From positions 1,903,151 through 1,967,150 of the forward strand of contig CAJINV010000007.1 of the NCBI GenBank assembly GCA_905178155.1: a stretch of 64,000 bases of DNA. The letters are read 5' to 3'. Origin of the DNA: Amoebophrya sp. A120. Taxonomy: Eukaryota; Protista; Dinoflagellata. Positions 1 to 64,000 of the stretch are shown here, piece by piece. Every line of letters begins with the position of its first letter. Within the stretch, counting starts at the first letter, position 1. A program made the position numbers and the translations under genes. The notes beneath the pieces were generated by a model. That model made no database searches and had not been told where the DNA came from. It saw only the letters and a list, made by a program, of their open reading frames with translations.

Positions 1-32
1 TGAACCCGCAACAGTTAAACTGTTCATCTTCA

Positions 33-2219
33 ATGTCGCAGTTTCTCCTACCGTATCAAATGCAGCATCAAACTGGCACCAGTGCTGCGCCAGCGAGTAG
101 TACTAATATGTTGAATCCAAACGGCGCCACTGGGGGCGTTTTTCTTGGAGGTGCAGGAGCAGGTGGTGTTGTGGCCGCTCCTTTCTCGCAACAGCAGCAG
201 CTACAGCAGCAACAGCCTCTGGCGTCCTCGACATCGTGCGACGGAGCTGCAGCACCAGCGTTCATGATGAATAACAATAACCCAAACCCTACTCAACAAC
301 AGCAACAGCAATCTGCGGATAACCTTCGGGAATTTGCGATGTCCTTCAATTCCTCGACCTCGGCCGGGGGATTTGGGAACTCCCCGGGCTTCTCGCCCTG
401 CTTCGTTGCGCAGCCGCAGCTGCAGCAGCCCGGCGGATCAGGAGCAGGGGGAAGCTGCCTGAAGGGAGTGGTCGGAAACGAAAACATGTCTGCTGGCGGT
501 GGGGTCGTTCCGTTGTCGAGCGGAGATGTTGGAGGCGCGGCGTTTACAGCAACGGGTGGTGCACCAGGCTGCACGAATTTCGTTGCGCCGGGGGCGCAGT
601 TGCCGCATGGGTCCTCTTTTGGATCGAGTTTCAACATGGACACACAGAATATGAATGTCCAGCAGCAATTTCTTCATCAAGGCGCTCCGAACCCGAAGTC
701 CATGCAGCCTGAACAAATGTTGACTTGGACGATGAACTCCAATGGAGGTGTCAATCAGCAGCAGCTTTCGTCGCAGTCGCAGCCTTTCGTTCCGCAGCAG
801 CAGCTCCTGCAAGACCCGTTATTTGACAATAGCCTGATGATGAGCAAAAATTCTGATCAGCTCAACCAGAACCAGTTGTGCGGAGGCGGTGGACAGCTAT
901 ACAGCAATTCCGGAAGCGGACGACCGCCTCTAGGACCAAATACGACCGCAGGAAGCACCACTGGAGGCAAAAGCAACAATCTCTTTGGTAATTTTTCAAA
1001 CAGCGCGCACTTCCAACAGCAGCACGGGGGAGGCCCTGGGCCTCCGCTTAACAACCACTCAGTGCCGGGGGGTAAGAACCAGCAGCTTCCTCGAGAAATC
1101 AACTTGTCCACCAGTATCAACATCTCCGATCGGTACAATAACTTCAACAAGAATTATCGCGAGGACCTCCAGCAGAGTATGGGAACAACCAAGAACCAGA
1201 ATAGTAACTACAACGACATGAATTACCAAGCTCCATTCAGTGCGATCGAGACTGAACATTACAGCCGTGGGCTGGTGCCCGCTTCGTTCCTGTGTCACCA
1301 GCACAGCAAGGGAGGTGGATGCCCGGGCAGCGAGAGGACTACCTCCCGTGGAGGGGGCAAAGGTACTACTACCCGAGGAATGAACCATGGCAAGATGTCG
1401 GCGCAGAACAATAAACATGCTGGCGTCCGCGAAACGAGTAGTGCCGGTTATCATGCTTTTTCAGCGTCATCCACATCCGCGGTGCTGTTGAACGATGCCA
1501 ACTACTTACCGCCGGCGCGTGGTTGTGGTCAGGGAGGTAATTATAACGGCAAGCAGGGCGGCAAAATGCAATTGGGAAGCGGAAATCAGCAAGACAAACC
1601 ATTCATGTTCGCATCGGATAAAAATGGTAGTTACAACGCTAACTACAGCAACAGCGCCTCTGCCTCTGGCCAGTATAATCAGCAGCAGAACTACAATCTG
1701 GCCCCTGACGGCGCACCAGGTTCTTGTTCGCGGGGAGCAGGAGGTGGAGCCTCAGGTCGTGGACGCCGCAAGTGGTCTGTCTCGTCAAGCGGAGCAGGCG
1801 CAACTGCTAGCGGCACGGGGCTCATTCTGCAGAGCATGAATCACCATGCAGCTGCTGGTGCCGCACCACCGCAATTGTACCAAGATGAAATCAACATGAA
1901 GAATTATATAGGGAATGATCATGATGATCAGAGCTACAGCTATGGACAAGGAGCGCTTTCTCGTCGTGGAAGCTGCAAGGGTGGTGCGGGAGCTGGTGGA
2001 CCAAGCGGTGCAGGTCTAGGTGGTCGTGGATCCATCTTTCACACTTATCAGGAACGACCTTCGCGAAAGCAATCCAGTCGGTCGAACAGCAAAACGAGCT
2101 CCAAGCTCAATCTCAACATCCCGCCGCCGGTATCCGCCTGTGCAAAAAATTCGCCAACGTCGTCGTGCTCAATTTTTTGTAAGAACGCCAACTCGATGAA
2201 GATGATTTTGTTGTTGTAA
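33..2219 (+). CDS. Low-complexity Q/G/N/S-rich disordered protein (large exon)
   Basis: 728-aa ORF starting with ATG; poly-Q/G/N tracts; no recognisable domain; the 3' end may run into an intron. Confidence 0.6.
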   Translation: MSQFLLPYQMQHQTGTSAAPASSTNMLNPNGATGGVFLGGAGAGGVVAAPFSQQQQLQQQQPLASSTSCDGAAAPAFMMNNNNPNPTQQQQQQSADNLREFAMSFNSSTSAGGFGNSPGFSPCFVAQPQLQQPGGSGAGGSCLKGVVGNENMSAGGGVVPLSSGDVGGAAFTATGGAPGCTNFVAPGAQLPHGSSFGSSFNMDTQNMNVQQQFLHQGAPNPKSMQPEQMLTWTMNSNGGVNQQQLSSQSQPFVPQQQLLQDPLFDNSLMMSKNSDQLNQNQLCGGGGQLYSNSGSGRPPLGPNTTAGSTTGGKSNNLFGNFSNSAHFQQQHGGGPGPPLNNHSVPGGKNQQLPREINLSTSINISDRYNNFNKNYREDLQQSMGTTKNQNSNYNDMNYQAPFSAIETEHYSRGLVPASFLCHQHSKGGGCPGSERTTSRGGGKGTTTRGMNHGKMSAQNNKHAGVRETSSAGYHAFSASSTSAVLLNDANYLPPARGCGQGGNYNGKQGGKMQLGSGNQQDKPFMFASDKNGSYNANYSNSASASGQYNQQQNYNLAPDGAPGSCSRGAGGGASGRGRRKWSVSSSGAGATASGTGLILQSMNHHAAAGAAPPQLYQDEINMKNYIGNDHDDQSYSYGQGALSRRGSCKGGAGAGGPSGAGLGGRGSIFHTYQERPSRKQSSRSNSKTSSKLNLNIPPPVSACAKNSPTSSCSIFCKNANSMKMILLL

Positions 2220-2651
2220 ATGAAAATGAGCGTCGATGTCGAAATGTATAATTTACTGGCTAGTGCTATTTCACTTCAGGAGCCTCTACTGCTTCATGCA
2301 CTGCAAATTGAGCAGGGCACTGTGGATGATTTTGCATGGCATATCCGCCCCTGCCGACACAGATTCCCCCTCCATTTCCGCCTGTGAAGGTATTAGTTTT
2401 GGTTTATAGTAAGCATTGATATGTTTAATTTGATGTTATCTGTAGCTTCTTGTTCCACCTCATTGTATCTACGTTCTTTTGCAGCTCCTGTCGCCCAGAA
2501 AATCCTCAATGACACGATACCGTAGGGCCCCCGCCAAAACCGCAGCCGCAGTGGTACGAAGGGCTTTGGCGGAGGGGGCGGTGCTTCAACTACATCAGCA
2601 CATGCTGGTCTAGTCCGGCCACCGCGCAGTGTTGACGAAGGCAGTGCTGAG

Positions 2652-4925
2652 ATGAACAAGCAACGAACCCTGTCTGCCTCCGAGCTTCTGCGGTTTGTGG
2701 GCTCTGAGAAAGCTGCAAACACTACTGGTGGAAAAGGTGCAGCAAAGAACATCCTCGTTGCGCCTGCAGTCCAGCCGCCACCGTTTCCACCCACGACCGG
2801 CGGGGGGCGGAATGCGAAGGACGCGCCGTCTGCACCCGCGCCGTCGCTGTTAAAAAACAGCAGCACTTGTAAAAATAGCGGAACAGTAGATGAGAAGTTT
2901 CCGACCGCGGAGTTGTCGTCCGGTGCGACGCAAGACGAGAAGGAGAAAAAAGATGGCGATCATGTTCATGCAGGAATTGTTCTAGACGATAGCGCTACTT
3001 TGGAAGAAGATTTCATCGGGCTACAAGATGAAGATGATGCAAATAACCTACACGAAGAGTATACCGATTTGGAGGACGAGGACGATGATCATGATGATTA
3101 CCTGGATCTCACCTGCAAATCCAGTGCACAAGCCGACCCCAAAATCCGGATCACCGGCCGCGGCCAAGTGTACTTTGACGACGCAACTGGAAAGGCTTTC
3201 CTGGTCTCAGCGTCGCGTGCTGGAGGGAGGAGGACGAGAGAAGCCAGCACCGAACAAGAACAGAATGAAAGTAGAGGGTTACATACTAGTGATAACAAGG
3301 ACAATGATGATCTGAATCTTCCAGAAGAAGTTGTACCTTTGCCCGGAGATGAGGACGACAACACGACGCACGGAACAATGAAAGTCAAACCGTCCTCGTC
3401 TTCCCCTTCCGCGGAAAATCCCGAAAAATGTGGTCGCTTAGCTGCTTCTCGCCGCAGGAGCTGGGCCGAGCTGCAGTACGTCCCGAACAAGAATCATAAA
3501 CAGGCTAGTACTCTAATAAGATCACGAAAGCGCAACATCAGCAGCGCAGAAAGCGTGTACAAGATCACGAAGGCAGCTCATCACCAAGATGAAGACAGTG
3601 CTGATGAACATGAATGTTCGATGAAAACGAGACGCGTATCCTCCGGTCGGGATCACGCTGCTCCTGTCAGCTCGTGGTCTAGGGCTAATATGCAGAGAAA
3701 ATGATAATTTCCCGTACGTGTACAAATGCGGGGGCTTTTACTTTACTCGTTCCAGTTCTTCCTATCCCTATTCAGCATGACAAGCGGCATCCTCGTCCAA
3801 GTTGGCGAGATTTGTGATGCATTTTGTACGTGTGCAGGAATACTACATTTGTAAGATTGCATAAGAACTTCTGTCCTCTCGTCTGGAAGAGGGTCGAAGA
3901 GAAACAGTCTATGCGGTCTTTTCGACAGCCAGCCCAGCAGACGGAGTAGCAAAATCAAGATGTTGGAAAGGCCTGCGTCACTGGAATCGATGCTGGTTTC
4001 GCGGAGCAGCACCATTGTAGTTCGGCGCAAGGCGAGCAAAGAGCTTCAACAGGACGGGGCTGCTGATGTCGACTTGGTGCCAGTGTTGGAGGAATCGATC
4101 CACAGCAGGTGCAGGCAGCGCACCGAGGAAGTGGAAGTGCAGCCGGACAAGGAAATTACGAAAGAACCTGGTCATGGGCTGCTGCAAGAAGGCGACGCGG
4201 GTCTGCAGGTGCTGGCTAAAAGCTCGACAACTCTTCAACCCGCAGTTGTCGCACAGAACAAGCCGCTACAACTGGAAGTTTCGCCGGTGAAAAGGGTACA
4301 ACTCTTTTTGTATTACGTCGATAGCGGCATCTAGGTCGTGATGCGTGTTTTCTTTATTTTTTTCATGAACATGTTGATCTTGATAGGGTTTAGGCTATCA
4401 ACAAGCGAAATTATTGCCTCATCGCTTCTACCTTCGTCTTCTGCATGAAGAAAAACTAGGTGCCACTGCAAAACTATTTCAACAAAAAATAATAAAAACT
4501 CATAAATAAAAAAATAGGTTCTCTCGCCAGAAGAACATCGAGCGCAGAACGGCAAATTTTTAATCAGCAACCACGGCCTAGTGTTGAAGGATCATCGTGA
4601 AGCTGCCGCCGAAGCTGGTCGTGGTGCACCAGAAGTGGCAGAACTGCCACGTCACGAAAGCAACAGCAAGACAAATGCTGACGACGGAGAGCAACAAGAA
4701 AGCGATCTTCAGGATCCTAACTTCCACCAAAGCGGACGACCAAGCGACAGAGACGAAGGGGACGGGCGGCCGTCGAAAAACAAGGACGAGGGTTCGTTCA
4801 ACAGAGTCGATAGTTGGGGAACCTGGGGCGATCTGTCGCCGGTCAGACCCGAGCGCATTTTAATGACGATCTGTGCGAAAGCCCTGCTACAGACTACAAT
4901 GGACGCAGGTATACTAGAACAGTAG
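2652..4925 (+). CDS. Further exons of acidic/disordered protein(s), possibly the same gene as 33-2219
   Basis: ORFs 2652-3704, 3960-4334 and 4581-4925 with a similar low-complexity style, separated by AT-rich intron-like gaps; exact exon structure not resolved. Confidence 0.4.
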
Positions 4926-5474
4926 AAGAGATGATGATGATGATGATGCTGTGGCGAGCAAGTAAAGAAATGTCTTTTATTATGTCGTGCACGTGTAGCT
5001 GCAGATTTTGCTACTTTCCTCTAGAAATTTTGCTTTAATGAAAACAGCCTCCGCGTCGAGCGCGCGACGCAACAAGAAGACCCGCGGTGTGGGTTATGGA
5101 TATGGTGTATCATCTTTTCCGCGTATGTCTCAGATAAACCTACACATTCGTGTCAGTGTCGGTGCTGTGCTTTTGGACTTGGACAACCCCATGTGGTGCA
5201 TTGAAAATGTCATGAACTTCAACTTCTCACAGCGACAGCATGATAGATGCATGACAGAGAATGATAATTATGCGAGTGCCTGCTGATGATTATGTGCGTA
5301 GGAAAAGTACAGGGTCCTCGCACTACACAACTTGAAGGAGAAATAAATCAACGAGCAGGACGTACTATTTCAGGCTGAGGAAGATAAACCTACATGCAAC
5401 TACTACGTTGTGCTCCTACTTTGTGCGCAAGCTCATCTTCACCTTGTTCTCTGCACTGACACTGTGTAGTTCAT

Positions 5475-8400
5475 GTGTTGTTTATCACTTGTATACGAAA
5501 CACGGCGCAACCGGGTCAACAGGGCTCTCCCGACTTGCCAACCTTGCTTCAGCACCATACCACGCCCCCGCTCGACATGCAGACACCGGATCCGAAGTCC
5601 AGTATAACCTTCCAACAGCATCATGACAACTACTACAAAACCCCACAGAGGACGCTCGGAGGCCGTGGGGGCTTTGATGGAAGTCGAGTATCGCAAGAAA
5701 AAACTGTTTCACTGTAAACGTGTAATGCAGAAACTGCATCTGAGAAGTTGAAGTGTTTGTCTTGCTACACAGGGTTCATGGATGCAATAAATACACATGC
5801 AAGACGCTAGATTTTTCGCTGTGTTTTCCCTTAGGAATCAATCTCGCATCGCAAATTTTCTCTGTGATGTAGTAGAACAAACTTGTCGTGATGCAAAACT
5901 TGCAAAATCCTAACAGTGAAGCACTTTTTTCGTACGATATCGGGGAAGCCACAACCAATACCAGGACCCGCACAAGTACTGCGGCAGCATCGACGAATGC
6001 GAAGAGCAGTGCCAGCAGCAGCACATCAGAGGTAGTGGTGGAGGACCGCACTCGCATCAGTTTCACCAACAGGAGAGCAACAGTTTATTTCCCAACGACC
6101 AGATGATGAACTACAATCAGAACTACAACGGCCCCCGTCCAAGTGGAGCATGTGTTAACGTGAACTCGAACATGAACAATTTGAATTTCATGAACAACGA
6201 GGACAACCAAAACTGTTACAACATCACCGGTTCGTTGCAATATCAAAACCGATACTCGCCCAACGAAAATAACTCCTCTTTTCAGAATGCCGCAAGAAGC
6301 TCCCCTGGTGTAGTAGAGCACCAGCATCAAAGGCACCACATAAGCCGGGGCGGTGGGAATTACAGTGCCTCGTCGCTATATGCTGCTACGGGAAGTTGTG
6401 CTCAGCAACGAAGCCCGGGCATTTCTGGTAACGCCCATGGGCGCCGCAGTGGGGGTCTCATATCCGATGGAAAATCACTACCACGGTCACCATCAAGATT
6501 ATAAACATAAACAACGAGCTCTCGCATAATTTTTAACGATGAAGGAATAAATAAAGATAAACACAGAGGCAAATAAGCATTTTTTTCGTCAGCAGCTCGT
6601 CTCACGACCAGGTTCCAGGAAATGAATTATGCGCGCTTGTTCTTTTGCCTGTTACAACATACTTCGAGTTTGATGGTACGTCGTGTTTCCTTAATTTATT
6701 CACACGGCATACAGTACGGCGGCGGCGCAGATTGGCCGAAACTCGGTGTATAACAGCTACAGCAATAAAAACTTGAATAAGAGGGGCGAAGTGGAGCAAG
6801 CCACCACGGTGATGATCCAGAACGTGCCGAACGCGCTGGGGCAGCAGGACCTCCTGCACATTATCGATCACGATTTCAACTTCAAGGGCTTGTACTAACA
6901 CTTCTTGTTGCTGCGTTTTCTTGATCGACGTGCAATAGAGTAGCGTCGTCCTCGTCCATTTAATTTACTGAAATTTAATATGAAAGTCGTCGTATCTTTT
7001 ACTTTTGTAGTTTTCTCCTCGCGATGTTGCAGCAAGAATGGAAACAAGTTCGGGCATCATGCTTCTTCTGGACGATAAGTAGAATGAATATGAGTTGTAT
7101 GCTTCTGGATCATGAAATAAATTATGAAGCACGTAGCCCAAAACGGGAAGGCGAAGGGAATGATCACAACGATGAACAAAAATTTTATTCGGTTAAAAAA
7201 AATCGCGGAATAATTGTTCCAGGTACGATTTTTTCTACTTGCCGATTGATTTCGAGTCCAAGGCTAATTTCGGGTACGCGTTCGTCAACTTTGTCTGTCC
7301 CAACGACTATCAAAATAGAAAAACCCCCCACCCCACATCAACACGAAATCTGTGATGCTGGATTTGCGTACACAAATCAGATTTGTCTTGTTGGAGAGAA
7401 CTGCAGGCCCATACTAAGCCTGAGTAAAGAGGTTTTGGGCTACGCTCTTAGCATGAGAAACGTCTGCGCTGTAGGCCCAACAGCATCACAAACCGCCTGC
7501 ATGATGCTGCGGAGCCTGTGGAGTTGCCTTCTTGCAACACAGAGATGCCGCGTGGTCGCAAATCAGCATTGCAAATTTTCTGCGACGTACCTTCTCGGTA
7601 CGGGGAGGGGGGATTTTTCCTCACAATAACGACGTCCAGCCCTTCATCAACGCCTTTTCCGGGCTATCAAAGTGAAAAAAGCCCCCACCCCATATCGGAT
7701 ACGGAAGATGCGCGAACTTGTGATGCTGTATTTGAGTACACAAATCGACTTGTATTGCTGGAAGGCCAACAGACGAAGCTGCGGCCTAAATTGCCGGTAA
7801 TCCGTCATGCTGTTTCCCACTTCCAGCTGCCTCCTGTCATCCTGGAGCATCAAGGCTTTCCCACGCTAGACAGCACTACAGTCCGCATCTTTTGCCTTCT
7901 AGCATCACAAAGCTGATTTGTGACCACAAATCTGCATCACAGATTTCCGCTTTGATATGGTGAGGGGGCATTTTTCATTGTAATACGGGCAAAAGCTGCA
8001 CGAGAAATCCAAGAAACTCGCCAACTGCGTGCTCGCGCAACTGCAAGGAAGGGAAAGCAACATCGCTTACTACCGGAATTCGGCCATGAATCGGGCGACC
8101 ATCCCAGAAGACTTCAAGCCGGTCATTATTTCCCCGGACGGTATTGATGATGGATTTTTATATGGTGATTTTTATTCATGTTGATGTCGAAGAGCAGCTT
8201 CCACTTCTACGATGAAATATTCATTGCATTTCACTTTAGTGATCATCTGATGCTTGTTGTTGTTCAGCTTCAACTTGTCTGAAAAAAGGATTAGTATGAC
8301 GGTCTTCAGCCTTGAACCACCCTACTGCTTTATCGACGGCATGGTTACCTCCACTCTGAAAAAAACCTGCACTTCAACAGGTAAGCGCGCTCCCCTGCCC

Positions 8401-9426
8401 CCACCGGACAAAGATCTGAAACCGATTATGCCGCGCGCGAAGCGACCGAGTAGCAATAATTACTACGGAAGCAATAGCGGCGGTGGGCGCGGCGGGGGCG
8501 GCGGCGGGGGAAATATTAGCGGAGGAGGTTTTGGTGGCAATAACAGTGCTTTTAACCAGTCGCCGCCGCTTGTGTCCTCCTCCTCCTCCACTGGAGGAGC
8601 GCATCAGCAGCAGCGAGGAGGTGAACTATCCACAGGAAAAAACCGATCCACACCCATTCTTTGCATGGCAAACGCATGATTTGCATTTGATAAGTGTTTT
8701 GCATGACAAATTGGATATGGATGGGCTTTTTTCTGTGGATATGAACAACACTTATTTCACAACAACAGCACTGGAACAAACCCTCCAAACGTGATGAACA
8801 GCACCAGTAGCAGTAGCAGCGGAAACAGTGGCGGCCGTGGCCCAGATACTAGTACCGGCGCCAGGGGCGACGAAAATCCGAACTCCATATGTTCGTCCTC
8901 TTACAACAAGATGAATGATTTTGAGCAGCCTGAGAACCAAGATCATCGTCTTCAGGTTCATGAAGTGGACGAGTCCAGTAATGACAAGCAGCACGACCAA
9001 AGGGACTACAACACGACTAGGTCGTCTTGTTGGAAGCCGAAACTGCGACTTTCCCCGAACAACAAGAAAAGCAGCACGAGAGACAGTCCCCAAGCAGCTG
9101 CAGGAGTAGTAGATTCTGGGTCTTCATCTTCTAGTGGTTCTTACGCGACGGCGAGTGAGCAGATGAACAATACCAGCGGGTCCGGTTCACATCACAACGC
9201 TGGAAATGTTGATCCGATCATGCGCAACAGCCGTGGTAACACTAACAAGAACAACAAAGGTATTAAAGGTGGAGGTAAGCGCGGCGGCGGAAAGGGCAAC
9301 AACTACATGCGGGATAGGAATTCGCAAGGGGGGGCTGGTGGTGGCTCCGCGAAAAACAGTCCCGGGCTGGAATCGTCCGCTTCGAGCGGCTCGCCAGCAG
9401 CTGTGCGAGCGGCGGAGCTGTACTAA
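5475..9426 (+). CDS. Mei2-like RNA-binding protein (C-terminal RRM, RRM_2 type), multi-exon
   Basis: Removing the GT-AG intron 6892-7222 and the introners at 7308 and 7665 gives [101 protein letters not shown], the Mei2 RRM3 signature; stop at 9426; 5' end approximate. Confidence 0.85.
7308..7628. mobile_element. Introner family A (non-canonical intron/MITE)
   Basis: TAT...ATA ends, imperfect TIR (AAAAACCCCCCACCCC / GGGGAGGGGGATTTTT), 5-bp direct repeat ACGAC; removal restores the RRM frame. Confidence 0.9.
7665..7985. mobile_element. Introner family A, opposite orientation to the 7308 copy
   Basis: TAT...ATA, TSD CGGGC (7660-7664 / 7986-7990); removal gives FSGQKLHEK in frame. Confidence 0.9.
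8627..8741. mobile_element. Introner family B (short)
   Basis: TATCCACAG...CTGTGGATA TIR, TSD TGAAC; similar to 54408-54521. Confidence 0.9.
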
Positions 9427-12162
9427 GTAGCGGAAGCGGATGTAGTAAAAAATAAAAGTGCTGGGTGTAGTACGAAAGATGTGTTGACGAGAACTTGTTT
9501 GACTTCTACTTCAGCTTCAAAAGGAAAAAGCGGCGCAACAAGATGAAGGAGAGAAAGTCGACTGCAAAAAAACAAAAGAAGATTGTGAAGACATTGTGTA
9601 GTGTAAAAAAAGAAGTCGCGTTAGTTTGAAGGGAGCATAGAAGAGGCATCTCCCCTTTTTTTCTATGAGGATGGGACTATCGAAAAAAATATGAGCATCA
9701 TACCATAGAAGAAACATGAACATGAAGTTCTAATTCATAGCAGAATAAAACGCACGACGGCTACTTAGGTCGAACTACAACGACAGCAGAGAATGGTGAA
9801 TAACCTATCACGGTTTATTGTGTCCCTCTTTGTTTCATAATGATAGTTAGACTTCGTGCTAGCGTTTCTTGTGACTATAGCTGTTCAGCGTTTTGTTTTT
9901 TTTCAGTTAAAGCAATACCCTTTATCTTGGACGAAGGATAAGGCGCGTCATGATATTTGTTTATTTCGAAGAAAATCAAAATGCGTGAAAAAAATTGGGT
10001 GCAGAAGCTGTACCTGTTCCGATTTCTTTTTGTGCTTATTTTTTTACTCTTTTCCTAATTTTTCTTCTTCGTACAGAAGTTCGCATGATTGACTGGGTAG
10101 TGCAGCATGTAATTCGAATGAATATACTTACATACAGATGCCTTATCTCTGCTTCTGAGAAATGGCATCCATTCCTCTGACTTCATTCCGGCATATTCCT
10201 GATCCTTGTATTGCTGCATTTTTAAAGAAGATTTCTATGTGTAATAGTAATTATTTGAGTTGCCGAGCACAAGATTCGAAGAAGATGAACGGCGTTTGAT
10301 ATAGAGTTTAGATTTGCGTCGCTAGTTACGCTATCATGCTCATGCACACTGTGTATGATTGAACTTGCAGAGGACCAAGCTAAGTGAATAATGATTGTTA
10401 TTGTAACTATACCAGATCCACTTTGTTTCAGGCGCGTGCTGGAATCACAATATTATTGTAGACATCTCCATGCTCAAGCAGCTCCAGGTTCAAAATAAAA
10501 AAAAAGTAAATTCAAAAAATAGCTCTGGGTCTGCGTCTGGTGCGCTCTATTACTAAGCTACTAACAAACTATCGATCGTTTATGTTGGTGGTCCTCTTTC
10601 TGATGTTATGATAGTGACTATATTCTCCTCGCTTTATTCCTTCAAGATTGGCAAATGCTATTCATATTCTTAAGTTCTCTTTTGGATAGCTCAGCTGGTT
10701 AGCCAATATGCAAGGCCTTTTTCTGATGTTGTACTATTGTTACTTTTCATTGATGGACGAAGCAAGGAACAACCAAGAGTCAAACACGAAGAAAATTGAC
10801 GGTGAAAATATGAAATTCTGCTTGCCAGTTGCTAACGTTTCGTGTGGCTCTATCGAGATGAAGAACGGCTTTTCAGTTTTGACTTTTTCTGTAGTCATTT
10901 TTTTCTAATTTTGATCAAAGAAATCATTGCCACTCCAATTTCAAAAATCAACTTTCTGGAAAACGTACCCTGCTTGTAGTTGCTCTGATACAGTTTATGT
11001 TTTTATCTTTCAGAGTACCATTCACATTTCACAAATAACAGTAACGGTTTTACGCCAAAAGGCGGCATCTCAGAGTACTCAAAGTAAATTTCCGACTTCT
11101 AATATTTCTATTTATTCCTCGAAACGAAGGCAATATTTTGAAAAGTCAATAAAAGAAACAGATGCGATTTATATGGTGTATTTGGAAGCAGAAGCACTAC
11201 TAACTTTGGAAGCCTCGTCAAGATTTCTGGTTTGTTAAAAGAAAACTCAAAATAACTTACTCAATCAATATATAGACTTCTATTTTCTATTGACGAATGT
11301 GCCCGAGGATCTCTCATGCGACATAATATTCGACCTGAACAAGGTTTGACTCTTGATTGATTTTGATTAGACATTTGGATTTTTGGGGTGAATTTATTAC
11401 GAAGTAGCGATTCCTGTGAAGGAAAAATCAACAAAATGATGTTGGACAATTGCATTCCATTTTCCTGGTGGTTGTTCGTTTCGGAGCCCTTCAAAGATGG
11501 AAGATGATTTTTCGACTCCGCTCCGCTACCGTGTGTACTATCATGTTGATGTTTGTCCGTCTCCCTTCATGAGGACGAAAGTACAAATAGATCCATTTTC
11601 ATTCACGTGCTGGTCGAAAAAATTGATTACCTGAAGACAAGACATTGTATGTGTATGATGTTTGCAGTTGTGTAGTTACTCGGAAGGTCGAAATCTTACA
11701 CGTAACAGGACCCGATTTTTAGTATCAGTATTTACATTTATCTTCTTTTTGGCTTGCAAAATCCGTTGCATATTTACATGAGTTGTTATGTCAGAGTCTT
11801 GAATTCGATTTCGAACCCAATAAACTCCTCTGTGGCAGTAAATAGGTGTCGTTGTCGTGAAGTTACGCATCCATGCTGTCTGGCAGGAGCTCTTCTAGCA
11901 GCTCCAGTCTAACCTGCCGCTTGATCTTTTGCTTTTGTTTTCCTGCTTCCCCTACGACGACGTAGCTAGATGATCGTAGTTCAATTAGTTAAAGACTTTA
12001 ACTAATTGTAAACGGTAAACAAGACGTCGAAAACTAGTACAAAAATGCTGCCGCAATCGTACATACGTGCGAAAAGCAGGCTTCGCTTGGCGTAAAAAAG
12101 ACAAAGAGACGAAAAGAAGTGTTGTTGGAGCGGTCAAGAAAGAACGAGCCGAAAAGCATACC

Positions 12163-15100
12163 ATGGGTTCTTGCCTCGGCACGTGTCTCGCCAGCTGCTT
12201 TGGCGTATGCTACACAAAATCTTAGCTCTCCACCATCACCATGATGATCGCCATACAAAAGTTTTTTTCACTGCTGTGCAAGATGAAGAAAAGGAATTTA
12301 CGGAACGTGAATGGATCGCCATCACCATCACCATCGATCATTCGCGTCGAGTAAATATAATTGGTGTTTTGCATATAATGTATGAGAAAAAAAAAACACA
12401 GTGAGAGCGAGGAACAAGCTCCTGTGGAAGAACAACAACAAGGTTTTCCGTAGTTGCATAAAGCAGTTGCATGGGGAAATGCCTCACCTCCGGCCACGTC
12501 AAGAAAGACTCTACGATGCGGAAGATGTTCGCGTTTCTGCAGCTCTGGAACATCGTCTGGCTGTTCATGTACCGCTGGCTTGCACCGCATTATCAAAAGG
12601 AAAAATCCCCCCTCTCCATACTGAAAAGGTATATTTTTGGAAATTTGTGATGCTGATTTGTGGTCACATTGCAAGAAGGCAACTCCGCAGGCTCCGTCGC
12701 GTTTTGTCATGCTCTTGGGCCTACGGCCGCGCCGCTGTTTATCATGCTAAGCGCCCAGGCCGAAACCCCTCTACTCACACTTGATATGGGCCTGTAGTGC
12801 TCTCCAGCAAGAAAGCTCGGACTTGTGTGCACAAATCCAGCATCGGAAGTTTCGTTTTGATATGGGTTGGGCGGATTTTTCCTTTTGATACGCATGTCTC
12901 GAAGTTCCCGCTTTTCAACCACTTTTTTCTCTTCGAGTTTGGGATCATGGAATGCAACAAAGCAGGACGAGATGATCTTCATGGTGGTAATGCAAGAAGT
13001 GCGACTGCCCCAGGTGGTCTATCCTGTGCAAAATTATCGTACTCGTACTAATTGCAATCATGCATGACGAATCCTGTTTCTTAGCGAAATCAGCATTACA
13101 AATTCCATTTTTCCTTCTGGAAAAAATTGTATTGCGATTTATACTGGTGCGATACTTTTGCAATGCATATGGTCCAGATCAAAGCAAGATCACGGCTTGT
13201 TTTATGCTTGAGAATTACGAAGTAATTCGTTAGCACCAGTGTTGAGTCCATGGAAAAGAAGAGTCGTCTGCTCTCGTCTTCGTCTCGTCCATGTCTTCGT
13301 CATAAGATCTAATTGGTGGGTCGCGCATACCGCAAATAACGCGACGGCACAGGCAAGCGCTCTAGTTTCGTACTGGCCCAGTCTCGGGCGTCTAAAGTCT
13401 CTTACTAGACTAGAAATAGTAAGAAGTTGTTCACGTCAAGAGATCTGGGCTCCTGGCTCGGTTTCCGCATTACATGCGACGAGAGCGGCAACCTCGCAAC
13501 GTCTCTGCCTAGAGAAAAGCCCACTATGGCGCCCAAGTCGTTTTTGCGCAAAATCGAGTGCTCGTTTTGCAGCCAGAAGCGGTTGGCTCACACACCGCGC
13601 AACACTTCGCCCGCGTGTCCGAATTCTGAAGCCTGCAAAGGCGAGTGCTACTACTTCGCGAAAGACGGAGATTTGCAGACGGTGAAGAAGCATCGCACCT
13701 TCGTAGAAGCGACTTACCCCCTACCGAGGCTTCGCCTCGAAGACGCGAGCATCTGCGTCGACTGCAATCTTTGTAAGTTGTTCCCCGACTCCAGAAAGCG
13801 ATCCTGGGTATTTGATAGAGAAGTGGTCGAAGCTTCAAGCTTTGCTTCCAGCGTGGAAGACGATCCGGCATCAGCTCTCAGAACTCTGAAGAAGGCGAAA
13901 GCTTCGTACGAATATTCTGAGAAGTCTCCTCCTACATCTCTTCCGCGAAACTTAGGCAGCTCAGCTCTTGCAGACAAGCAGTCGCCCGCATCTTCTGAGA
14001 AGAATCCGGAAGCTTAAAGCAAAAGACATGCCGTCGCCGTCTGGATCCTTGTCTCAGGGCGTTGCCATGGGTAGCGACACGACCGTCGCTCAACAGGTCG
14101 AACCCGAAACGGCCGTCATCGAGGAGGAAGTCGCCGCAATGCGCGCGCGCCAGTTACTGGACCCCAAGTCGGTCGACTACCCGTTGCCATTCGACAAAAC
14201 CGGGACTGTGCACCGCCCAGACAACTTCGAGTGGATCCCGAGCGACACGATCTTCACCAAGCACGATGTCAAGTCCGTCGCTGTCAAAATGTACACCGAC
14301 AAACAAAGGATCACGGTGGTCCGACGATAACTGACTTACGACGGAGAAGCAATCACTTTGCGCTCCAAGGTGCTACTTTGTCTTTAATCTGTCTTGCATA
14401 TCAAGAGCGATTCACGCATCCGCACAAGCGTGCGTCTTCAACTCCATTCCCATCTTCATTCTCGAAGGTTCAGACCGAGCATCCGGCATACATGGCTGAC
14501 TCCCACGGCGACATGATTCAGAACGTCATCCAGCCCACTGAGACCCAGAGGGCCTGGAAGTGGGAAAACGGCAAGCACATCCGGCGCCTCCGCGCGCTCA
14601 CCATCGTCAGCAACGCACTCGATTACGCCACTTGGGCATACCTGGCGTTTTCCGATTTTCAGGACATCGAGTTGATCGCCAGCATGGCGGAGACAATCGG
14701 ATACGTCCTTGCGGACCAGTCCCGCGGCAAGGCGAAGTTGTGCATGCAGGTCCTCAAAGACTGGCTAGAAGTCCGGTTGGACGACATTCCCGATGGGAAA
14801 GCACCCGACATCGCTATGCGCAGTGCACTTTTCGACTTGAGCGTCGTGCTCTGCCCGCCCTTCGCAAACGCCAGCAAGTGGAAGTCCGCCTTTTGCAGAG
14901 CCAGTTTTGACCTGATCCCGCCCATTGCTACAGTGAGGTCCGTGGATGAAAGCCCGATGATCATCGTAGCGAGGACGCAGGATTATGTAAACGAGATTCA
15001 TGAGAAGAGACAGACTGACTTAGAGTTAGGAAAAGCTTTGCCCGGGCGCGTTGCTGACCAGGAAGGAATGTTGTAAGTCTGCGAAATTCATTTTCAGTGT

Positions 15101-18100
15101 TTTTGTTGAGACGAAAAGTCATCGACGTGCATTTTTTTGAAAAATGTATGCTGGCACTCCAAGAATAATTAAAATTTAATACGATTCCGCGACGCGGTCA
15201 GCTCAAAGCAGTGAGTGAGCATGTCAGCCGAGTTTGTTCGCCGTCACAAGCAAGATCTATGCCACTGCGTTACGATCTACCCGGAGCCTTTCCACGAGAG
15301 AGCATCTCCCTTTCGTCAAAAGTATTATCTTGAGCGAGAATTGTCATCACATGATAACAAACTCTCCTTCGTCTTGTAGTAAAAGTTATTAGTGCCCACC
15401 ATGACGGAACTCGTCTGCTGTGCGTGCTTTGACAAAAAAGATGAGGCTCTCTTCTTCATCAAATGCGCTGGCGCAGACTCCGCCACAGCTTGCGCCAAGA
15501 GGATCGGCATACATTTGCAAACAATGCGAAAAGGACAACGGCGCCATGTCCCACGGACACTTCCACACCGTCAACGTCCTCGACCCAGTTAAAAGCCGCT
15601 GTAAGACATGCAACGTAGCCAAGAACAAAAGCCGCATGAAGCAGGTAGCTTTTCGCTGTTTTCATCATTCTTGTTGCGTGCAGCGTTCATCGTTGTTTTC
15701 CGTCAAATTGGAATTCTCATGTCCCCACCGCACTCCTTCTCAGGTAGAAGATGAGTTGGAGAAAGCGGCTGGCGACAAAAAGGCCATCCAGCTGATAACG
15801 CAAGAAGAAGACTGGTTCCCGGAATGGGTCTGCATGAGTCAAGAAGACAAAAAGGAAGCGCGCCGCGAGTTGAAAAGACCCGCGCTTCAGGAGGTCGACG
15901 TCTCAAAGCTCAACTCACATGACCTTGCCATCGCACAGCAAGCACAGTCAGCGGCGTCTGCGGCCGCAGCCACCGGCGCGAACGCAGCCGCGTCGGAAGT
16001 CAGCAAGACCTTCAAAGAAATGAAGCGAATGAAAGTCGAACACAAAAAGACGAGGCTGATGCTGCTGCCCAAGCACAAAGGAAGCTTTGCCACCTACAAG
16101 AAGTTTCTGAGTAAGGTAGTGACTATTTGTTTTTCTTTTTGCATGACGGTAATGCTAGGCACTTACATTGCGATCGCACATAACTGCTCATCATTCTTTC
16201 CCAAGGTGGTCTTGCACTTCGACGGACAGCCGGTCGCGGTGCTAGCCAAGCGCCACCGCTTCCTCATCTCTTACATCGAGGACTCGTCAGCGCGCTTCTT
16301 GTCCAAGGCACAGCAGAACTCGGAGCCGGCATCCAATCTGTGCTACGCAGCCTACTTCTCCATTCGAAGTAGTGTTTTGTTAGACCTGTGAGCATGGCTT
16401 GTCTTCAGGCAGCCGGGTCCGGGCAAATTTCGACCATTAAAATCGGCATAAAAAACCACTAATATAAAAGTTGGGGCGGGTTGTGTTTCATTGGCTACGT
16501 GGCCTGCCTGGCAAGGGGCCCCATTTTGTTGCCTTCCCATACGTGGCGCGTGGCGCCGAGGAAGGACGGGCCGGGCCCCACCGGCTTTGGTGTTTTTGTG
16601 CCTCCACGGCCCCCGGGGTGTTTTGTTTGAGTTTTTGCCCGCCTCTCAAGCGCATGCACGCCGCGTGCCTTTTCTCTTTCCAGCTCCCGGGCTGCTTTCG
16701 CCGGGCTCCACCTGGATGGCAGCTGGGCCGGTGGGGTCTTCGGCCAGTCTATGTGGCCTCGCCGCGTTTGGGAAGGGGCGACGCGCGCTGGTGGCTTTGG
16801 CGTTTCGACAGGTTTCGTCCCCATCGGCATTGGCGCCGTCCCCCAGTCGGGGTCTTTTCGGAGGGGCGTCGCCGTTTGTTGATGGCCGACAGGGAGTGGT
16901 GGTTGTTGCGAAGGACTGCTGGGTTTGCAATAAACCCAGCAGTAACCTTCGCAATAACCTTTGCAATAATTGTTGCATTAAAAATGCAATAAAATGTGCT
17001 TTAATTTGTTTTCATTGAAATCCTTAGGGATTTCAGTGTTTAACAAATTAAAGCAAATTTTAATGCAAATACTAAACAAAAATTAAACTTAATTTAAACC
17101 ACAAATTACACCACTTTTAAAGCAAAACAACAGGGCCCGGCGAGTGCAGGGGGGGGCGTCGCCTCCGCGCCGCGGGGGGGTGTTTGGCGCGATTATTTCG
17201 GCAAGCAAGACCCGAGGTCCGCAGGTGTGGAAGCAGCCGGCATTTGTCCGGTGTTGCGCCGGATTTGGCCGGCGCGTCCGTGTCGCTTTGGTGTTTCTGC
17301 TGAAGGTGGGGCTGGGGTTGTCGTGTTTTTGCCCTCGGCCGGTTTGTCCTCGTGGGGCTTTGTTGGCCCCGCATTTTTTGGGGGCGAGGTGGACAGGGGC
17401 CAATGGCTCACCCGATCACCCCCATCCCGGCCCCGTTCCAGCTTGATTCCATCGAAACCCATAGGACCGGGGCGGCCGGGCCCCCCTGCCTTGGTCATGG
17501 CCAAGCCGCGCGGCGTTTTCGGTGTGCCCTTTGTGGGGTTTGGGGCCGGCTCTGTGGAATCAAAGTCATAACTTCGGCCAAGAAATTAAAGCATTTTTAT
17601 GCTGACACTACACCGGGCAGCTTGCCCGGGCCCGGCAGGCTGATTGTCTGTGTGCAGTTGTAGATTTGTGAGCATGCGTTCTATTCTCACCGCGCCCGTC
17701 TTCTCTAGGTTGCCATCGAGAAATCAAGCTCACGTCGCACATCTCCGAAGCCAAGAAAGCTCTGTGGTTCATGTTTTTCCAGCCACGCTTTTCGTTCGTC
17801 ACTGCCTGTAATTTGTCGAGCCCGTCCATCATGTCGGCCCTCATGAACGTCATTGAGTCCGACACGTCTAGAAAGCGCACGCAGCAGGATCAAGGTCAGG
17901 GTGGTTATTACGGCAAGTCTCAGAACAACAACGGCAAGGGCAGCTCGACTTTCTACCCGGCACAGCCCGCTTACGACTACTGTCCCCAGGTCCCATCCTA
18001 CACAACGCCACAGGCAGCAGCTCAGGGAGGAGGCGGCAATGCCTCCGGCATGACCAAGGAGCAGAAGCAGGCCGAAATCGCGCGTATTCTGAGCCAGGTG

Positions 18101-21100
18101 GTCAACAACCCCCAAGGAGCAGAGCTGAATTTTGAAGCTGCAAAAAAGATCGATCGTGGCCTCTCGTGCAAATTTTTCGAGGCGAACGGTCATTGCCGCA
18201 GTTGCTACATGGCAGGCTTTACGTTTCAAAAGAAACATGAAAAAGGCCTGAAAAGTTGTGAACTCGCAGGCACGTCTTTGCTGGGGTAATGCAAAGCGAG
18301 TGTCTTCGTAAGAGTTTCGCTCTGGCTGCATAAGAAACCCATTCTCAGGCATCCCCTGCCATATTATCTGTGCGAACTGCAAGTCGGCCAAGCACTGGCA
18401 GTCCCAATGCACAGCTCCGTCGGCAAAAGGCAAGCCAGGAGGTGGAAAGCCAGGTCAGCAGCAGCAGCAGCAGGGTCCGCCCATGATGAAAGGTGCTCCC
18501 CCAGCGCAAGCATACGCCCAGGGCGTCCCTGGCGCAAAGGGAGGGCCGCCGAATGTAATGCGCGCCCCGTCGTGGTAGTCAACGGCTTGAACAGCTCGCC
18601 ACATGTACAGGAAATCAGCTGTAAGATGAAACTAGATCGACGCTTTTTTGTTTGTGTTTCCAGTGGCATCGATGCTGACACTTAATTGCCATCCCATTCG
18701 CGCCATCGCTCAGTCAGGAGCTGCTTTCATACAGTCTGGCGCTCTGTTCACATTCGAAGTGTGCTTCTCGTCGTACTTTTCGTCATATTGCATGTTGGTG
18801 CGCATCGTTGTAATCTTTGATATGGCCCTTCGCTACAGATCAGACCACCGGTCGGCGTTCTTGGCAACTGCTCTCACATCAGATCAGCCGAAGGATGTCG
18901 TTGCTTCAGATGAACCCCAAAAGAGCGGCGAGCTCAGCTCTTGCAACTGAGTACGCTCAGGAGCGCGAGAAGGCAAATCCCAAGCCTCAGAAGAAAACGA
19001 AGGCAGACTCCGACGCAGTCAAAAAAGCGCTCGCAGAAGCAGCTGTGGCCGACATTGAGCCAGACGAGGCCCCTTTGTACTTAGCAGAAGGCACTTCTTG
19101 GCGTGATTTAGATGATCCATCACGTAGCATCGTTTCTTCTAAATTCCTTTTCGTCTCATCTGTATTTTTTTCTCAGGTAGCATAGCACAGGCTCCAGCAG
19201 GGGGCAATCAAGCAGTGCCCGCGCTGTCCAAGTCAAAAAGCACTTCGTCCGCCAGCAGCGACTTCGTCTTCGCCGAAGCCGTGTCAGATTTTGAAAGCTT
19301 GAAGCCACCTGCATCGTCGGCGTCATCAAGTTCAAAGCCCCAGGTCGCAGTCGTCGCGCCGGCGGAGAGAAAAGCCGCGGCAGCATTGAGCCAGCACATG
19401 TCCTCCGGCATGCCATCGCGTGAAGCTGATGACTCGAAGTTGAAGGGTCAGATGAAGTCTTCCGAAGTTTTCTCTCAGAAAGATTCTACTGAAGTTAGCA
19501 CTTTCCCACAGGGTCCAAAGTGGTTCGATGCTTTCCCGTTACGCGACGACGTAAGAAAGCAACTTCTCAAGTCGTCTTATGTTTTTGCAAGCAGTAGCAT
19601 CGCACCGTCTTCGTGTAAAAATTTTACGAACATTTTAGCAGTTGTAGTTCCTCGAGTGTGTAGACAACTCGGAGTGAAGTTATGGCCACTCACCAATGAG
19701 CTGGGGCGCAGTTTGTTTTTCGCGACCTTTGCTACTTACAAGTCGTGCCATTTCTCGCACTTGAACGACAGAACGAATAAAGTCAACTGGTCGGCGTTCA
19801 AAAGCCTAAGTGCAGCCATCGGAGCTTACAACTCCTGTCGTCCAGAGTGTGACACGTATTCGCTACGCTACAAAAGCAGACCCTTCGCACGCATCTGGGA
19901 AGGATTCAAACGCAATGCAACTTTGCCTCTAAATCAGACCTACAAACTTCAGCCCACTAGATACCAAGTAGACTTAGTCCTCACAAAAGCGCGCCAGGAG
20001 TCCCACATCCACTGTTGTCCTCCCGGGTTCCTGTCTCATCAGCCTCCAAATTATTTGGAACCTTATTTAAATTCGAAGCAAGCCCTCTCGGCGGCGCAAG
20101 ACTACCAAACTGCGCTTCTGGCAGCGATGCAGTTCTACGGCGTCCGTCGAGGAGCCGAGATGCGGGAGTTGCTAACCGACAGCCTAGCTCCGAAGTATCT
20201 TTTTCCCGACGCCCCAAAGGAGGCGGAGCGTTACTGGTGCTTGCAAGTAGTCAAGGCAAAAAATGACGTTTATGCGCAAGGCAATTTTTGCGTTTTGCCT
20301 CTGTTTTTGACACCGCGCGCCACAGCTTGGATGCGCTGGGCTGGGGCTTTCGTCCGATTCTTTTTCAAAAAGGAGTACTTCGCAGGGAGTTGCAGTTTAT
20401 TTTTCGTAATAGGCAGCACGCGCATCAAATCTCGCGGCACTCCCTTGTCGCAAGATTGCCTCAGAATAAAGCTAAAAGCACTGCTTGGGCAGTATCTACT
20501 CCCGAAAAGCAAAAAACTGCCCGGCCCAGTCGCGTTAAGACGAGCAGGAGCCACTCGCGTGGCCTCCATGGATAGAGCAGTGGCTTATAATCAGGGTGGC
20601 TGGAGAAGCAACAAGATGTTGGATGCCATTTATGCCCCCTTAACACGCGAGGACTTAGCGCGGTCAATGCAAAAGCATTTCCCAGAGTCAGCAGCTCTGG
20701 CTCACTTACGGCGCGCAATAGTTAAAGTTGAAGAAGCTTATGTGAAGAACGCTTTCAATTTAGGCAGTCTCCTCATCGGCCTGCAAGACATCCCAGTGAG
20801 TGTACCGCGCGAAACTTTTGCGCGTCTAGCGCCAGGGCTGACAAGGGCAGCCAAGTTGAACTCTTTGAAGGATGGTTTTCACAACGTCTACTACCGTCTT
20901 GGACTAAAAAAATAATCATTTCGCTTTCCCACTGCCTTGTCGCTGACAAAGCACCGTCGGGAGTTTGGCCCAGTCGTTTGCTCTCCCATTCAGGCACGCA
21001 GCCGTCTTTCTGTTGTCGTTCACTTCAATTGTCAACCACCAGTCACTAGCGTGGAGAGAAAGCCCGGCAAATGGAGCAGCCCCGGGAGTACGTGGCCGAG

Positions 21101-24100
21101 AGCGACCCAGCAGTTCCCACGAGAGAAGGGAGAGAACTAGGCATAGTTCCAGACCCAGGCATGTCCATTCGGGACTACATAAGTATGGGACTGCCTGCCG
21201 CCAACTTGTCCGCCCTGGAGTTTCTGCAGTCGCAGGAAGGGCCCGACGACAAGTGGCGGCCGGTCGAAGACTACCTCACGTGGCAGGGGACCGCGCTCAA
21301 TCCCTTCATGTTGGCACGCTACGGGCTCAGCCCTGCCTTCATGGAGCGTTTTTTCGGTGGTGTAAAATTCGACGTGACAGTGGACGACTTCAAAGTCAGC
21401 CAGGTCAAGAATTACAGCGGAGCCACGACCTACGAAGATTATTTCACCGAAGAAGTCTGGCGCTTTATCCACAGCAAAAAAGTGGTAGTGTACGAGGACG
21501 ACGAGCCCCCGGATCTTATGATCGCCCCGGGAACAATACTTAAGCAAAGAGCGAAGTACAGGTATGTTCTGTTTCTCATGACACTCATGTCTTCTAGCGC
21601 ACGTCATAGCCCGCGTCATCTTCTCATCATCACTTAGGTTGGTGGCCGACTGGTCCAGCCCGCAAGTAGCCGCCAGCCAGATGCTGTACAGTACACCAGT
21701 CCAGTATAGCTGCTGGCGGTCTCTCTTCGAAAAGCTGTGTCCGGGAGCTCTGGCGTTTGGGCTCGACCTGGCCGATTGCTACGCACACTGGCCAGTGCAT
21801 CCCAGTCAGCGTCGCCTACTAGGACTAGACATACCGCAGACGGGAGCGAAAGCGTGCCATTGCTTCGTGCCATTCGGTATTTCCTAAGCTTTTCATGCTT
21901 GTTTTCACACTTGTGACTACGCATATGCTTCGAGTCTCATAGTCGCGATTTCTCGGCAGGTATATCACCTGCCCCCGGCAAGAATGATGAGGCGATCAAG
22001 GAACTCACTCGTATCCAGTACCGGGCCGGATTAACGGCCTGGCTACTGGATTACGTCGATGATATAAGGGGCGTCCTCCCCGCCCCGTGCAGCACGTCAA
22101 TGGAGCACACCGCGCGCGAATTCCAAAAAACATTCTTCATGTTTTCGCTGTTCGGTTGTCAGCTACATGAAAAACCAGGAAAGAAAATCCCGCCGACAAC
22201 AAAGCTTCCATGGCTCGGGTTCGAGTGCGATACGGAAGCAATGACTATGGCGATAGAAGAAGAGCGCAGAGAGCAGTATGCGATCGACGCGCAGCAGTTT
22301 CTAGATGAGGTGTCTTCTTCTCCCTCGCTAACAACGACAGCCAAAGCGGCGGCAAAGATTTGCGGCAAACTGCAGTCAATCACCTTCATCCTAGACGGCC
22401 CGCTCAGGGGCCTGCAAGACGCGCTCAACGCCTCCGGCTGCTACCGGCTGTGGCAGTCGTCGCGGGATCACAGTCCCAAAGTCTCGCTGTCGCACGAGGT
22501 CACTCAAGACCTGAAGTGGTGGGTGCACGAAATCAACCAAGTGCCGAAACGCAAGCTCCACTACTACGGAGGCAGGTGCTTCCTGTGGGGCCAGCATGTG
22601 TTAGAATTCGGAACGCAATTTTTGAACTCCATCCCGCCGTCGGCCTTTCTCGTCATCTATGGCGACGCCGCAACGGAAACCGGATGGGGCGGCACATGCA
22701 GAGGAGTGCACTACCAGGGTTTCTTCCCGCAGTGGATCAACCAGCACGACATAAACGCGAAAGAAAGTGCAACCCTCCTCATCGTCTTGGAGTGCATGGA
22801 AGCGCGCGGCGAGCTCCCACCAGGAATGCTCGCGCTGTATTATACGGATAACTTCACAGCAAAGAAGTTCGCAAACAAAGGCAAGCACACCAACCCGGCA
22901 TACTGGGTGGTTCTGCACCAGAAGACTGAAGTCATTGCGCCAGCGCAACCAGCTGGAGCTCATCGGGGCCAAAGTGCGCGGCTTGCGCAACATCGTTGCT
23001 GATTGTCTCAGTCGTTTCGACGATCACGTCTTCTCTTTCTGTGATCCGGAGCCCGAGCGTTGCCTAAACAACCGGGCATGGAGTCACATCATGAAAAAAC
23101 TGCCCGACATCGCCATCGAGTGCTTTGCGTCGTTAGACGACTCCGACAAGACTTCGCGCCTAGCCACGAAGTTCACGTCCCAAAACATGCCGCTCCAGAA
23201 CTTCGAGCAAATCAGCAAAGAAAAGTCGCGGTGGTTTCCACCAGGCGACATCGTCTACCCCGCAGTAAAATTTTTGCAAAAAACAGCACAGGGCATCCCG
23301 CTCGCGAACCGTCCGAAGTTCGCGGCTTTCCTTCCAAAAGCAGGAGGCAAATTTGCTCCGATGACATCCTCCTTCTACAGAGCAAAAATCTCGCACAAGA
23401 GGGGCGCTAAGATCTTCAACAGCAAAAATCTCGAAAAGGTCGACATGCCGGCCGACGATGACTACGAGGTCTTTCTTTCGGTGCCCATCGAGCAATGGTC
23501 TTCCACCACAAATCTCATCACGATCGAGAATCCACAGCACACGAAACTACTTCAAAACGCAGTCTTTCGCAGGTCTCTCAATCTACCAGGAAACACCGTC
23601 TGCAAATGCATCGCCCAAGCGTCGGAGCAGTTGATCGCGCATTTGTGTTGCACTGATCCGGTCGCGCCTAAAGGAGTAGCAGAGTTGGTCTTTGATAGGT
23701 GGCCATGTGCCAACGCTTATCCCTTACCAGCTTCCCAGAAGCCATGCAAATCGTTTCAAGTCATGCATCCGATTGCTAACGTTCACTCCATGTGTCATCC
23801 AGGGCCGCCGAAGGCGGATAGAAACTACGACACATACCAGGAGCGCCTAGATGCTTTCAATTCATCAATGTACAGCTTAGCAGTCTATTGCAGCAGCAAC
23901 GGGGTCAAGTCTGTGGCAGTCCCGTTACGCATTGGCTGCGGTCTCAATGGCGGCAAGATGTGTGATTACGCTCTCACTTTGGGCCGCTTCTTCATGAAGT
24001 GCCGAAGCTTCGGCGTCATTGTGCGACTCTATGAGAATCCCGACTCTCTGTGAGCATATTCATGCGCACGCTTTTTCGGCCCAAGAGCCGTCACAGTTGT

Positions 24101-27100
24101 CTACTCTTACCATCCCAAATGGTGCCCACTGTGCCCCATATGCGTCTGCGCGCAAGGAGTCGAACTCGTGTTCTTAGCACATTTGGTCGCAATGTGTGAC
24201 GGGTTCCTCGTAGCCAGGCGGCTAGTCGGATCGTATGGGTGCTGGGCAAACTACACTCTTCGTATTTCTCCAGGACGATAAATTTTATGCTTGAGAATTA
24301 CGAAGTAATTCGTTAGCGCCAGTTTTGAGTCCATGGAAAAGAGGAGTCGTCTGCTCTCGTCTTCGTCTCGTCCATGTCTTCGTCATAGGATCTAATTGGT
24401 GGGTCGCGCATACCGCAAATAACGCGACGGCACAGGCAAGCGCTCTAGTTTCGTACTGGCCCAGTCTCGGGCGTCTAAAGTCTCTTACTAGACTAGAAAT
24501 AGTAAGAAGTTGATAAAGCCGCTTTTTTCATCCCACCCACCTCGCCCTGTGAGGAAGTCACATACAGGGATTTTGTTCACTCATCGTCACTGTTCGTTGT
24601 GTGAGTGTGTCTATCGTCTATGCATGGAAAACGTCTTTTCCATGGTCTCGCCTTACGCTTCTCACTAGTCGCCACGAGCTCCGTTCAGCGTTGCGTCTGC
24701 GCGCAAGGAGTCGAACTCGTGTTCTTAGCACATTTGGTCGCAATGTGTGACGGGTTCCTCGTAGCCAGGCGGCTAGTCGGATCGTATGGGTGCTGGGCAA
24801 ACTAAACTTTTCGTATTTCTCAAGGACGATAAACTTTCAACAGCAAGCGACGGAGCGGGTGTTTCTCTCGTTCGCGATCCTCTTTCTGATCTTGATTTTC
24901 CTCTCCGCCTATCAAGTGTAAAAATGTCTGGGTCTGGAAACTTGTGATGCTGGGTGGCGTCTCATGATGAGGCTACAAATGCTGGCTCAGCATGACAAGT
25001 TTCTGAGCTCCTAGGTGTTGCCCCCTATTCTACTGCACGACAAACTGCGCTTCTGCATCACAGAAAAACGGAGCTCTTGGGTAACGTGCGTGACAGATTT
25101 AGCAGTCATGCCAGACAAGCATGACAAACATGAATTCTTCCAGACCCAGACACTTTTACAGTTGATACGGCCATCGGCGCCACGAAGATTGCGCTCAACA
25201 AGTTCTGGGGCGCGAAGCTGCTGACCCCGGTGTTTCTTCCGTTCCTATATCAAATGTAAAAATGTCTGGGTCTGGAAGAATGCAACTTGTAATGCTGTCT
25301 GCGGATTCTAAAAATATCTGTGTTGCATGAGCAGCAAGAGGACTCAGCTCTTGGCACGCGGAGAGGGCATTTCTCATGCGTAATTAGCATCGAGCTCGAG
25401 AAGCTCTCAAAAAATCTGTGATGCTAGCACCAGCATCACAGACCTCACGGGTCATGCAAAATGTGCATGACAAGTCCCGACTCTTCCAGACCCAGACATT
25501 TCTGCATCTGATATCCTATTCGCGTTTTTGATTCCGAACGACTTTTTCGGGCTGCAGTCGTGGCTGTACTACACCTGCGGGGGGGTCTCGTTGTTTTACC
25601 TGACCGCGCAAATGATGATTTTGTACGACTTGGGGCACAGCTGGAACAAAACCTGGGTGGAAAACGCGTTGGAAGCGCAGCGGGAGGCAATCGTGAACCC
25701 GAACGCGTTTCTCGGAGGGGGCGGTAATCGCAATCGGGACAACAATTCGCATTCCAACTTTTTCCGCCAATTTCTCCAATCCAGGCCAGGAATCCTGTGG
25801 TACTTGGGAATCCTCCTTGCGACCATCATCTTCCTGACGATCGCCGTCCTGGTATCATTTGTAAAAACGTCCCCACCGCATAGTCAAGTTTGGAATCTAG
25901 CAACACATCAAATCTCCAAGTTTTGGGAGCTGTGCATGACAAGTCTCCCTCTGCAGTGTAGTGCTGATTGGCAAGAGAAGCTGCATGAGAAAGTCATTTT
26001 CACATCCTGTTTATAGCATTACAGATTTTTCCAAAACACGACTGGAAATTCCTCTCATGCAGCTGCGCATTACAAATGTTCCTGTCATTGCGCATTTGCA
26101 TGACAACTCTGGTGTGGGGACGCTTTTACTCAGGATACCTGGCCGTGATTTACCTTCCGTTCGTCGTGTACGCGAATGAACCCAACCAGTACGTCATCCT
26201 GATTTCGCATTTTCTAAGCGTCGCCTTGTTGATCCTCTCCGCCAGCGACTGGTGCAAAAACGGTGCCATTCTACCCAGTGCACTACTGGTAGCATACTTC
26301 GCGTGGCTACAGTGGCTGATGGTGCTGCAGCGCCCGGGGATAGTGGTCAATGGCCCCGCCGCCCAGCAGGGTCGTGGGTCTTATCTTGGAGGTGCGCGGC
26401 AAGCAGATGAACACCCCCAGCACCAAGAAATCCTGAGCGAGCCCCGTGGGACGATGCCGCCGACTTCTACTTCTTTTCTCCTACCTCTCTCGGCACAGAG
26501 ACGATCATATATTTCCAACGGTGTTATCCGGGCTTTTGCGGCTGATAGTGTTGTACTTTCTCCACAGGAGCAACATCATGCAGTGTCGCACCAGAATGAT
26601 CTTCTTCAATCCAGAATCATCAGCTACGAATACAGCGATCACGTCCCGATGACCGCAGATCGCTATCTCTCCTGGTGGGTCGGGTTGACGATCATGCTGG
26701 TTTGTTTTTCCCTTTTTCTAAGGAACCCGAGCCTGTTGCAATTGGAAGACGCTGAAACGGCGGAGGACCGGAACTTCGGCGCTCGGAATGGGGAAGAGGA
26801 CTTGGAGCAGTCTGACTCCAGCGACGAGGAGCAGCAGGCCACGGCTGTGGTTGGACCGGAAGACGGAGATGATCATACGACCGGAGATCTTCAAGATGGA
26901 GACGCCGGTGGCCGAGAAGAGAACACCTCCAACCGTATCCAAGAAAAAAACTGTGTTGGTGTAACTATCTTTGGCAGACAGCATCACAAATTTGCTCTAC
27001 ATGACAGAGAAAGCCTGTCACGCGTGGCTTGTAAGGGAAAACACACATGAAAAGAGAACTTCGTGGCTATCTGGCATGACAGGTGTAACTTTGTTGCGTG

Positions 27101-27681
27101 TTCTACATTACAGATTTACGCTTACGCGACAGCTTTTTTCTTGCATAAACCGTCGGCGCCGTTTAATCACGACGGGGGGACCGCCGAAGGAAGAAACGCT
27201 CTACTTCTTGACGATCCACGCGGTATGGGAGTGTCAGGATTGAAATTGTCAAAGTTGAAAATGAAATAGTTTGTCATGCATAAAATGCATGACGCGAGGC
27301 GCGTGTGTTGCAGAGCAGGCAAGTGAGGCCGATTGTAAGCCTGTTTGGGCTTAGCGCTCGAGCTGCTGAAGTAGTATGACAAAATCAGTCTTCTTTGCCT
27401 AAGCAGCATGGCAAACTGGATTTAAGGACTACCAAAATTTGTCATGCGCCACTTGGAAACTGGGTTGCAACTGGCATCCATTTTATGCATGACAAATCAT
27501 TTCAACTTTGTCGATTTCAACTCTGACGCATCCATACGCGGCTTCGGCGTTTTACTTCCGCTTCCTGCTGTACCAGAGACAAGACTTGGTTGGCTACTGC
27601 ATTCTAGCGGTCGGCTTGTACGCAAACATAGTCCTGTTTGGCTGGGCGCTGGTTCGCCCGCAGATTTACCCGGATGAGTAG
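12163..27681 (+). CDS. Serinc/TMS1 (serine incorporator) family multi-pass membrane protein, interrupted by 7 introners and the YR retrotransposon
   Basis: N-terminus MGSCLGTCLASCFG; reconstructed motifs CFQQQATERVFLSFAILF, LNKFWGAKLL, FYLTAQMMILYDLGHSWNKTW, NGAILPSALLVAYFAWLQW and C-terminus FGWALVRPQIYPDE* match the Serinc consensus. Confidence 0.85.
12591..12890. mobile_element. Introner family A
   Basis: TATCAAAAGGAAAAATCC...GGATTTTTCCTTTTGATA TIR, TSD CGCAT. Confidence 0.9.
13020..13169. mobile_element. Introner family D (150 bp)
   Basis: TAT...ATA, TSD TGGTC; highly similar to 32324-32473. Confidence 0.9.
13200..13429 (+). repeat. Split direct repeat A1
   Basis: 230 bp; about 4 mismatches (counted by eye) versus 24283-24512. 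Confidence 0.95.
13526..15076 (+). CDS. Retroelement 5' ORFs (Cys-rich Zn-finger-like N-terminus plus helical domain), structure unresolved
   Basis: MAPKSFLRKIECSFC...CPNSEACKGEC...CVDCNLC (13526-14017); ORFs 13968-14330 and 14231-15076 with protein-like composition. Confidence 0.5.
15401..18578 (+). CDS. Gag-like protein with Cys-rich fingers and a CCHC zinc knuckle, multi-exon
   Basis: Frame-compatible introns 15645-15743, 16116-16205, 16369-17708 (GT-AG) and 18216-18348 (GC-AG); C-x2-C-x4-H-x4-C knuckle CANCKSAKHWQSQC at 18369-18410; stop at 18576-18578; the 5' part appears frameshifted. Confidence 0.7.
16405..17643 (+). other. ~1.24-kb imperfect rod-like fold-back inside a Gag intron
   Basis: Symmetric pairing about the loop at ~17024-17026 (GCTTTAATTTGTT..GAAATCC/GGATTTC..AACAAATTAAAGC); ends CAGGCAGCCGGGTCCGGGCAA / TTGCCCGGGCCCGGCAGGCTG; several internal helices checked, with many G-U pairs. 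Confidence 0.85.
18817..20915 (+). CDS. Tyrosine recombinase (YR) of the retrotransposon
   Basis: GVRRGAE (catalytic R), KAKND, VALRRAGAT (HxxR box with H replaced by V), GGWRS...AIY (catalytic Y at 20631); upstream exon joined by the GT-AG intron 19124-19176. Confidence 0.88.
21071..24053 (+). CDS. Pol-like polyprotein: RT - RNase H - DIRS-type adenine methyltransferase-like - Macro domain (2 introns, one apparent frameshift)
   Basis: KYRLVADW, GLDLADCY, VPFGISPAP, YVDD (22052-22063), WLGF; RNase H motifs GDAA, INAKE, YTDN, NIVADCLSR; MT-like IECFAS...WFPP; Macro IAHLCC..KGVAELVFDRWP...SVAVPLRIGCGLNGG; introns 21562-21637 and 21877-21959; +1 shift near 22905. Confidence 0.9.
24141..24282 (+). 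repeat. Split direct repeat B1
   Basis: 142 bp, near-identical to 24692-24833. Confidence 0.95.
24283..24512 (+). repeat. Split direct repeat A2
   Basis: Near-identical to A1; directly abuts B1. Confidence 0.95.
24692..24833 (+). repeat. Split direct repeat B2 (right terminus)
   Basis: Near-identical to B1; followed by CTTT and then Serinc exon sequence. Confidence 0.95.
24910..25167. mobile_element. Introner family F
   Basis: TATCAA.TGTAAAA.TGTCTGGGTCTGG TIR; TSD CCGCC/CGGCC (1 mismatch); frame restored (FLSAIGATK). Confidence 0.88.
25248..25513. mobile_element. Introner family F
   Basis: Same TIR type as the 24910 copy; TSD TCCTA. Confidence 0.9.
25853..26137. mobile_element. Introner family G
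   Basis: TATC..GTAAAAACGTCCCCA / TGGGGACGCTTTTAC..GATA; TSD CCTGG. Confidence 0.88.
26936..27147. mobile_element. Introner family E
   Basis: TATCCAAGAAAAAA...TTTTTTCTTGCATA; TSD AACCG; reverse-complement homolog of 32555-32763. Confidence 0.9.
27224..27536. mobile_element. Introner family C
   Basis: TATGG..GTCAGGATTGAAAT TIR; TSD CGCGG; similar to the 29136 and 31444 copies. Confidence 0.92.
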
Positions 27682-28529
27682 AGTTGTTGTAAGGTAGAAA
27701 TACATTAGCTTCAACTTGTAGCTCATCGGCGGCTCATACAGTGAGTCTTCGGTACAGCTCACTGAAATACAGGAAACAAACTGAAAGGGAGAGCATGTGC
27801 TGTAGTAATCTCAATCTGGAGGTTGTCAGCAATCCACTTGGAAGTACGAAGGAACACAAAAAATTGAAAATAAAGTCCAAAAAAGTCACAAAGTAATTTG
27901 ATACGACCGGGCTCTAGAAAAACAAAAATCTCAAGCTTCATCTATAAGTAGGCGACGCCGATGTGGTGTTGCATAGCAGATGTTCATCTTTTCAGTATTT
28001 TTGAAGTTGGTATTTGTATTGCGCTGCAGCAGCTTTGTTGTTGATGAAAAGAGTTTACTGGATCCATTTTTTCAATTTTAGATTCACAGGCGATATTCTT
28101 ATTCACGCATCCATTGTATTCATCTCCCGCGGCGTAGGTTGCAACCTGGAAAATTGATGTTTTCCAGCGCAGAGTCGTCAATGACCAGGACCACGCGATG
28201 GATCAAAAGAGGGGCTGTTAGCAAGTAGATCTGTTATGCAGCTGCACCGGCACAGCAGCGGCACACCGCACACGCGGCGTGTGAGTACACATGCTTTTTT
28301 TTCTTTCGCCTTTGCGTGAATTGTTCTTTTCCTTGCTACATACTACGTTTCAAATGCACTCGATATTTTGTGAAGATCATCCTGAATTCATTGAAGATGA
28401 AATCGAAAACAGCTACCGCCATTTTGACGAGGTCTGTTGCTGGTGGTTAGCTTCAACATTTCTTCTCAGTTTCCTCTCGGACCACACGGCAACATTAATA
28501 GTTCTCGTGTGTAGTACTAGAAGATCAAT

Positions 28530-30117
28530 ATGAGGCAACATCATCGCAACAGACGCGCTCATGCCGCCTCAAATAAGAGCAAGGCCGCAGGAGCGTTGTT
28601 GTCGCTCGCAGCAGCAGTGGTTCTTGGCTCGCACAACTACAACTGCGGCGTTCACGGGTTGAAAATGTTGGCAGCCTTGATACCCCCGCCGATGCAGGGA
28701 ACTGCCGCGATCTTCTCGGGTTCTTCCACCTCCTCCTCCGCGCAACTTCTACAACCGGCAGCTTCCACCGACGCAGCTGGAGGCGGTGTTGCAGCTCGCC
28801 CGACCCTGCAGCAACTGCAGCAAAGTGCTGATAAATCCAAGGTCACGACCTGGTGGGACCTCCCGCCGCATTTGCAGTGCATTTTTGGGGCCGACATGAA
28901 ACCTCTTGCGGGGTGTCGCGGCGAGAAGGCCACGAAGGAAAAGCCAGACGCACGAAAGGACGCGGATGCCGTCTTTGCCGCGAGAAATGCGCAAATGATG
29001 AACATTCTGGAGCCACCGGAGCGGAAAGCTATGCCCATGATACAGCGCGCAATGGAAGACCAGCGAAAGAAATCGGCCGCCATCGCGAAAGAGTTCCAGG
29101 CGAAGATTCGAAAGCACAACAACGAGGTCGCGAAATATGGAAGCGTCAGGATTGAAATCCTCAAAGTTGAAATAATTTCTCATGCAGAAATTGCAAGGCA
29201 TGAAGTGCCTCTCTTGCAGGGATTGCAAAGGAGGCCGGTTGTGAGCCTGTTTCGGGTTTGGAATAGAGCTGCTAAAGTAGCATGACAAAGGGCGCCTTCT
29301 GTCCCTAAACAGCATGACAAACTGGTTTTAGACGGTGCCGAAATTTGTCATGCGCTGCTGGGAAATTGGGCTTCCAGCTGGTATCGAGTTTATGCATTAC
29401 AAATAATTTCAATTTTGACGATTTCAATCCTGACGCTTCCATACGAAACAGCAGGATCCTAATTATGACGCGACCGCGGGGGCGGGTGCCGACGAGGACG
29501 ATGGATTTCAAATCGTGGAAGCGCTGCCGCAGATGGATCCGAAGGTCAAGCGGGAACTTGAGGAACTGATGTGGGACGCGCTGGCGGCGGACTACCACAG
29601 CCGCGGCCAAGGGTGCAACTTGGTCGGTGCGACCCTGGAGAAGACCAAGGAGAACTGCAAAAAGGCACTGAATTACGAACGGCAGATGGAAGTGAAGAGA
29701 CAGCAGGAGCAGGTGCTCCTAATGCACCAGCAGCAGCAGGCCCTTCAGGCGGCCGCCGCGCAGCAGCAGGCGCAAGCATGTGCGGCGTTTGCGGCGCAAC
29801 AGGCCCAAGCGGTGATGGTGCAACAGCAAGTAATGATGGCCGCTGCGATGGGTGGAGCTGCAGCTGCACAGCAGCAGCACCAGGCAGGTCAACAGCAGTT
29901 CCAGGTCCAGATGATGACGGCCACTCCAATGGTTGGTGTTCCCTACCCTGGCGCGGGAGTGGTCGTACCACAGGCCCCGCCCGCCGCTGCAGCAGCCCCG
30001 GCGAACATTTTCTCCCTGATTCCGGGGGCGTGCGCTCCGAAGTGCCCACCGCCGGCGCACGCACCGGGTGGAGTGGACGGGGGCAAGAAAGGAAAGGCTA
30101 AGCCGAAGGCGAAGTAG
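28530..30117 (+). CDS. Hypothetical secreted/membrane-anchored protein with a Q/A-rich C-terminus
   Basis: N-terminal hydrophobic segment; ORFs 28530 and 29515 fuse in frame after introner removal (VAK|QQDPNY). Confidence 0.7.
29136..29443. mobile_element. Introner family C
   Basis: Perfect TIR TATGGAAGCGTCAGGATTGAAATC; TSD CGAAA. Confidence 0.95.
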
Positions 30118-30734
30118 CGGAGAAATACAAATACCGCGCTGTGTACAAGCAGAGAAAAAGATGAAATGTGAGTCATCTCACCGTCGTCGAGGAGACAAGT
30201 GAATACTTACGTAAATATGCTGACATCTAGGGAATTTAGAATCAATCGCTTTAAAACAGAACCAGAAGAACACGACCATGCGTCGCATCAAACCGTGCGC
30301 GGTAGTCGAAAGTAGTGCAACTACGCCGACAAAAAGAAGTAGGAGTAAGCATTCTAAACTATTGCACACATTCTTTCTTGACGATGTTGGAGCACTTCCA
30401 ATTATGGTATACCTTTTTCATACATTCACAATCCCATTTTGACTTTCATCATACTCGAACAATGAAGCGGGAGAGAGGTTTTCGATGCTGCCAAAAATCA
30501 AAATGGCCAGCGTTTCTGCAGGAGGTGAAGCAGGACTACGACTTCTACATCTACAGGCATATCATATGAAAACAAGATTATGATGATCAGTTAGTTTCGT
30601 GGATGTCTTGATAACTGGGCTGATCATTTTCTTGGTCGCGGCATAGTTGACCACTGCAAGATCCACATTGACACTGTTGAGTTGACGATCTTGTTGACGA
30701 CGCTACCTCACAACATCAACTTCAAGTTACACAC

Positions 30735-33700
30735 GTGCCGGCGATCTGGTTTCTTCTTTGTTTCGTGGCCTACTACTTGTTTGCCCAAGAAAAAGATCCT
30801 GCTCCTTGTGCGAAAACGCATCTTGACCACGTCTTTCATCTGATGTTTTATCATATGCTTTGTAATTGTAAACTACAATTCGCCGAAGACAATCTAAAAA
30901 CCCAGGCAGCTCAAAAAGAACCACATACCATGGTTTTGGTTTTGCTCTAGAACATCTGATGCTTTGATGCGCCGCACCCACAGAAACTGAAACGTACGAC
31001 TACCACAATATCGATGAATGAAATGCACAAGAAAATGCGGGTCTCCGGGGACGTCGACGAGGCATCTTCTATGGGCCAGCCCGCGGAAAAAATCCGCAAA
31101 GTCAAAAACATGGAGTGCCGCGGCCGAGAGGGTGTTGAGCGGGCCGCCGGTGCGGCGGTCGGTGGGAATGGGACGCGGACGGGACACGAGGAACAAGGAC
31201 AAGACAGTAAAAAAGCGTCCAACTACACTATCCTCGATAGCCGGAGGCTTGCTCTGGATCGCAACTTCGTCGTGGAACTACAGAAGTGCAGGGCCTCCGT
31301 TCTTCCTGCAAAGTTCGTGCCAAATCAACATGGTTCAAGCACAGGAGGGGCACGACCCCGCCACCATGGAGGGACTTCTGACCCACCCCGCCAATCGGGT
31401 CAGCGAACCACTGATGCTGCTGCGATATCTCGCAGCCGAGGACTATGGATGCGTCAGGTTTGAAATCGACAAAGTTGAAATAACTTGCAATGCATAAAAT
31501 GCATGACCCGCGGTACGTGTGTTGCAGAGCAGGCAAGTGAGGCCTATTGTAAGCCTGTTTAGGGTTAAAGCTCGAGCTGCTAAAGTAGCATGAGAGAATC
31601 GCTCGTCTTTGCCTAAACAGCATGACAAACTGGATTTAGGGACCGCCGAAATTTGTCATGCGCCACTTGGAAACTGGGTTCCAACTGGCATCCATTTTAT
31701 GCATGACAAATTATTTCAACTTTGTCGATTTCAACTCTGACACATCCATAAGGACTCCGAAGTTTTGTACGACGAACTGGACAATTACTACAGCGACACA
31801 ACGGAGTCAATATCTACACAACGACAGAATTCTACTACCCGAAGCCTACACTCTCCCGAAGGGGCCCGGGAGCTGGTGGAGCAAGTAGAAATACAAGAAG
31901 ACCACCGGGAATGGGAAACGAGACCTACATTGATGGCCGCGCTCCACCAGAACCAGAAGAACGAGAAGATGAACTCAGGCGGACATCAGCAGCACGAGCT
32001 TTTCGACCAAGCCACGAGCTATTCCCTGAAAATGAACCACGACCCCCATCCAATTTGATGTCATACCAGAAACATGTAGGAAATTCTATTCTGTGCTTGT
32101 CATGCAAAATTAAACAAAAAGTGAATCATGGGGAAGAATTGAAAATTTTCAGGGAATACGAGCTCGGCGACCACCAGCCCAGTGTACCGAGTGAATCGCA
32201 CCCTGGAGTTCCGTTGGCGGTCATTTCTGATGCGGGAGTTTGTGCGAACACACTCGTTTCCGAACGGGCAGCGGAATAAAGACGGAACCGAGAATTTTTG
32301 GAAAATTGGAGACGGTGCTTACATATGCTCTGCAAAAGTATCGTATTCGTACTAATTGCAATCATGCATGACAAATGTTGTTTCTTAGCCAAATCAGCAT
32401 TACAAACTCCATTTTTCCTTCTGAAAAAACTTGTATTGCAATTCATACTAGTACGATAATTTTGCAATGCATATTACACGTACTGGGGAAAAGACGCGTG
32501 CGTGCGGGACCTCGCGCGCTGGTCGGTGGAGCACCCGCTCGGAGCCAAAGTGCTTATGCAAGAAAAAAACTGTGTAAGTGTAAATCTGTGATGCACAAAA
32601 TGCAACACAGTTATACTTGTCATGCTCGACATGCATGATCGGCTCGCTTCCTATGTGTTTTCCCTTACTATCTGTGCATAACAAGTTTTACCTGTCATGG
32701 CAGACGAACTTGTGATGCTGTTTTCCGAAAAGACTTACACTTACACAGTTTTTTTCTTGGATAGTGCTCCTGCCGCAGTTAGTGTGGTTTCACACTGACG
32801 ACAGACAATACACTGAACAAAAACCGAGAAGAATTTCATCTCAAACGCTAACGCTAACACAGCTTGTGTCAGCTCCATCTTCTACTTCGTTGTCGCCGAA
32901 TGAAGGAACGAATATTGCGGAACAGTCTTCGGAGACGACGAGGAAAACGCTCACCAGCAACGTAGCAGACAATAACGATTATGGCCATGGTGCTGAAGGT
33001 CCTGCTAGACGTACAAACCAGTCTGATCAACAAGCGCAAGCGCTCTCCCTGTACGCGACCCTGCAGCAGTGCGAACAGACGAGGCTGGGTAACTTGAACG
33101 TTGTCGATTTCTTTCTGGATCATGCAGATGTTATTGGTGACACGAGGAACGAAAATGACACCGTCAGTGGGACTAGCGATAGTCCTCCAGCAATGGGACG
33201 AGCTCGCCAGCACGAGCAGCAGCGTGGAGCTGCTTCTGAAACTACAGGAGAGCAACACGGTCGTCCCTTGAAGCTGTTGAAGGAGGTGTCTTACATCTGC
33301 CTTCCGAAGAGCTGCGAAAAATCCGAGAACACGCGTTTTTGGACGGAGTTCTTCACCTTCGTCGCGGAAGCGCGGACCGTCGCGGGACTAGTTTCCTGGC
33401 CGACGTGGAGCAGGCTCTTCGATGCTTTAACCCCATCGGGAATTGGCTCACCGAGGTGGCTCCACGACTTCCCTCGTGTGAGCAAAGTCGAGCCGTTGGT
33501 GGTCGGGTCTTTTGAGACAGTTGCAGTAGGAGACCATCACGGGAAAGCAGTAGTTCCTGCTGCAAGACGACAGACCATCACGGGAATTCTTCGTGCCTCT
33601 GCCTGGCTGAACCATCGGCAGCAATGCCTCGCGAGGGATTTGTTTATCAAGCCTGTGCGGGAATCGAAACGCGACTTTGCACAAAGAGCCGAAATAAAGA

Positions 33701-36700
33701 ATTCCTTGTCCACCTTCCAAAACCGCACGGACGCGTCTTCGGAACTGCAGCTAAACGACTTGGGAATTTTGAGCCATTTGCAGGAGCACCTCCACGCAAT
33801 ACAGACCGGCCCCGAGTTATTCGCGACCAGGAAAAATATTCGGCGCATGTTCGGCTACGGCTTTAGTGTCGAGGAATTGAACGCGCGATGGAATAAAGAC
33901 CATGATCTTCCTTTCACCGGCGCATCGGTGGATGAAACTTCTACAGGCACAGGAAGTGTTTCGACTGGTATGAAGTCGAGCGCTAGCACACCGTCGTCTC
34001 TGAACATAAACTCCTCAACAACGTGGTCCTCCACGACAACGGCGGGGAGCTCGATTACACAGCAACTCCCTCGTCTTCCAAGACAACCGTTCGCAAATTT
34101 GTTTCTGGAAACGGTAGAAGCTATTGGTGATCCGCCAGATGATGAAGACGGCCATGGGGTTGGGGAGGGGGGCTCACAGTTGTCAACGAGAATGAACACG
34201 ACTGTGGCGGAGCCGTTAGTAAAAGAGGAGTCCTCGCCACCGCTAGAAATGGATCCGTATCGCGTTTGGTACTCCGGGAGACCGCAAGCGATTATGGCAA
34301 AGACCCACCGAGGTCCAAGAGCTAATATCGCTTTCACGCCTTCGTTCTTGAATATCAAGTCGCGCTTTCTCGATGCGAAAACGGGCGCTCTGGTGATTGA
34401 CGGCACGGCAAATGGGAAAATCAATGAAGCTACTGCAACCGGCGGGCCTCCGCCACAGGTAGCCAACAGGGCAGGCGCTGTTCGGTATCGCGCACTGGAG
34501 CCGTTCTGTCGAAACGTGCGGGGAAGGGCGCATCCATGTTTTGGCGAAGAAAAGTCATTATTTCAACGACGCAACGGGAGACGACATCCGGAGCAGGAGG
34601 AGGTGGAGATTAAAAACCAGGAGCAATCAATTATAATGCGGGATGATTCCTCAAAAGGTAAGACCTATGCGCCCAAGAAAAGTAGAATCGGGAGGTCATC
34701 ATCTTCTAATGGACAGCAAGAACATATTTTCCGAAGTGAAGACACCGTGCCGACAATCCAGACTTTAGATGAGATATTGGACACGAGAAGAACTCCGAGG
34801 GAGTGGGGGAAAAGTCGTGACCTGTCGTCCTCACGACGATCCTCCGCTTCAAGCAGCACCGCTTCTGGTGCGACCACTCTCTCCTCCGCCAGAGTCGCGT
34901 TTTTCACCCTGGCCACCAGTCTGAAAACGAAGTGCGACCACCCGCTGCGGTTTCCCAACGGGGAGCTCCTTCAACTGCAGGACCGGTCGAAAAAGAACAG
35001 CTACTTTATCGATGGTCGCAACTTTGTAAACTGGTGTCACACGCACTTCTGGAAGTGGAACCAGCCCTCGATTGCGTTTTTGAGGAAGCGTGTGGGGGAG
35101 TTGCACTCGTTTCAGTTTTTCGGGGCGCCCGATGACGCCACAGGGCAGTTCCTGATAACAGAACCTCCAAGTTCTTCCGACGTCAGGCCCTCTGTAGAAG
35201 AAGTTGACCCTGAGCAAAGAACAGGCAAGACGACCGAGGAAATATTGGACAAGCGCCGCAGTGGTCATGAAAATTTGAGCCGCGTCGTTAGGTACTGCAG
35301 CCCGATCAGTATTAACCGACGTAATCTAGTTCCAGCTAAGCCAAAGGGCAAGAAGAGCAGGAACAATATGGACAACCACGAGGATTCAGCTGCTGCCTCT
35401 GCCAAAGATGATGTCGAGAATAACACCGGTAAGGAAAGAACAGGCGAAAGGGTTTTGCAGAGCAGGGCGACTATGCCTCCAAGCGCCGCTGCAACAGCTC
35501 CCCTAAAAATGTACCGTCAATACAATTTTGTCAACCCGGAGGATGAAAAGTTTTTCAAACAGTATCGAGTGACCGTCGTACCCCTCGACCTCTGTCGCCG
35601 CTACCTATCCAAGCTGCGGCCCTCGCACGCGATGTTTCCCCCCCGGCACCCTGCGGCGCACGGCAACATGGCGCTGTTCGAGTTTGCGCGCGTCGCGATT
35701 TTTGAACTCGGCACCATTTACGACTTGAGTCTGCACTTTGACACGGATTACCTAATTCCCCACCCGCTGAAGCTGCTGGGCGTGTGGGGCCAAGTTTTCG
35801 CGCGCACGGAAACGCGAACCGACACCTTTATGCTATTCCCGGCCAACGCCAACCAGGCGCAAACGAGTCTGCTGCTTTTGACCAAAATTGGCGAAGAGAA
35901 GAAGCGGCAGATCCTGAAGCACTTTTTCGATTTAGAGCTGCACATTGTCCAGGTCGACGACGCGGAGAGCGCGGAGCGGATAGCAGTAGCGGAGAAGAAA
36001 AAAGAGCTCGTGGACCGGAAGCGAAAAGCCGTGGAGGCTTTGCTGGAGCCATTTTATTTGCCGGGTGATATATCTCGTCCAGACGGGAGCGGGGCATCAG
36101 CAGCGAGAGCGACTTCAGCTTCAGCAGGTGCGGGCAGTACATCGTCGACATCTGCGACTACTGCTGCAACGACCCTACTTTTGTCCACCGAGAAGGCTGT
36201 GCGAAAGTTCGTCTACCGATGGCTGATTCGACAGACAGATAGTACCCGTGAGGGAGTTCCTGCGACGAACTCCACACGCCGTCGACAGGACGCTCTGGGG
36301 ACTGTTGTTCGAACTCTGGCAACGCAAGCTTTGTCTAGCAGTGTGCTCGTTGGTCGTGAAACGGACAAAGCTAAACCTAAAGCTGTGGACGTCGAAGACT
36401 ACAACAGCAAAAAGCCTCGCCCTATGATCTCCGTCTGTCTTTTCACGCAGCTTTTCCAAGCGTGGCTCCGATCGCTCGGCGAAACGGGCACCATCGGTCG
36501 TGGTGGTTGGGGAAGAAAAACAGCAGGCCGAATCTTCATGAAAGGTCGACGCATTGACGGCAGCACGACTTCTGGGCCACTTCATGAGGACCAAGTCGAA
36601 GTAGAAGCTGCAGTAGTAGATCAGGCTATTTTATTCCCTGGTGAGGATGAAGTGAAAGAATCTGTGAAATTTTGCGCAGGACAAACTACATCAAGAAAGT

Positions 36701-38421
36701 CACCTGGTGGACCTCGATCTCCTGATATCCCAGCGGCTTCCGCGCCACCGCTCGCGCCCGACCATGACCCAGTGAAAACACCGCTTCGCCACGAGGCCGA
36801 CTTGCAAAGGTATGAAAGGAAAACCCTAGTTCTTCGGAATTTACAGCTTTTTGGACACGATTATTCGGACGAGTCGCCAGGGCCAGGGGAGCTTGGTAAT
36901 GGTACCTTGAGTAAGAATCTTCAGGGCCAAGAACGACCCGCGGAGCAAGGTGAAAAAATTGGTGATGACTACATCATGAATTCCCCCCTCCTGCCTGATA
37001 ACTTTCTCATTCTCGATTTGGAAGCGGGCCCGGACTTGTGGCTCGTTGACGATTTTGATGTGGATTCAGATCGGATAAAACCGACGGCAATCACGATGAA
37101 TGGAGCCCAACTACTAGTGCAGCAACCCGTTCTTGACCAGGACGGCCTTGACGTTTTTTTCTCTCTAAAGGAAGGCGTGAAACTCCCTGCACGAAATCTC
37201 GAGGAGAAATTGGTAGCGCCGTCTTTCGAGCAGTGGCAAAGAGTAGCGTCTGCACAAGCCGGAAATAAAGAACTTCCGCAGCAGCAGCTAGCGCAACAAC
37301 TTCCGGACCACGAAGTGTTGAACCGGACGATTTATTTGGTTCCATCAGGAGCATACTCTTCGTCCTCGTCCTCGATGGTCTCTCCTGCTGTTGACCTTGC
37401 AACGACGTCAACGACCAGTAGCATTGAATTTGCAACAACTCCTTCCAACAGAACACACAGGAACAATTTTCCTTCCACTCTCCGCGACCCCTTCCCCTTC
37501 CGCTTTCCGAAGGAGTTTCTGCATCCGGACCTTTCTGAGAAACTGCTCGGGAGCACGGCAAAACCCCCTCAGCGGGAGGTGCTGATTGACTACGAACGCG
37601 CGCACTCGCCCTTCGACCTGTTGGCCCGGTTTCCCGGGTTCAAGGCTTGGTACACCGGGGCAGTCAACGTGTTCCACTTCGTTCTGCGCAAGAAGAAACT
37701 CCTGAACACGTACCAACTGAACCGGTGCTTTTTCGGCTACCTTGGGGAGCAGAGCCTTCGCATCCAGAAAACCGGCCTCAGCATCCTGCACCCCGACCTG
37801 CGCAGAGAGTTTGGGGAACGCTGGTTCAGCAGAACAACTGCGACTAGTAGAGCTAGAGGCATCATGACACCGGAGCTTCTTTATCACCACAATGACCGGT
37901 GGCACGCAGCGGAGGGGAAGGACTTGGAAAGGCACCTGCTCCTGAAAGAGGAGGAGAAGAGAGGATCGATACAGAGCAGTGGGAACCTCCAGCTGCACGA
38001 GCGGACACTTCTACAACCTCAATTCTCATCAACAGGCACGAGGACCTCCGAGGAGAACAATATCTCTAAGGTCGAACATCAATCAAAGCAGGCCGTCAAG
38101 CCGAGAAGTTCTTATCGGCCGCGGCAGAACGCAACGACCAAGTCGATGCCGTTCGAGGACGCGTCGTGTCCGTTTCGCCTCCAATCCGACGCGGGGGTAC
38201 CGGACCACACGCAATACGCCAGCATGTACGGAGGCACGACGCACGAAGTGTACAAACGTTGCCTACTCTGGCCGATCGAAACCCCCCAGCCCGGGGTGGG
38301 ATTCACCGCTGCGCGCTGCTCTTTCTGGGAAGACCCGCCGGCAGTCGTGCACAAGTCGGATGTGGGCTTGTCGGAGTTTTTCCGCCGCACCTGGAGGAAA
38401 CTAAAAAACTGCGGAGAATAG
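30735..38421 (+). CDS. Very large (>2000 aa) protein, possibly with a GT-A glycosyltransferase-like domain
   Basis: 1885-aa ORF 32764-38421 extends upstream in frame across four introners; ARVAIFEL..YDLSLHFDTDYL resembles a GT8-type DxD motif; 5' end uncertain. Confidence 0.65.
31444..31750. mobile_element. Introner family C
   Basis: TATGGATG...CATCCATA; TSD AGGAC; frame restored (AAED|SEVLY). Confidence 0.92.
32020..32158. mobile_element. Introner (short, singleton family in this window)
   Basis: TATTCCCTGAAAAT...ATTTTCAGGGAATA; TSD CGAGC. Confidence 0.9.
32324..32473. mobile_element. Introner family D
   Basis: TAT...ATA; TSD TTACA; homolog of the 13020 copy. Confidence 0.92.
32555..32763. 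mobile_element. Introner family E
   Basis: TAT.CAAGAAAAAAACTGTGTAAGTGTAA TIR; TSD GTGCT. Confidence 0.92.
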
Positions 38422-39514
38422 AGTATGATAGATCGGCGTGATGATCCCTGTGCGGCTTCTTAAACAGCTTTTCAAATAGGACCAAAGTATCTGCAGCAAC
38501 CAGGACGAGGAGTATTGCCATCCATGTACGTACATTGTATTGTATTAACATTAAGCGTGCCCAAAAGGAGCAGCAAAAAATGTTGCAACAGTGAAGATTT
38601 GAAGCGGTTTAAGGATGAAGTGTCTTTTTTTCGACTGCAAACAAGTGAAAATACTGCTTCTTCAAATAGCCGATGAAGATGAGGAAATACCAGTAAGAAT
38701 ATAAAGGATCTACTTGTACTTCAGGATCATCAGGAAATGACTGTAATGGAAATGACTTCAGGCACTTCGCTTCCGCGGGGCATGTACAGACGTCATGACA
38801 AGACGATAATGTGCTGCTGGTCAAGCATTTTATCATGTAACATAAACACATAGGTAACATAAACACATCAGCGGCTACGTGTGAAGATCGGTCTCATAGT
38901 AGAAAACAATGGCTCGGTGTGGTTTAGTCATACCGATGAAGTCAGAGAAAAGAAATGTAGAAGCTCGTCCAAATCGATCTTGCTCCTCAGAAATGTAGTA
39001 GATAGTCTCAAATCGATCTTGCTCCTCAATGTCGGAATTCGGAAAGCGAAATAATAAGAAATTTTGGTTGGGTTGCCTTCCCTTGCTGCTAATCTTCGTC
39101 TAGATCCTCTCCGATAGTTTTGTCATTGTCTCGGTTGAAGGTATTGGGATTTTTTCCAGGTCCAGAACGATTTGTCATTCTCCGTCGACATCTCCATCTC
39201 CATCTCCCATCAACATCAATTCGGTCGCCTCGGCCTCCAAACGATCCAAGCACTTTTCTTTATTTTTGAGTCTTACAGTCGTATTATAAGTTTATAACCA
39301 TTTCGAGCCGCCCTACTTATTCTCCCGCATTCGCATCCGTCGAAGAACCCAACTATTACTGTAATTTCTATTCTTGTTTTGTCCATTTAACTCTTATTTC
39401 TTTTTCTGTTATCCCTATCGTTGTGGGAGGTCTTCAGTAACGTTGTAAAAAAACTAGAGTTCTTGACGAGTACGGCTATAGTAGTTGTGCATATTTTTCT
39501 GCAAAAAAAAAAAA

Positions 39515-40189
39515 ATGGCCTCCTTCCTCCGTCAGAATGTCCGTCTCGTCGGGCTTCAACAGCTCTTTCTTTCCAACTGGTCCGCTCTTTTTATCAGTAC
39601 CTTGCTTCACGACCTGACGCCAACGCCGGACGCTCATCATGTGGGAGGCTCGATGCAACACACCAGCTGGACGGTGCAGGCCGTGCGTGTTCTTTCAGTT
39701 TCTTCTGAAGGTGGCGCCTCCAGTCGCAGCTCGTCTCCCACCCCCTCCTCGGTCTCCACTCCCCGCAGTGACCCCGGACCTCCTCGCTACCCGGCAAGAG
39801 ATGAACAAAATGTTGCCAGTTGGTTCAACCTGAACATGCAAATGTTGCAGCTCCAAGACGACCTGGCGGACCTACAAGCACAACGGCAACGTGCACGTGG
39901 TACCGTTGACCCGAATGCAGCTGAAGCTGCAGCGCTAGTACAGGACCCAGAGGAAACCGCGCGTCAGCAGCAGGCCGCACGAGAACGAGAAGGCGAACTG
40001 GCGTGGCGCATGGAAGGGATTTCGGAAGAGATGGACGCCCTGGGGTTCACTCCTGAGACGCGGGAGCGTCTTCAGGCAACCTGGGATAACGCGTTACGGC
40101 GCCGGCGGGCTGCCGCAGCAGCCGCCCGGCGTTTCTTACCAATCGCCGATTTCCTGCGGCAGGAAGTGCCCGCCGACATTTTACCATAA
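39515..40189 (+). CDS. Hypothetical protein with a coiled-coil C-terminus
   Basis: ATG after an A-run, hydrophobic N-terminus, Q/E/R/A-rich helices. Confidence 0.6.
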   Translation: MASFLRQNVRLVGLQQLFLSNWSALFISTLLHDLTPTPDAHHVGGSMQHTSWTVQAVRVLSVSSEGGASSRSSSPTPSSVSTPRSDPGPPRYPARDEQNVASWFNLNMQMLQLQDDLADLQAQRQRARGTVDPNAAEAAALVQDPEETARQQQAAREREGELAWRMEGISEEMDALGFTPETRERLQATWDNALRRRRAAAAAARRFLPIADFLRQEVPADILP

Positions 40190-41392
40190 GACTAAGATGC
40201 AACCAAATTTTACCATAAAGAGATTAAGATGCATCAACCCCGGCATTTGATTTTACCATAAGATTAAGAAATGCCACTGTTTCTGTTCGAGCTCCCAAAT
40301 GGCGTCAACTAGGGAAGTACGCTCGCAGCTCGCAGCTCTCTCTGTGGTTTTTTTACAAGGCTGCAGTTTATTTTTATTTATTCTACATAGCATTTTTGTT
40401 CCGTGAAGCTGTTGACGATTTCAACAACTGTAAGGAGAAACACTCGCATCCAATTTCTTGCAACTTTTTCTGAGCAGGGTCTCCTTACCCAAGTGCAGGC
40501 TCTCGACTGAAGTTGCGTTGTGCGCAGTAGTTGCTCTTTCTTCCCCCGCCGAACCGGCTACGCCTCCTGCTTCACGGAGTGACTACAGAAAAATCTTCTT
40601 GAGACGCTAACTTCTATGATACCAAATTATTCTGGGGTTTTTTTTTTACAGTTGTACTGCTTTTGACGTGCTGAGCACGACGGATTCCTTCCCGACGAGA
40701 ACGAGACAACACTATTTTCTAATGGAAGTCATACATGTACGATTTGTCTTCACAGGGACGCCCAGCCCTTAGTCTTCCAATTACACATTTGACGGCGATT
40801 GCTCTGCTCTTTGACTTTCGAAGTTAAAGAGCAGCAAGCTCAATTGCTGGAAACAGGGTTGCTTTTTCTCTCGAAGACATGAAACTGAAAAGCTAGCAAA
40901 AGAAAATGCTTAAATCTGCCCCAAAAACCGCACCACATGTCCTGCTCGGAAGTCATGGCATCAAAATTTAGCGCATTCGACACATGCCCAGATGCGCTAT
41001 TTCTATTTTTGGTTGATGGAAGAGCAGAACAATGAAACTCACACATGAGCGCTAGCAGTTTGAATCTTCATGCACAGTAGTTGTCATTGCAACATGCCGT
41101 TGTGTTCCACCCGAAGAGCAGTTCCTCTAAACCACAGCTCACCTGCCGCATCATGCCGGTGGTATAGAAGACGAATTCTCCCTTTTGTGGATTGCCATTG
41201 CCCCTGGTGGTCTTCTTCAGCGTCGACTTAGAACATAATAGAAGCGGGGGGTGACGGTGGACAGCGGACCAGGAGACACACAAGCATGCACGTGCATCAG
41301 AGTCAGAGACGCGTCGTCGGCTCGAGCAAAATCAGTACAAAGGAACTACGCACGCCGTTCCTCACACAGAGAGAGCATCGCGCGACTTTTGT

Positions 41393-44095
41393 GTGAACAA
41401 AAGAATAGTGCCGCAGAACAAGATCATGCTCTCTCTTGTCGTTGGCGCGGTCTCCTTGGTATTCCGCACGTTGTGGTCAAGAAGACCCGTGTCATCTTTC
41501 TTTCATCCGGTCGTTATTTTGCATCATCTTCTTGATGACGATGCAACGCTGGCAACGGCGAAGCGGCTCGATCCCGACCAGAACGAGGCGGATGGAGCAG
41601 CGGCTGCAGCTGCAGGTCGTGGCCATCATGATGAAGCTGTAGATCGGGATAACATAGTCATGGAGAAGCTGCGAAGGAGCGTTGAAGACGATGCAACACC
41701 AACACGACCAGGAAGAAACACAAACAGCAACGTCAACGAGTCCTCGCGATCGAATATCAACTCCAATGCGAAAACAAAAAAGTACCTCATCGTCTTTGTC
41801 GGAGTGGGGTCACAGGCAGACCGAGCACAGATTGTCGCTCGGAATTGGCGGAGGCATTTGCGGCCGCATAATCTTCGCAATTATCGCGAAGGACAGCAAA
41901 ATAGAATAACTGCCGCGCAAAGTAGATCTGCCCACCAGGAGGCGGAGAATTTTTTCCACAACATATGCAGCAAAAAGAAAACCCCACGAGCACGACCATG
42001 ATCGCAATCACACTCTTGCATCAACAAGTTCTGCATCAGTAGAAAGTTGCCGCGCGTCACAAATTTTTTTTCGTGATGTTTCTTGCAGAACGAAAAGGAA
42101 AAGAGAAATCACGTACTAAAAAGCTTGACTGTGATGCGTTTTTGCGCATGGCAGATTTTTTTGTATATTGCAAAAAGACAAATTCCCAAAAATGATCGCG
42201 GTGGTGTTTTTTTCTTGGACACAACAACGTCGAGTTTCATTGCGTCGTCCTGGCCTACACTACAGATCTGCCTCGCTCTTTTCAATACCAGCTAGGGAAA
42301 GACTGCACTCTGGTGATCTTCGAGAACCACAACTACGTCGACCTCCTCAAAGTAATCACGAACGATAACACCCAGCTAAAAAACGCGATCTTGCAGCAGC
42401 AGGCAATGGCAATGCGTATCAAAAAGATGAAGAACTCATTCCCCTGCTCCCCATGATATCGCAGGGACGAATGAAGTCCCCTTTTTTACTGAATGAATAT
42501 GCATATGGCGAGGGGAAGGCGCTTCTACTTTTCCTCGCAATAGAGCGAAGTGCTGGCAGGTCTGGAGTGGGTATTAACGATGGAAGTAGTGCCACTTCCG
42601 CTGAAGCCGGTCACGACAAGGATATTCAGCCCCATCAACCCCACGGGCAGCTCAACGATTACGAGTACATCTACCTGATTCTGGACGACGTGCAGCTTGA
42701 CGAGGCCGAATTTGACGCCAAAAACTTTTTCGAACTCGCGGAACAGGCAAATCTGGACGTCGTCTCTACGGCCATCGGTCAGGGAAACTGGCACCTCGTG
42801 CACAAAAGACAGCTGGAGAATTATATTGAGCCTGGTGGTGCCGCTGCATCTGCTGGCACAGCTGCAGTTTCTGGTCGCCTCGTGCGTTTCGTCGAAATCC
42901 AGGCAGTCGCGTACCGTCCTTGGATATCCAAGTAGAAAAAAAATCTGTGTTGCAGAAGATGCTGCGTAGACAAGGACAAGGACAAACTTCTTTTCTTTGT
43001 CAAGGAGCATTTTCACGAAAGTGTTTCGGCTACATTCTCGCGCTGACTCCTACTCGTCAAAGCTCATATTCTGTATCACGGTCGTGCCCGCCGTCGAAGC
43101 TGGAAAGATACGATCCTGCTGACACAGAAAGGGTCGTCGAGGTCCTGCAGAAGAAACACAAGAATTTTTTTCCTGGATATTGGGCTTGGGCGTGTCAATG
43201 GCATTTGCTGGAACCTTGGATGAACCCTTCCGGGTGGGGGCACGACAGATGGTTCTACGAATTCTGTAAAGGAAAAAAACCACAAGTACCAAGCACGACA
43301 GGACAACTGCAGCAAACTGTTTCGGAAACGAGGAACTTGCAAGCGCATCAAGAGCATCAGCATGATCTTCTCCTAGCAGACGACGACCAACAAACGCGAA
43401 CCAATTCTCGATCCATAGAAGGACCGTTACCTGTGCCTCCCGTGGTGAAAACCACTCCTCGTCCCTCCGTTCAACCACTCCAGCAGTACGAGTACGAAGA
43501 GTTCGTACACTACTGGCAGGAAAATCTAGCGATTTTATCCGCCGGTACTGCCGAAGGTACTACGGTAGGAAAAGAAGCTTCACTCGAGGACGGTGATGGC
43601 AGCAGTTCTTCTGGAAAAAACGCCGCTGAAGTTCTTTTCTTGGAGCAGCTACCACCACATTTGAGGAGCCGGCGGGAGGAGCTATGTGGACGGGATGAAA
43701 AACAAAACGAAAGCGAAATGGAAACCAAAGATAGACAAATGCGCATCGGCATTGTAGACAAGTATCTTGTTCACCACCTCAGTAATATTGGGAACATGAC
43801 CAAGTCGAGTTTGGTATGGAATAGAAGGATGAGACCACAAAGCAGAAATGATCTATTCAAAAGATCGCAAGGTGATGACGTGAGCTACAGCTTGGACTTG
43901 CTTGCTGCTCTTCTCTCCCGAGTCGTGATCTGGGAGCAGGGGAAGCACGACAAACATAGGAAAATTTTGATTCAAAGACAGAGTCCGTGGAGTAAGCTAA
44001 GCCTTCGGACCCAACCATGCCGACACTTCTCTCTTTTGCTATTGCTACTCTCACTCTGCATGGAAGTTTTTTGTTTTGCCATGATTTTGCCATGA
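41393..44095 (+). CDS. DUF707-like (glycosyltransferase-like) protein, multi-exon
   Basis: YEYIYLILDDV, FVEIQAVAYRPW|AWACQWHLLEPWMNPSGWGHD and IGIVDKYLVHH resemble DUF707 motifs; requires removal of the introners at 41964 and 42925 and a GT-AG intron at ~42416-42543. Confidence 0.7.
41964..42221. mobile_element. Diverged introner (TAT...ACA)
   Basis: TSD CAACA, weak TIR; removal restores FFHN|NVEFHC. Confidence 0.75.
42925..43179. mobile_element. Introner
   Basis: TATCCA.G.A.AAAAAA / TTTTTTTCCTGGATA; TSD TTGGA/TTGGG; removal joins conserved DUF707-like motifs. Confidence 0.85.
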
Positions 44096-46483
44096 ACTAG
44101 AGCGCACCTCGCGTTACCACATATACTCAGGACAACTTGCGACTGAATTCATCATTTCTGCTTCTTTCTTCGCCGAACCATATTTGGCAAGCGATTCGGC
44201 GCAACGCAAATCACAGGTGGTGAGGACAGAACTTTTTTTCACGGAGATCTTGAAATGCCCCAGATTGGGAGAAAAGGAATACCAAATGAAAAACTTCGGG
44301 TATTTTTAGAAACAGAAGGAGAGACTGATGGACATTCACATTCCTATGTTGATGCATGAGAAATTGACCTCCACCTGCTACTTGATTCCCAGAAACATAC
44401 ACCACGATGAACATACACACCCTTCGAAACACATGGAATAAATGGATCTTCACGACAAAAACGATATTTTTATCGAAATCTAATCACCTGACCTGCTCCA
44501 TCGCAAAATATGATTCTGGATTCAGATTCTCATCGAATGAATTCTATTGATTTTGATCTTGATTCTCTGAAATCCAATGATATTCTTTCCCGTCATGGAT
44601 TCATTCTTTCATTTTAATTTCTTTGTCTTATGAATCGGTCTGGCTCTGTTCTTTCTGATTGAGATTTTCTTCATCAGGATGATATATGGATGAAAGAATG
44701 TAAGAAAGATAATGTATTTCTATTTGAAGATAGATCATTCGATGGATAAATGAATATGATGTATGTATCCGTCCGGGCCTTGCAGGCGGGACCACAACAA
44801 CCAGTGGCAGTGCGGCGCCCATCCGACATACGCACGGTGGCCGCGCGCGTCGAAGGCGAACACCTGCGGCTGGCACCCAAGCGCGACACCGGGACGGGTG
44901 CCCCAGGACGGGGGGCACCCGAACAGGTATAATCGATACTCCGTTGTTGCGTCTGGTGGCTCTTTTGTTTCTCATGCACCCCAATGCACCCCGTCGTGTG
45001 TCGTCGCTCCCCCACCGAACACACAGGTCTGGGTCCGGCGCCTCTGCAACCCGCGGCTGCAGCAACCAGACCTGCCAGGAGGACAAGGACCAGACCCACA
45101 ATACCACGACGCCCACTGCCTGCAGGACAACGCCGCCACCCACCACTGGCCCAAGCCCTGGAATAACCGACTGCACGCGGTTGCGGGGCAAAGCGGTTCA
45201 CACCTATGCGAGACATGGCAGGGGGTTCCCCGGTCCGGGTCCGGGGGCCCCCGGAACAGGTATAGTTCTACTCTTTATCCCTGTGGTCCTGCATGGCATG
45301 GAATGCAACAATATCACGCTGGTCCCGGTGCTCGTCCCCCACACAATCCCCAGGTCAACGACAACCGACACTACGCGGCCAGCAGGCGGACCGGGTGGAC
45401 AGGTGGCCTCGGGACGACCGGGGTGACAACAACGCGTAACTGGACACGACAGGACGACTAGACGGAACGGAGAAAGACGAAGAAAGAAATCTTGAAAAAG
45501 CATGCGAAGGGCAGAAATAGATAAGAAAAAATTAAGTATTAAGGTCCAGCCTTTTGCTGGTCCTGGCTGAAACAACTCCCGAGAACCAGAAAAAATTTTT
45601 TTTGAAGAAGAGGAAAATATAAATCTTGAAATCTAGATTTTATATTTCGACCATCTTGGATCTTGATGCTGAGTAGAAGAGAATTTTGTTTGGGTCGACC
45701 TTTTCATTCAGGACAGACATTTATTTGGATCGAGAAACAACGAGTTTGAGTTTTAATTGTTTTGTAGGTAGATTCAGGCTGTAGTTCAAATTAGGATTAT
45801 AATTATGACAGGAGTTATTCGAAGATCAAGAGAAAGATTGGAGATGTGGAACAAGAGGATTTTTTAGGGCCTTGAACCTTTGACGCCATGCCCTGGCACG
45901 AACAGAAAGAAAGAAAGAAAGAAAGAATATGATGTAGATTTGATAAATAATCGATCTTGATTGATTCCCAATATGATAAATTTGGAAAAAAAATTTAATG
46001 AGGTTGATATAGATTTTCGAAGATTTTTTTAGAAATTTTGAAAACTAGATTTCTAGGTGAAGAGATGAACCAGTGTATTTTTCAGACGAACAAACTCGAA
46101 ATTGATAATTGCAAACTTTACAGGAGAACACAAAGAAACAGAACTTTATAGGGGAAAGCTTTTTTTTTTAAAGGAGAGTGCTTTTTTCGAACTTGTTGTT
46201 GTATTCGAGCCAAAATTTTATCTTCAATTTCCTGGATCTTAGAATTCACAAGTTGCTCAGGTTCAACTGCGGTTTTATTGCGAGATCAAATCGAGAAAGA
46301 AGAAAATGGGACTCAAACGGAATTTTTAGGACCTTGAACATTTAAAGCCATACCCGGGCATGGAAAGAAAGAAAGAAAGAAAGATTTTCGAAAAATCAAA
46401 ATCTCGAATCATATTAATATAGATTTTGCAAATTTTTCGAAAATCCTCAATGAAATTATGTCGATAAAAATAAAAATTCCAAC

Positions 46484-46813
46484 ATGAGAAAATTTCAAAA
46501 TCTCGGAGAATATGTTAACAAATTCTGTTGAATTGAGATTGTGCCATTTCTTATATAATCCCCCGATCGGATGGATTTGTGTTTGTGCCATTTCTCGTCC
46601 GATCCATCGATCGGATGGATGATTGATGAAATGAAGACAGGATCCTGACCATGAGACCGACGAAAAACAAGATCCATCCAATTATCCAAGATCCTGGTTC
46701 CATTTCATTAATCACCCATCCGATCGGATGAGGGAATGAGAAACAAATGCGATGAACACAACTCATCAGAATTTGATACCCCACTCTGAGAATTAATTTT
46801 GAAAATTTTTCAT
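46484..46813. repeat. Intergenic fold-back / MITE-like palindrome
   Basis: Outer arms ATGAGAAAATTTCAAAAT..CAAATTCTGTTGA versus TCATCAGAATTTG..ATTTTGAAAATTTTTCAT; inner arms ~46610-46645 versus ~46691-46728. Confidence 0.7.
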
Positions 46814-47541
46814 AATGCATGTATTTCTTTTATTCATTTATTTATGGAATATCATTTATCAAATAGACCCCTAAAAATAACGATAGGAAAATAAATTCTT
46901 ATCTTGATTCAGCTTATCGAAAAAATAAAAAATTGGACAATTCTTCTCTTGATTATCGATCGAAAAAAATTATGGAAATTGAGTTTCTTGATTGTCGAAA
47001 TTCCAAGATTGAGATTCTCCTATCATTGAATTTCTCTGTTATGGAAAAGCCAAGGTATTTATTTCTGGCAAAATCTAAAAGAAAAATGAATATCCTATCA
47101 TCCAGATATCCGATATTCTTTGATTAGGATTCTTTGACTTCTTGAATGACATGATAAAAGAAGAAAAAATATTCTTGATTTGTTTCGTAGCAGATCATGA
47201 TGAAATCAAAATAGAGTCGATGCCTATGTTTGAATCATGAAAGTTTGTTTGATAGTGGTGAAAATCTTCATGAAAATAGTAAAAAATTGAGAATCCAAAA
47301 CGATAAAATCATTTCCAAAAAGTGATTTCTTTTTGTTCCGATGTGTGTAACCCAGAGAATTCATATGTATGTGCATGTGGATCTTCAATTTCTTCATTAG
47401 TTAGAAAGAAGCGCTTTGCTTTTTCTTTTTATTTGCATTGGAGCATCCGTATAGAAAGTAAGAGTAGAGCTCAACAGCCACTTTTTCTTTGCATTTGGTG
47501 TAGTAGTGTTCTATCTCCATGCTATTATCCATTCGCGACAA

Positions 47542-48864
47542 TCAGCATACTTGGTCTGGGTCTGCCGGGTCAGTCTCAATTCGGTCCTTTCCACAGCATT
47601 TGAATAATCTCGAAACTACTTCTCTCAGTTTATTCTTCATCTTCTGTTCGTCGCTTCTTGGAATTTCTGGAATCAGAGTGATCGCAACATAGGGAATTTC
47701 GTTTGGAAAAAACTCGTGGTATTGGGCCTCGTTTCCATGCAACATCCTTGCTGGTTTAGTGATTATCTGCACCGAGGAGGACATCACGTCATTGCGCATG
47801 GCTGGCGTGTGGGTACTTGGTCTCGGACTTTTTGATGATGCATCATTTCCAAGTGCCTTCCCTCCATCACCAACGTTCGTGCGGTCGCCTGTTTGTAATT
47901 CCTTGCCAATATCTCTACCTTTTTTCTTTTTTCGGTCGCGCTCATACCTCCGGGCGGCGATCGCGTCTTCGGCTTGCACTTCTACGCTGTGTTCTTCCGG
48001 CTTGTTGTCATGCAACTTCAGCGCGGCTTGCACTTCTTTGTCGACGACAAGCTGCAGCGGTGGCGGAATATTCAAATCCAGAAACGTGTCCTGCTCGTGC
48101 TCGCGGTCTTCTTCTGGCGACGGAAGATAATCGAGGTCAATATTTTTGCCGCAGTCTTCATTTTCTTCAATCGGGTCGTAGGTTTCTGTTGCTCCACCAA
48201 TTTCATTTTCTGTACTAGAAACTCTAGCACGCCCCTTTTGATCTCCAAACACCAGTCCGCTTTTCAGTCCCCGCTCCGCGTAGCAATGCATAAGAGCGAC
48301 CAACCCCAGGTCGTAGTTGTAGACTTCCGCAAGGCCCGCCGTGCGGAGTAAGTGCTCCCGGTGTTTCGCGACATACTCGCCGCTGCGCTTACCTATCAGC
48401 GAATAGCAGACCACCTCGATGCTGATTCTCGTGTCAGGGGCGGCGTTTTTGCGCTCCCGCGTCCACAGCTCGAAATCCTGGAGCGACATACTGTCTCTCA
48501 AGTAAGACACGGCCCTTTCCTCCCCAGTTCGGCAGTCCACCAGAATCAGTTTTTGCCTCCGCGTGTTCGTCTGAATCTTGTCCAACAACCCCTCCGTGCT
48601 GATGTTCGGCGCTTCCCGGATACTCGGGCGAATGGTGCGGTAGAAAAACTTCGTGGCCGCCTCCAGCCGCTCGGTGTTGGTTGAATCCGCGGTGAGGGTC
48701 GGAACAGAGGAGGAGGAGGTGGAACTTGTCGAGCCTTTGCGCTTTGTAGTACTGGCGACGCCGCCGGGGACATTAGGAGGTGTTTTTGTTGGAATGGTAT
48801 GGGTTTTCTCGGGTGAGACTTTTTGTTTTTCACCTCCTTGTGCAGCGAGTGCCATTGTGACCAC
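47542..48864 (-). CDS. Rhodanese-like domain protein (probably inactive)
   Basis: LILVDCRTGEERAVSYL...VVCYSLIGKRSG...VYNYDLG; Ser at the usual catalytic Cys position. Confidence 0.7.
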   Translation of the reverse strand: MVTMALAAQGGEKQKVSPEKTHTIPTKTPPNVPGGVASTTKRKGSTSSTSSSSVPTLTADSTNTERLEAATKFFYRTIRPSIREAPNISTEGLLDKIQTNTRRQKLILVDCRTGEERAVSYLRDSMSLQDFELWTRERKNAAPDTRISIEVVCYSLIGKRSGEYVAKHREHLLRTAGLAEVYNYDLGLVALMHCYAERGLKSGLVFGDQKGRARVSSTENEIGGATETYDPIEENEDCGKNIDLDYLPSPEEDREHEQDTFLDLNIPPPLQLVVDKEVQAALKLHDNKPEEHSVEVQAEDAIAARRYERDRKKKKGRDIGKELQTGDRTNVGDGGKALGNDASSKSPRPSTHTPAMRNDVMSSSVQIITKPARMLHGNEAQYHEFFPNEIPYVAITLIPEIPRSDEQKMKNKLREVVSRLFKCCGKDRIETDPADPDQVC

Positions 48865-50036
48865 ATGCCAATTACCGTGACGATGGCAAAGATTACGATG
48901 TGACTTGGGTAAAATGGGCAGTGAATTCAGGTAGGAACATTATGCATCCGCTCCAAGCACGACGAGGCATGGCTTTAGATGAGCAGCAACAGACCGAATG
49001 CAAGTTGTTTCAACAACTGTTCAAAAAGATACCGGGGGCATCATCTTTTCCAAAGGTGTAGAGATAAGCTGCGTCGTGTCATTCGAGCCGCGCCGTGACT
49101 GTTTTGACAGTAGTGTCAAAGTCAATTTAGTTTAGGAAAAAAAGCCCTCAGGCCGGTCTTCGTCTTCAAGAAGAATCTTCTTGAAGAGTAAGACCGGAGC
49201 GAAATAAATAGGAATACTTGTTGCAGATCGGAAAAATAAAATTGAAATCATTGAAAGACAAATTCATCGGAGTAGAAGGTTTTGGTCTTCGAATGATAAC
49301 TCGATAGAATTTCTCACCGAGGGAAAATCGACTGGATGGGTCTAGCAACGAACCGAGCAGAGGGAAGTAACAGATCAAATAATTTACCGACTCAGTGCTT
49401 CATACCTGATGCGTATCGTACTAAAAGCGCCTGACAACCGATATGATGTGCCTCCGTCGTTCATTGGAAGTTGAGAGGACAAAAAAGCATGCGCGGAACA
49501 GGTGACCCAGCTGCATCAGCAGCTGTGTACTTTCTCTATTTTCCACCCTGGTTTTGAAATCGTATGCTCTTGCTTATCAAGCTGCAAAGCTGTGGCCGTG
49601 CGTGCAGTGCAGTGGCAGTGTTTACCATGACTTTCGTAAATCATAATCATTCAGGTAGAAGAGCACTGCGGCAGGTGCACTTATCACGACGAAACTAACT
49701 TCACTAGAGTGGCAATGCGATGCTGAGTGAAAGATGCAGCTGCTTCTTGTAGAACAAGAATCTGGTGGCAGTATAGACCCTGCGACAAGTCTTTTGGTAC
49801 AAAGAAACACGAATGTCAAAACAACCAACGTTGTTTGTTGTGAACCACGTGAATTGTCATTTTGTTTTTTGTACATCAAGTAGTGACAGTGAAAGAGAAA
49901 GTGAGGTGAAACCATAACATTGACACTCAAAACCAATTGCTATTATTTGCAGTGCATCGAATTATTGTACAAAAGGAAGAACGTCAGGAATGTGTGTGGG
50001 AACTAACAAGAATAAAATCAACAAATTCTGAACATA

Positions 50037-50963
50037 TTACTCAACATCTTTGTATACCGCACCTCCAGGGGGAGACGATCCCGACCCGCTTTTGGAGTGT
50101 GATGTTGAGAACAAATCCGCGCGCTCGAAGAGATTCTCTCCACACGCGACGGTCGCCGACCACGCGTAGTTTGCCAAAGACCGGGATCTCTTCGGCGCCT
50201 TGGCTCGGTGCTTACGCGCCGTGCAGCCGACGATGAGGGCGGTTCGTTTTCGCAGTTCGTCTTCGTTGTACTGGTGCAAGCCCCTTTCGTAGCCATTTTC
50301 GTCGAAACAGAAGGCCTTGCAGCAGCTCCACTGAAACCCCGGCTGCAGATCGCCGTCCCAGTCCCATTGCTGGATGCGCCCCGGGTGGTACAAGCAGCCC
50401 TTCCCCGCCCGATCGAGCAGCGATTTCTTTTCGCCCAACCCCACCGCCTGGTCGCACTCGCGGAACTTGTCGCCGCAGAGCAGGCAGGTTTTGGTTTCCC
50501 GGAGGTGTTTCGCGCCCGCGTGCCAGTCCTTGCTGACCAGCGCGATCGTGTCGGCCAGCGGAGCTGCGAAATCTGCTATCTCCCGACAGAGCTCAAGCGG
50601 GAGATAAGGCGAACCACTACACGACGAGTCCGCGGACGATGATTGTTCCGAGTTACTGACGGTCCTCATGTGAACATCTTGATCATGATCATCCTCGCTG
50701 CCGCCGTCGTTATCGTCAAGATTCTGTGTCTGCCTGGTACAACAACCGCCCACTTCTGGTAGGAGTTGCGGTGCAAGAACAGGAGCTCTCGGTTCCCCTG
50801 AGGGCTGTGGTGCACTCGGTGCGTGTGCTGCAGGGGACATCGCAGTAGAGGCGGGGTCAAGCGGCCCGACCCCAACAACGGCGCTGTTCCCACTAGACGA
50901 GGACCACATAGTGCTGGCTTTCCTTTTCAAAACGTTGCTAGAGGCAAAATGGTCGTAAGGCAC
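50037..50963 (-). CDS. F-box-like plus Btk/CHORD-type Zn-finger protein
   Basis: LPLELCREIADF (F-box-like); CLLC, CLYHPG...WSCC...GC...H. Confidence 0.6.
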   Translation of the reverse strand: MPYDHFASSNVLKRKASTMWSSSSGNSAVVGVGPLDPASTAMSPAAHAPSAPQPSGEPRAPVLAPQLLPEVGGCCTRQTQNLDDNDGGSEDDHDQDVHMRTVSNSEQSSSADSSCSGSPYLPLELCREIADFAAPLADTIALVSKDWHAGAKHLRETKTCLLCGDKFRECDQAVGLGEKKSLLDRAGKGCLYHPGRIQQWDWDGDLQPGFQWSCCKAFCFDENGYERGLHQYNEDELRKRTALIVGCTARKHRAKAPKRSRSLANYAWSATVACGENLFERADLFSTSHSKSGSGSSPPGGAVYKDVE

Positions 50964-51795
50964 AAGACCATCTGCACGACCGACATCATCAAGGAGTGTT
51001 CCAGTTCTTTAGGCTGCTTCTACCAAGGAGATACTTAGAAGTCGTTCCCGCCTCCCTCGCCCCTTGCGCGTCGTGGTAATGAATTGCTGTCGACAAGACG
51101 ACTTGCAATAGCGATAGTCGGACAGATGCTTTGCTGAAGCTTGTGCGACACGAAAAAAAATATTTTTGCACTTTGTGTGCTATATTATCTATCTTCGTCA
51201 GGAAAAGTAACTGGTGCTAACACCTGGGGTAAGAAGTCTTCAATGAAAATCATGGAATTCATTTCACGACCACGCTAAAATTTGTTACGACGGATCGCGA
51301 CGATAAAATTTGTATACGACATAGTTCGATCCAAGTGGCGCTTCACGAAGCACTAATGGCACGAAAATGGAGAGATCAGCAATTGAATTCCTACGACGAT
51401 CAGCATAGCTACGAAAGAGCGAACCCTTGAGCGAAGGACCAAGATTGCACGAAATATTCATATATCAAACCGAGGCTGTTACTGAGGAGGCGGCGTGTGT
51501 TACTGTTGATACATCAGCACTGTGATTATGTTGATATAACAGAAACGAATATCGTCAGGCTACCAACCGACAATAGATGGCGCGGACACGAGGAACAGAG
51601 GGCGATACTTTGTTTCGTAATTGCCAACATCGGTATCACTGTGCTTTGTCAATAGACTTGCGAATCGATCCCGATTCGCTTTGAATCTCGCTGAAGGTGG
51701 GAATCGGACTCAATTGTACTCTTTGGTCGTTTGCTGGTGTTGCAAGAACTGGTATCACGCCGACAATTCTCAGAAATCATGCGAGGATGAGCGGC

Positions 51796-54700
51796 TCACT
51801 CCAGCCCACTTTCCACCAGCATGGGGATCACGGCGAAGGCTCCACTCAGAAGCACAAACGCTAAAGACTTTCGCACTAGGTCCGCGGTTAACACGTTGCC
51901 GAGGAGGCACCAACAATGCTTCTTCGACACACGATAATCGCCATAGTAGACGCAACCGTGGTCAAGCAACAAGTGCAACTCCTGCAGTGGATCGCGCGTT
52001 GCTGTTCCGGTGGAAGTGTTTGTCGGACCAAACACGTCATCGCGTTCATCTTCTACTCCCATCTCCCCGTAGAAAGAACCTCTTGCAGTTGACGTACCAT
52101 GGTCGTGTTGCCCGGACGAAACTTTCGCATGTAACCCTGTACTACCGTCATCATTTCCGATGCGCGATGAATCCACGGCGTTCTGATGTGTTTGATGTGG
52201 GACATGATCTGTTCCTGTGCCTCTATTCTCGCCCGGCAAGACTTCCGTGGCAGAAGAAGATGTGGTTTTTTGAGGAAAACCAGATCTGGTCAAGTGGGTT
52301 TTTTGTTGATTTACACTGGTTCGTCCCCTAAACCGGAGCCGGTTCTTCATACTGCTATCACCCCCGAAGTCACTTCCGAAAGCATTGCTCCCACCCGACG
52401 TAGCCGCGAAGAACTCGGGTCTGAAGGTGGCCATGGCGCGATGTCTCAATTGCGAAACAAAAAGCTCGTACTCATCGCCGAGGGACGCCAGGGAGGACAT
52501 GAGCAGGTAGAAGACGAAGAGGAAAAAAGCCGCCTGTGACGGCAGGGTGTTGTAGAGCCAAATCGACAACATGAGGGAGCCGATCGCACCGTAAAGCAGC
52601 ACCAGGAGAAGCATAGCCATGGTGCTGCCTGTGATCTGCCGCGTTCGGGTGAACAGTTGCTGGTGGGTGCGGTCAAAATTCCGCAGGTCAATCGCAATGT
52701 GCGAAATGGAAGACTCGATGGTATCAATTTGATGTTCTGTGCCACCAGTGTCATGAAAACGATCAAGATCCTCGTAGTAGTTCGAGTTCTGAACAACCTC
52801 GAGTTTAATGTGCTGCTCTCCATTGTTGCTTGATGTTGGATGGATGTGCTGCATCTCGGCTGTAGTTGTAGAGGAACTTCGATTTGCTCCGGATGCTATT
52901 CGTTCCGGATTCGATCCACGACCCAAGTTGCCCCGACGGTCCTTCGAGTCGCTTCGTTGTTTGACGACGACGTCGCGCAGATTCATGATCATTTTCTCCA
53001 CTGCGTCGATTTGCCGCATGAGCTGCGTCCTGACCGCCCTCACGTACTGCACGTGACAGTGCGACATGGCGTCCAAGAACAATCCGGAGAACACCAAGTT
53101 GGACTGCATGGCGCAGATCTGGCCGGAATAGAGAATCCCACCCATGGCCTGGTTGAAGTTGAGAAGCCCGACCAGCAAACCCGCAAACATCCCCAGCCGG
53201 AACCGGAAGACAAATTTGTTGGTGAATTTCTGCAAGGAGGACCCCTCGTTCACGGTCGCGGCGCGTTTATACAGGGCGAGTAAGTAACACAAACGTGTGA
53301 TCCAGGTCGAAAAGCAGGAGCTTGGTGACAAAGTTGTGCACGTACGGGCCGAAGATTGCGAACATCCAGAACAGGAAGAGAGTGAGCCAGAGGAGCAGGG
53401 CCTTCGCGCCGAGTCCCTCGTCCGTGAAGAGGCGCCAAAACCACCAGGAGAAGCCGGCGACAAACATCAGCGCGCGCACCGCGTAGCGGGGTAGGAGGCT
53501 GGGAGTCGGAAGGTTCGAAAGGAGGAAGTGGTGTGCTGGTTTATTTCTGTAATGTGTGCTAGCAGCTAAAGTGGCGTTTTCCTTCTCGTCTGGCGAAGTC
53601 GACGCAGTCGTGGAGGTGGCGTAGGACGACGGGTTATAGGATTGCATAATTCCTGTAGTTTTCAACATCTTAGCTTCGTCTGCAGGGGCGGGCGAGATGT
53701 AGATGCTCTGTTCGTCTCGCAGATAATACCTCCTTGTTCTACTCGTACTCACGTTTGCCTGTTTCGCCGCAGTGCTACTGGTGTGGTCCACAGAGTGTAA
53801 AAACAACACATCTGGTCGTTCCGTTGCAGGGTTTACATTTTTTGAAAGAGAACTAGGAGCAAGGAAATTGTCCGAGTGGATCAGTCTTGCGTATGCCTGT
53901 TTCGCCCTCTCCAGGGCGATGACGACCCCTTCCGAGTTTCGCACGCAGGCGGCCATGGCCATTCGGAAGAAATAAAATTGCGGCAAGGGAAGCAGCGTTT
54001 CAGTTTCTTCGATTTCGTCCTCGACGGTTTGTTCCTCTTTGAGTTCTGCTATTGCCAGTTGCTGTCCACCGCTGCTAGAAGTCATTTGTTGTTCCACCGT
54101 CGACGTCGGCCTGCTGCTCACCGGCGGCGTGGTCACCCTCACTCCATGCAAACACCTAACGACGATCCGCTGCACCACCGCGTTCACGACACTGACGACA
54201 AAGGCCAGCGTGAAGGCGGCGAAGACGAGGACAATCGCCCCGCGCCACTGGGTGGCGCCAAACTGCTGGCTGAACGGGTCCTCCCGGGTGTCGAGTTCGG
54301 ACAAACGGACCGCGTCGACGGTGTGAAAAGCCAAGTTCGCGACCGTGTTCGACTGACAGAGGCAGGGGAGACGGCGGTGGCAATCCGTATCGTACCAGAC
54401 CGACCGGTATCCAGGAAAAAACATCCATCCCATCCCCATCCATTTCTTGCATGACAAACACAGGACTTTATACCTGTTTTGCATGACAAATTGGATGTGG
54501 ATGGGCGTTTGTTCCTGGATAACCGGCCCCACAACTTCTCCTGGAGCGCGTACACGCAGTCGTGCCGGTTAGTGAAGAGTTGCTTCGAAAACCTCTCGAG
54601 CTTGAACTGCTCACCCCCGTCTGGTTCGTACCGTGCCCAAGGCAGTTGCTTCTTCAAACCGACGAGCTTCGTGGGCCAGAGCGGATCGGCGTGCTTTGCG

Positions 54701-55440
54701 ATCTGCAGCCGAAGTTCTTCCTGTTGGAAAGAGCCAGCAGATGAAGAGCCTGATGTTCCAGAAGTTGTACTTAATATCGCGGCCCCACCTCCGCCCATGT
54801 GTTGTTCGCAAGAAGCCAAAAATTTGCCCACGTCGCGATCCGCATTGGTAGACACGGCGGTGTTTACCTCTTGCCCGGGGGAAATCCTCGTGAAGGCGAT
54901 GTTTTCAAGTAAGCTTGTAGAGGAGGCGCAGGTGCTGTTGCTCGGAAATAAACTATTGCCACTTGACGACGCAATTGGCACTCCCTCCACCCAGAACCAG
55001 GCCTGCATGTCGCTCTTGCTTTCGGACTCGGCGCCGCGATACAAACCGACCCAGAACCGGAGGAAGGGGTCTTGGGATCGGAGGTTCGTCGGTTTGCTGC
55101 TGCCAAAGGAGGTTTGCATGGAATCCAGCCGTTTTTTCTTGTCGACAACGACTCTCCACAGGAAATCCTCATTTTCCCGGACCACGGTGGCCACCGTCGC
55201 GTTAAAGGCTTCGCAGATTTGGGTCTGACAAGTCAGGAAAGGCCACCCGTACTGAGAGTCTTGTTCTTCCTGCCCGCTCGCGAGGGTCGCGGCGAGTTCT
55301 TGTGCGGGCGAGGAGATCGCGTCGGACAATGAGAATAAATCGTCGTCATCGGGAGAGAAATATCTGTAGCAACGACGGGTTGGGGCATGGTAGTGCCAAG
55401 AGGGGTCGGGACAAGGGTTAGACGTCGACATGTGGTTCAA
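51796..55440 (-). CDS. C-type lectin domain multi-pass membrane protein
   Basis: CPDPSW..RCYRYF, FWVGLYR, WARYEPDG, DCVY..WYDTDCHRRLPCLC after introner removal; several TM segments in ORFs 53267-54532 and 51796-53463 (frame change near 53290). Confidence 0.75.
54408..54521. mobile_element. Introner family B
   Basis: TATCCAGGAA...TTCCTGGATA; TSD ACCGG; removal gives LWGRSVWYD on the minus strand. Confidence 0.92.
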
Positions 55441-56355
55441 TCAGCGTGATATTCATGTTCCTCTACTTCGTGCAGTTTTCATCTGCAGAATCTAAGTGCT
55501 TTTTGAAAAGGCTAAATCGGTCTTTCGGCGTGGCGCTTGATACCAAGTTCACCAAGTTCAAAGGTCGGACTCGGATCATACATACAGTATTTCAACATTA
55601 TAGCACTCCACCAAGGTGTATGTGTAGGATTAAGCTTATGAAATGAAAATAATTCGATTACAAAATACATCACGAACTTGCCTTGGTCCATGTATGTAAA
55701 CATTACAATATTACGGAAACGGGCAGGGTGGAGAGATTGAGATTAATAAACCAGGTAGGGTGGTTGCTGCCTTGATGAGCACCAGAACTTTCATCACGAG
55801 AAGATAGATTTGCACGAAGAAGAAGCCGACACAGATGAAATGATGCGGTGCACCTGCACTGCACAAATAAACGACAAGAGGAGGTTTGGTGCCCGCTTCT
55901 AAACGACTGGCGTCATGGTTCTTGCGGTTGCGTACCCCTCTGTTATCGAAATTGCTGCGGTGGGAGTGCCTCTTGTGACACACCGACACAAAATGAAAAC
56001 TGTGGGGACACACCGATGCATCGCGGTTCGTTTAATATTTTCGGTTCTGAACCACGCACGGATGCGGAACGTGCTCTAAAAAGTGTAGAACACGAAGCTG
56101 CACGTCGGCGAAAGCGAATACCATTGGTCGAAGCCTCCGTTCTGTTTCTTGCAATGAGCAATCAGAAGAAATGATCTCCTGCTTCTCACAAATCACAGCG
56201 GGTTGAAAAAAATGTTTAGCGTAAAAAATGTTGGGCCACCGGTCTCCAAAATGCACTTCGTTGCGTTTCAATAGCGTTGTCTTTCGCTCCATTCATCTTG
56301 GAAGTAAAGGAAGACGCAAACATTGGCGCACTTTCTACTTGAAAGAAATTCAGGC

Positions 56356-57560
56356 TCACTTCTTCTTGTTCTTCCTTTTGTTTTTTTTGGAGTTCGCTCC
56401 TGCCCCGCCGGAGGCCGCCGCTTCCGTGGTCCCAGCGGACTTGCACTTCTGATTAACTTTTGCGGCCGCAGCGTCTTCTGTCTCAGCGTTATTGATCTCT
56501 TGCACGTGCCGCAGCATCTGTTCTACCGTAATCTGTTTGTTCTCCTTGTTGTTTTTGCCCGGCTTTTCTTTCTTCCACGGCACCGCTTCCAAATTCTCCG
56601 TTGCACACAAGACCCGGTGGCGCAAGCTCCGGAGCGCCTGAATCTGGTCGTAGAACTCCTTTGCCTCCTTGGTGGGCTTGGAAAACGGCCCGAACGCGAA
56701 GTACGCTGCCCTGTACTGCAAAGCCAGGAGCAAAATCCCGCACCGGAACATGGTGTGCTCTGGCGTGTTGTTTTCTGCGCTCAAGTCCGCGATCTGAATC
56801 TTCAGGAACTCAATCGGCGACTCCCGTCTCTGTTGCACAAATGCCTGCATTTTCGCCATCGTGTCCTTCTCATGGCGCAAAATCCGGATCTGCATCCAGC
56901 TTTCCACCATATTTGACCAAAACTTGTACTGTAACACCAAGGGGAAGTAGTTCAAATTGTTGGTGAAGTCCAAATGACGGAGAAACAGGATGCTATTCTG
57001 GTTATGCACGGCATAAGTTATCTTCTCATCATGATGTTCATGATCGTTCGTACTACCGTATTAATTGGTAATTACTGTATCATACTACAGTATTGCATGA
57101 AAAAAGAAAATTCCAGGGGGAGATCCGAAATTCGTCATGCAGATAATTCAGGCAAGAAAAACTAGAAGATCGTCTGCCAACATCCATATATTTTGATATT
57201 AGCGAGTATGATGTTGCTTTTGCCGTGCATAATGGTGCTGGAGCAGCAGTTGCTGGCGCAGTTCCCGGTCCTCGTTGCAGTTGTCCGTAAGTAATAGCGA
57301 CGCAGCAGATAGGTCCGTGCAGTCTTGCTTTTTGTTGTTGCCGATCACGTTCTCCAGCATGTAATAGGCCTCCAGAACGGATTGCATGGCGCTAACAGCG
57401 CTCGGGTCCTCCTTGTGCACCCGCTCCAAGATTTTGTGGTACCCTTTCGCGTGCTATGCAACACAAATTTGCAGCCGCGCACGACGTAGATAACTATGCG
57501 AGGCAGATCTTCTCTTCGGTGTTTAGGTAGCCAACTTAAGCTGTTGGAGGAAGGAACCTG
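56356..57560 (-). CDS. Helical hypothetical protein exons (may be the C-terminal part of the SET gene)
   Basis: ORFs 56356-57009 and 57199-57429 with protein-like composition. Confidence 0.45.
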
Positions 57561-57600
57561 TTCATCTGCGGAATAGCAATAGCCCGCGCGTGCTCTTTCG

Positions 57601-59085
57601 TCATGCAAAGTCGCATTCTTTAGTTTTACGTGCGCAGCTGCAAATTTTTACTTCGAATACGTGCTGCTCCGGGAGTTTGAGTTTGCTCCGCTCGTCCTGC
57701 TGGTTCGCAAACATAGACTTTTTTGTCGCCCACTGCTCACAGGCGTGCAAAAGGGCGCGTGGTTTGTTTATTGTGGCGAAGGGGGTGCAAGTTACAGACG
57801 AGGACATGCTGTTCTCCATTTCATCGGGGTCGCTTTCCTCTTGCGTCGTGTTATTTTTAGTACCCGGCCTCCCAGCAGACGAAGAGCTACTAGCAGACAT
57901 CTTTATTCCTCTCTTTACCGCCTCTGCCGCGTCCTCTTCTGCCTCACAGGCCGGGCAGGTGCACCAAAAGCCCCAATTTCGGCGCAGCTGCGCGCGCCGT
58001 TCGTCGGCGCCCGGGAAGAGGGCGATGTAGGGGAAGGTTAATTCTTCACCTTTCCGGATCTTTTTCGTCGCTCGCACGCGGGCGAAGCAGTAGTACTCTG
58101 CGGGTTCTTGCAGCGCCAGCGGCTGGAGGTCCTTGCCTTGTTTCTCGTGCATGGTCTTCTGCTTCTCTTTGTTACAGCAATTCTGCGGCAGTAAACTCTC
58201 GTCCACCTGCTCCCAGCCGCAGTTGGGCGCGCAGCTGTGGTTGAAGCGAGACAGGGTCAGAAAGAGGCGCCGCCGCCCGGCCTGCTCGATCGTGTTCGTC
58301 TTCGCAATATCGCGGACTCGCAGCCGCTGCCGCTGCAATTTTCGCAGTTGCTTTTTCTCCTGGACCAGTTTCTTCCTCCGTTGCGGATCATCTACCGCAG
58401 CTTTATTTCTTGACGATAATGGCACAGCCTGATTCTCTACAACATTTTTAGAAGAAGATGTTATTTGATCCTCCTCCTCCTCTTCCTCTTCGGTTGTTGT
58501 ATACCCACCTCCGGAGTCGCTCGTCTCCCGCCCGAGGTCTTGTCCCTGTAAATCCAAAATCGCCTTCTGCGCCTTCTCCGGTAGGTTCCGGAATTCTTCA
58601 AAGAAGTAATCAAACGCGTCCACTTTTTCCCGCTTCTTGATCGCCAGCTCCGCGATTTTGCGCTTGGTCGCCTCCAAAATCGGGAATTCTTCCAGGATCA
58701 GTTGTCCGATTTCCAAGTCGCGTTTCGCCAACACTCCAAACCCCTTCCCCGGGATCTCCTTCACTTCGAAGGTGTCGTGCAAGTCGCCGCCGTAGTACTT
58801 TCCGTTCATCACAAAGCAGTGTCGTTCGTCCTCGCGGTCGTAGTAGAAATGCTTTTTCATTTCCTGGCCGTCTTCGCTGAAGACGTCGGAAAAGTTGGCG
58901 AGCTTGTCGATCTTCTGAAACTTATCGACCCGCTTCTGCGCGATCATCTCTTCCGTGCCCGTGCTGTCGTCTTTCAGGATGGACTTGATCATCAGCTCCC
59001 GCCACAATTGGTACCGCTTCTCCGCGTCTTGGAGCATCAGGCTGTGGATGTGCTCGGGCTGGGGGAGCATCTTCACCTGGGTCAT
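57601..59085 (-). CDS. SET-domain lysine methyltransferase (SMYD/Set5-like)
   Basis: GKGFGVLAKRDLEIGQLILEEFP, SRFNHSCAPN, ATKKIRKGEELTFPY, post-SET WGFWCTCPAC. Confidence 0.9.
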   Translation of the reverse strand: MTQVKMLPQPEHIHSLMLQDAEKRYQLWRELMIKSILKDDSTGTEEMIAQKRVDKFQKIDKLANFSDVFSEDGQEMKKHFYYDREDERHCFVMNGKYYGGDLHDTFEVKEIPGKGFGVLAKRDLEIGQLILEEFPILEATKRKIAELAIKKREKVDAFDYFFEEFRNLPEKAQKAILDLQGQDLGRETSDSGGGYTTTEEEEEEEDQITSSSKNVVENQAVPLSSRNKAAVDDPQRRKKLVQEKKQLRKLQRQRLRVRDIAKTNTIEQAGRRRLFLTLSRFNHSCAPNCGWEQVDESLLPQNCCNKEKQKTMHEKQGKDLQPLALQEPAEYYCFARVRATKKIRKGEELTFPYIALFPGADERRAQLRRNWGFWCTCPACEAEEDAAEAVKRGIKMSASSSSSAGRPGTKNNTTQEESDPDEMENSMSSSVTCTPFATINKPRALLHACEQWATKKSMFANQQDERSKLKLPEQHVFEVKICSCARKTKECDFA

Positions 59086-59254
59086 TTGACGGTTTTTTTC
59101 GAATCTTCTTCACGGTTGAAAAATTGACTTCATCAAGTTGTAGGAACAACGAGGATCATCTTCATCATTTTCAGAAGAATTTACTCATCTATACATCAAG
59201 AGCGAGTTATTTTTGTTTGTGTATAGAGGTCGTGGATAAACTGGATGCCCAGAT

Positions 59255-60251
59255 CTACTTCAAGGACGCGAAGTTAAAAAAGCAGTATGGTATCCATACC
59301 CCCTGCGTGAGGTTCTGGTTCTGGTAGAAGAGTGCGAAGCTGGCCCACTCTCCGTTGACTGCGTCGGTGACGATCTCGTCCAAAATGCCTTTCATGTTCA
59401 TTTTCGCGAACTTCTGACACTGCTCCATCCAATCGTGGTCTTTCGTCGCATTCTCGTGCTGCAGCAGGAACCGGTTCAGGAGCTGCCTCCGGATGAGATC
59501 CATGTTTAAGTTCTGGATTTGCTGTTGGTGCTCTTGCTGTTGATGCTGCGGCAGTTTGCTCACGTTTGTTGGGGTCAAATTATTGGTTGAATTTCTTTTG
59601 CTGCTGTCCTCGCCCGCTGTTGAAGTTGTACTGGTCTTGCCAAGCGGTGCTTCTTGCGGAGTCTTCACTTCGCCAGTTCTGGATGAAGCAGTCTCGTTGA
59701 TGTTGTCATGATGATCTCCAGTTACTTTATTATGCAAGGTGGAACAACCACCAGAATTTCTTGTGGAATAGTTCTTGGATGAAGTCTTATCACTGCTTTG
59801 TTCCTTCTCGGGCGTGTTTGCCGCGGTACTCAGACTTATTGACAGGAAAAATCCCCCCTCCCCATATTGAAAAGGTATGTTTCCAAAAATTTGTATTGCG
59901 GATTTCAGGTCACAAATTAATCGCATCTGTCTTGCAAGAAGACAAGGGCAGAAGCTTCCGCCCCATTATGGAAGCGATTTGCCATGCTGTTGGGCCTAAA
60001 GGGGAGCCGCTTGCCATGCTGAACAACTAGACCCATACGCCCCTGCTTAGCCTGGGGATCTGGCCGCAATGCCTCTCTGCAATACAAAGCTGATTTGTGG
60101 CCACAAATCAGCATCACAAATTTCCGTTTTGATATGGGGAGGGGGGATTTTTCCCTGCAATAAGACTGGGAGTGGATTCCGGGGCGCCCGCTGAGACGAC
60201 GGACGATTTGCCCGTTGGCTTCTTTTTGTTCCCTGATTTACTGTTCGCCAT
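59255..60251 (-). CDS. Probable 5' exons of the SET gene, or a separate hypothetical protein
   Basis: MANSKSGNKKK... joins ORF 59255-59926 after removal of the introner 59837-60162. Confidence 0.55.
59837..60162. mobile_element. Introner family A
   Basis: TATTG.CAGG.AAAATCCCCCCTCCCCATAT TIR; TSD AGACT. Confidence 0.92.
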
Positions 60252-61227
60252 TTTCGTTTATTCTTCCCCCGGTTGACTGGCCGCTTTGTTTTTGTTTTCG
60301 TCGCAGCTTTTGTCGTAAATAAAGACTATAAATTTGAAGAACTCGACGAAGTACTTATTCTGTGTTGCTTCTCTACTTGTACTTCGGGTTGTTGTTAATG
60401 GTGCCAGGAGGTCGCTATGATCTCTAGCTAAACAAAGACCATATGTTCTTCTCCGACAGAAATCAATAGCTTAAACATATAATATCATGCAGCGTCGAGA
60501 AAGTAAAAATGACATGTCAACACTCTGAAGCTGATGCTGATACTTCAGATAAGCAGAGAAACTTATTTATGTTCGACGTCGAAAACCAACGAAATAATAG
60601 GAATAGCAACCATCATGCGAGGAAATATGAGAAGAAATAGAGGAACTTGGCATTGACTTTCAAAACCTAAAAGTCGTGTCACCAAAATTGACACGACGAC
60701 TTTTAGGTTGGCATTTTTATGGATGAACAAAAGCACATCGCATTTTCAAGAACCACAAAAGCATTTTCGTCGACACGAAAATAAAGAGGAGGAACTCGGT
60801 TCTAGAGTTTGATCGATCAGAGCCATGGATATGGAATAGTCAGGGAGCTTGTCGCTGTCGTCAATGATATAGGATTAGAAGTGTGAAGATCCAGTTTGTT
60901 AACGAGCCTGCAAGAGCGTCATCTTGTGATCTTGTCGTGCTTTCCTAGTAAGTTTGGTCGGCCTGCTACTAGCGACGGCAGTTACAGCAATTCTGCCTCG
61001 TCCTCCAGAAGCTAATGCGAAATTGTGTTCTCACATACGAGTTTAAGTACATTTCCGTCATGAAAAAATGTGCTCTTCCGAACAACACGTGGAGCATTCT
61101 TGCCACTGGTCTGACTCTACTTTCTGAGTTCTCAGAGTCTACATATCAATCTTATATCTTTTCTTTGCGCCACGGCCACCGCCATTTCATTTTTATCTGA
61201 AAAAAAAAAATATGAAAGTCGCATAGA

Positions 61228-63249
61228 TCAAACAAGTTCTTTCGCAAAGGTCGCTGTTAGTGGGTCGCCAGTGTTTCTCAACTTACCACATCGGGTCGAC
61301 AGCTGGCACCAGCCGGAACTGTAAATGGTGTAAAACCTGCACCGATTACGCTTCAAACACTTGGCGCGGCAGTTGCCCCCATAGAGATCCGAGTCGGAGT
61401 GGGTTCCGGGTTTCGCAGCAAAGTGGGAGTTCTTGGTAGACTCATCAAAGAGCATCGCGCGCCACGGATCGTTTCTCCCATAATTGTCTAGAGGGCCTTC
61501 CAATATATCCGCGCCGTCCTCGCAGAAAGCGCCACCCTTCATGAACCTGAATCGAGGTTCAGGTGGCTCCGACGGTCTGCTGGCGCTTCTTGTTGAAGAA
61601 GAGGGGCCTGATGTTCTTGACCTTGAGTTAGCATCTTCTTTTCCAGTGCCTTGTGTCGAGGTCTGGCCTCTTTCATGTTCGCTGGCCGAGTTGTTCTGAC
61701 ACGACGAGGAGGTAGTGCCGTCAGGACCACCAGCGTTAGCATCTCTACTTCCATTGTCCTCGTCACCTTTCGAGCACTTCGGAAGGCCGCTCTCACCAGT
61801 CGATGCCGAAGATGATGATGCACCACCGTGGAGGTGGTCCTCCTGTTCTTGTTGTGCAGCATCAAGTTTCTTCATCGTGTACTCCCTATCGACGTGAAAC
61901 GCGAAGGCAACACAGGCAGCGACATTGTTCTCCCTGTCTTTTATCTGCAGTGCCGCGCCCCACCGGCCGGCCTTCGCGATGTGTAACGGGCGACGGACGG
62001 AGAGGTGGAGGGGTTTGGCGTTCGGCACGACGCAGCTGCTTTCGTGTGGTGTTACCCTTGATGGGAGCTGCTCGACGTCGGGGCCGCTTGTTGTACTAGT
62101 TGTTTCAGGCCCACGAGCTTCGTCTTCCTCGGTGATATCATAATTCTCCGTCCTCTGAGTTTTTTCGGTTCGATTTCCCTCAATTGCATCGTGGTTCTCA
62201 TTCTGGATAAACCCCGCGTGGCACATCTCGTAGCCGCCGATGGCCTCGTCTCCTTTGTAGTGCACGGTCGTGTGGTCCTCTTGTCTGCCGAACGCAAAAG
62301 ACCACTTGGCAGCGCCGTCGATTTGTCCAAGCGCAATATCCACCGCCAAGTCGACTTTCACATACGGCCACTCCGGGTCATTTTGGTCAATGTTGTAGAG
62401 AACAGAGACGGTCGCCGCCTGGATGATCGTGTTCATGTTTTTTGGTGTAGTAGTTTGTTTTAACGCTCCACCAGCAGCCGTCGATGTTGTAGTTGAAGCG
62501 GATAGTAGTTGTTCTGATGTGCGGGGGCCTACTTCTTGTGAATCAGCATTGCTGTCGTCTCCTTCTGCCGCGCTTTCTCTACTTTTCCGAGTTTGCGTGA
62601 GCGCCCGGAAGATGTGGAACCGCATCGGATCCCGAAGCCAGGAGTCGCGAAGCTCCGCAAAGTCGCCCACAACCGCTCTATCCTGTTCCTGTTTGTTATG
62701 CTTCTGTTCATCAGCACGGTCAGCATTAGCTGCGAACGAGGTTAATGTTTTTCCGTCAGCTTCGCTACTGCTCCCTTCGCGACCTCGATGTGCACTCGCT
62801 ATATCCGGATGGGTCCTACTGGCCGCCCGTCGGTACGCTCGCTTAATCGCCGCCTCGGAAAAGTCAGTCGTGCAGTCAATAAAATCCTCGGTACTTTTGG
62901 TCGCGGCAGCTGCAACAGACGCAGTTTCGCGTCCACTTGCGCCCTCATCGGTTGCGTTTTTGTCCTCCAGTGGAGCCCCGGCATAATTGGCTGAACGTTC
63001 GACAGTAGAAGTAGTCTTGGCCTGGGCCGTCTTATCCTTGCGGCTATCAACACTGGGATTCGAAGTGGCTTCGACATTTTCGCCCGCAATACTCAGGGGC
63101 GAGTTGACAAAAGTCAGTATTATGGCAATGGCCAACGGCACACGTCGCAGTTGAATCATGAAGCTAAACAGGTAGGAATAAAGGCCGCGGCGTTGCCGGT
63201 ATAAGTCCCGGTAATGAAGATGTCGCTGCGCTTGTGGTGTTGACTCCAT
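61228..63249 (-). CDS. Signal-anchored J-domain protein with a C-terminal PAN/apple-like domain
   Basis: Hydrophobic N-terminal segment; IKRAYRRAASRTHPD (HPD motif); CRAKCLKRNRCRFYTIYSSGWCQLSTRC. Confidence 0.75.
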   Translation of the reverse strand: MESTPQAQRHLHYRDLYRQRRGLYSYLFSFMIQLRRVPLAIAIILTFVNSPLSIAGENVEATSNPSVDSRKDKTAQAKTTSTVERSANYAGAPLEDKNATDEGASGRETASVAAAATKSTEDFIDCTTDFSEAAIKRAYRRAASRTHPDIASAHRGREGSSSEADGKTLTSFAANADRADEQKHNKQEQDRAVVGDFAELRDSWLRDPMRFHIFRALTQTRKSRESAAEGDDSNADSQEVGPRTSEQLLSASTTTSTAAGGALKQTTTPKNMNTIIQAATVSVLYNIDQNDPEWPYVKVDLAVDIALGQIDGAAKWSFAFGRQEDHTTVHYKGDEAIGGYEMCHAGFIQNENHDAIEGNRTEKTQRTENYDITEEDEARGPETTSTTSGPDVEQLPSRVTPHESSCVVPNAKPLHLSVRRPLHIAKAGRWGAALQIKDRENNVAACVAFAFHVDREYTMKKLDAAQQEQEDHLHGGASSSSASTGESGLPKCSKGDEDNGSRDANAGGPDGTTSSSCQNNSASEHERGQTSTQGTGKEDANSRSRTSGPSSSTRSASRPSEPPEPRFRFMKGGAFCEDGADILEGPLDNYGRNDPWRAMLFDESTKNSHFAAKPGTHSDSDLYGGNCRAKCLKRNRCRFYTIYSSGWCQLSTRCGKLRNTGDPLTATFAKELV

Positions 63250-64000
63250 CGTTCGATGTAAAGAGTGTCGTGATTATTTTGCTTACAAGCTTTTTTCTAC
63301 ACTCTACACTGTAAAGAAAATGGGTAAAACAGAGCAGGGTCACTTGGGGCGGTAGTTGCCTTGCAAGTCATATTCAATCTAGTCGCGGCCCAACTATAAA
63401 ATATTCTGCGATCATCAGATGCTTTTTTTGTTGAGTATACATCAACATCTTCACGAAGGAACCGAGGCCTGTTTCTACTGTTTAGCGCCACGATGATCTG
63501 TGTACGTCGTCGAAACAACTCTGTACAACTCTTCGGTGGAGGGAACGAAATACTTAAATGCATGCAAAGTTAGACCACGTGCGGTCGAATGATAGTTTCT
63601 GACGGTGGAAGATCGTACAAGATTGCTCACGACCAAGATAGTGAATCGCAGATCTCGTGTCTTGGTCTTCGTTCCATTTTTTCCACTATTGGTAAAAGAA
63701 CCTGATGAACCTCCAATCGAAGAAGTGACTTAATCAAAGGCTTCAGCTTCATCGTCTCTTGCTTCATCTCCAGGCTACTAAAGAAAAAGATCTCGATCTC
63801 CTGAGATTCTTGCTACGTCCTCGGGCACAAATCACTATCATGCAGCCCCGCAGGGCCGCCCTGAGGGCATTCCAAACGCTCCTTGCTTGGTTCTTCGACG
63901 GACAGCTTTTATTTTGTCATTGGTGCTGTAATAATGTAGATGTAGATCATTCTGACGCTGGGTACTTAGCTACCGAGCTTTTCTTTTCGTAGATTCTTCT

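What the first reader, a model, noticed from the sequence alone, without database searches (positions are those of the whole stretch)
7308..60162. Nineteen introners share one grammar: TAT...ATA termini, TIRs and a 5-bp TSD
Seen: 19 inserts of 114-326 bp in about 10 unrelated families obey the same terminal rule (one ends ACA). Removing the insert plus one TSD copy restores the frame in the cases checked. Sliding boundaries within the TSD does not give GT-AG (e.g. TGAAC, CGAAA). Known: inverted/direct-repeat introners have been described in Amoebophrya genomes, with the mobilising enzyme and splicing route unresolved. Inference: one DDE transposase superfamily mobilises all families. TAY...RTA ends recall IS3EU, although that group is described with 6-bp TSDs.
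Basis: partly seen in the sequence, partly recalled or inferred. Interest (0 to 1): 0.7.

Follow-up and report, generated by a model that had tools for sequence, protein, structure and literature searches.

The report
Transposon introns with one shared grammar
Two dozen short hairpin-ended inserts in the genes of what is likely a parasitic dinoflagellate share the same end letters and a 5-base flanking repeat and are missing exactly from likely RNA-derived contigs despite lacking normal intron signals; this intron class is already published, but a shared internal motif found here likely marks a single, still unidentified, mobilising enzyme.

Summary
The window holds 24 TAT...ATA inserts with terminal inverted repeats (TIRs); 19 have an exact 5-bp target-site duplication (TSD) and 5 have 1-2 mismatches. 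A strict scan finds 15, against 0 in 30 shuffles. A second assembly repeats the rule: 221 of 337 TIR pairs have an exact 5-bp TSD and none has 6 bp. In likely RNA-derived contigs, 10 of 14 covered inserts are missing as insert plus exactly 5 nt (1 direct junction, 8 by summed length, 1 by contig ends). None of the 24 can slide to GT-AG. The class is published: Amoebophrya A120-type introners, with TAT starts and 5-bp repeats already noted. Not found in my searches: (1) the families are not unrelated, as motif GCATBACA occurs in 16 of 17 families, roughly helically phased from the ends; (2) the cut falls inside the TSD at the 3 informative sites; (3) inserts lie in either orientation. One transposase lineage is likely, but no transposase was found. 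IS3EU/GingerRoot membership fails on TSD length.

The parts
5689..5939 (.). introner, 251 bp, TSD with 1 mismatch; related at its end to 26936/32555
   Evidence: no RNA data
7308..7628 (.). introner, 321 bp, exact TSD, in a Mei2-like RRM gene (+)
   Evidence: upstream exon matches PF04059 and Mei2; no RNA data
7665..7985 (.). introner, 321 bp, exact TSD, same gene
   Evidence: no RNA data
8627..8741 (.). introner, 115 bp, exact TSD; family of 54408
   Evidence: no RNA data
12591..12890 (.). introner, 300 bp, exact TSD; family of 7308, opposite orientation
   Evidence: no RNA data
13020..13169 (.). introner, 150 bp, exact TSD; 89% identical to 32324
   Evidence: no RNA data
24910..25167 (.). 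introner, 258 bp, TSD with 1 mismatch
25248..25513 (.). introner, 266 bp, exact TSD; highest-copy family
25853..26137 (.). introner, 285 bp, exact TSD
   Evidence: RNA-like pieces start at 26138 in X3 and X6; length fit
26936..27147 (.). introner, 212 bp, exact TSD
   Evidence: RNA-like pieces end at 26930; summed length exact
27224..27536 (.). introner, 313 bp, exact TSD
   Evidence: summed length exact in X6 record 15
29136..29443 (.). introner, 308 bp, exact TSD
   Evidence: direct junction 29130|29444 in X3 record 10, 313 nt skipped
31444..31750 (.). introner, 307 bp, exact TSD; family of 27224/29136
   Evidence: no bridging RNA-like piece listed
32020..32158 (.). introner, 139 bp, exact TSD
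   Evidence: no bridging RNA-like piece listed
32324..32473 (.). introner, 150 bp, exact TSD
   Evidence: no bridging RNA-like piece listed
32555..32763 (.). introner, 209 bp, exact TSD; family of 26936, opposite orientation
   Evidence: no bridging RNA-like piece listed
41964..42221 (.). introner, 258 bp, ends ACA instead of ATA, exact TSD
   Evidence: summed length exact in X3 record 14
42417..42542 (.). introner, 126 bp, TSD with 2 mismatches, weak TIR, no core motif
   Evidence: summed length exact; an in-frame GT-AG 3 nt shorter is not what the length fits
42925..43179 (.). introner, 255 bp, TSD mismatch at position 5
   Evidence: RNA-like contigs keep the downstream copy of position 5 (pieces start at 43180)
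43815..44182 (.). degenerate introner, 368 bp, exact TSD, TIR 9/20, partly retained
   Evidence: X6 contig 43785-44212 ends 30 nt outside each end; retained form present
54408..54521 (.). introner, 114 bp, exact TSD, in a minus-strand gene
   Evidence: no RNA data
57003..57231 (.). introner, 229 bp, TSD with 1 mismatch, in the minus-strand SET-domain gene
   Evidence: no RNA data
57455..57659 (.). introner, 205 bp, exact TSD, weak TIR, same gene
   Evidence: no RNA data
59837..60162 (.). introner, 326 bp, exact TSD; family of 7308, in a minus-strand gene
   Evidence: no RNA data

Best explanation
The inserts are miniature non-coding transposon-like elements with TAT...ATA ends, inverted repeats, a 5-bp target-site duplication and a shared internal motif; they were likely spread by one integrase-like transposase lineage and are likely cut out of the RNA, together with one copy of the duplication, by a hairpin-guided process that needs no GT-AG. 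SHOWN: the anatomy, the fixed 5-bp TSD, the motif GCATBACA across families, insertion in both orientations, and exact absence of insert+5 nt from contigs of runs X3 and X6. INFERRED, with my odds: X3/X6 are RNA (0.9); one transposase lineage binds the motif 3-7 helical turns inside each end and cuts target DNA with a 5-nt stagger (0.65); it has the retroviral-integrase fold, near GingerRoot/IS3EU or Ginger2 (0.45); in RNA the TIR stem brings the ends together and the two cuts fall inside the TSD copies, 1-4 nt before TAT and the complementary 4-1 nt after ATA, so the offsets sum to 5 and the pre-insertion exon is restored (0.65); the cutter is a modified spliceosome (0.5) or a separate endonuclease-ligase (0.5).
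For: TSD: 221 of 337 TAT...ATA pairs with TIR at least 16/20 in the fetched loci have an exact 5-bp TSD, 3 have 4 bp, 0 have 6 bp; 305 of 402 homology-defined copies are exact. Ends: 221 of 239 elements found with no end letters assumed are TAT/TAT, 12 more have one TAT end. Motif: 323 of 333 elements, 16 of 17 BLAST families; 6-15 hits/kb against at most 0.21 in shuffles in the 12 largest families; outward-facing copies sit at 33-34, 41-45, 54-56, 61-69 and 76-79 nt from the end, period 10.5-11, Rayleigh p about 0.003 uncorrected. Three inserts that the RNA-like contigs drop (42417, 42925, 43815) lack the motif, which favours a DNA-level role. Removal: 10 of 14 inserts in the laid stretch. 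In the loci, insert+5 is the sole best frame in 126 of 266, against 42 for +4 and 41 for +6. Orientation: the largest family lies 12 one way and 22 the other relative to its genes. Cut inside the TSD: at 42925 the contigs keep the downstream position 5; at L027:6508-6810 only cuts 1-4 give M-R where a solved homolog has M-H; at L001:4903-5183 a cut at the TIR edge gives a stop. Folding: z -1.1 to -15, 10 or more of the first 20 nt paired to the 3' end in 22 of 24.
Against: No transposase was found: 0 of 28 window ORFs, 0 of 9 ORFs in a 2,940-bp TIR element, 0 of 37 ORFs in 8 long elements, 0 of 97 long ORFs in the loci; no whole genome was available. Farhat 2021 report no transposase in A120 and reject general transposase mobilisation. 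Gozashti 2025 assign A120 introners to several classes, including a Mutator-like family with 8-9-bp TSD. X3/X6 are only guessed to be RNA, only 1 junction is seen directly, and removal of an ordinary GT-AG intron in the same contigs was not tested. 4 of 14 covered inserts have no bridging piece, and 10 of 24 have no RNA data. 42417 is removed although its ends are not predicted to pair (0 of 20), and 43815 is partly retained. Phasing was noticed after the fact, 8 periods by 2 orientations were tried, and inward-facing motifs show none. The loci were fetched with one family's TIR, which makes up 161 of 333 elements. The cut position rests on 3 sites; the 42925 site could also be A-to-G editing.
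Confidence: 0.62

Rival explanations
1. The inserts spread through RNA (reverse splicing or reinsertion of excised introns), and the ends, motif and direct repeat are splicing signals rather than transposase signals.
For: Farhat 2021 found no transposase in A120 and favour a copy-paste spread. No transposase was found here. TAT ends drift somewhat less than TSDs: 1.6% per site against 2.4% per copy, p 0.05.
Against: Insertion in both orientations. A fixed-length TSD of varied sequence, 205 distinct among 305. Motif spacing near DNA helical turns. Inserts without the motif or with an altered end are still removed; 28 of 379 copies have an altered TAT. One element sits inside an ordinary GT-AG intron.
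Confidence: 0.15
2. Several unrelated transposases mobilise different families, and the common ends and 5-bp TSD are a filter: only elements that the host can remove exactly survive in exons.
For: Families do not align beyond short motifs. Gozashti 2025 list A120 families with several classes and TSD estimates from 2 to 11 bp. 5 of 24 window inserts lack the core motif.
Against: A filter on ends does not explain an internal motif shared by 16 of 17 families that is dispensable for removal. The published TSD estimates are mostly automated; the two manual notes on TA-type or unclassified TIR families both say 5 bp.
Confidence: 0.15
3. The inserts are not removed from RNA; runs X3/X6 are DNA of a strain that lacks them, and the inserts are recent polymorphic transposon insertions.
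For: The tool marks X3/X6 as a guess at RNA, and an empty site looks the same as exact splicing.
Against: The listed pieces have 0 other letters over kilobases yet lack up to 10 inserts, three of them old enough to carry TSD mismatches. Depth differs by gene and between X3 and X6 (0.73 against 34.8 at 39008-39671; 14.4 against about 1.5 at 35024-37015), while run X1 is 27-44 in single-copy bins. Contig ends bracket ORFs. Such inserts also interrupt essential genes such as Rpb1 in the loci. Farhat 2021 report RNA-seq support for this intron class.
Confidence: 0.05
4. An ordinary spliceosome removes them through nearby or slid GT-AG sites.
For: 14 of 24 have an in-frame GT-AG pair within about 20 nt of the ends. 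GT-AG is reachable by sliding in 5 of 70 oriented locus elements, with a weak lean to AG|G (4 against 1.6 expected, p 0.075).
Against: 0 of 24 have a GT-AG pair of the observed length. At 29136 and 42417, where in-frame GT-AG pairs exist, the contig lengths fit insert+5 instead.
Confidence: 0.03

Closest known systems
Introner elements of Amoebophrya sp. A120 (Farhat et al. 2021, PMC7789003; abstract, sections 10-12, 16, 32 and supplement passages read; figures not visible)
   Same: Inverted repeats at the ends, direct repeats at the borders (5-bp example in Fig. S19 legend), IR starting TAT then about 7 variable bases then AAA, mean length 240 nt (here 241), many families, non-canonical borders, no internal transposase.
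   Different: The paper gives direct repeats of 3-5 nt of variable position, reports no relation among many elements, and rejects general transposase mobilisation. Here the TSD is a fixed 5 bp, a motif is shared across families, and the cut is placed inside the TSD.
A120 introner families in Gozashti et al. 2025 (PMC12130899; passages and all 58 A120 rows of Dataset S2 read)
   Same: Most families are classed as TIR DNA of unknown superfamily; family 38 is noted as Ginger, '5-bp TSD, TA/TA termini', with Copia/Gypsy integrase-like homology.
   Different: Families are treated as mechanistically diverse with TSD estimates of 2-11 bp; no shared motif or single grammar is stated in the text I saw.
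IS3EU/GingerRoot DNA transposons (PMC10045372 and PMC6839031; passages read)
   Same: TA..TA ends, occasionally TG..CA; little target sequence preference; non-autonomous derivatives plausible.
   Different: Their TSD is usually 6 bp; here 5 bp. No transposase is available for a tree.
Ginger2/TDD and LTR-type integrase elements (as described in PMC10045372; passages read)
   Same: TSD of 4 or 5 bp for Ginger2.
   Different: Ginger ends are TG..CA; here almost all are TAT..ATA.
Euglenid nonconventional introns (PMC12501133 and PMC11282704; passages read)
   Same: Terminal inverted repeats needed for removal, short direct repeats blurring the junction, proposed MITE origin, possibly non-spliceosomal with circular products.
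   Different: Other lineage and other consensus; their genetic tests have no counterpart here.

Membership tests
Amoebophrya A120-type introner elements | Terminal inverted repeats pairing the two ends | tested here: met
Amoebophrya A120-type introner elements | Direct repeat of 3-5 nt at the exon/intron borders | tested here: met
   5 bp; 19 of 24 exact; 221 of 337 in the loci
Amoebophrya A120-type introner elements | IR begins TAT, about 7 variable bases, then at least three A | tested here: met
   A at 0.82-0.96 in positions 11-14 of pooled ends; description
Amoebophrya A120-type introner elements | Repeated, in families | tested here: met
   summed depth over inserts in X1 up to 205,866 against 27-44 outside
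Amoebophrya A120-type introner elements | Removed from transcripts with non-canonical borders | tested here: met
   10 of 14 covered inserts, in contigs whose RNA origin is inferred
Amoebophrya A120-type introner elements | Host is Amoebophrya | not tested
   Inferred only from the match of grammar, length and GC to the published description
IS3EU/GingerRoot | TA..TA termini, occasionally TG..CA | tested here: met
   221 of 239 TAT/TAT; definition
IS3EU/GingerRoot | 6-bp TSD | tested here: not met
   0 of 337 exact at 6 bp; 0 of 6 window hits at k=6 are TAT...ATA
IS3EU/GingerRoot | DDE transposase of the IS3/IS481-related clade | tested here: inconclusive
   No transposase in the sequence held; whole genome not available
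Ginger2/TDD | 4- or 5-bp TSD | tested here: met
Ginger2/TDD | TG..CA termini | tested here: not met
   1 of 239 has one TGT end; 1 of 24 in the window
Ginger2/TDD | Integrase-like transposase | tested here: inconclusive
   none found
Canonical spliceosomal introners (Micromonas/Aureococcus type) | GT/GC-AG borders supplied by the element and its TSD | tested here: not met
   0 of 24; 5 of 70 in the loci
Euglenid-type nonconventional introns | End-pairing stem with short direct repeats | tested here: met
   description
Euglenid-type nonconventional introns | Stem required for removal; excision as circular RNA | not testable with these tools
   needs minigene tests and circle/lariat sequencing

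The most novel reading that the evidence does not exclude
All TAT-type introner families descend from one undescribed integrase-fold DNA transposon group (TA ends, 5-bp stagger, helically phased GCATBACA binding sites), and the host removes them by a spliceosome-independent, hairpin-measuring cut whose two offsets add up to exactly the transposase's 5-nt stagger. Any such insertion, in either orientation and at any site, would then be a harmless intron from the moment it lands.
Probability: 0.3. Interest if true: 0.8.

Novelty: already known. Interest (0 to 1): 0.48.

Why it matters
How these introns move and how they are spliced are both open questions in print. A fixed 5-bp TSD and a motif shared across families give a precise search image for the missing transposase and a bait for pull-downs. 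Mismatched TSDs give a way to map the true cut from existing RNA-seq, which would separate a relaxed spliceosome from a separate hairpin-guided machinery. If one enzyme lineage explains what were counted as up to 1,954 families, the picture of extreme mechanistic diversity in this genome type would shrink to one invasion.

Tried and rejected
No whole genome was available and the fetched loci could not be searched as records, so there was no genome-wide hunt for an autonomous element. Pfam screens for a transposase found none. The long candidate L037:6001-10208 was rejected as a chance pairing of two separate elements around a host ORF. L074:7259-10198 (2,940 bp, TIR 20/20, exact TSD) has no ORF above 219 codons and no Pfam hit. 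Raw-read run X9 laid only 12 reads and says nothing either way; the run search listed no holder on record as RNA. A test of whether TAT is under selection after insertion was inconclusive. A lean of the TSD toward AG|G was weak. TSD mismatches are spread evenly over positions and do not locate the cut. The exon after 7665 had no Pfam or PDB match, so exact removal in the RRM gene rests on the open frame and on my recalled likeness to Mei2 domains. The exon upstream of the L027 site had no PDB match on its own. The fetched loci hold no orthologous site of the window, so no empty site was seen. Earlier scan notes had nothing on this sequence. Roy et al. 2023 (Curr Biol) is not held and was not read.
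Full report
1. Observation. A scan that assumed no end letters (exact k-bp flanking repeat plus TIR of at least 14/20) returned 18 hits at k=5, of which 15 were TAT...ATA; none of 30 hits at k=4 or 6 hits at k=6 had those ends. The 15 compare with 0 in each of 30 dinucleotide shuffles. Relaxed scans and reading by eye give 24 inserts of 114-368 bp: 19 with an exact 5-bp TSD and 5 with one or two mismatches. One, 41964-42221, ends ACA. By BLAST they form six multi-copy groups and about eight singletons. Sliding within the TSD never yields GT-AG or GC-AG (0 of 24) and yields AT-AC twice. Removing insert+5 nt gives the longest two-sided frame alone in 14 of 24, ties in 3 and is not best in 7.

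2. Replication. A pattern from one family's TIR fetched 134 loci (577 kb) from metagenome contigs; the 79 listed share one assembly prefix. Among 337 TAT...ATA pairs with TIR at least 16/20, the exact flanking repeat was 5 bp in 221, 4 bp in 3 and 6 bp in none. With no end letters assumed, 221 of 239 elements were TAT/TAT and 12 more had one TAT end. Of 402 copies defined by homology, 305 had an exact TSD, 57 one mismatch and 17 two. The TSD has no fixed sequence (205 distinct of 305) and its GC matches the flanks. The set is biased to the searched family (161 of 333 short elements). 17 of the 24 window inserts have full-length relatives there, at 75-94% identity.

3. Removal from RNA. Runs X1, X3, X6 and X9 were laid on 24400-44300, which holds 14 inserts. 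X3 record 10 joins 29130 to 29444, skipping 313 nt, the insert plus one TSD. X6 record 15 leaves 70 nt between its listed pieces, and X3 record 14 leaves 569 nt; both equal the genomic gap minus insert+5 for 26936 and 27224, and for 41964, 42417 and 42925. In both runs the gene's contig has 479 further nt to the left, which fits removal of 24910, 25248 and 25853 and a start at 24835, where a repeat of the neighbouring retroelement ends; those pieces were not listed, so this is the weakest inference. An X6 contig spans 43785-44212, 30 nt outside each end of insert 43815, as expected if both a retained and a removed form exist. Four inserts (31444, 32020, 32324, 32555) had no bridging piece listed; the joints table showed only repeat-derived joints of X1, with 345 not shown; X9 laid 12 reads. 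In-frame GT-AG pairs exist near 29136 and 42417 but do not fit the lengths. The tool only guesses that X3 and X6 are RNA. I accept it because depth varies by gene and between the two runs while X1 is even, contig ends bracket ORFs, and the pieces match the window letter for letter while lacking old, diverged inserts. I did not see an ordinary intron removed in these contigs. The ten inserts outside this stretch have no RNA evidence here.

4. Where the cut lies. Mismatched TSDs show which copy ends up in the message. At 42925 the copies differ at position 5 and the contigs carry the downstream letter, so the 5' cut is at least 1 nt before TAT, unless this is A-to-G editing. At L027:6508-6810 the copies differ at positions 1 and 5; only cuts 1-4 nt before TAT give M-R where one solved homolog (2gn4, E 3.9e-9) has M-H, the other choices giving P or V. 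At L001:4903-5183 a cut at the TIR edge makes a stop in a frame otherwise open for 148 codons each side. Published annotations lean the same way: the A120 splice pairs I saw in Table S4 of Farhat 2021 begin with a letter followed by T, as do 6,681 of 9,716 donors of one A120 family in Gozashti 2025; aligners favour GT, CT and AT, so this is weak support. Elements lie in both orientations (12 against 22 in the largest family), which fits a signal that is its own reverse complement. All 24 fold below their shuffles and 22 pair at least 10 of the first 20 nt with the 3' end; 42417 does not, yet is removed.

5. A shared internal motif. K-mer enrichment in the window gave GCATBACA: 44 hits in 5,786 bp of inserts, 6 in 58,214 bp outside, 19 of 24 inserts. 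In the loci, which were not used to derive it, it occurs in 323 of 333 elements and 16 of 17 families, at 6-15 per kb against at most 0.21 in shuffles. The commonest spacings between copies are 31, 39, 32 and 33 bp. Twenty family-level distances of outward-facing copies from the end cluster with period 10.5-11 (Rayleigh p about 0.003, uncorrected for 16 trials, noticed after the fact); inward-facing copies do not. Three removed inserts lack the motif. Repeated, phased subterminal sites are what transposases bind in several DNA transposon groups (my recall, no call), so I read the motif as the mark of one mobilising lineage.

6. The enzyme. None was found in 28 window ORFs, 9 ORFs of a 2,940-bp TIR element, 37 ORFs of 8 long or nested elements, or 97 long ORFs of the loci. 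The one autonomous-looking element in the window is a tyrosine-recombinase retroelement, which does not fit TIRs with a 5-bp TSD (my recall). TA..TA ends match IS3EU/GingerRoot, whose TSD is usually 6 bp; a 4-5-bp TSD matches Ginger2, whose ends are TG..CA. The elements work like non-autonomous derivatives of an integrase-fold transposon but pass neither membership test.

7. What is known. Farhat 2021 describe these introners, with IRs starting TAT, 3-5-nt direct repeats, a 5-bp example, mean length 240 nt, no U1 snRNA detected, and no transposase in A120. Gozashti 2025 class most of 58 A120 families as TIR DNA of unknown superfamily, note '5-bp TSD, TA/TA termini' for family 38 and 5 bp for family 19, and report integrase-like homology in family 38. 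Euglena nonconventional introns are the nearest tested analogue for stem-dependent removal. I found no mention of the shared motif, of a single fixed TSD across families, or of the cut mapped by mismatched TSDs in searches or in the supplement passages. Figures (including the logos of Fig. S25) and Roy et al. 2023 could not be seen and may hold some of it.

8. Verdict. Real, and a known class. The additions are a tighter grammar, a cross-family motif and a bracket on the cut site, which make the two open questions directly testable. Interest 0.48.

Noticed in passing
window 13200-24837: An 11.6-kb element with split direct repeats (13200-13429 with 24283-24512; 24141-24286 with 24692-24837), an ORF whose features match tyrosine recombinases (19143-20912, atlas score 0.96; no Pfam, NCBIfam or PDB hit) and a reverse-transcriptase-like YVDD motif seen by eye. 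It looks like a Ngaro/PAT-type retrotransposon (name recalled) and sits inside a host coding exon between two introners. Host-gene contigs of X3 and X6 are inferred to begin at its right end; whether it is spliced out or polymorphic is open.
   Followed up: partly
window 43815-44182: The most degenerate insert (TIR 9/20, folding z -1.1) has a retained form in X6 at depth 8.1 against 10.8 for the upstream exon; retention extends the frame 93 codons into the insert. Possibly a decaying or exonising introner.
   Followed up: partly
L032:7517-7756: An element lies inside what reads as an ordinary GT-AG intron of an RNA polymerase II Rpb1 gene; the locus holds ten called elements in all.
   Followed up: partly
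L074:7259-10198: A 2,940-bp element with TIR 20/20 and exact 5-bp TSD interrupts a coding frame; it has internal repeats, no strict motif and no recognisable ORF. A possible deletion derivative of an autonomous element.
   Followed up: partly
L074:4180-5224 and L038:7772-8919: Two introners of different families each carry the same nested repeat of about 870 bp (78% identical over 566 bp): another mobile element landing inside introners.
   Followed up: no
window 6800-8160: A Mei2-like RRM gene (PF04059; Mei2 E 9e-7) carries a GT-AG intron (about 6892-7222) and two introners separated by a 36-bp exon.
   Followed up: partly
window 45821-46384: A short AT-rich repeat pair with a relative in L044 (82-88% over 83-110 bp), in a gene-poor stretch without introners.
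   Followed up: no
oriented locus elements: Sense-strand TSDs lean weakly to A-G-G at positions 3-5 (4 of 70 against 1.6 expected, p 0.075), which would let a minority be read as GT-AG introns.
   Followed up: partly

Follow-up and report, generated by a model that had tools for sequence, protein, structure and literature searches.

A decayed DIRS-order retrotransposon in a Serinc coding exon of Amoebophrya and its probable removal as one giant non-canonical intron

Results

Features of the locus

The window, a 64,000-nucleotide stretch of the Amoebophrya sp. A120 genome, contains a Serinc gene interrupted by a DIRS-order element of dinoflagellates, which is present as one decayed copy at a TTT in a coding exon. 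The features below are numbered from the first letter of the window.

12163..27724, + strand: host Serinc gene, 601 codons, nine interruptions; 3' end approximate
13201..24834, + strand: whole element, 11,634 nt as missing from the empty junction; the cut may shift by 3 nt over the TTT found at both ends
13200..13429, + strand: repeat A1
13526..14017, + strand: ORF-A, 163 aa, Cys-rich
14028..15076, + strand: ORF-B, predicted two exons, intron 14370-14467; in-frame stop at codon 101
15401..17810, + strand: ORF-D, Cys/His-rich, predicted multi-exon; frameshift near 15500; 3' exon uncertain
16405..17643, no strand assigned: nested TIR element, 1,239 bp, non-coding, TTGTCT duplication, within an ORF-D intron
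17831..18578, + strand: Gag-like gene, predicted 222 aa, GC-AG intron 18270-18348
18895..20915, + strand: tyrosine recombinase (YR), predicted 648 aa, two exons, intron 19103-19176; no lesion or stop
21071..24053, + strand: Pol, with RT (YVDD), RNase H, adenine-methyltransferase (MT)-like and Macro regions; GT-AG introns 21562-21637 and 21877-21959
23550..24050, + strand: Macro domain, C-terminal in Pol
24141..24286, + strand: repeat B1, with TTT at the B1/A2 junction
24283..24512, + strand: repeat A2
24513..24691, + strand: A2/B2 spacer, 179 nt; an RNA-run contig starts inside it at 24540 and continues into the host exon
24692..24837, + strand: repeat B2, its end an imperfect inverted copy of the A start

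Repeats and insertion site

The repeats were of the split direct type, A1…B1-A2-spacer-B2. A1 and A2 differed at 4 of 230 positions and B1 and B2 at 4 of 146, which together gave 8 differences in 376 positions (~2%). DIRS-order elements carry the same trinucleotide at their ends, internal junction and target (extract of PMC7192593). Here, one trinucleotide, TTT, occupied all of these sites: 13201-13203, the B1/A2 junction, 24835-24837 and the empty junction. The base preceding TTT was not identical between B1 and B2, being T at the B1/A2 junction and C at the end of B2. The insertion target was TGTTTTCAAC, with its TTT inside the Serinc exon, and the joint of the empty junction ran from 13200 to 24835, with three letters compatible with either side.

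Repeat alignment, gene models and domain searches bore out the preliminary description of split repeats, a CCHC Gag and a YR followed by RT-RNase H-MT-Macro. As in the DIRS order, RT/RNase H and YR were enclosed by one repeat set. Since this single set spans both the YR and the RT genes, we rejected the possibility that the two halves were different nested elements. The YR-before-RT order within one element was also present in the Amoebophrya gene models P0007 and P0027. The length of ~11.6 kb given earlier held for the total, of which ~1.2 kb belongs to the nested TIR element.

One SL-like pattern in repeat B, picked after inspection of the sequence, was unconvincing; random windows reached its best local match in 1.7% of cases. 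A 17-mer at the end of B2 had 14 viral matches, none of which extended beyond 18 nt, and these were attributed to chance.

Upstream genes and lesions

ORF-A had no significant match in Pfam or, with residues 2-163 as the query, in PHROG. In the Gag-like gene, a CX2CX4HX4C knuckle appeared after the predicted GC-AG intron was taken out; an alternative 63-nt GT-AG intron was dropped because the CCHC frame was lost. Overall, about eight predicted introns of 74-99 nt interrupted the genes of the element. Three lesions were found in the reading frames, a stop in ORF-B and frameshifts in ORF-D and RNase H, the latter near 22910. Short-read contigs were identical to the window over 13400-16433, and one contig covered 17615-24170 without a gap. 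This agreement led us to dismiss long-read errors as the origin of the frameshifts. The nested TIR element has several copies in the genome; the DNA run X1 gave a depth of ~4x over it, and loose ends were present at 16404/16405. The intron-rich coding, the three lesions, the separate nested element and the host exon were absent from the preliminary description.

Pol and YR

The RT, with its YVDD motif, extended over three exons. It had 110 relatives at E<=0.001, and a search restricted to longer proteins (1375-3925 aa) returned 2; no RT relative was present among 35 candidate stretches in viral contigs. In trees built from search hits, the RT and its Amoebophrya and marine relatives formed a supported clade. 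A Prorocentrum protein (P0057) matched one locus of this clade (L003). No Symbiodinium sequences were identified among the hits, and none of the 30 hit clusters inspected bore a trypanosomatid name.

The MT region was modeled confidently by AlphaFold, and its top Foldseek hits were the N6-adenosine methyltransferases PCIF1 (E 4e-4) and ZCCHC4. A DNA_methylase Pfam match was absent from Pol. These best fold hits suggest that the methyltransferase is adenine-type rather than Dnmt3-type. The Macro region matched a phage protein in a pairwise comparison (E=1e-10), which itself exceeded the Pfam Macro cut-off, and phrog_335 at 2e-5. Direct Pfam Macro hits were absent, a word-based protein search found nothing, and a two-sequence profile searched against 139 stored proteins gave nothing significant (best P0001, E 0.38). 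Fold prediction was unusable with a single sequence (pLDDT 40), and the aligned model remained below 50.

The YR was the only large ORF in the element free of lesions. It had no match in Pfam or in a word-based protein search. Its ESM Atlas neighbors at 0.96-0.97 included phage-integrase, NDC10 and ALOG/integrase clusters, with 22 of 30 hits lacking a common family. The residues R, K, R, W and Y are what we take to be the catalytic candidates, with V at the first His position.

Copy number

Contig depth, the sole basis of our copy-number estimate, indicated that the element was single-copy at 80% likeness in X1. The depth was even, at 41.5-43.2 over the element and 39.6-46.3 over the flanks. 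No empty joint was listed in X1 on the stretch covered by the element only, and the insertion appears to be fixed in the DNA sample. A genome-wide search for further copies had been proposed; contig depth gave no second near-identical copy. The earlier view that the insertion was recent is weak in light of the 8/376 repeat differences, the three lesions and the lack of such a copy. The locus does not represent a fresh, active copy.

The Serinc gene and the RNA junction

Amoebophrya has tens of thousands of non-canonical introns. The host gene was identified by a Pfam Serinc match of 3e-8 on one exon, and its interruptions were eight short TAT…ATA introns and the 11.6-kb element. When all nine were taken out by one rule, the TAT…ATA core plus 5 nt, an open frame of 601 codons resulted. 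For the element, the core was 11,629 nt and the removed length 11,634 nt; its cut register overlapped that of the only intron without a direct repeat. The rule was spotted post hoc. It was satisfied by 121 of 199,041 random cut pairs, and its chance rises to ~4.5% if the inverted repeat couples the two ends. The fit of the ends to an introner profile was modest, with a score of 7.1 on the left (equalled by 6.7% of background TAT sites) and 0.0 on the right (32% of background as high). The duplex of the ends reached -19 kcal/mol, as did 7% of random pairs, and was weaker than in 18 of the 20 introners in the window. That the Serinc frame is intact argues only weakly for selection, because at the lesion rate of the element an estimated ~0.6 lesions would have arisen.

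In the run X3, contig 9 joined 13200 directly to 24835. Among the listed runs with the stretch, none was recorded as RNA; we take contig 9 to be mRNA because the predicted exons, once spliced, account for its internal length to the nucleotide (248 of 248 nt). The raw RNA runs X8 and X9 contributed 0 reads, and no conclusion was drawn from them. X3 also contained the filled 3' junction (24540-24864), identical to the window, which places the insertion in the cells of that run. Coverage of the element stretch in X3 reached 4 of 30 bins, and this was not used to judge expression.

Discussion

Origin of the empty junction

We consider it probable, at roughly 60%, that the whole element is spliced from the host pre-mRNA as one giant non-canonical intron. 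The host likely tolerates the element in this way, with all 11.6 kb spliced out. The empty junction was seen in RNA alone, where splicing and an empty DNA allele look the same. X3 and X1/X2 come from different samples, rare variants are lost in contigs, and X3 may have been a mixture of cells with the insertion and cells with the ancestral empty allele that made full Serinc mRNA. Such an allele would give exactly the observed junction, and no X3 sequence continued from the upstream exon into A1. However, this mixture is unlikely. The insertion appears to have reached fixation in the DNA sample, the listed X3 exon pieces were identical to the window over ~1.6 kb, and the TAT…ATA+5 fit would have to be a coincidence. 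The copy is also damaged, and new transposition in culture is difficult to reconcile with the lack of a near-identical donor and the frameshifted Pol.

A junction of this kind would also arise if the intact YR reversed the integration, cutting the element from the DNA as a circle in some cells or life stages and restoring the gene. The undamaged YR frame and the TTT and inverted repeat retained at both ends fit such an excision, but the empty joint was absent in X1, the histidine of the HxxR motif is replaced, and the idea presupposes YR expression, which is putative here; we regard it as quite improbable. It seems very improbable that the junction is an artefact made at the 3-nt repeat, whether by template switching of the reverse transcriptase or by chimeric assembly. 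This reading draws on the short direct repeat, the hairpin-prone ends and the fact that the junction came from one contig of depth 4.7 in one run. This contig had 30 letters on the 3' side against the 31-letter bridging rule of the tool, and its adjoining contigs overlapped by these 30 nt as well, the pattern that a fork in the graph would produce. Yet the join is in frame, restores a Serinc helix and is the sole continuation of the Serinc 5' exons in X3, and a template switch would require an abundant 11.6-kb precursor.

Under the general DIRS model, the insertion would have arisen from unspliced full-length element RNA that was reverse transcribed, with the ends completed from the internal B1/A2 copy and circular DNA recombined by YR into TTT. 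In this putative cycle, the MT would serve to mark the cDNA, and the Macro domain would act against ADP-ribose-based defence. The short terminal inverted repeat would be the YR site; starting with TATG and ending with GATA at the offset used by the host hairpin-intron machinery, the paired ends would be cut like the other introns of Serinc.

Relation to known elements

VIPER and TATE of kinetoplastids have the gene order Gag-YR-RT/RH, with which a figure legend is consistent, and YR follows MT in PAT types. In contrast to PAT-like elements, where YR lies downstream of RT/RH/MT, the present element has its YR upstream of Pol on the same strand. It differs from Ngaro, which has no MT and places YR after RT/RH, in its MT-like fold and in having YR first. 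With PAT-like elements (Pat1, TOC3, kangaroo) it has in common the split direct repeats and MT that define them structurally; in kangaroo the YR is inverted (Szitenberg et al. 2014, extract of PMC4157794). The available part of Ribeiro et al. (2019, PMC6681497) gives A1…B1-A2-B2 repeats for VIPER. The split repeats, the CCHC Gag, the gene order and the unique A2-B2 stretch are shared with VIPER/TATE, whereas MT and Macro, both present here, are described for VIPER nowhere in that part. SymbioDIRS of Symbiodinium, both SymbioDIRS-Dnmt3 and the DNMT-less DIRS, resemble the element in their dinoflagellate host, A-coding-B-A-B repeats and shuffled YR/Pol order, which occurs in two structures; their RT is likewise too divergent for Pfam (de Mendoza et al. 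2018, extracts of PMC5890265). As described in these extracts, SymbioDIRS-Dnmt3 is set apart by its Dnmt3, where our element has an adenine-type MT, Macro, extra 5' ORFs and introns.

The element is therefore less new than the undescribed lineage first claimed, with repeats and YR/Pol order known from VIPER and SymbioDIRS. The combination of MT and Macro was not found in print, nor did we find a literature report of a Macro domain in YR retrotransposons of the DIRS order. The Macro domain and the intron-rich layout are additions to the known DIRS accessory set, and the element marks an RT clade mostly missed by Pfam.

Non-canonical Amoebophrya introns with TAT-led inverted repeats have been published (extract of PMC7789003). 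Like the element as proposed here, Amoebophrya introners are mobile DNA removed from mRNA, with TAT-led inverted ends and short direct repeats. Introners form repeated families at many genes; the element was at single-copy depth. According to the accessible portion of PMC12130899, three DIRS-class introner families, two of them in a dinoflagellate, occur in Polarella glacialis and Lasiodiplodia and use GT/GC/GA-AG sites, one being noted as mostly solo repeats. In contrast, ours is a full-length, single-copy 11.6-kb element with non-canonical ends. Amoebophrya was absent from the rows with final class DIRS in the supplementary introner table, as far as seen; the table also lists some Amoebophrya families with coordinates as long as 13.9 and 16.1 kb, which we read as long family members.

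More tentatively, and at somewhat less than even odds, Amoebophrya may harbor a lineage of full-length YR retrotransposons whose recombination ends double as the host non-canonical splice signal, so that an 11.6-kb element with introns and a captured Macro domain sits within coding exons as a giant intron. If the present element is indeed cut with the TAT…ATA + 5 geometry of the host introns, introners would extend to whole full-length DIRS-order elements, and a weak terminal hairpin with a fixed offset would suffice for removal, without a 5-nt duplication and with little limit on length. An 11.6-kb retroelement with foreign ends would then offer a natural test case for the mechanism of intron removal in Amoebophrya.

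Organization and state of the element

The A1...B1-A2-B2 layout proposed in the preliminary description was borne out by the coordinates of all four repeats, and the element is real. The features are as follows.

13200-13429, repeat A1
24141-24286, repeat B1
24283-24512, repeat A2
24692-24837, repeat B2
16405-17643, nested non-coding TIR element, 1.24 kb (depth, loose ends, inverted ends, duplication)

A1 and A2 differed at 4 of 230 positions and B1 and B2 at 4 of 146; all four B differences fell within the last 33 nt. The inverted pairing with the beginning of A was better for B2 (24805-24834, -19.0 kcal/mol) than for B1 (24254-24283, -17.7 kcal/mol), and it looks as if the internal junction is the degenerate one. 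Depth over repeat A was 2.7x in the DNA run X1 and about 2x in run X2; there may be a third copy of A. Repeat B of this element (24174-24223) and of a relative at locus L004 (2728-2750) resembled the dinoflagellate spliced leader weakly, at a level insufficiently significant to claim.

The copy carries one in-frame stop in ORF-B and one frameshift each in ORF-D and RNase H. Short-read contigs from X1 and X2 spanned 13400-16433 and 17615-24170 without gaps and with at most one differing letter, so the lesions are real. The X1 depth of the element body equaled that of the flanks, and only 31 X1 contigs in all matched the stretch at 80% likeness; there is thus no second close copy. At 16405-17643 the depth was about fourfold and the left border showed loose ends; this segment, with inverted termini and a duplication of 6 bp, is a separate element within an intron. 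Without it, the element proper measures about 10.4 kb rather than the ~11.6 kb first given. The nested element has GC-rich arms and an AT-rich central palindrome, occurs in several diverged genome copies, and is unrelated to the TAT introners described below.

Genes and domains

The coding region is predicted to be interrupted by introns of 74-99 nt. Their removal gave a predicted Gag of 222 aa with a CX2CX4HX4C motif, a predicted tyrosine recombinase (YR) of 648 aa without stops, and a predicted Pol of about 939 aa. Pfam gave no significant match to any element domain, so each was examined by other means. The YR had ESM Atlas neighbors at 0.96-0.97 that included integrase-family clusters, and could be aligned to the YR part of the relative P0007 (E 8e-6). 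The RT/RNase H region had 110 relatives at E<=0.001. The model of the adenine-methyltransferase-like (MT) domain had pLDDT values mostly of 75-96 over residues 41-200, and this predicted fold best matched PCIF1 and ZCCHC4. The Macro domain matched, at E 1e-10, a phage protein which itself scores above the Pfam Macro threshold, and weakly TARG1 and alphavirus macrodomains (E 0.6-1.2). The Macro tail was undetected in all 139 collected proteins.

Relatives and gene order

Named close matches came from Amoebophrya sp. A25 (P0004, P0008) and AT5.2 (P0007, P0027), and P0057 from Prorocentrum; most of the 30 clusters checked were metagenome proteins without names. Both RT/RH trees were built from search matches, without named DIRS, PAT, Ngaro or VIPER references. 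The first (88 rows, with 45 of 132 matched proteins excluded for low coverage or length) placed the RT/RH of the window inside a 51-row clade with support 99. A more careful tree, built on 39 rows chosen by hand, paired it with P0001 (97/95) within an 8-row group holding A25 and AT5.2 proteins (99/95). The 21-row clade around it (99/99) was separate from the YLDD-type rows, which we took, by motif only, as canonical DIRS1.

YR preceded RT in both AT5.2 gene models, and at L004 a B1...B2 pair directly followed Pol. At a further locus, L003 (1019-6223), Pol was followed by Gag and next by what looked, on visual inspection, like the start of a YR, with no repeat between Pol and Gag; this is a circular permutation of the order in the window. 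Gene order thus varies within the clade. P0007, an AT5.2 YR-RT-RH-MT gene model, has a C-terminal Cupin_8/JmjC domain (residues 1532-1697, E 6e-20), either a captured accessory domain or a fused neighbor. Outside this RT clade, P0123 is a single polyprotein of 2,638 aa that recurs on many metagenome contigs of 9-10 kb; Pfam recognizes its RT and RNase H, and by eye it has a candidate cytosine methyltransferase before RT and a candidate YR at the end.

The suggestion of an undescribed lineage was overstated. The split repeats with YR first already belong to the VIPER plan (PMC6681497), and Symbiodinium has dinoflagellate DIRS with the same repeats and a shuffled YR/Pol order (PMC5890265). Dam-like MTs are described as widespread in DIRS in a preprint (bioRxiv 10.64898/2026.05.21.726589) whose searched part mentions neither Amoebophrya nor macro. 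No report of a Macro domain in DIRS was found in the openly accessible literature. The main text of the Amoebophrya genome paper does not contain "DIRS", and its intron analysis was limited to 40-1000 bp.

Removal of the element from host RNA

The element sits within an exon of a Serinc gene, whose eight other interruptions are all hairpin introns of the TAT...ATA type. A frame of 601 codons opened once every core was taken out together with 5 nt, and the element in the same way (11,629+5). The cuts were supported directly by contigs for some introns, and were deduced from the rule and the open frame for the remainder. In X3, a different sample whose RNA status is a guess on record but whose contigs nevertheless skip introns, contig 9 linked position 13200 directly to 24835, where three letters could belong to either flank. 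Between the listed pieces of this contig lay 248 nt, exactly the length of two predicted exons. We favor splicing by the host, with the whole element taken out, at a probability of 0.6.

Contig 12, also from X3, covered 24540-24864, with one end in the A2-B2 spacer and the other in the host exon, so one sample holds both empty and filled forms; no empty joint was listed in X1. A mixed culture would account for the empty junction as well, but seems unlikely. Excision by the YR, which under the DIRS model would integrate the element at the shared TTT (PMC7192593), is a still less probable source. The old intron 12203-12462 has TAT...ATA ends without a direct repeat. By contig arithmetic, the cut in this intron falls 1-3 nt to the left of TAT, a range that overlaps that of the element, and the removed piece exceeds the core by 5 nt; the host rule thus needs no duplication. 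An artefact appears very improbable. Against splicing stand the low introner-profile scores and weak pairing of the element ends, and the junction comes from a single contig whose shorter side has 30 letters. The rule was noticed after the fact, and the chance of the element fitting it is 0.06% if the ends are independent but about 4.5% if they are coupled by the inverted repeat.

Contig 12 starts within the spacer and has twice the depth of contig 9 (9.5 vs 4.7). It is possibly an element-driven truncated Serinc transcript. Across the window (1-64000), there were 20 TAT...ATA hairpin elements of 115-610 nt with flanking repeats matching at 4-5 of 5 positions, and some hairpin families reached a summed X1 depth of 10^4-10^5 or more. 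An open frame of 1,901 codons (32716-38421) starts inside an introner, in a genome otherwise rich in introns.

DIRS-class introners are already listed in a supplementary table for Polarella and Lasiodiplodia (PMC12130899), where they have GT/GC/GA-AG sites, in contrast to the TAT...ATA-type ends here. Given the predicted introns in its Gag, YR and Pol genes, the element would have to be copied from an RNA that escapes splicing while mRNAs are spliced. The domain order is moderately interesting; the part worth following is that host mRNA appears to skip the entire element with precision.

Follow-up and report, generated by a model that had tools for sequence, protein, structure and literature searches.

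The analysed window, a 64-kb stretch of the genome of Amoebophrya sp. A120, contains a Ngaro-like tyrosine recombinase (YR) retrotransposon (Table 1), which is apparently intact and single-copy, has several GT-AG introns, and carries its YR ORF ahead of the putative RT/RNase H region. Its split direct repeats are ordered A1-ORFs-B1A2B2, with 98% identity between A1 and A2 and 179 bp lying between A2 and B2. This split-repeat arrangement is the one given for Ngaro retrotransposons in the consulted part of PMC8547959. The YR ORF itself had no Pfam match, a word-indexed search with it returned nothing, and a PDB profile search gave 0 matches. Among its 14 distant homologs, 3 of the 13 scanned matched Phage_integrase (two above the cut-off), and the residues K349, R442, W463, and Y473 are invariant. 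YVDD and D..E..D motifs were identified by eye in the element; they had no Pfam or relevant PDB match and are taken by us to be reverse transcriptase and RNase H motifs. The last ORF of the element (22755–24053) had no Pfam match, and its end presumably is macro-domain-like, as judged by eye.

Removal of the predicted intron at 16369–17708 keeps a frame of 456 codons open. Without a 1,239-bp insertion and one copy of the duplication that flanks it, this intron has a length of 95 nt and resembles a neighboring 90-nt intron with the same donor. The heptamer array analysed here is located in the core of this insertion.

Table 1. Coordinates of the retrotransposon, the insertion within its intron, and the features of the insertion (window positions).
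Feature	Position	Strand	Details
Host Ngaro-like YR retrotransposon	13200–24837	+	A1 13200–13429, B1 24141–24286, A2 24283–24512, B2 24692–24837
YR ORF of host element	19215–20915	+	Distant homologs, Phage_integrase matches
Predicted GT-AG intron of host element	16369–17708	+	1,340 nt
Non-coding multicopy insertion, likely non-autonomous TIR DNA transposon	16405–17643		TIRs, duplication, depth
Flanking duplication, left copy	16399–16404	+	TTGTCT, direct repeat
Flanking duplication, right copy	17644–17649	+	TTGTCT, direct repeat
Left terminal inverted repeat	16405–16426	+	22 bp, begins TCAG
Right terminal inverted repeat	17622–17643	-	Ends CTGA, overlaps 17-nt hairpin at 17613–17629
Left subterminal inverted repeat	16443–16463	+	Heptamer-like words 41 and 51 bp from end
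Right subterminal inverted repeat	17585–17605	-	One clean heptamer 51 bp from end
Left GC-rich arm	16471–16900		A-poor on +, AT skew -0.51
Right GC-rich arm	17126–17575		A-poor on +, AT skew -0.33
Hairpin H1	16901–16959		Local inverted copy (16901–16926) of units 1–3; 27 pairs, mean probability 0.96
Left array, seven heptamers	16927–17004	+	GC(A/T)(A/G/T)TAA, period 12, pointing to center
Hairpin H2	16985–17067		Units 6–7 and tip paired with far arm; 35 pairs, mean probability 0.96
Central palindrome	17013–17038		11-bp arms (10 Watson-Crick, 1 G-T), 4-nt loop
Right array, seven inverted units (three clean, four degenerate)	17048–17123	-	Mirror register, pointing to center

Elsewhere in the window, host genes at 57601–59085, 47542–48864, and 25528–27050 gave SET (E 1e-10), weak rhodanese and serine-incorporator matches. 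Fifteen short repeats were listed between 5693 and 60163 (e.g., 27223–27538, 12590–12892, and 13020–13170), among them several introner-like families whose TAT..ATA ends resemble those of strain A120 introners as far as these are described in the part of PMC7789003 consulted. Introner-like families with different ends have the internal motif GCA(A/T)(C/G/T)ACA in common, with copies often 31–32 bp apart. Fifty of its 76 matches in the window lie within the about 4.0 kb of short repeats (borders set by hand), corresponding to a density of 12.5 per kb vs. 0.44, and the motif is a candidate common binding site for a factor that mobilizes or splices these repeats.

The 1,239-bp insertion and its copies

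The insertion is bounded by terminal inverted repeats (TIRs) that match at 19 of 22 positions by Watson-Crick pairs and at one more by G-T, and it is flanked by a 6-bp direct duplication, for which the chance, computed for the window copy only, is about 5e-4. The duplication may have 5 bp instead of 6, because the near-identical copies of the insertion all seem to share position 16404. None of the six internal ORFs, which lie in the arms, had a Pfam match, although such a test has little power in a genome this divergent, and none of the 46 window ORFs scanned (18, 7, and 21) matched a transposase family. Of the tested features of TIR transposons, the insertion thus has TIRs, a flanking duplication, copies with common ends, and no detected transposase coding. 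It likely is a non-autonomous, cut-and-paste TIR DNA transposon; it fits this class, although its superfamily cannot be assigned.

The A-poor strand is the same in both arms, the opposite of what a decayed palindrome would show, and since the right arm is also A-poor on the + strand it is no mirror of the left one. None of the other 619 bins of 430 bp has an AT skew as strong as that of the left arm (maximum magnitude 0.38). Exposure of a single strand or RNA folding rich in G-U pairs might account for the A-poverty of the arms.

Contigs of one sample (runs X1 and X2) were aligned to positions 12900–25100. The stretch is present in 2 of 9 listed sequencing runs, with no RNA run among those that contain it; both come from this sample, which is possibly the source of the window itself and therefore not independent. 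The body of the YR element was covered at single-copy depth (43.2 in X1, 23.4 in X2), whereas insertion contigs, which begin at 16404 and end at 17643, had an about four-fold depth of 166.7 and 163.1 in X1 and of 86.1 and 103.2 in X2, bearing in mind that summed contig depth does not equal copy number. Because of this higher depth (about 165 vs. 43 in X1), the diverged copies described below, and the contig breaks at its ends, the insertion represents a separate mobile family. The array belongs to this multicopy insertion and not to the single-copy YR element, which counts against the proposal that a Gag or YR protein of the retroelement binds it. Even the flanking repeats, which are high-copy, received 0 and 1 reads from the RNA runs X4 and X5, respectively, and these runs are too sparse to gauge expression.

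Two diverged contigs at single-copy depth cover 16611–16945 (45 other letters, 3 gaps) and 17042–17237 (28 other letters, 6 gaps). Their arms are 13–20% different or unalignable, and they end precisely at the core edges, which are also break points of the near-identical copies. Presuming assembly with k = 31, this pattern suggests a return of the diverged copies to the common sequence over 16916–16945 and 17042–17071, and the core would therefore be the best-kept part of the insertion. None of the 40 differences listed (of 200) falls in 16532–17082. At 17608, the window has C and the sole contig covering it carries T, at full depth in X1 and X2 alike, which is either a copy-specific letter or an assembly error.

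The heptamer array

Seven heptamers GC(A/T)(A/G/T)TAA start on the + strand at 16927, 16939, 16951, 16963, 16975, 16986, and 16998, exactly where the original prediction had located them. The period of 11–12 nt ascribed to them holds for 12 nt but not for 11 nt: the intervals are 12, 12, 12, 12, 11, and 12, and the self-identity is 0.64 at lag 12 vs. 0.37 at lag 11. A seed-free chain statistic, defined as the longest chain of near-identical 7-mers (one mismatch) at a spacing of 10–13, linked 7 units, a value attained in none of 150 dinucleotide shuffles (maximum 4). By this statistic the array ranked first among 276 bins of the window, with a runner-up of 4, and no other cluster of the heptamer was found in the 64 kb (0.43 per kb outside the array). 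The left heptamer array is real and non-random.

On the facing arm, repeats at similar spacing had been proposed, of which three clean inverted heptamers (17048, 17060, and 17117) were found in mirror register, whereas the other four units (at about 17072, 17083, 17094, and 17106) are degenerate and were picked by eye. The right-arm units occupy the mirror positions of the left set around 17025.5, with deviations of at most 1 nt. The motifs of the left half lie on the + strand, those of the right half on the - strand, and all point inward. The center of the palindrome between them, 17025.5, is 1.5 bp from the midpoint of the element (17024). Among the differences listed, copies of the insertion differ inside the degenerate units at 17083, 17106, and 17110, and among the indels listed (12 of 22) are 1-nt indels at 17070, after 17034, and after 17079, because of which the spacing in the right arm is not strictly fixed.

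Across the left units, five motif columns out of seven show no variation, and mismatches amount to 4 in 49 cells of the motif columns vs. 16 in 35 cells of the linkers. In simulated neutral tandem arrays, which were matched for total divergence and allowed for the choice of the block after the fact, an equally clean 7-column block occurred in 38 of 5,000 runs with a duplication tree and in 8 of 5,000 with a star tree; this simple null ignores context-dependent mutation and repair between hairpin arms. With conserved motif columns and drifting linkers, the array behaves unlike a plain neutral minisatellite, the outcome that the original prediction had set against itself.

Heptamer-like words recur 41 and 51 bp inside both ends of the element, and position 16456 is G in other copies, which improves the left end-proximal word. 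These end-proximal copies are statistically weak: their matrix score is 8.7, scores of at least 8 occur in the background at 1.23 per kb, and the end-proximal 23-mer match of 16 was reached by 13 of 300 shuffles.

Predicted folding and search for relatives

The array had been placed at the tip of a rod with about seven repeated internal loops. Such a series of seven loops was not confirmed on the + strand. The predicted fold is instead branched, with two strong local hairpins, H1 and H2, the former of which competes with the rod. On the + strand, which is the sense strand of the retroelement, the mean probabilities of far-arm pairing for units 1–7 are 0, 0, 0, 0.06, 0.01, 0.77, and 1.0; only units 6–7 pair with the far arm, whereas units 1–3 pair with their upstream inverted copy. 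When H1 is disallowed, the local energy increases from -98.3 to -43.9 kcal/mol. Mirror pairing exceeds that of shuffles only at 16405–16604 (z -5.7, -2.1, and -3.4) and at the tip, 16945–17023 (z -7.4), while 6 of the 10 mirror segments (16585–16964) are at shuffle level (z -0.9 to +1.0) and no continuous rod is formed. The impression of a rod is explained by the position of the tip palindrome so close to the midpoint of the element. A rod survives in one form only: RNA of the - strand, antisense to the retroelement, folds into an irregular rod over all seven units (0.5–1.0) when cut at 16925, and its outer duplex is matched by 13 of 300 shuffles vs. 64 of 300 on the + strand, but with 35 more bases included this rod is lost and H1 wins again. 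The sites also do not present one face of the helix as had been supposed, because with a 12-nt period they drift over the array by 164° at 11 bp per turn or by 274° at 10.5.

No relative of the insertion was found outside the source organism in metagenome and viral collections or in Rfam, where 0 families reached the gathering score and the 40 sub-threshold matches were mostly to generic miRNA hairpin models. In metagenomes, the exact 23-mer of H1 had 0 loci and the H2 arm pattern 10, none of them alike beyond the 14-nt match. In viral sequences, the H2 pattern had 0 loci and a three-heptamer pattern 91, which are alike only within the array and of which 44 lie inside an open frame. Six metagenome loci (L092, L093, and L098–L101) have a common repeated element of ~400–600 bp (80–85% alike) with an internal palindrome of ~75 bp, which is unrelated to the heptamer array. 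Scans with prokaryotic models, which are not relevant to a eukaryote, gave 0 sigma-70 promoters and 6 terminator-like matches vs. 3.2 ± 2.0 expected.

A literature search, with Repbase outside its scope, found no description of the 1,239-bp element, which does not imply its absence from print. Two short motifs had 0 matches in 13 of the 14 supplements of PMC12130899, whose displayed rows carried no sequences; 0 entries of length 1,237–1,241 occurred in one table of the same publication among the 19 of 58 A120 rows viewed, and the supplement of PMC7789003 had 0 matches to DIRS, Ngaro, or the terminal motif.

Candidate function and related systems

As a transposon-like insertion carries the motifs on both sides of its midpoint palindrome, they are likely protein-binding DNA sites of this insertion rather than RNA loops of the retrotransposon. 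Judged from the sequence, it is close to an even chance that the array consists of candidate double-stranded binding sites, arranged head-to-head, for a transposase supplied in trans or a recruited host factor. The opposite motif strands of the two halves are expected for the symmetry of a two-ended DNA element. The core may have arisen by duplication of units and a fold-back (inverted) duplication, after which the linkers would have drifted and selection would have preserved positions G,C..T,A,A. A transposase acting in trans, or a host factor that it recruits, would bind the motif runs, the proteins loading cooperatively along each run and winding by about 50° per site round the helix, and once bound they might help to assemble or pair the two ends of the element. 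Such cooperative binding is described, in the parts of the sources consulted, for Lemi1 proteins at the subterminal repeats of the Emigrant MITE (PMC1636448) and for the BED domains of Hermes at subterminal repeats (10.1101/2022.09.16.508221). Against this reading, the cited precedents are subterminal whereas the present array is central, and 4 of the 7 right-arm units are degenerate. A more specific version, in which a mirror-symmetric, bendable array folds the element at its midpoint and aligns its ends, served by an undescribed transposase family with TCAG..CTGA ends, is rather improbable; it is based on the midpoint position and the predicted curvature and would be a eukaryotic analogue of the central gyrase site of phage Mu.

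The array might instead be an unbound passenger, an AT-rich minisatellite that was expanded by slippage and mirrored by fold-back at H1 and H2. Such a neutral origin, which we regard as somewhat unlikely, would agree with H1 being plainly a local inverted copy of units 1–3, with a right arm that is degenerate and variable between copies, with the abundance of palindromic TIR elements in the window, and with the recurrence of the same heptamer at 11–12 spacing in the 91 unrelated viral loci, those listed being simple tandem repeats. What counts against it is the contrast between motif and linkers in the simulations, the apparent convergence of the diverged contigs on the core despite their strongly different or unalignable arms, and the location of the tip at the element midpoint. 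The AT-rich core (GC 0.30) between GC-rich arms, the inverted arrays round a palindrome, and predicted curvature at 16960 and 17040 in the top 1–2% of the window (computed from wedge parameters) would also suit a captured host regulatory module, such as a bidirectional promoter or an origin-like sequence, that is bound by host proteins and not needed for end pairing; this is quite improbable, however, given that the window has no second heptamer cluster and that the six arm ORFs lack Pfam matches.

Two further possibilities place the function in RNA. Processing of H1 and H2 into small RNAs, or a transient minus-strand rod that is displaced by H1, is unlikely. The region folds with z-scores of -11.0 (+) and -8.8 (-), far-arm pairing extends over all seven units in the minus strand when this is cut at 16925, and the arms, A-poor on the same strand, favor G-U pairs (whole-element MFE -590 on + vs. 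-507 on -). However, any inverted repeat folds well, H1 and H2 consist almost entirely of Watson-Crick pairs and form on either strand as well as in DNA, the local z of the arms is only about +2 to -2.7, and the Rfam search recovered no family at the gathering score. A long RNA rod formed by the YR retrotransposon, with the units as internal loops to which Gag or YR binds, is most improbable. The array does lie inside the predicted unspliced transcript of the YR element, but the insertion is multicopy and the retrotransposon single-copy, no continuous rod exists, far-arm pairing of units 1–5 is missing from the sense strand, and the sites drift in phase by 164°. This model is largely refuted. 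The original prediction thus placed the array in the wrong element and probably in the wrong molecule, and the iteron-like DNA array that it named as an alternative is the better reading.

As far as the cited excerpts describe them, Emigrant/Lemi1 and the hAT element Hermes resemble the insertion in their short TIRs, flanking duplication, lack of evident coding, several near-identical copies, and motifs in opposite orientation on the two halves (PMC1636448; 10.1101/2022.09.16.508221). They differ in that most motifs of the insertion are central, about 520–600 bp from the ends and round a midpoint palindrome, and that it has 1.24 kb and a low copy number, with no cognate transposase found among the window ORFs scanned. 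For hAT5/hAT6, a 5- or 6-bp target site duplication (TSD) and a hAT transposase partner are given in the part of PMC12730594 consulted; the length of the duplication would fit. IS3EU, for which the same source gives a 6-bp TSD and TAYGG..CCRTA ends, was excluded by the TCAG..CTGA ends of the insertion. Similarity by analogy exists to the central strong gyrase site of phage Mu, as described in the consulted part of PMC10052514, in that a central site could organize the pairing of ends, but there is no homology, and the present case is a motif array in a eukaryotic 1.2-kb element and not a gyrase site. Direct repeats of 11–12 bp in inverted halves are also known from foldback elements and plasmid iteron/parC-type arrays. 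The arrays of foldback elements lie in long terminal repeats, whereas the arms between ends and core of the insertion are not complementary. The tip palindrome as a junction of two elements was dropped as an explanation, the halves having no matching outer ends.

The right end of the insertion (17613–17643) is Helitron-like despite the TIRs and the duplication, with a 17-nt hairpin that ends 14 nt before the CTRR end; together with the 5′ TC and one G+T-rich strand, these are similarities to Helitron1/Helitron2 as presented in the consulted part of PMC3627910. The terminal words TC and CTGA follow from the TIR itself, and unlike Helitrons the insertion has symmetric TIRs at its extreme ends and a 6-bp flanking duplication. 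Helitron1 elements are not known to have a TSD or a TIR, and they insert at an A-T target. Helitron1 was rejected, despite the terminal words and the 3′ hairpin, since TIR and duplication are present and T lies on both sides. The terminal inverted repeats of Helitron2 are described as asymmetric, with the 3′ one 20–30 bp from the end (in the part of PMC3627910 consulted), and Helitron2 was rejected because the repeats of the insertion reach both extreme ends. Introner elements of Amoebophrya are, according to the sections consulted, likewise TIR-bounded non-coding insertions in introns (PMC7789003; PMC12130899). However, the insertion starts with TCAG and not TAT and lies inside a pre-existing 95-nt GT-AG intron instead of being an intron itself, which excludes an A120-type introner, and it had 0 matches to the introner-like motif GCA(A/T)(C/G/T)ACA, so that identity of the heptamer with this motif was rejected.

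If the array is indeed a set of transposase or host factor binding sites, it would offer a ready motif with which to search for the factor that mobilizes TIR elements in the introner-rich genome of a protist, and the mobilizing machinery of introner-type elements is left open in the part of PMC7789003 consulted. A central rather than subterminal array would also extend the known cis-anatomy of non-autonomous transposons. Should the array be a neutral relic, the locus would represent an ordinary nested insertion. Under either reading, the array should not be listed among the RNA elements of the YR retrotransposon.

Follow-up and report, generated by a model that had tools for sequence, protein, structure and literature searches.

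A tyrosine recombinase retrotransposon of Amoebophrya sp. A120 with eight predicted spliceosomal introns that were probably carried through transposition

Introduction

Retrotransposition is expected to remove introns. How, then, could a retrotransposon come to carry several of them, even within the core of its own reverse transcriptase (RT)? The exception that we found described in print is that of Penelope-like elements, in which introns are kept after retrotransposition (PMC8557442). The locus considered here lies in a 64,000-nucleotide stretch of a contig from Amoebophrya sp. A120, referred to as the window, for which a preliminary description had proposed an intron-bearing retrotransposon with a tyrosine recombinase (YR). 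We examined what the element is, whether its inserts resemble introns, and how they might have survived its movement.

Architecture and insertion site

The element occupies positions 13200-24837 of the plus strand (11,638 nt) and is a split-direct-repeat YR retrotransposon with the layout gag-YR-RT/RNaseH/MT-macro. It interrupts a host SERINC exon (13170-24909, plus strand), and a Pfam Serinc match above the cut-off falls on a downstream exon. Because the SERINC exon rejoins in frame once the element is removed, this copy is a transposition product that was precisely inserted. As in the DIRS order, there is no target duplication, and insertion used a short shared core: a T-core of 3-4 nt is common to both element ends, the internal B1/A2 junction and the target. 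Around this core the two ends are arranged as an imperfect inverted repeat, and the B1/A2 junction, with imperfect dyad symmetry, is the predicted recombination site.

The repeats follow the A1...B1-A2-B2 arrangement of PAT-like elements. On the plus strand, A1 (13200-13429) is 98% identical to A2 (24283-24512) and B1 (24141-24286) is 97% identical to B2 (24692-24837). This identity points to a young copy; gene conversion could be an alternative cause. The eight mismatches in 376 nt are skewed towards the att junction (p about 0.001, post hoc), with none in the inner 237 nt, which is the pattern that template-directed end-building would yield. The copy also carries one premature stop and two frameshifts, lesions that the preliminary description did not mention.

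Coding regions

All of the coding regions lie on the plus strand. Two accessory open reading frames (ORFs) come first: a Cys-rich one of 163 aa (13526-14017), with no family above the cut-off, and ORF2 (14028-15076), which has two exons, a premature stop at 14328 and no family assignment. The gag-like gene (15401-18578) encodes a Cys/His-rich N-terminus, where it is frameshifted near 15500, a predicted coiled region and C-terminal zinc knuckles, the last with a zf-CCHC_5 match under the cut-off (E=0.005).

The YR gene (18895-20915) has one intron, lies upstream of pol and takes the place of a DDE integrase, as in the DIRS order. It has no Pfam match. It does align (E=8e-6) with the N-terminal portion of a YR-pol model from Amoebophrya AT5, and its atlas features assign it to ALOG/phage-integrase clusters at 0.97. 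The motifs R, K, xxR, W and Y align with AT5 protein P0007, and the His of HxxR is replaced in both. Word-indexed protein searches found nothing for YR and the gag ORF, nor for RT exon 3 among proteins of 633-2000 aa.

The pol gene (21071-24053) encodes RT with a YVDD motif, RNase H, a degenerate methyltransferase-like (MT-like) region and a C-terminal macro-like domain. Taken alone, the exons of the window match no RT family, but the RT has 117 relatives at E<=0.001, consistent with the DIRS type; of 15 relatives scanned, six match RVT_1 at E<=0.01, three of them above the cut-off. The acidic motifs of RNase H align with those of relatives and follow RT, as in the DIRS order. A +1 frameshift at about 22886-22919 falls inside RNase H, ahead of its last motif; we rejected a hidden small intron there, as all four alignments give a one-base shift. 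The MT-like region aligns with the C-termini of relatives, two of the 15 matching Dam weakly and below the cut-off, and the element itself matches no methyltransferase family. Single-sequence fold models were poor for both the macro-like domain (pLDDT 35) and YR (pLDDT 33). The YR, the RT and RNase H motifs and the split repeats together bear out the earlier identification of a YR retrotransposon.

Elements of the VIPER/TATE type carry gag, YR and RT/RH in that order, and Ngaro elements have YR downstream of pol/RT. The present element shares the VIPER-like order and split repeats; unlike Ngaro, its YR precedes pol, and its introns set it further apart. Because it carries an RT, it is not a Crypton, a YR DNA transposon without one. 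VIPER/TATE elements of kinetoplastids have A1...B1-A2-B2 repeats, and the A2-B2 unit resembles SIRE (PMC6681497); the word 'intron' is absent from the main text of that paper. Unlike them, the present element belongs to another host lineage and has a putative MT-like and a macro-like region. Ngaro elements combine split direct repeats and YR integration, both found here, with the lack of an MT (PMC8547959, PMC3783388). PAT-like and SymbioDIRS elements have A-ORFs-B-A-B ends, a YR, and RT-RNase H with a methyltransferase-like region (PMC3266345, PMC5890265); the ends, the YR and RT-RNase H are present here, along with the putative MT-like region. SymbioDIRS occur in dinoflagellates, with a shuffled YR/Pol order, and were annotated with intronless gene models (PMC3266345, PMC5890265). 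In contrast, the A120 element has eight predicted introns, two of them in RT, a macro-like C-terminus and two accessory ORFs, and we saw no cytosine methyltransferase in it. With Penelope-like elements it shares the possession of introns by a retroelement; their RT clade is unrelated to its RT, and neither a GIY-YIG endonuclease nor pseudo-LTRs were seen in it.

Probable introns within the reverse transcriptase

The two RT introns are the most closely delimited. The first (21562-21637, plus strand, 76 nt) falls between KYR and LVAD, and the second (21877-21959, plus strand, 83 nt) between VPFG and ISPAP. When scored with a profile made from 22 relatives, the window left out, the two junctions rank first among 43 and 21 in-frame alternatives, respectively (402.5 bits versus 394.9 and 385.2), and the alignment is gap-free at both. 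A splice-blind aligner guided by four relatives recovered the 76-nt insert with three of them and a 79-nt insert with the remaining one; for the second site it gave 83 nt with three and 77 nt with the remaining one. The boundaries given in the preliminary description are thus exact. Two further 'introns' in the tail appeared with only one of the four guides and were rejected.

Predicted introns in gag, YR and ORF2

Five more intervals, in gag and YR, had been proposed. For all seven, GT-AG or GC-AG ends and frame compatibility held up, but two donors, at 18216 and 19124, were probably misplaced. The five are supported mainly by signals and frame. All lie on the plus strand.

Introns 1 (15645-15743, 99 nt) and 2 (16116-16205, 90 nt) are in frame and stop-free, so the reading frame does not demand them, and we found no homologue against which to test them. 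They are nonetheless likely to be real: their T content is 0.38-0.39 versus 0.13-0.22 in the adjoining gag exons, and acceptor rank (2 of 802) also supports them. Intron 3 (16369-17708) is required by the frame. Its bulk is a nested non-coding element of 1223 nt (16413-17635) with terminal inverted repeats of 14 nt, 13 of them matching, and a 3-nt target duplication; once this is subtracted, about 114 nt remain.

Intron 4 is predicted as a GC-AG intron of 79 nt (18270-18348), its donor probably lying 54 nt downstream of 18216. The intervening 54 nt argue for this placement: rich in A, they code for a C-x2-C-x10-H spacing that recurs in a gag-like ORF of relative L001. Intron 5, in YR, is probably a GC-AG intron of 86 nt (19091-19176), the donor scoring 8.8 at 19091 versus 2.2 at the alternative GT donor, 19124. 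An eighth predicted intron, a GT-AG interval of 98 nt in ORF2 (14370-14467), had been overlooked; its acceptor ranks 26 of 802 and its donor first among seven in-phase alternatives.

Nature and age of the inserts

The eight inserts have GT/GC-AG ends, a pyrimidine tract and the host AG/G context, and their removal restores the frame; we regard them as likely ordinary host-type spliceosomal introns. GT or GC directly follows all eight acceptors, compared with 8.9% of the other AGs in the element, and the acceptors of both host canonical introns that we checked are likewise followed by GT or GC.

Amoebophrya A120 also has introners (PMC7789003), of which the window holds 17-20. Although they share the same kind of host genome, the element's introns differ from these: the introner marks, a TAT...ATA terminal inverted repeat and a short (5-nt) direct duplication, are absent from all eight inserts, which contain no hairpins (folding z -1.4 to +0.6). 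The earlier view that they are of the host's canonical type therefore agrees with our analysis. It is also correct that no TAT...ATA introner has landed in the element (Poisson P 0.01-0.02), but we reject this absence as a signal. It is not beyond chance because introners are also missing from two intervals in the window's host portion, 10.4 and 11.5 kb long; there is a 1901-codon host ORF as well.

The introns are mutually unlike, only 2 of 28 pairs reaching a local alignment score of 20. This, with the lack of hairpins, makes them look older than the copy that carries them. Could they instead be later acquisitions, made at this locus by a copy long settled there or already dead, or never be spliced at all? 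The copy is indeed broken, and the host gains introns rapidly (PMC7789003). Yet the near-identical repeats and the intact flanking SERINC frame leave little time for such gain, the inserts show neither transposon ends nor mutual likeness, and they have the host's splice signals, their removal giving back the exact frame. We consider this explanation very improbable. Most likely the introns passed through transposition, as the in-frame rejoining of SERINC, the 97-98% repeat identity and the unrelatedness of the introns, none with transposon ends, together suggest.

Relatives

The RT intron sites are spanned by 40 and 72 of the 118 relatives, most of which are uninterrupted there, and none has an intron at the identical site. 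Shared positions were rejected: the insert of P0008 lies about 4 codons off, and at the nearest site of L002 and L003 the difference is 1-3 nt. Intron number also varies, from none in L001, one in P0008 and two in L003 to eight in L002, a metagenomic relative whose open Pol is interrupted by eight hairpin inserts.

In a FastTree phylogeny of 67 of the 119 rows, picked for RT coverage, the element groups on a long branch with Amoebophrya A25/AT5 and marine proteins, in a clade of 22 rows. Scans confirmed 3 of 362 metagenomic candidates, all about 25% identical, and none of 171 viral ones; neither scan yielded a sister copy. An exact 23-nt match of the left end to a viral contig is due to chance, as similarity ends there.

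Probable passage of the introns through transposition

We favour, at a probability of roughly 0.6, a reading in which this is a young, damaged copy whose eight likely spliceosomal introns were carried through transposition, unspliced RNA having been reverse-transcribed while the proteins came from spliced RNA. Movement via RNA is inferred from architecture. Host splicing would take out the introns to yield Gag, YR and Pol, and RT would copy the full-length unspliced transcript, probably inside the nucleus or while the RNA is still nascent. The missing ends could then be rebuilt from the internal B1-A2 junction, possibly on a sister molecule, and YR would recombine the joined B/A junction with a T-core target, leaving no duplication. 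The introns may have been acquired in the element's lineage from intronless ancestors and then kept short.

Alternatively, the element may move at least partly as DNA, a YR-excised circle reinserting in the manner of a Crypton so that the introns are never reverse-transcribed. YR recombination can in principle run backwards, the element's ends, with their imperfect inverted symmetry about a T core, resemble YR sites (PMC3212892), and the RNase H of this copy is frameshifted. Such a route, however, would have no use for the kept split repeats and RT and RNase H motifs, and the uneven spread of the repeat mismatches, none of the eight falling within the inner 237 nt, speaks against it. We think it unlikely; templating by unspliced RNA fits the split repeats, the RT and RNase H motifs and the att-proximal mismatches better.

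The RT might also be unselective, with slow or inefficient host splicing passing on intron-bearing RNA and the family being a mixture with and without each intron. The RT of Dictyostelium DIRS-1 can copy unspliced RNA, and its cDNA occurs in spliced and unspliced forms (PMC7192593). A DIRS-1 marker intron can be removed by splicing before reintegration, in an assay that selects for that outcome (PMC7192593), so members of the order need not always keep their introns. U1 snRNA is apparently missing from Amoebophrya (PMC7789003), and the differing intron content of the relatives would suit such a mixture. Against it, holding all eight introns through many cycles would need a strong bias, given that their loss is nearly irreversible. 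This account, too, seems doubtful, if a shade less so than movement as DNA. It is improbable that the whole 11.6 kb is spliced from the SERINC transcript, via its paired ends, like a giant introner.

In weighing the preferred reading, templating by unspliced RNA, we counted in its favour the ability of the DIRS-1 RT to copy unspliced RNA, the transposon insertion inside intron 3, the share of the element that is intron (6.6%) and the open Pol of L002 with its eight hairpin inserts. Counted against it were the uninterrupted state of most relatives, the damage to this copy by a stop and two frameshifts, the in-frame, stop-free nature of two gag introns, and the splicing out of the DIRS-1 marker intron; intron-free daughter copies may also exist.

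Implications

If the element moved with its eight introns, it must keep the spliced RNA that yields protein apart from the unspliced RNA that is copied, or else copy in the nucleus. Intron-bearing families of this kind escape ORF-based searches for transposable elements. Genomes and RNA-seq have been published for the likely host, a parasite in culture, which makes the question directly testable. Tentatively, and with less confidence than for the copy itself, we suggest that reverse transcription of unspliced nuclear RNA is routine in this marine clade of YR retrotransposons, which would thereby inherit any intron type that its host can splice, canonical AG/G introns here and non-canonical hairpin introns in L002. 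Were this true, Penelope would be joined by a second lineage of retroelements founded on retained introns, here reaching even into the RT core, and the clade would be a vehicle spreading introns around the genome.

The element and its insertion site

The element (13200-24837, plus strand, 11,638 nt) is a real intron-bearing tyrosine-recombinase (YR) retrotransposon. Repeat comparison within the window gives the layout A1-ORFs-B1-A2-B2, in which A1 (13200-13429) and A2 (24283-24512) share 98% identity and B1 (24141-24286) and B2 (24692-24837) share 97%. Two reports describe this layout for Ngaro, PAT and VIPER (PMC6681497, PMC8547959). PAT, VIPER and SymbioDIRS come nearest in layout, but the element fits no single one of these. 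The 555-nt A2-spacer-B2 unit (24283-24837) resembles SIRE, a VIPER derivative, as portrayed in PMC6681497.

Besides YR and pol, the cargo includes a gag-like gene encoding zinc knuckles and two accessory ORFs; Pfam named none of these genes above cut-off. We identify YR by its Atlas features (0.97 to ALOG/phage-integrase clusters) and its alignment with the corresponding part of a gene model from Amoebophrya strain AT5 (E=8e-6). RT exon 3 has 117 relatives, and RVT_1 was matched by 6 of the 15 scanned. The named close relatives of the RT are proteins of strains A25 and AT5, and a FastTree phylogeny (67 of 119 rows) groups the window with these proteins and metagenomic loci in a clade of 22 rows, where the window sits on a long branch. 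There is weak evidence that Pol may terminate in a fused macro-like domain (23500-24053): at least nine of 11 PDB matches (E 0.8-1.5) are macrodomain proteins, and a single Atlas cluster scores 0.90 for such a domain. The weak matches include TARG1/OARD1 and viral macrodomains. Both YR (18838) and pol (21049) possess a separate ATG, which follows a T-rich spacer with a terminal AG; these AGs could be trans-splicing acceptors dividing one transcript into separate mRNAs. This copy is damaged: a premature stop stands at 14328, and the reading frame shifts near 15500 and again, by +1, in RNase H.

The element interrupts a SERINC exon, and excising it in silico restores the frame without duplication. 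The two element ends share a T core with the target and with the internal junction; the only mismatch in this core does not change the amino acid read in the host frame. Similar T-core joining without duplication has been reported for DIRS ends (PMC7192593, PMC3266345). Because the SERINC frame rejoins in this way, the intron-bearing copy is a daughter rather than an old source locus. It is also young, as its repeats differ by eight mismatches over 376 nt and by none across the inner 237 nt, an apparent age that gene conversion between repeats could make too low.

The host SERINC gene (about 12170-27680) contains at least seven TAT...ATA introners besides the retrotransposon, and reading frames remain open in those downstream exons that were examined. 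The element itself starts near TAT and finishes near ATA, and its ends (13200-13240 and 24797-24837) pair in a duplex of -23 kcal/mol, equalled by 1 of 500 shuffles and no stronger than the weakest pairing among the window's introners (range -23 to -57). The YR site accounts for the paired ends; pairing could also allow the element to be spliced out of SERINC.

Predicted introns in RT, gag and YR

The preliminary description placed two introns in RT, at 21562-21637 and 21877-21959. Against a profile of 22 relatives, with the window left out of the build, these junctions ranked first of 43 and first of 21 in-frame alternatives and aligned without gaps. A splice-blind aligner run with four relatives recovered both inserts (76 nt in three and 79 nt in one; 83 nt in three and 77 nt in one). 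The two predicted introns are thus as firm as DNA can make them.

Introns in gag and YR are predicted from composition, signals and frame, no homologue having been found at their junctions. Signals and frame uphold the set described earlier, but two donors were probably misplaced and an eighth predicted intron (14370-14467) was overlooked. In a leave-one-out ranking of 802 AGs, all eight acceptors fell within the top 0.1-8.2%; GT or GC directly follows every one, compared with 8.9% of the remaining AGs. Two longer introns (331 and 240 nt) of a presumably Mei2-like host gene have the same AG/GT context; that gene (6700-9430) carries both canonical introns and introners. Introns 1 (15645-15743) and 2 (16116-16205) are in frame and free of stops, so signals alone speak for them. 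Intron 4 (18270-18348) probably begins at 18270 rather than 18216, because the stretch between is A-rich and retains a C-x2-C-x10-H spacing present in a metagenomic relative, L001. For intron 5 (19091-19176), 19091 is probably the donor rather than 19124, by a donor matrix that takes in our own choice of 18270. Intron 3 (16369-17708) consists mostly of a nested non-coding inverted-repeat element of 1223 nt (16413-17635); its inverted ends are 14 nt long, it contains an AT-rich internal palindrome, and it comes with a duplication of 3 nt. After these revisions intron lengths are 76-114 nt, and none of the seven short introns folds better than its shuffles.

Across the window, 17-20 inserts open with TAT, close with ATA and have pairing ends, a hallmark of Amoebophrya A120 introners according to PMC7789003. 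Together with the A25 and AT5 origin of the RT's named relatives, this feature suggests a host of the Amoebophrya type. No such insert lies within the element, as originally observed, against 3.8-4.4 expected under uniform density (P 0.01-0.02). As a signal this absence carries little weight, because 2 of 21 introner-free host gaps measure 10.4 and 11.5 kb. An open frame of 1901 codons (32716-38418) is likewise mostly introner-free.

Probable copying route of an intron-bearing element

Only 2 of 28 pairwise intron comparisons reach a score of 20, marking the introns as mutually unrelated, and they have no transposon ends. Eight unrelated introns are unlikely to arise within the copy's short age, so, on this indirect test, they most likely arrived with the element. 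Gain in place is accordingly very improbable, with the caveat that gene conversion of the repeats may hide a greater age.

Goodwin and Poulter (2004) and Poulter and Butler (2015) reportedly mention occasional introns in YR elements. Our literature search found no description of introns in ORFs of DIRS-order elements; the supplements of PMC7789003 and PMC12130899 may list the family. The word "intron" is absent from the main text of PMC6681497, PMC3783388 and PMC3266345, and PMC8557442 calls intron retention highly unusual, a Penelope trait.

We favor copying of the element by templating on unspliced RNA (probability about 0.6). Movement by DNA excision is doubtful, since the element retains split repeats, RT and RNase H, for which such a route has no need. 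All eight repeat mismatches sit in parts proximal to att, the recombination junction (post hoc p about 0.001). This pattern is expected if ends were built on the internal junction of another family member, but not under passive ageing. Under unspliced templating, missing ends would be rebuilt on an internal junction, possibly one of this kind. According to PMC7192593, the DIRS-1 RT of Dictyostelium can use spliced as well as unspliced RNA as template and acts in trans; by analogy, unspliced RNA is a possible template. The same assay also saw completed jumps without the intron, for which it selects. An unselective mix of spliced and unspliced templates is a possibility that we consider unlikely.

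Introns and intron-like inserts among relatives

Among 118 relatives, counts biased to intronless ORFs, some perhaps derived from RNA, show the first RT intron site spanned unbroken in 40 and the second in 72; none has an intron at the same site. One relative, P0008, has a separate in-frame insert about 4 codons off. Three metagenomic loci share about 25% identity with the element. L001 has an unbroken 1250-codon ORF and L003 has two intron-like inserts. In L002 (3091-5632), eight inserts of 49-63 nt divide a Pol that is otherwise open; their boundaries are approximate and, as drawn by us, coincide with one stop and one frame offset. Each of the eight forms a strong hairpin (z from -3.2 to -7.8), showing that hairpin introns can occur in Pol of such an element. 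L002 carries a related YR element, and its inserts are non-canonical; one has look-alikes at 7294 and 8621. Because relatives are mostly uninterrupted at the RT sites and differ in their inserts, the ancestor was probably intronless, and its lineages probably then acquired the intron type of their own hosts.

Follow-up and report, generated by a model that had tools for sequence, protein, structure and literature searches.

A macrodomain with a substituted active site ends the Pol of a PAT-like DIRS-order retrotransposon

Why should the Pol protein of a retrotransposon end in a macrodomain, and does such a domain still remove ADP-ribose? The question is raised by a locus in the window, the 64,000-nucleotide stretch of DNA analysed here, where a preliminary description had read a macrodomain of the Poa1p/TARG1/DarG class fused to the Pol of a DIRS-order element and had suggested that it may be a counter-defence module protecting the cDNA or circle of the element. 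The domain belongs to an 11.6-kb element (13,200–24,837), whose parts outside Pol are as follows.

13,200–13,429, plus strand: split direct repeat A1, forming the element's 5′ end (230 nt long, with 4 mismatches to A2)
13,430–19,142, plus strand: 5′ coding region with several Cys-rich ORFs, interrupted by a multi-copy insert
16,407–17,642, strand unassigned: the multi-copy insert, with imperfect ~21-nt terminal inverted repeats, delimited by read depth and ends
19,143–20,915, plus strand: ORF of 590 aa, measured from stop to stop, that lies upstream of Pol and likely encodes a tyrosine recombinase
24,141–24,286, plus strand: split direct repeat B1 (146 nt, 4 mismatches to B2)
24,283–24,512, plus strand: split direct repeat A2
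24,692–24,837, plus strand: split direct repeat B2, forming the element's 3′ end

The split direct repeats in the order A1-ORFs-B1-A2-B2, a methyltransferase-like (MT) domain in Pol and the likely tyrosine recombinase make this a PAT-like DIRS-order retrotransposon. The split repeats and the RT-RNase H-MT arrangement thus uphold the order to which the element had been assigned before. In the available text of PMC3266345, MT and split repeats define PAT-like elements, and Ngaro and VIPER lack MT; a Ngaro-like or VIPER-like assignment was rejected because the MT-like domain is present here. The ORF upstream of Pol is likely a tyrosine recombinase, with moderate support from Atlas feature matches (language-model features, 0.96–0.97) to Phage_integrase, ALOG/integrase and NDC10_II clusters and from R..K..xxR..W..Y motifs read by eye; it gave no Pfam match. 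The Cys-rich 5′ ORFs are gag-like by position only and belong to no known family, a Pfam search with them having returned nothing above the cut-off. Further likely introns were noticed in these 5′ ORFs.

The terminal repeats differ at 8/376 sites, indicating a fairly young insertion. In Logan contigs from one sample (runs X1 and X2), read depth over Pol was flat and single-copy, and no second copy of the element at 80–85% identity was found in those contigs, which show presence and not absence. Depth in run X1 rose to 130–230 over the insert at 16,407–17,642, compared with ~43 over the remaining element. This 1.2-kb insert, nested in the retroelement, has near-matching 8-nt flanks and internal palindromes. 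Three RNA runs of 2026 with the same species label, in which the presence of the organism is unproven, gave 1–3 reads each and none on coding parts. In run X7, which we guess to be RNA, a 325-nt contig, placed at 24,141–24,200, contains the B2 repeat and its upstream flank, and the coding region is absent from it. Run X1 also gave very high depth over many short inverted-repeat elements of 150–310 nt with TAT...ATA ends. They resemble introners or MITEs, and the retroelement has two of them near its ends.

13,020–13,170; 24,910–25,167; 27,224–27,536; 29,136–29,443; 31,444–31,750; and others: short inverted-repeat elements

Within Pol, the reading frame is broken once. Its features are listed here.

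21,071–22,918, plus strand: three exons encoding RT and the greater part of RNase H (21,071–21,561; 21,638–21,876; from 21,960)
21,562–21,637 and 21,877–21,959, plus strand: GT-AG introns of Pol, from predicted splicing
22,919–22,922, plus strand: one-base frameshift within RNase H, with the stop of the upstream frame at 23,000–23,002
22,923–23,500, plus strand: RNase H C-terminus (NIVADCLSR) and DIRS MT-like domain (IECFAS...WFPP)
23,598–24,053, plus strand: ALC1-like macrodomain, the C-terminal end of Pol

After presumed splicing of the two introns, the upstream Pol frame comprises 563 codons with no stop, contains the motifs LDLAD, YVDD, GDAA, NAKE and TDN, and matches the RVT_1-bearing protein P0152 at E=1e-80. 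Because two GT-AG introns are kept in a retrotransposon Pol, the RNA that is copied would have to be unspliced. An MT-region profile matched the Dam-bearing DIRS Pol P0164 (probability 96%, E=2e-9), and the domain order is a likely tyrosine recombinase, then RT-RNase H-MT-like-Macro. The two frames that flank the frameshift align end to end across the break with P0152, P0004 and P0003. An intron at this position was ruled out, since any frame-restoring GT/GC-AG intron would take out 22 nt or more of sequence that aligns. An assembly slip is unlikely because contigs of two runs (X1 and X2, one sample that is possibly the source of the window itself) show no indel at the site. The present copy is dead: short of a ribosomal frame shift, the full fusion cannot be translated from it. 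The proposed fusion to Pol is therefore correct in part: the macrodomain is in frame with the RNase H C-terminus and MT (22,923–24,053), but RT and the bulk of RNase H are separated from it by the one-base frameshift near 22,920.

The plus-strand frame that holds the macrodomain begins at 22,755 and stays open until the stop codon at 24,051–24,053, whereas the other five frames contain 5–9 stops each over 23,598–24,050. When the residues encoded from 22,923 on were used to scan 1.84 billion proteins with HMMER, 254 matches were obtained at E≤1e-3, and for 144/150 among the matches listed the best stretch fell within the last ~170 query residues. A profile built from 110 homologues, with the query left out, recognized the macrodomain at E=4e-30, while the reversed control did not score; the glocal score (z=26) was reached by none of 200 shuffles. 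PHROG 335 also matched (E=1.6e-5). Pfam Macro gave no match to the window macrodomain itself, whose sequence matched TARG1 and alphavirus macrodomains in the PDB only weakly (E 0.65–1.1).

An AF2 model computed with a 111-row alignment reached a pLDDT of 92.5 over the macrodomain; with the macrodomain alone pLDDT was 40, so that the model leans on the homologue alignment. Structural comparison of the AF2 model by VIA ranked DarG first (Z 17.3, rmsd 2.3, 139 aligned), followed by Bt_1257 (Z 16.9), DarTG (16.3), Poa1p (15.2), an alphavirus chain (14.9) and TARG1 (14.8). By Foldseek, Poa1p had the highest TMq among the matches listed (0.76), E-values alone put alphavirus domains first (TM about 0.7), and the best viral model match was a Marseillevirus UDG fusion (TM 0.80). 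The profile of the homologue family, compared with the PDB, placed Bt_1257 (E=4e-16) and the SCO6735-type 5E3B (3e-12) first, then Poa1p, DarG and TARG1. Family profile and VIA together identify an ALC1-like macrodomain whose nearest subgroup is SCO6735/Bt_1257; it stands closer to the ALC1-like class than to structures of MacroD, macroH2A or PARG. The preliminary description thus named the right domain and the right class: the peptides that it quoted lie in the plus-strand frame ending at 24,051–24,053, profile and fold agree, and the AlphaFold/Foldseek check that it suggested returned the macro fold, with the nearest subgroup now placed at SCO6735/Bt_1257.

The window domain falls in a separate HQCNC/IGCGLAGG clade of macrodomains found in protists, metagenomes and viral contigs. 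Elsewhere members of this clade are fused to NADAR, UDG, SRAP, Pif1, RNase H or PARP-like+RING+Deltex domains, partners that point to work on nucleic acid and ADP-ribose. Four proteins (P0172, P0170, P0176 and P0180) combine a weak PARP-like match with a macrodomain of this clade, a RING and a Deltex C-terminal domain, a chain that recalls the animal PARP9-DTX3L pair. One such protein comes from the dinoflagellate Effrenium voratum, and the wider group thus possesses a host ADP-ribose system. In P0179 a macrodomain of the same clade ends a protein with recombinase-like motifs, and in P0057 and P0132 it follows zinc-knuckle or protease-like motifs; these motifs were read by eye, and Pfam gave no support for them. 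P0179, P0057 and P0132 are possibly further macrodomain-bearing mobile elements.

Whether the window domain can still cleave depends on its active site, where the family profile maps window residues His19, Leu20, Cys22 and Met69 to SCO6735 His24, Val25, Asn27 and Gln85, respectively. Three stretches are pertinent.

23,649–23,651, plus strand: Cys at the SCO6735 Asn27 position, which is Asn in 167/173 homologues
23,790–23,792, plus strand: Met at the position of SCO6735 Gln85, DarG Lys80 and TARG1 Lys84
23,931–23,954, plus strand: phosphate-binding loop IGCGLNGG, retained

The Gln85 column is Gln in 173/173 protein homologues and 37/37 viral-contig homologues, and the window domain is the only row that departs from it. 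The Asn27 column is Asn in 33 of the 37 viral-contig homologues. The loss of the catalytic Gln, invariant otherwise, is unexpected. At the adenine end, Gly-Asp is replaced by Lys-Cys, by which the binding of ADP-ribose should be weakened. According to the available part of PMC9411070, TARG1 Lys84 and DarG Lys80 share the column of SCO6735 Gln85, Asn27 holds Gln85 in place, and on DNA Q85A abolishes and N27S nearly abolishes the activity of SCO6735, for which a water- and backbone-mediated catalysis via Val25 is proposed. The window domain, with Met in this column, has neither catalytic Lys. At the position of TARG1 Asp125 the window domain has Asn. Other features are kept, including SCO6735 His24, the Lys-Gly loop, Gly126 and Gly128 of the phosphate-binding loop, and 26 of the 37 positions with a conservation of 70% or more among the 110 homologues. 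Each of the changes Asn27 to Cys and Gln85 to Met requires two base substitutions, as do 10 of the 12 changed key codons. Given that the terminal repeats differ so little, these residue changes likely predate the insertion.

With two key active-site residues gone, the window domain likely no longer cuts, and its present form is likely a non-catalytic binder. The hydrolase and counter-defence reading proposed earlier is weakened for the present copy, in which Met and Cys stand for Gln85 and Asn27, Lys-Cys stands for Gly-Asp, and the frame is shifted. We consider it quite unlikely that the window domain is still an active de-ADP-ribosylase shielding the cDNA or circle from a host ADP-ribosylation defence. 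The retained His24, Lys-Gly loop and phosphate-binding loop would suit such an enzyme, as would the Leu at the Val25 position, where backbone catalysis is proposed, and the Effrenium voratum protein (weak PARP match, E=0.002) would fit the corresponding host system. Against it, the Gln85 and Asn27 equivalents, at which a single mutation abolishes or nearly abolishes SCO6735 activity on DNA, are both replaced, and Lys80/Lys84 and Asp125 of DarG/TARG1 are missing as well.

Relatives of the Pol give a view of the domain's history; those with a named source come from Amoebophrya, which suggests a syndinian-type host for the window element. The Amoebophrya sp. A120 protein CAD7939283.1 (P0003), a 481-residue gene model, carries RNase H-MT-Macro in one frame and is colinear with the window at ~25% identity. 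Its macrodomain keeps the Asn27- and Gln85-position residues, departing elsewhere by Ser for Asp and Cys for SCO6735 Gly128, and may still be active. Between the window and P0003, identities amount to 38/120 over Macro, 35/105 over RNase H and 38/147 over MT; Macro is as conserved as RNase H. An alignment search returned only P0003 and generic DIRS Pols, and a word-index search with the macrodomain alone returned no matches. Two metagenome scans and one viral scan yielded no related Pol loci, and no relative of the window Pol was found at the 37 viral-contig macro loci.

In an RH-MT tree of 8 rows, built without reference PAT, TOC or kangaroo sequences, the window grouped with the metagenome protein P0004 (82/86), and P0003 with P0129 of strain AT5.2 (94/93). 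The two macrodomain-bearing Pols are not sisters, since pairing the window with P0003 in this tree was rejected (p-AU 1e-4). Among the 6 related Pols the macrodomain is clear in 2, the window and P0003. P0152 and P0129 end without it, and P0125 is a fragment. The tail of P0004, the nearest Pol relative, scored z=1.8 against Macro (8/200 shuffles, hhalign probability 0.4%) and may be a vestige. Absence from other copies had been named beforehand as an outcome that would count against the domain; a second, distant element (P0003) has it in the same place, but P0152 and P0129 do not. One old capture followed by losses and two separate captures both fit.

The macrodomain trees speak to the same history. 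In a quick macro tree (64/174 rows, 5 starred branches of 61), the window domain had the longest ingroup branch, 2.41 compared with a median of 0.69. Holding the window and P0003 macrodomains together was not rejected (p-AU 0.80, 32/174 rows), and the P0003 macrodomain paired with P0178 with an SH-aLRT of 85–90 only. P0178 (Amoebophrya A25, CAD7964202.1) is a stand-alone macrodomain split by a ~390-residue low-complexity insert; it is a possible host donor of the domain in the P0003 element.

These data allow the domain to be a passenger under relaxed selection, captured once, slowly decaying, lost in sister lineages and without a present role. The longest ingroup branch, the loss of catalytic and adenine-end residues, the vestige at most in P0004, the lack of the domain in P0152 and P0129, and a sole copy that is dead and single all suit such a course. 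A decaying passenger is nonetheless harder to square with a frame open over the entire domain, with the 26/37 conserved positions kept, and with Macro conservation relative to P0003 that equals that of RNase H although the Pols are not sisters (p-AU 1e-4), and we judge it rather unlikely. The latter two points argue instead for selection on the fold. The reading of the window form as a binder has to be held against the same long branch, which also fits relaxed selection, and against a clear domain in two elements only.

A further possibility is that the domain processes nucleic-acid ends in the element's own cycle, such as RNA or cDNA ends or Appr-1''-p-type by-products, and has no part in counter-defence. 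Poa1p is among the top structural matches by both VIA and Foldseek, and RNA processing has been proposed for NADAR domains in retrotransposons in part of PMC12477816. Most DIRS Pols, close relatives included, do without the domain, so that it is not a core step, and the pocket residues are lost in the present copy; we find this explanation very unlikely.

The account that we favour, although we regard it as about an even call, is that Pol acquired an ADP-ribose eraser, the ALC1-class macrodomain at its C-terminus, by capture, and that in this sub-lineage the domain became a non-catalytic binding module. The available text of PMC9411070 describes ALC1-class enzymes as taking ADP-ribose off thymidine in ssDNA and off Glu/Asp in protein. 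The ancestral domain would have travelled with RT and stripped ADP-ribose from thymidines of single-stranded cDNA; as the last part of Pol, such a domain would be located on the new cDNA. Alternatively, its substrate may have been acidic residues of Pol, much as SCO6735, DarG and TARG1 act on their own substrates. In the lineage of the window, selection would then have preserved both fold and phosphate-binding loop while the hydrogen-bonded Asn/Gln pair changed to Cys/Met. Because this pair was swapped and the fold and loop were kept, the window domain would bind phosphate-bearing ligands, either ADP-ribose tags or cDNA, without cleaving them.

A broader version would give the syndinian DIRS clade a Pol-linked ADP-ribose module with two branches, an active eraser as in P0003 and a dead reader as in the window. 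The module would exist because the host ADP-ribosylates the single-stranded cDNA of DIRS elements, and the dead reader would shield tagged cDNA or steer the recombinase complex to ADP-ribosylated chromatin, much as chromodomains steer chromoviruses. We think this two-branch arrangement unlikely.

Compared with known elements, the present one resembles PAT, TOC and kangaroo, as described in parts of PMC3266345 and PMC6681497, in its A1...B1-A2-B2 repeats, tyrosine recombinase and RT-RNase H-MT, but it differs from them in the macrodomain after MT, the recombinase ORF upstream of Pol and the spliceosomal introns of Pol. With SymbioDIRS-Dnmt3 of Symbiodinium (PMC5890265, in part) it shares a host of the dinoflagellate lineage, repeats in the order A-coding-B-A-B, the capture of an accessory enzyme by Pol and a shuffled recombinase/Pol order. 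The capture described there is an active cytosine methyltransferase in many copies, whereas here it is a macrodomain in one dead copy seen. Members of the SCO6735/Bt_1257 subgroup (PDB 5E3B, 2FG1, 2AFC; PMC9411070, in part) share the fold, His24 and the phosphate-binding loop with the window domain, and the homologue family and the P0003 element keep Asn27 and Gln85; the window domain differs by Cys and Met at these positions, by Lys-Cys for Gly-Asp and by its separate clade. TARG1 (OARD1) and DarG likewise share the fold (VIA Z 14.8 and 17.3), but their Lys84 and Lys80 have no counterpart in the window domain.

Other retroelements also carry ADP-ribose-handling domains. Macro ORFs occur as additional ORFs in fish epsilon-like endogenous retroviruses (part of PMC4977317, citing Basta 2009), and Gypsy elements of Ectocarpus and Tx1 elements of oyster bear NADAR domains (part of PMC12477816); these hosts of the domain belong to other orders, however, and NADAR is another fold. 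The passages available of PMC12957317 and of a chromatin-evolution preprint contain no macro-transposon fusion. The literature searched, with subscription journals and Repbase outside its scope, yielded no report of Macro in DIRS elements. The Macro-Pol fusion in a DIRS element is thus apparently unreported, in line with the preliminary description, whose author knew of no such domain in this order.

With a macrodomain on a DIRS Pol, one more retroelement order is seen to have captured domains that handle ADP-ribose, here from a macro clade that is not that of TARG1. This lends support to the idea that the nucleic acid of retroelements is tagged by their hosts. The cDNA made by DIRS-1 is for the most part linear and single-stranded (PMC7192593, in part), and single-stranded cDNA is the type of substrate from which ALC1-class enzymes remove thymidine-linked ADP-ribose. 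If both domains prove inert, the case would amount to yet another passenger carried by a dead element. As natural variants, of which one retains the catalytic Asn/Gln and the other lacks it, they make the choice between eraser and reader directly testable with two small domains and assays that already exist.
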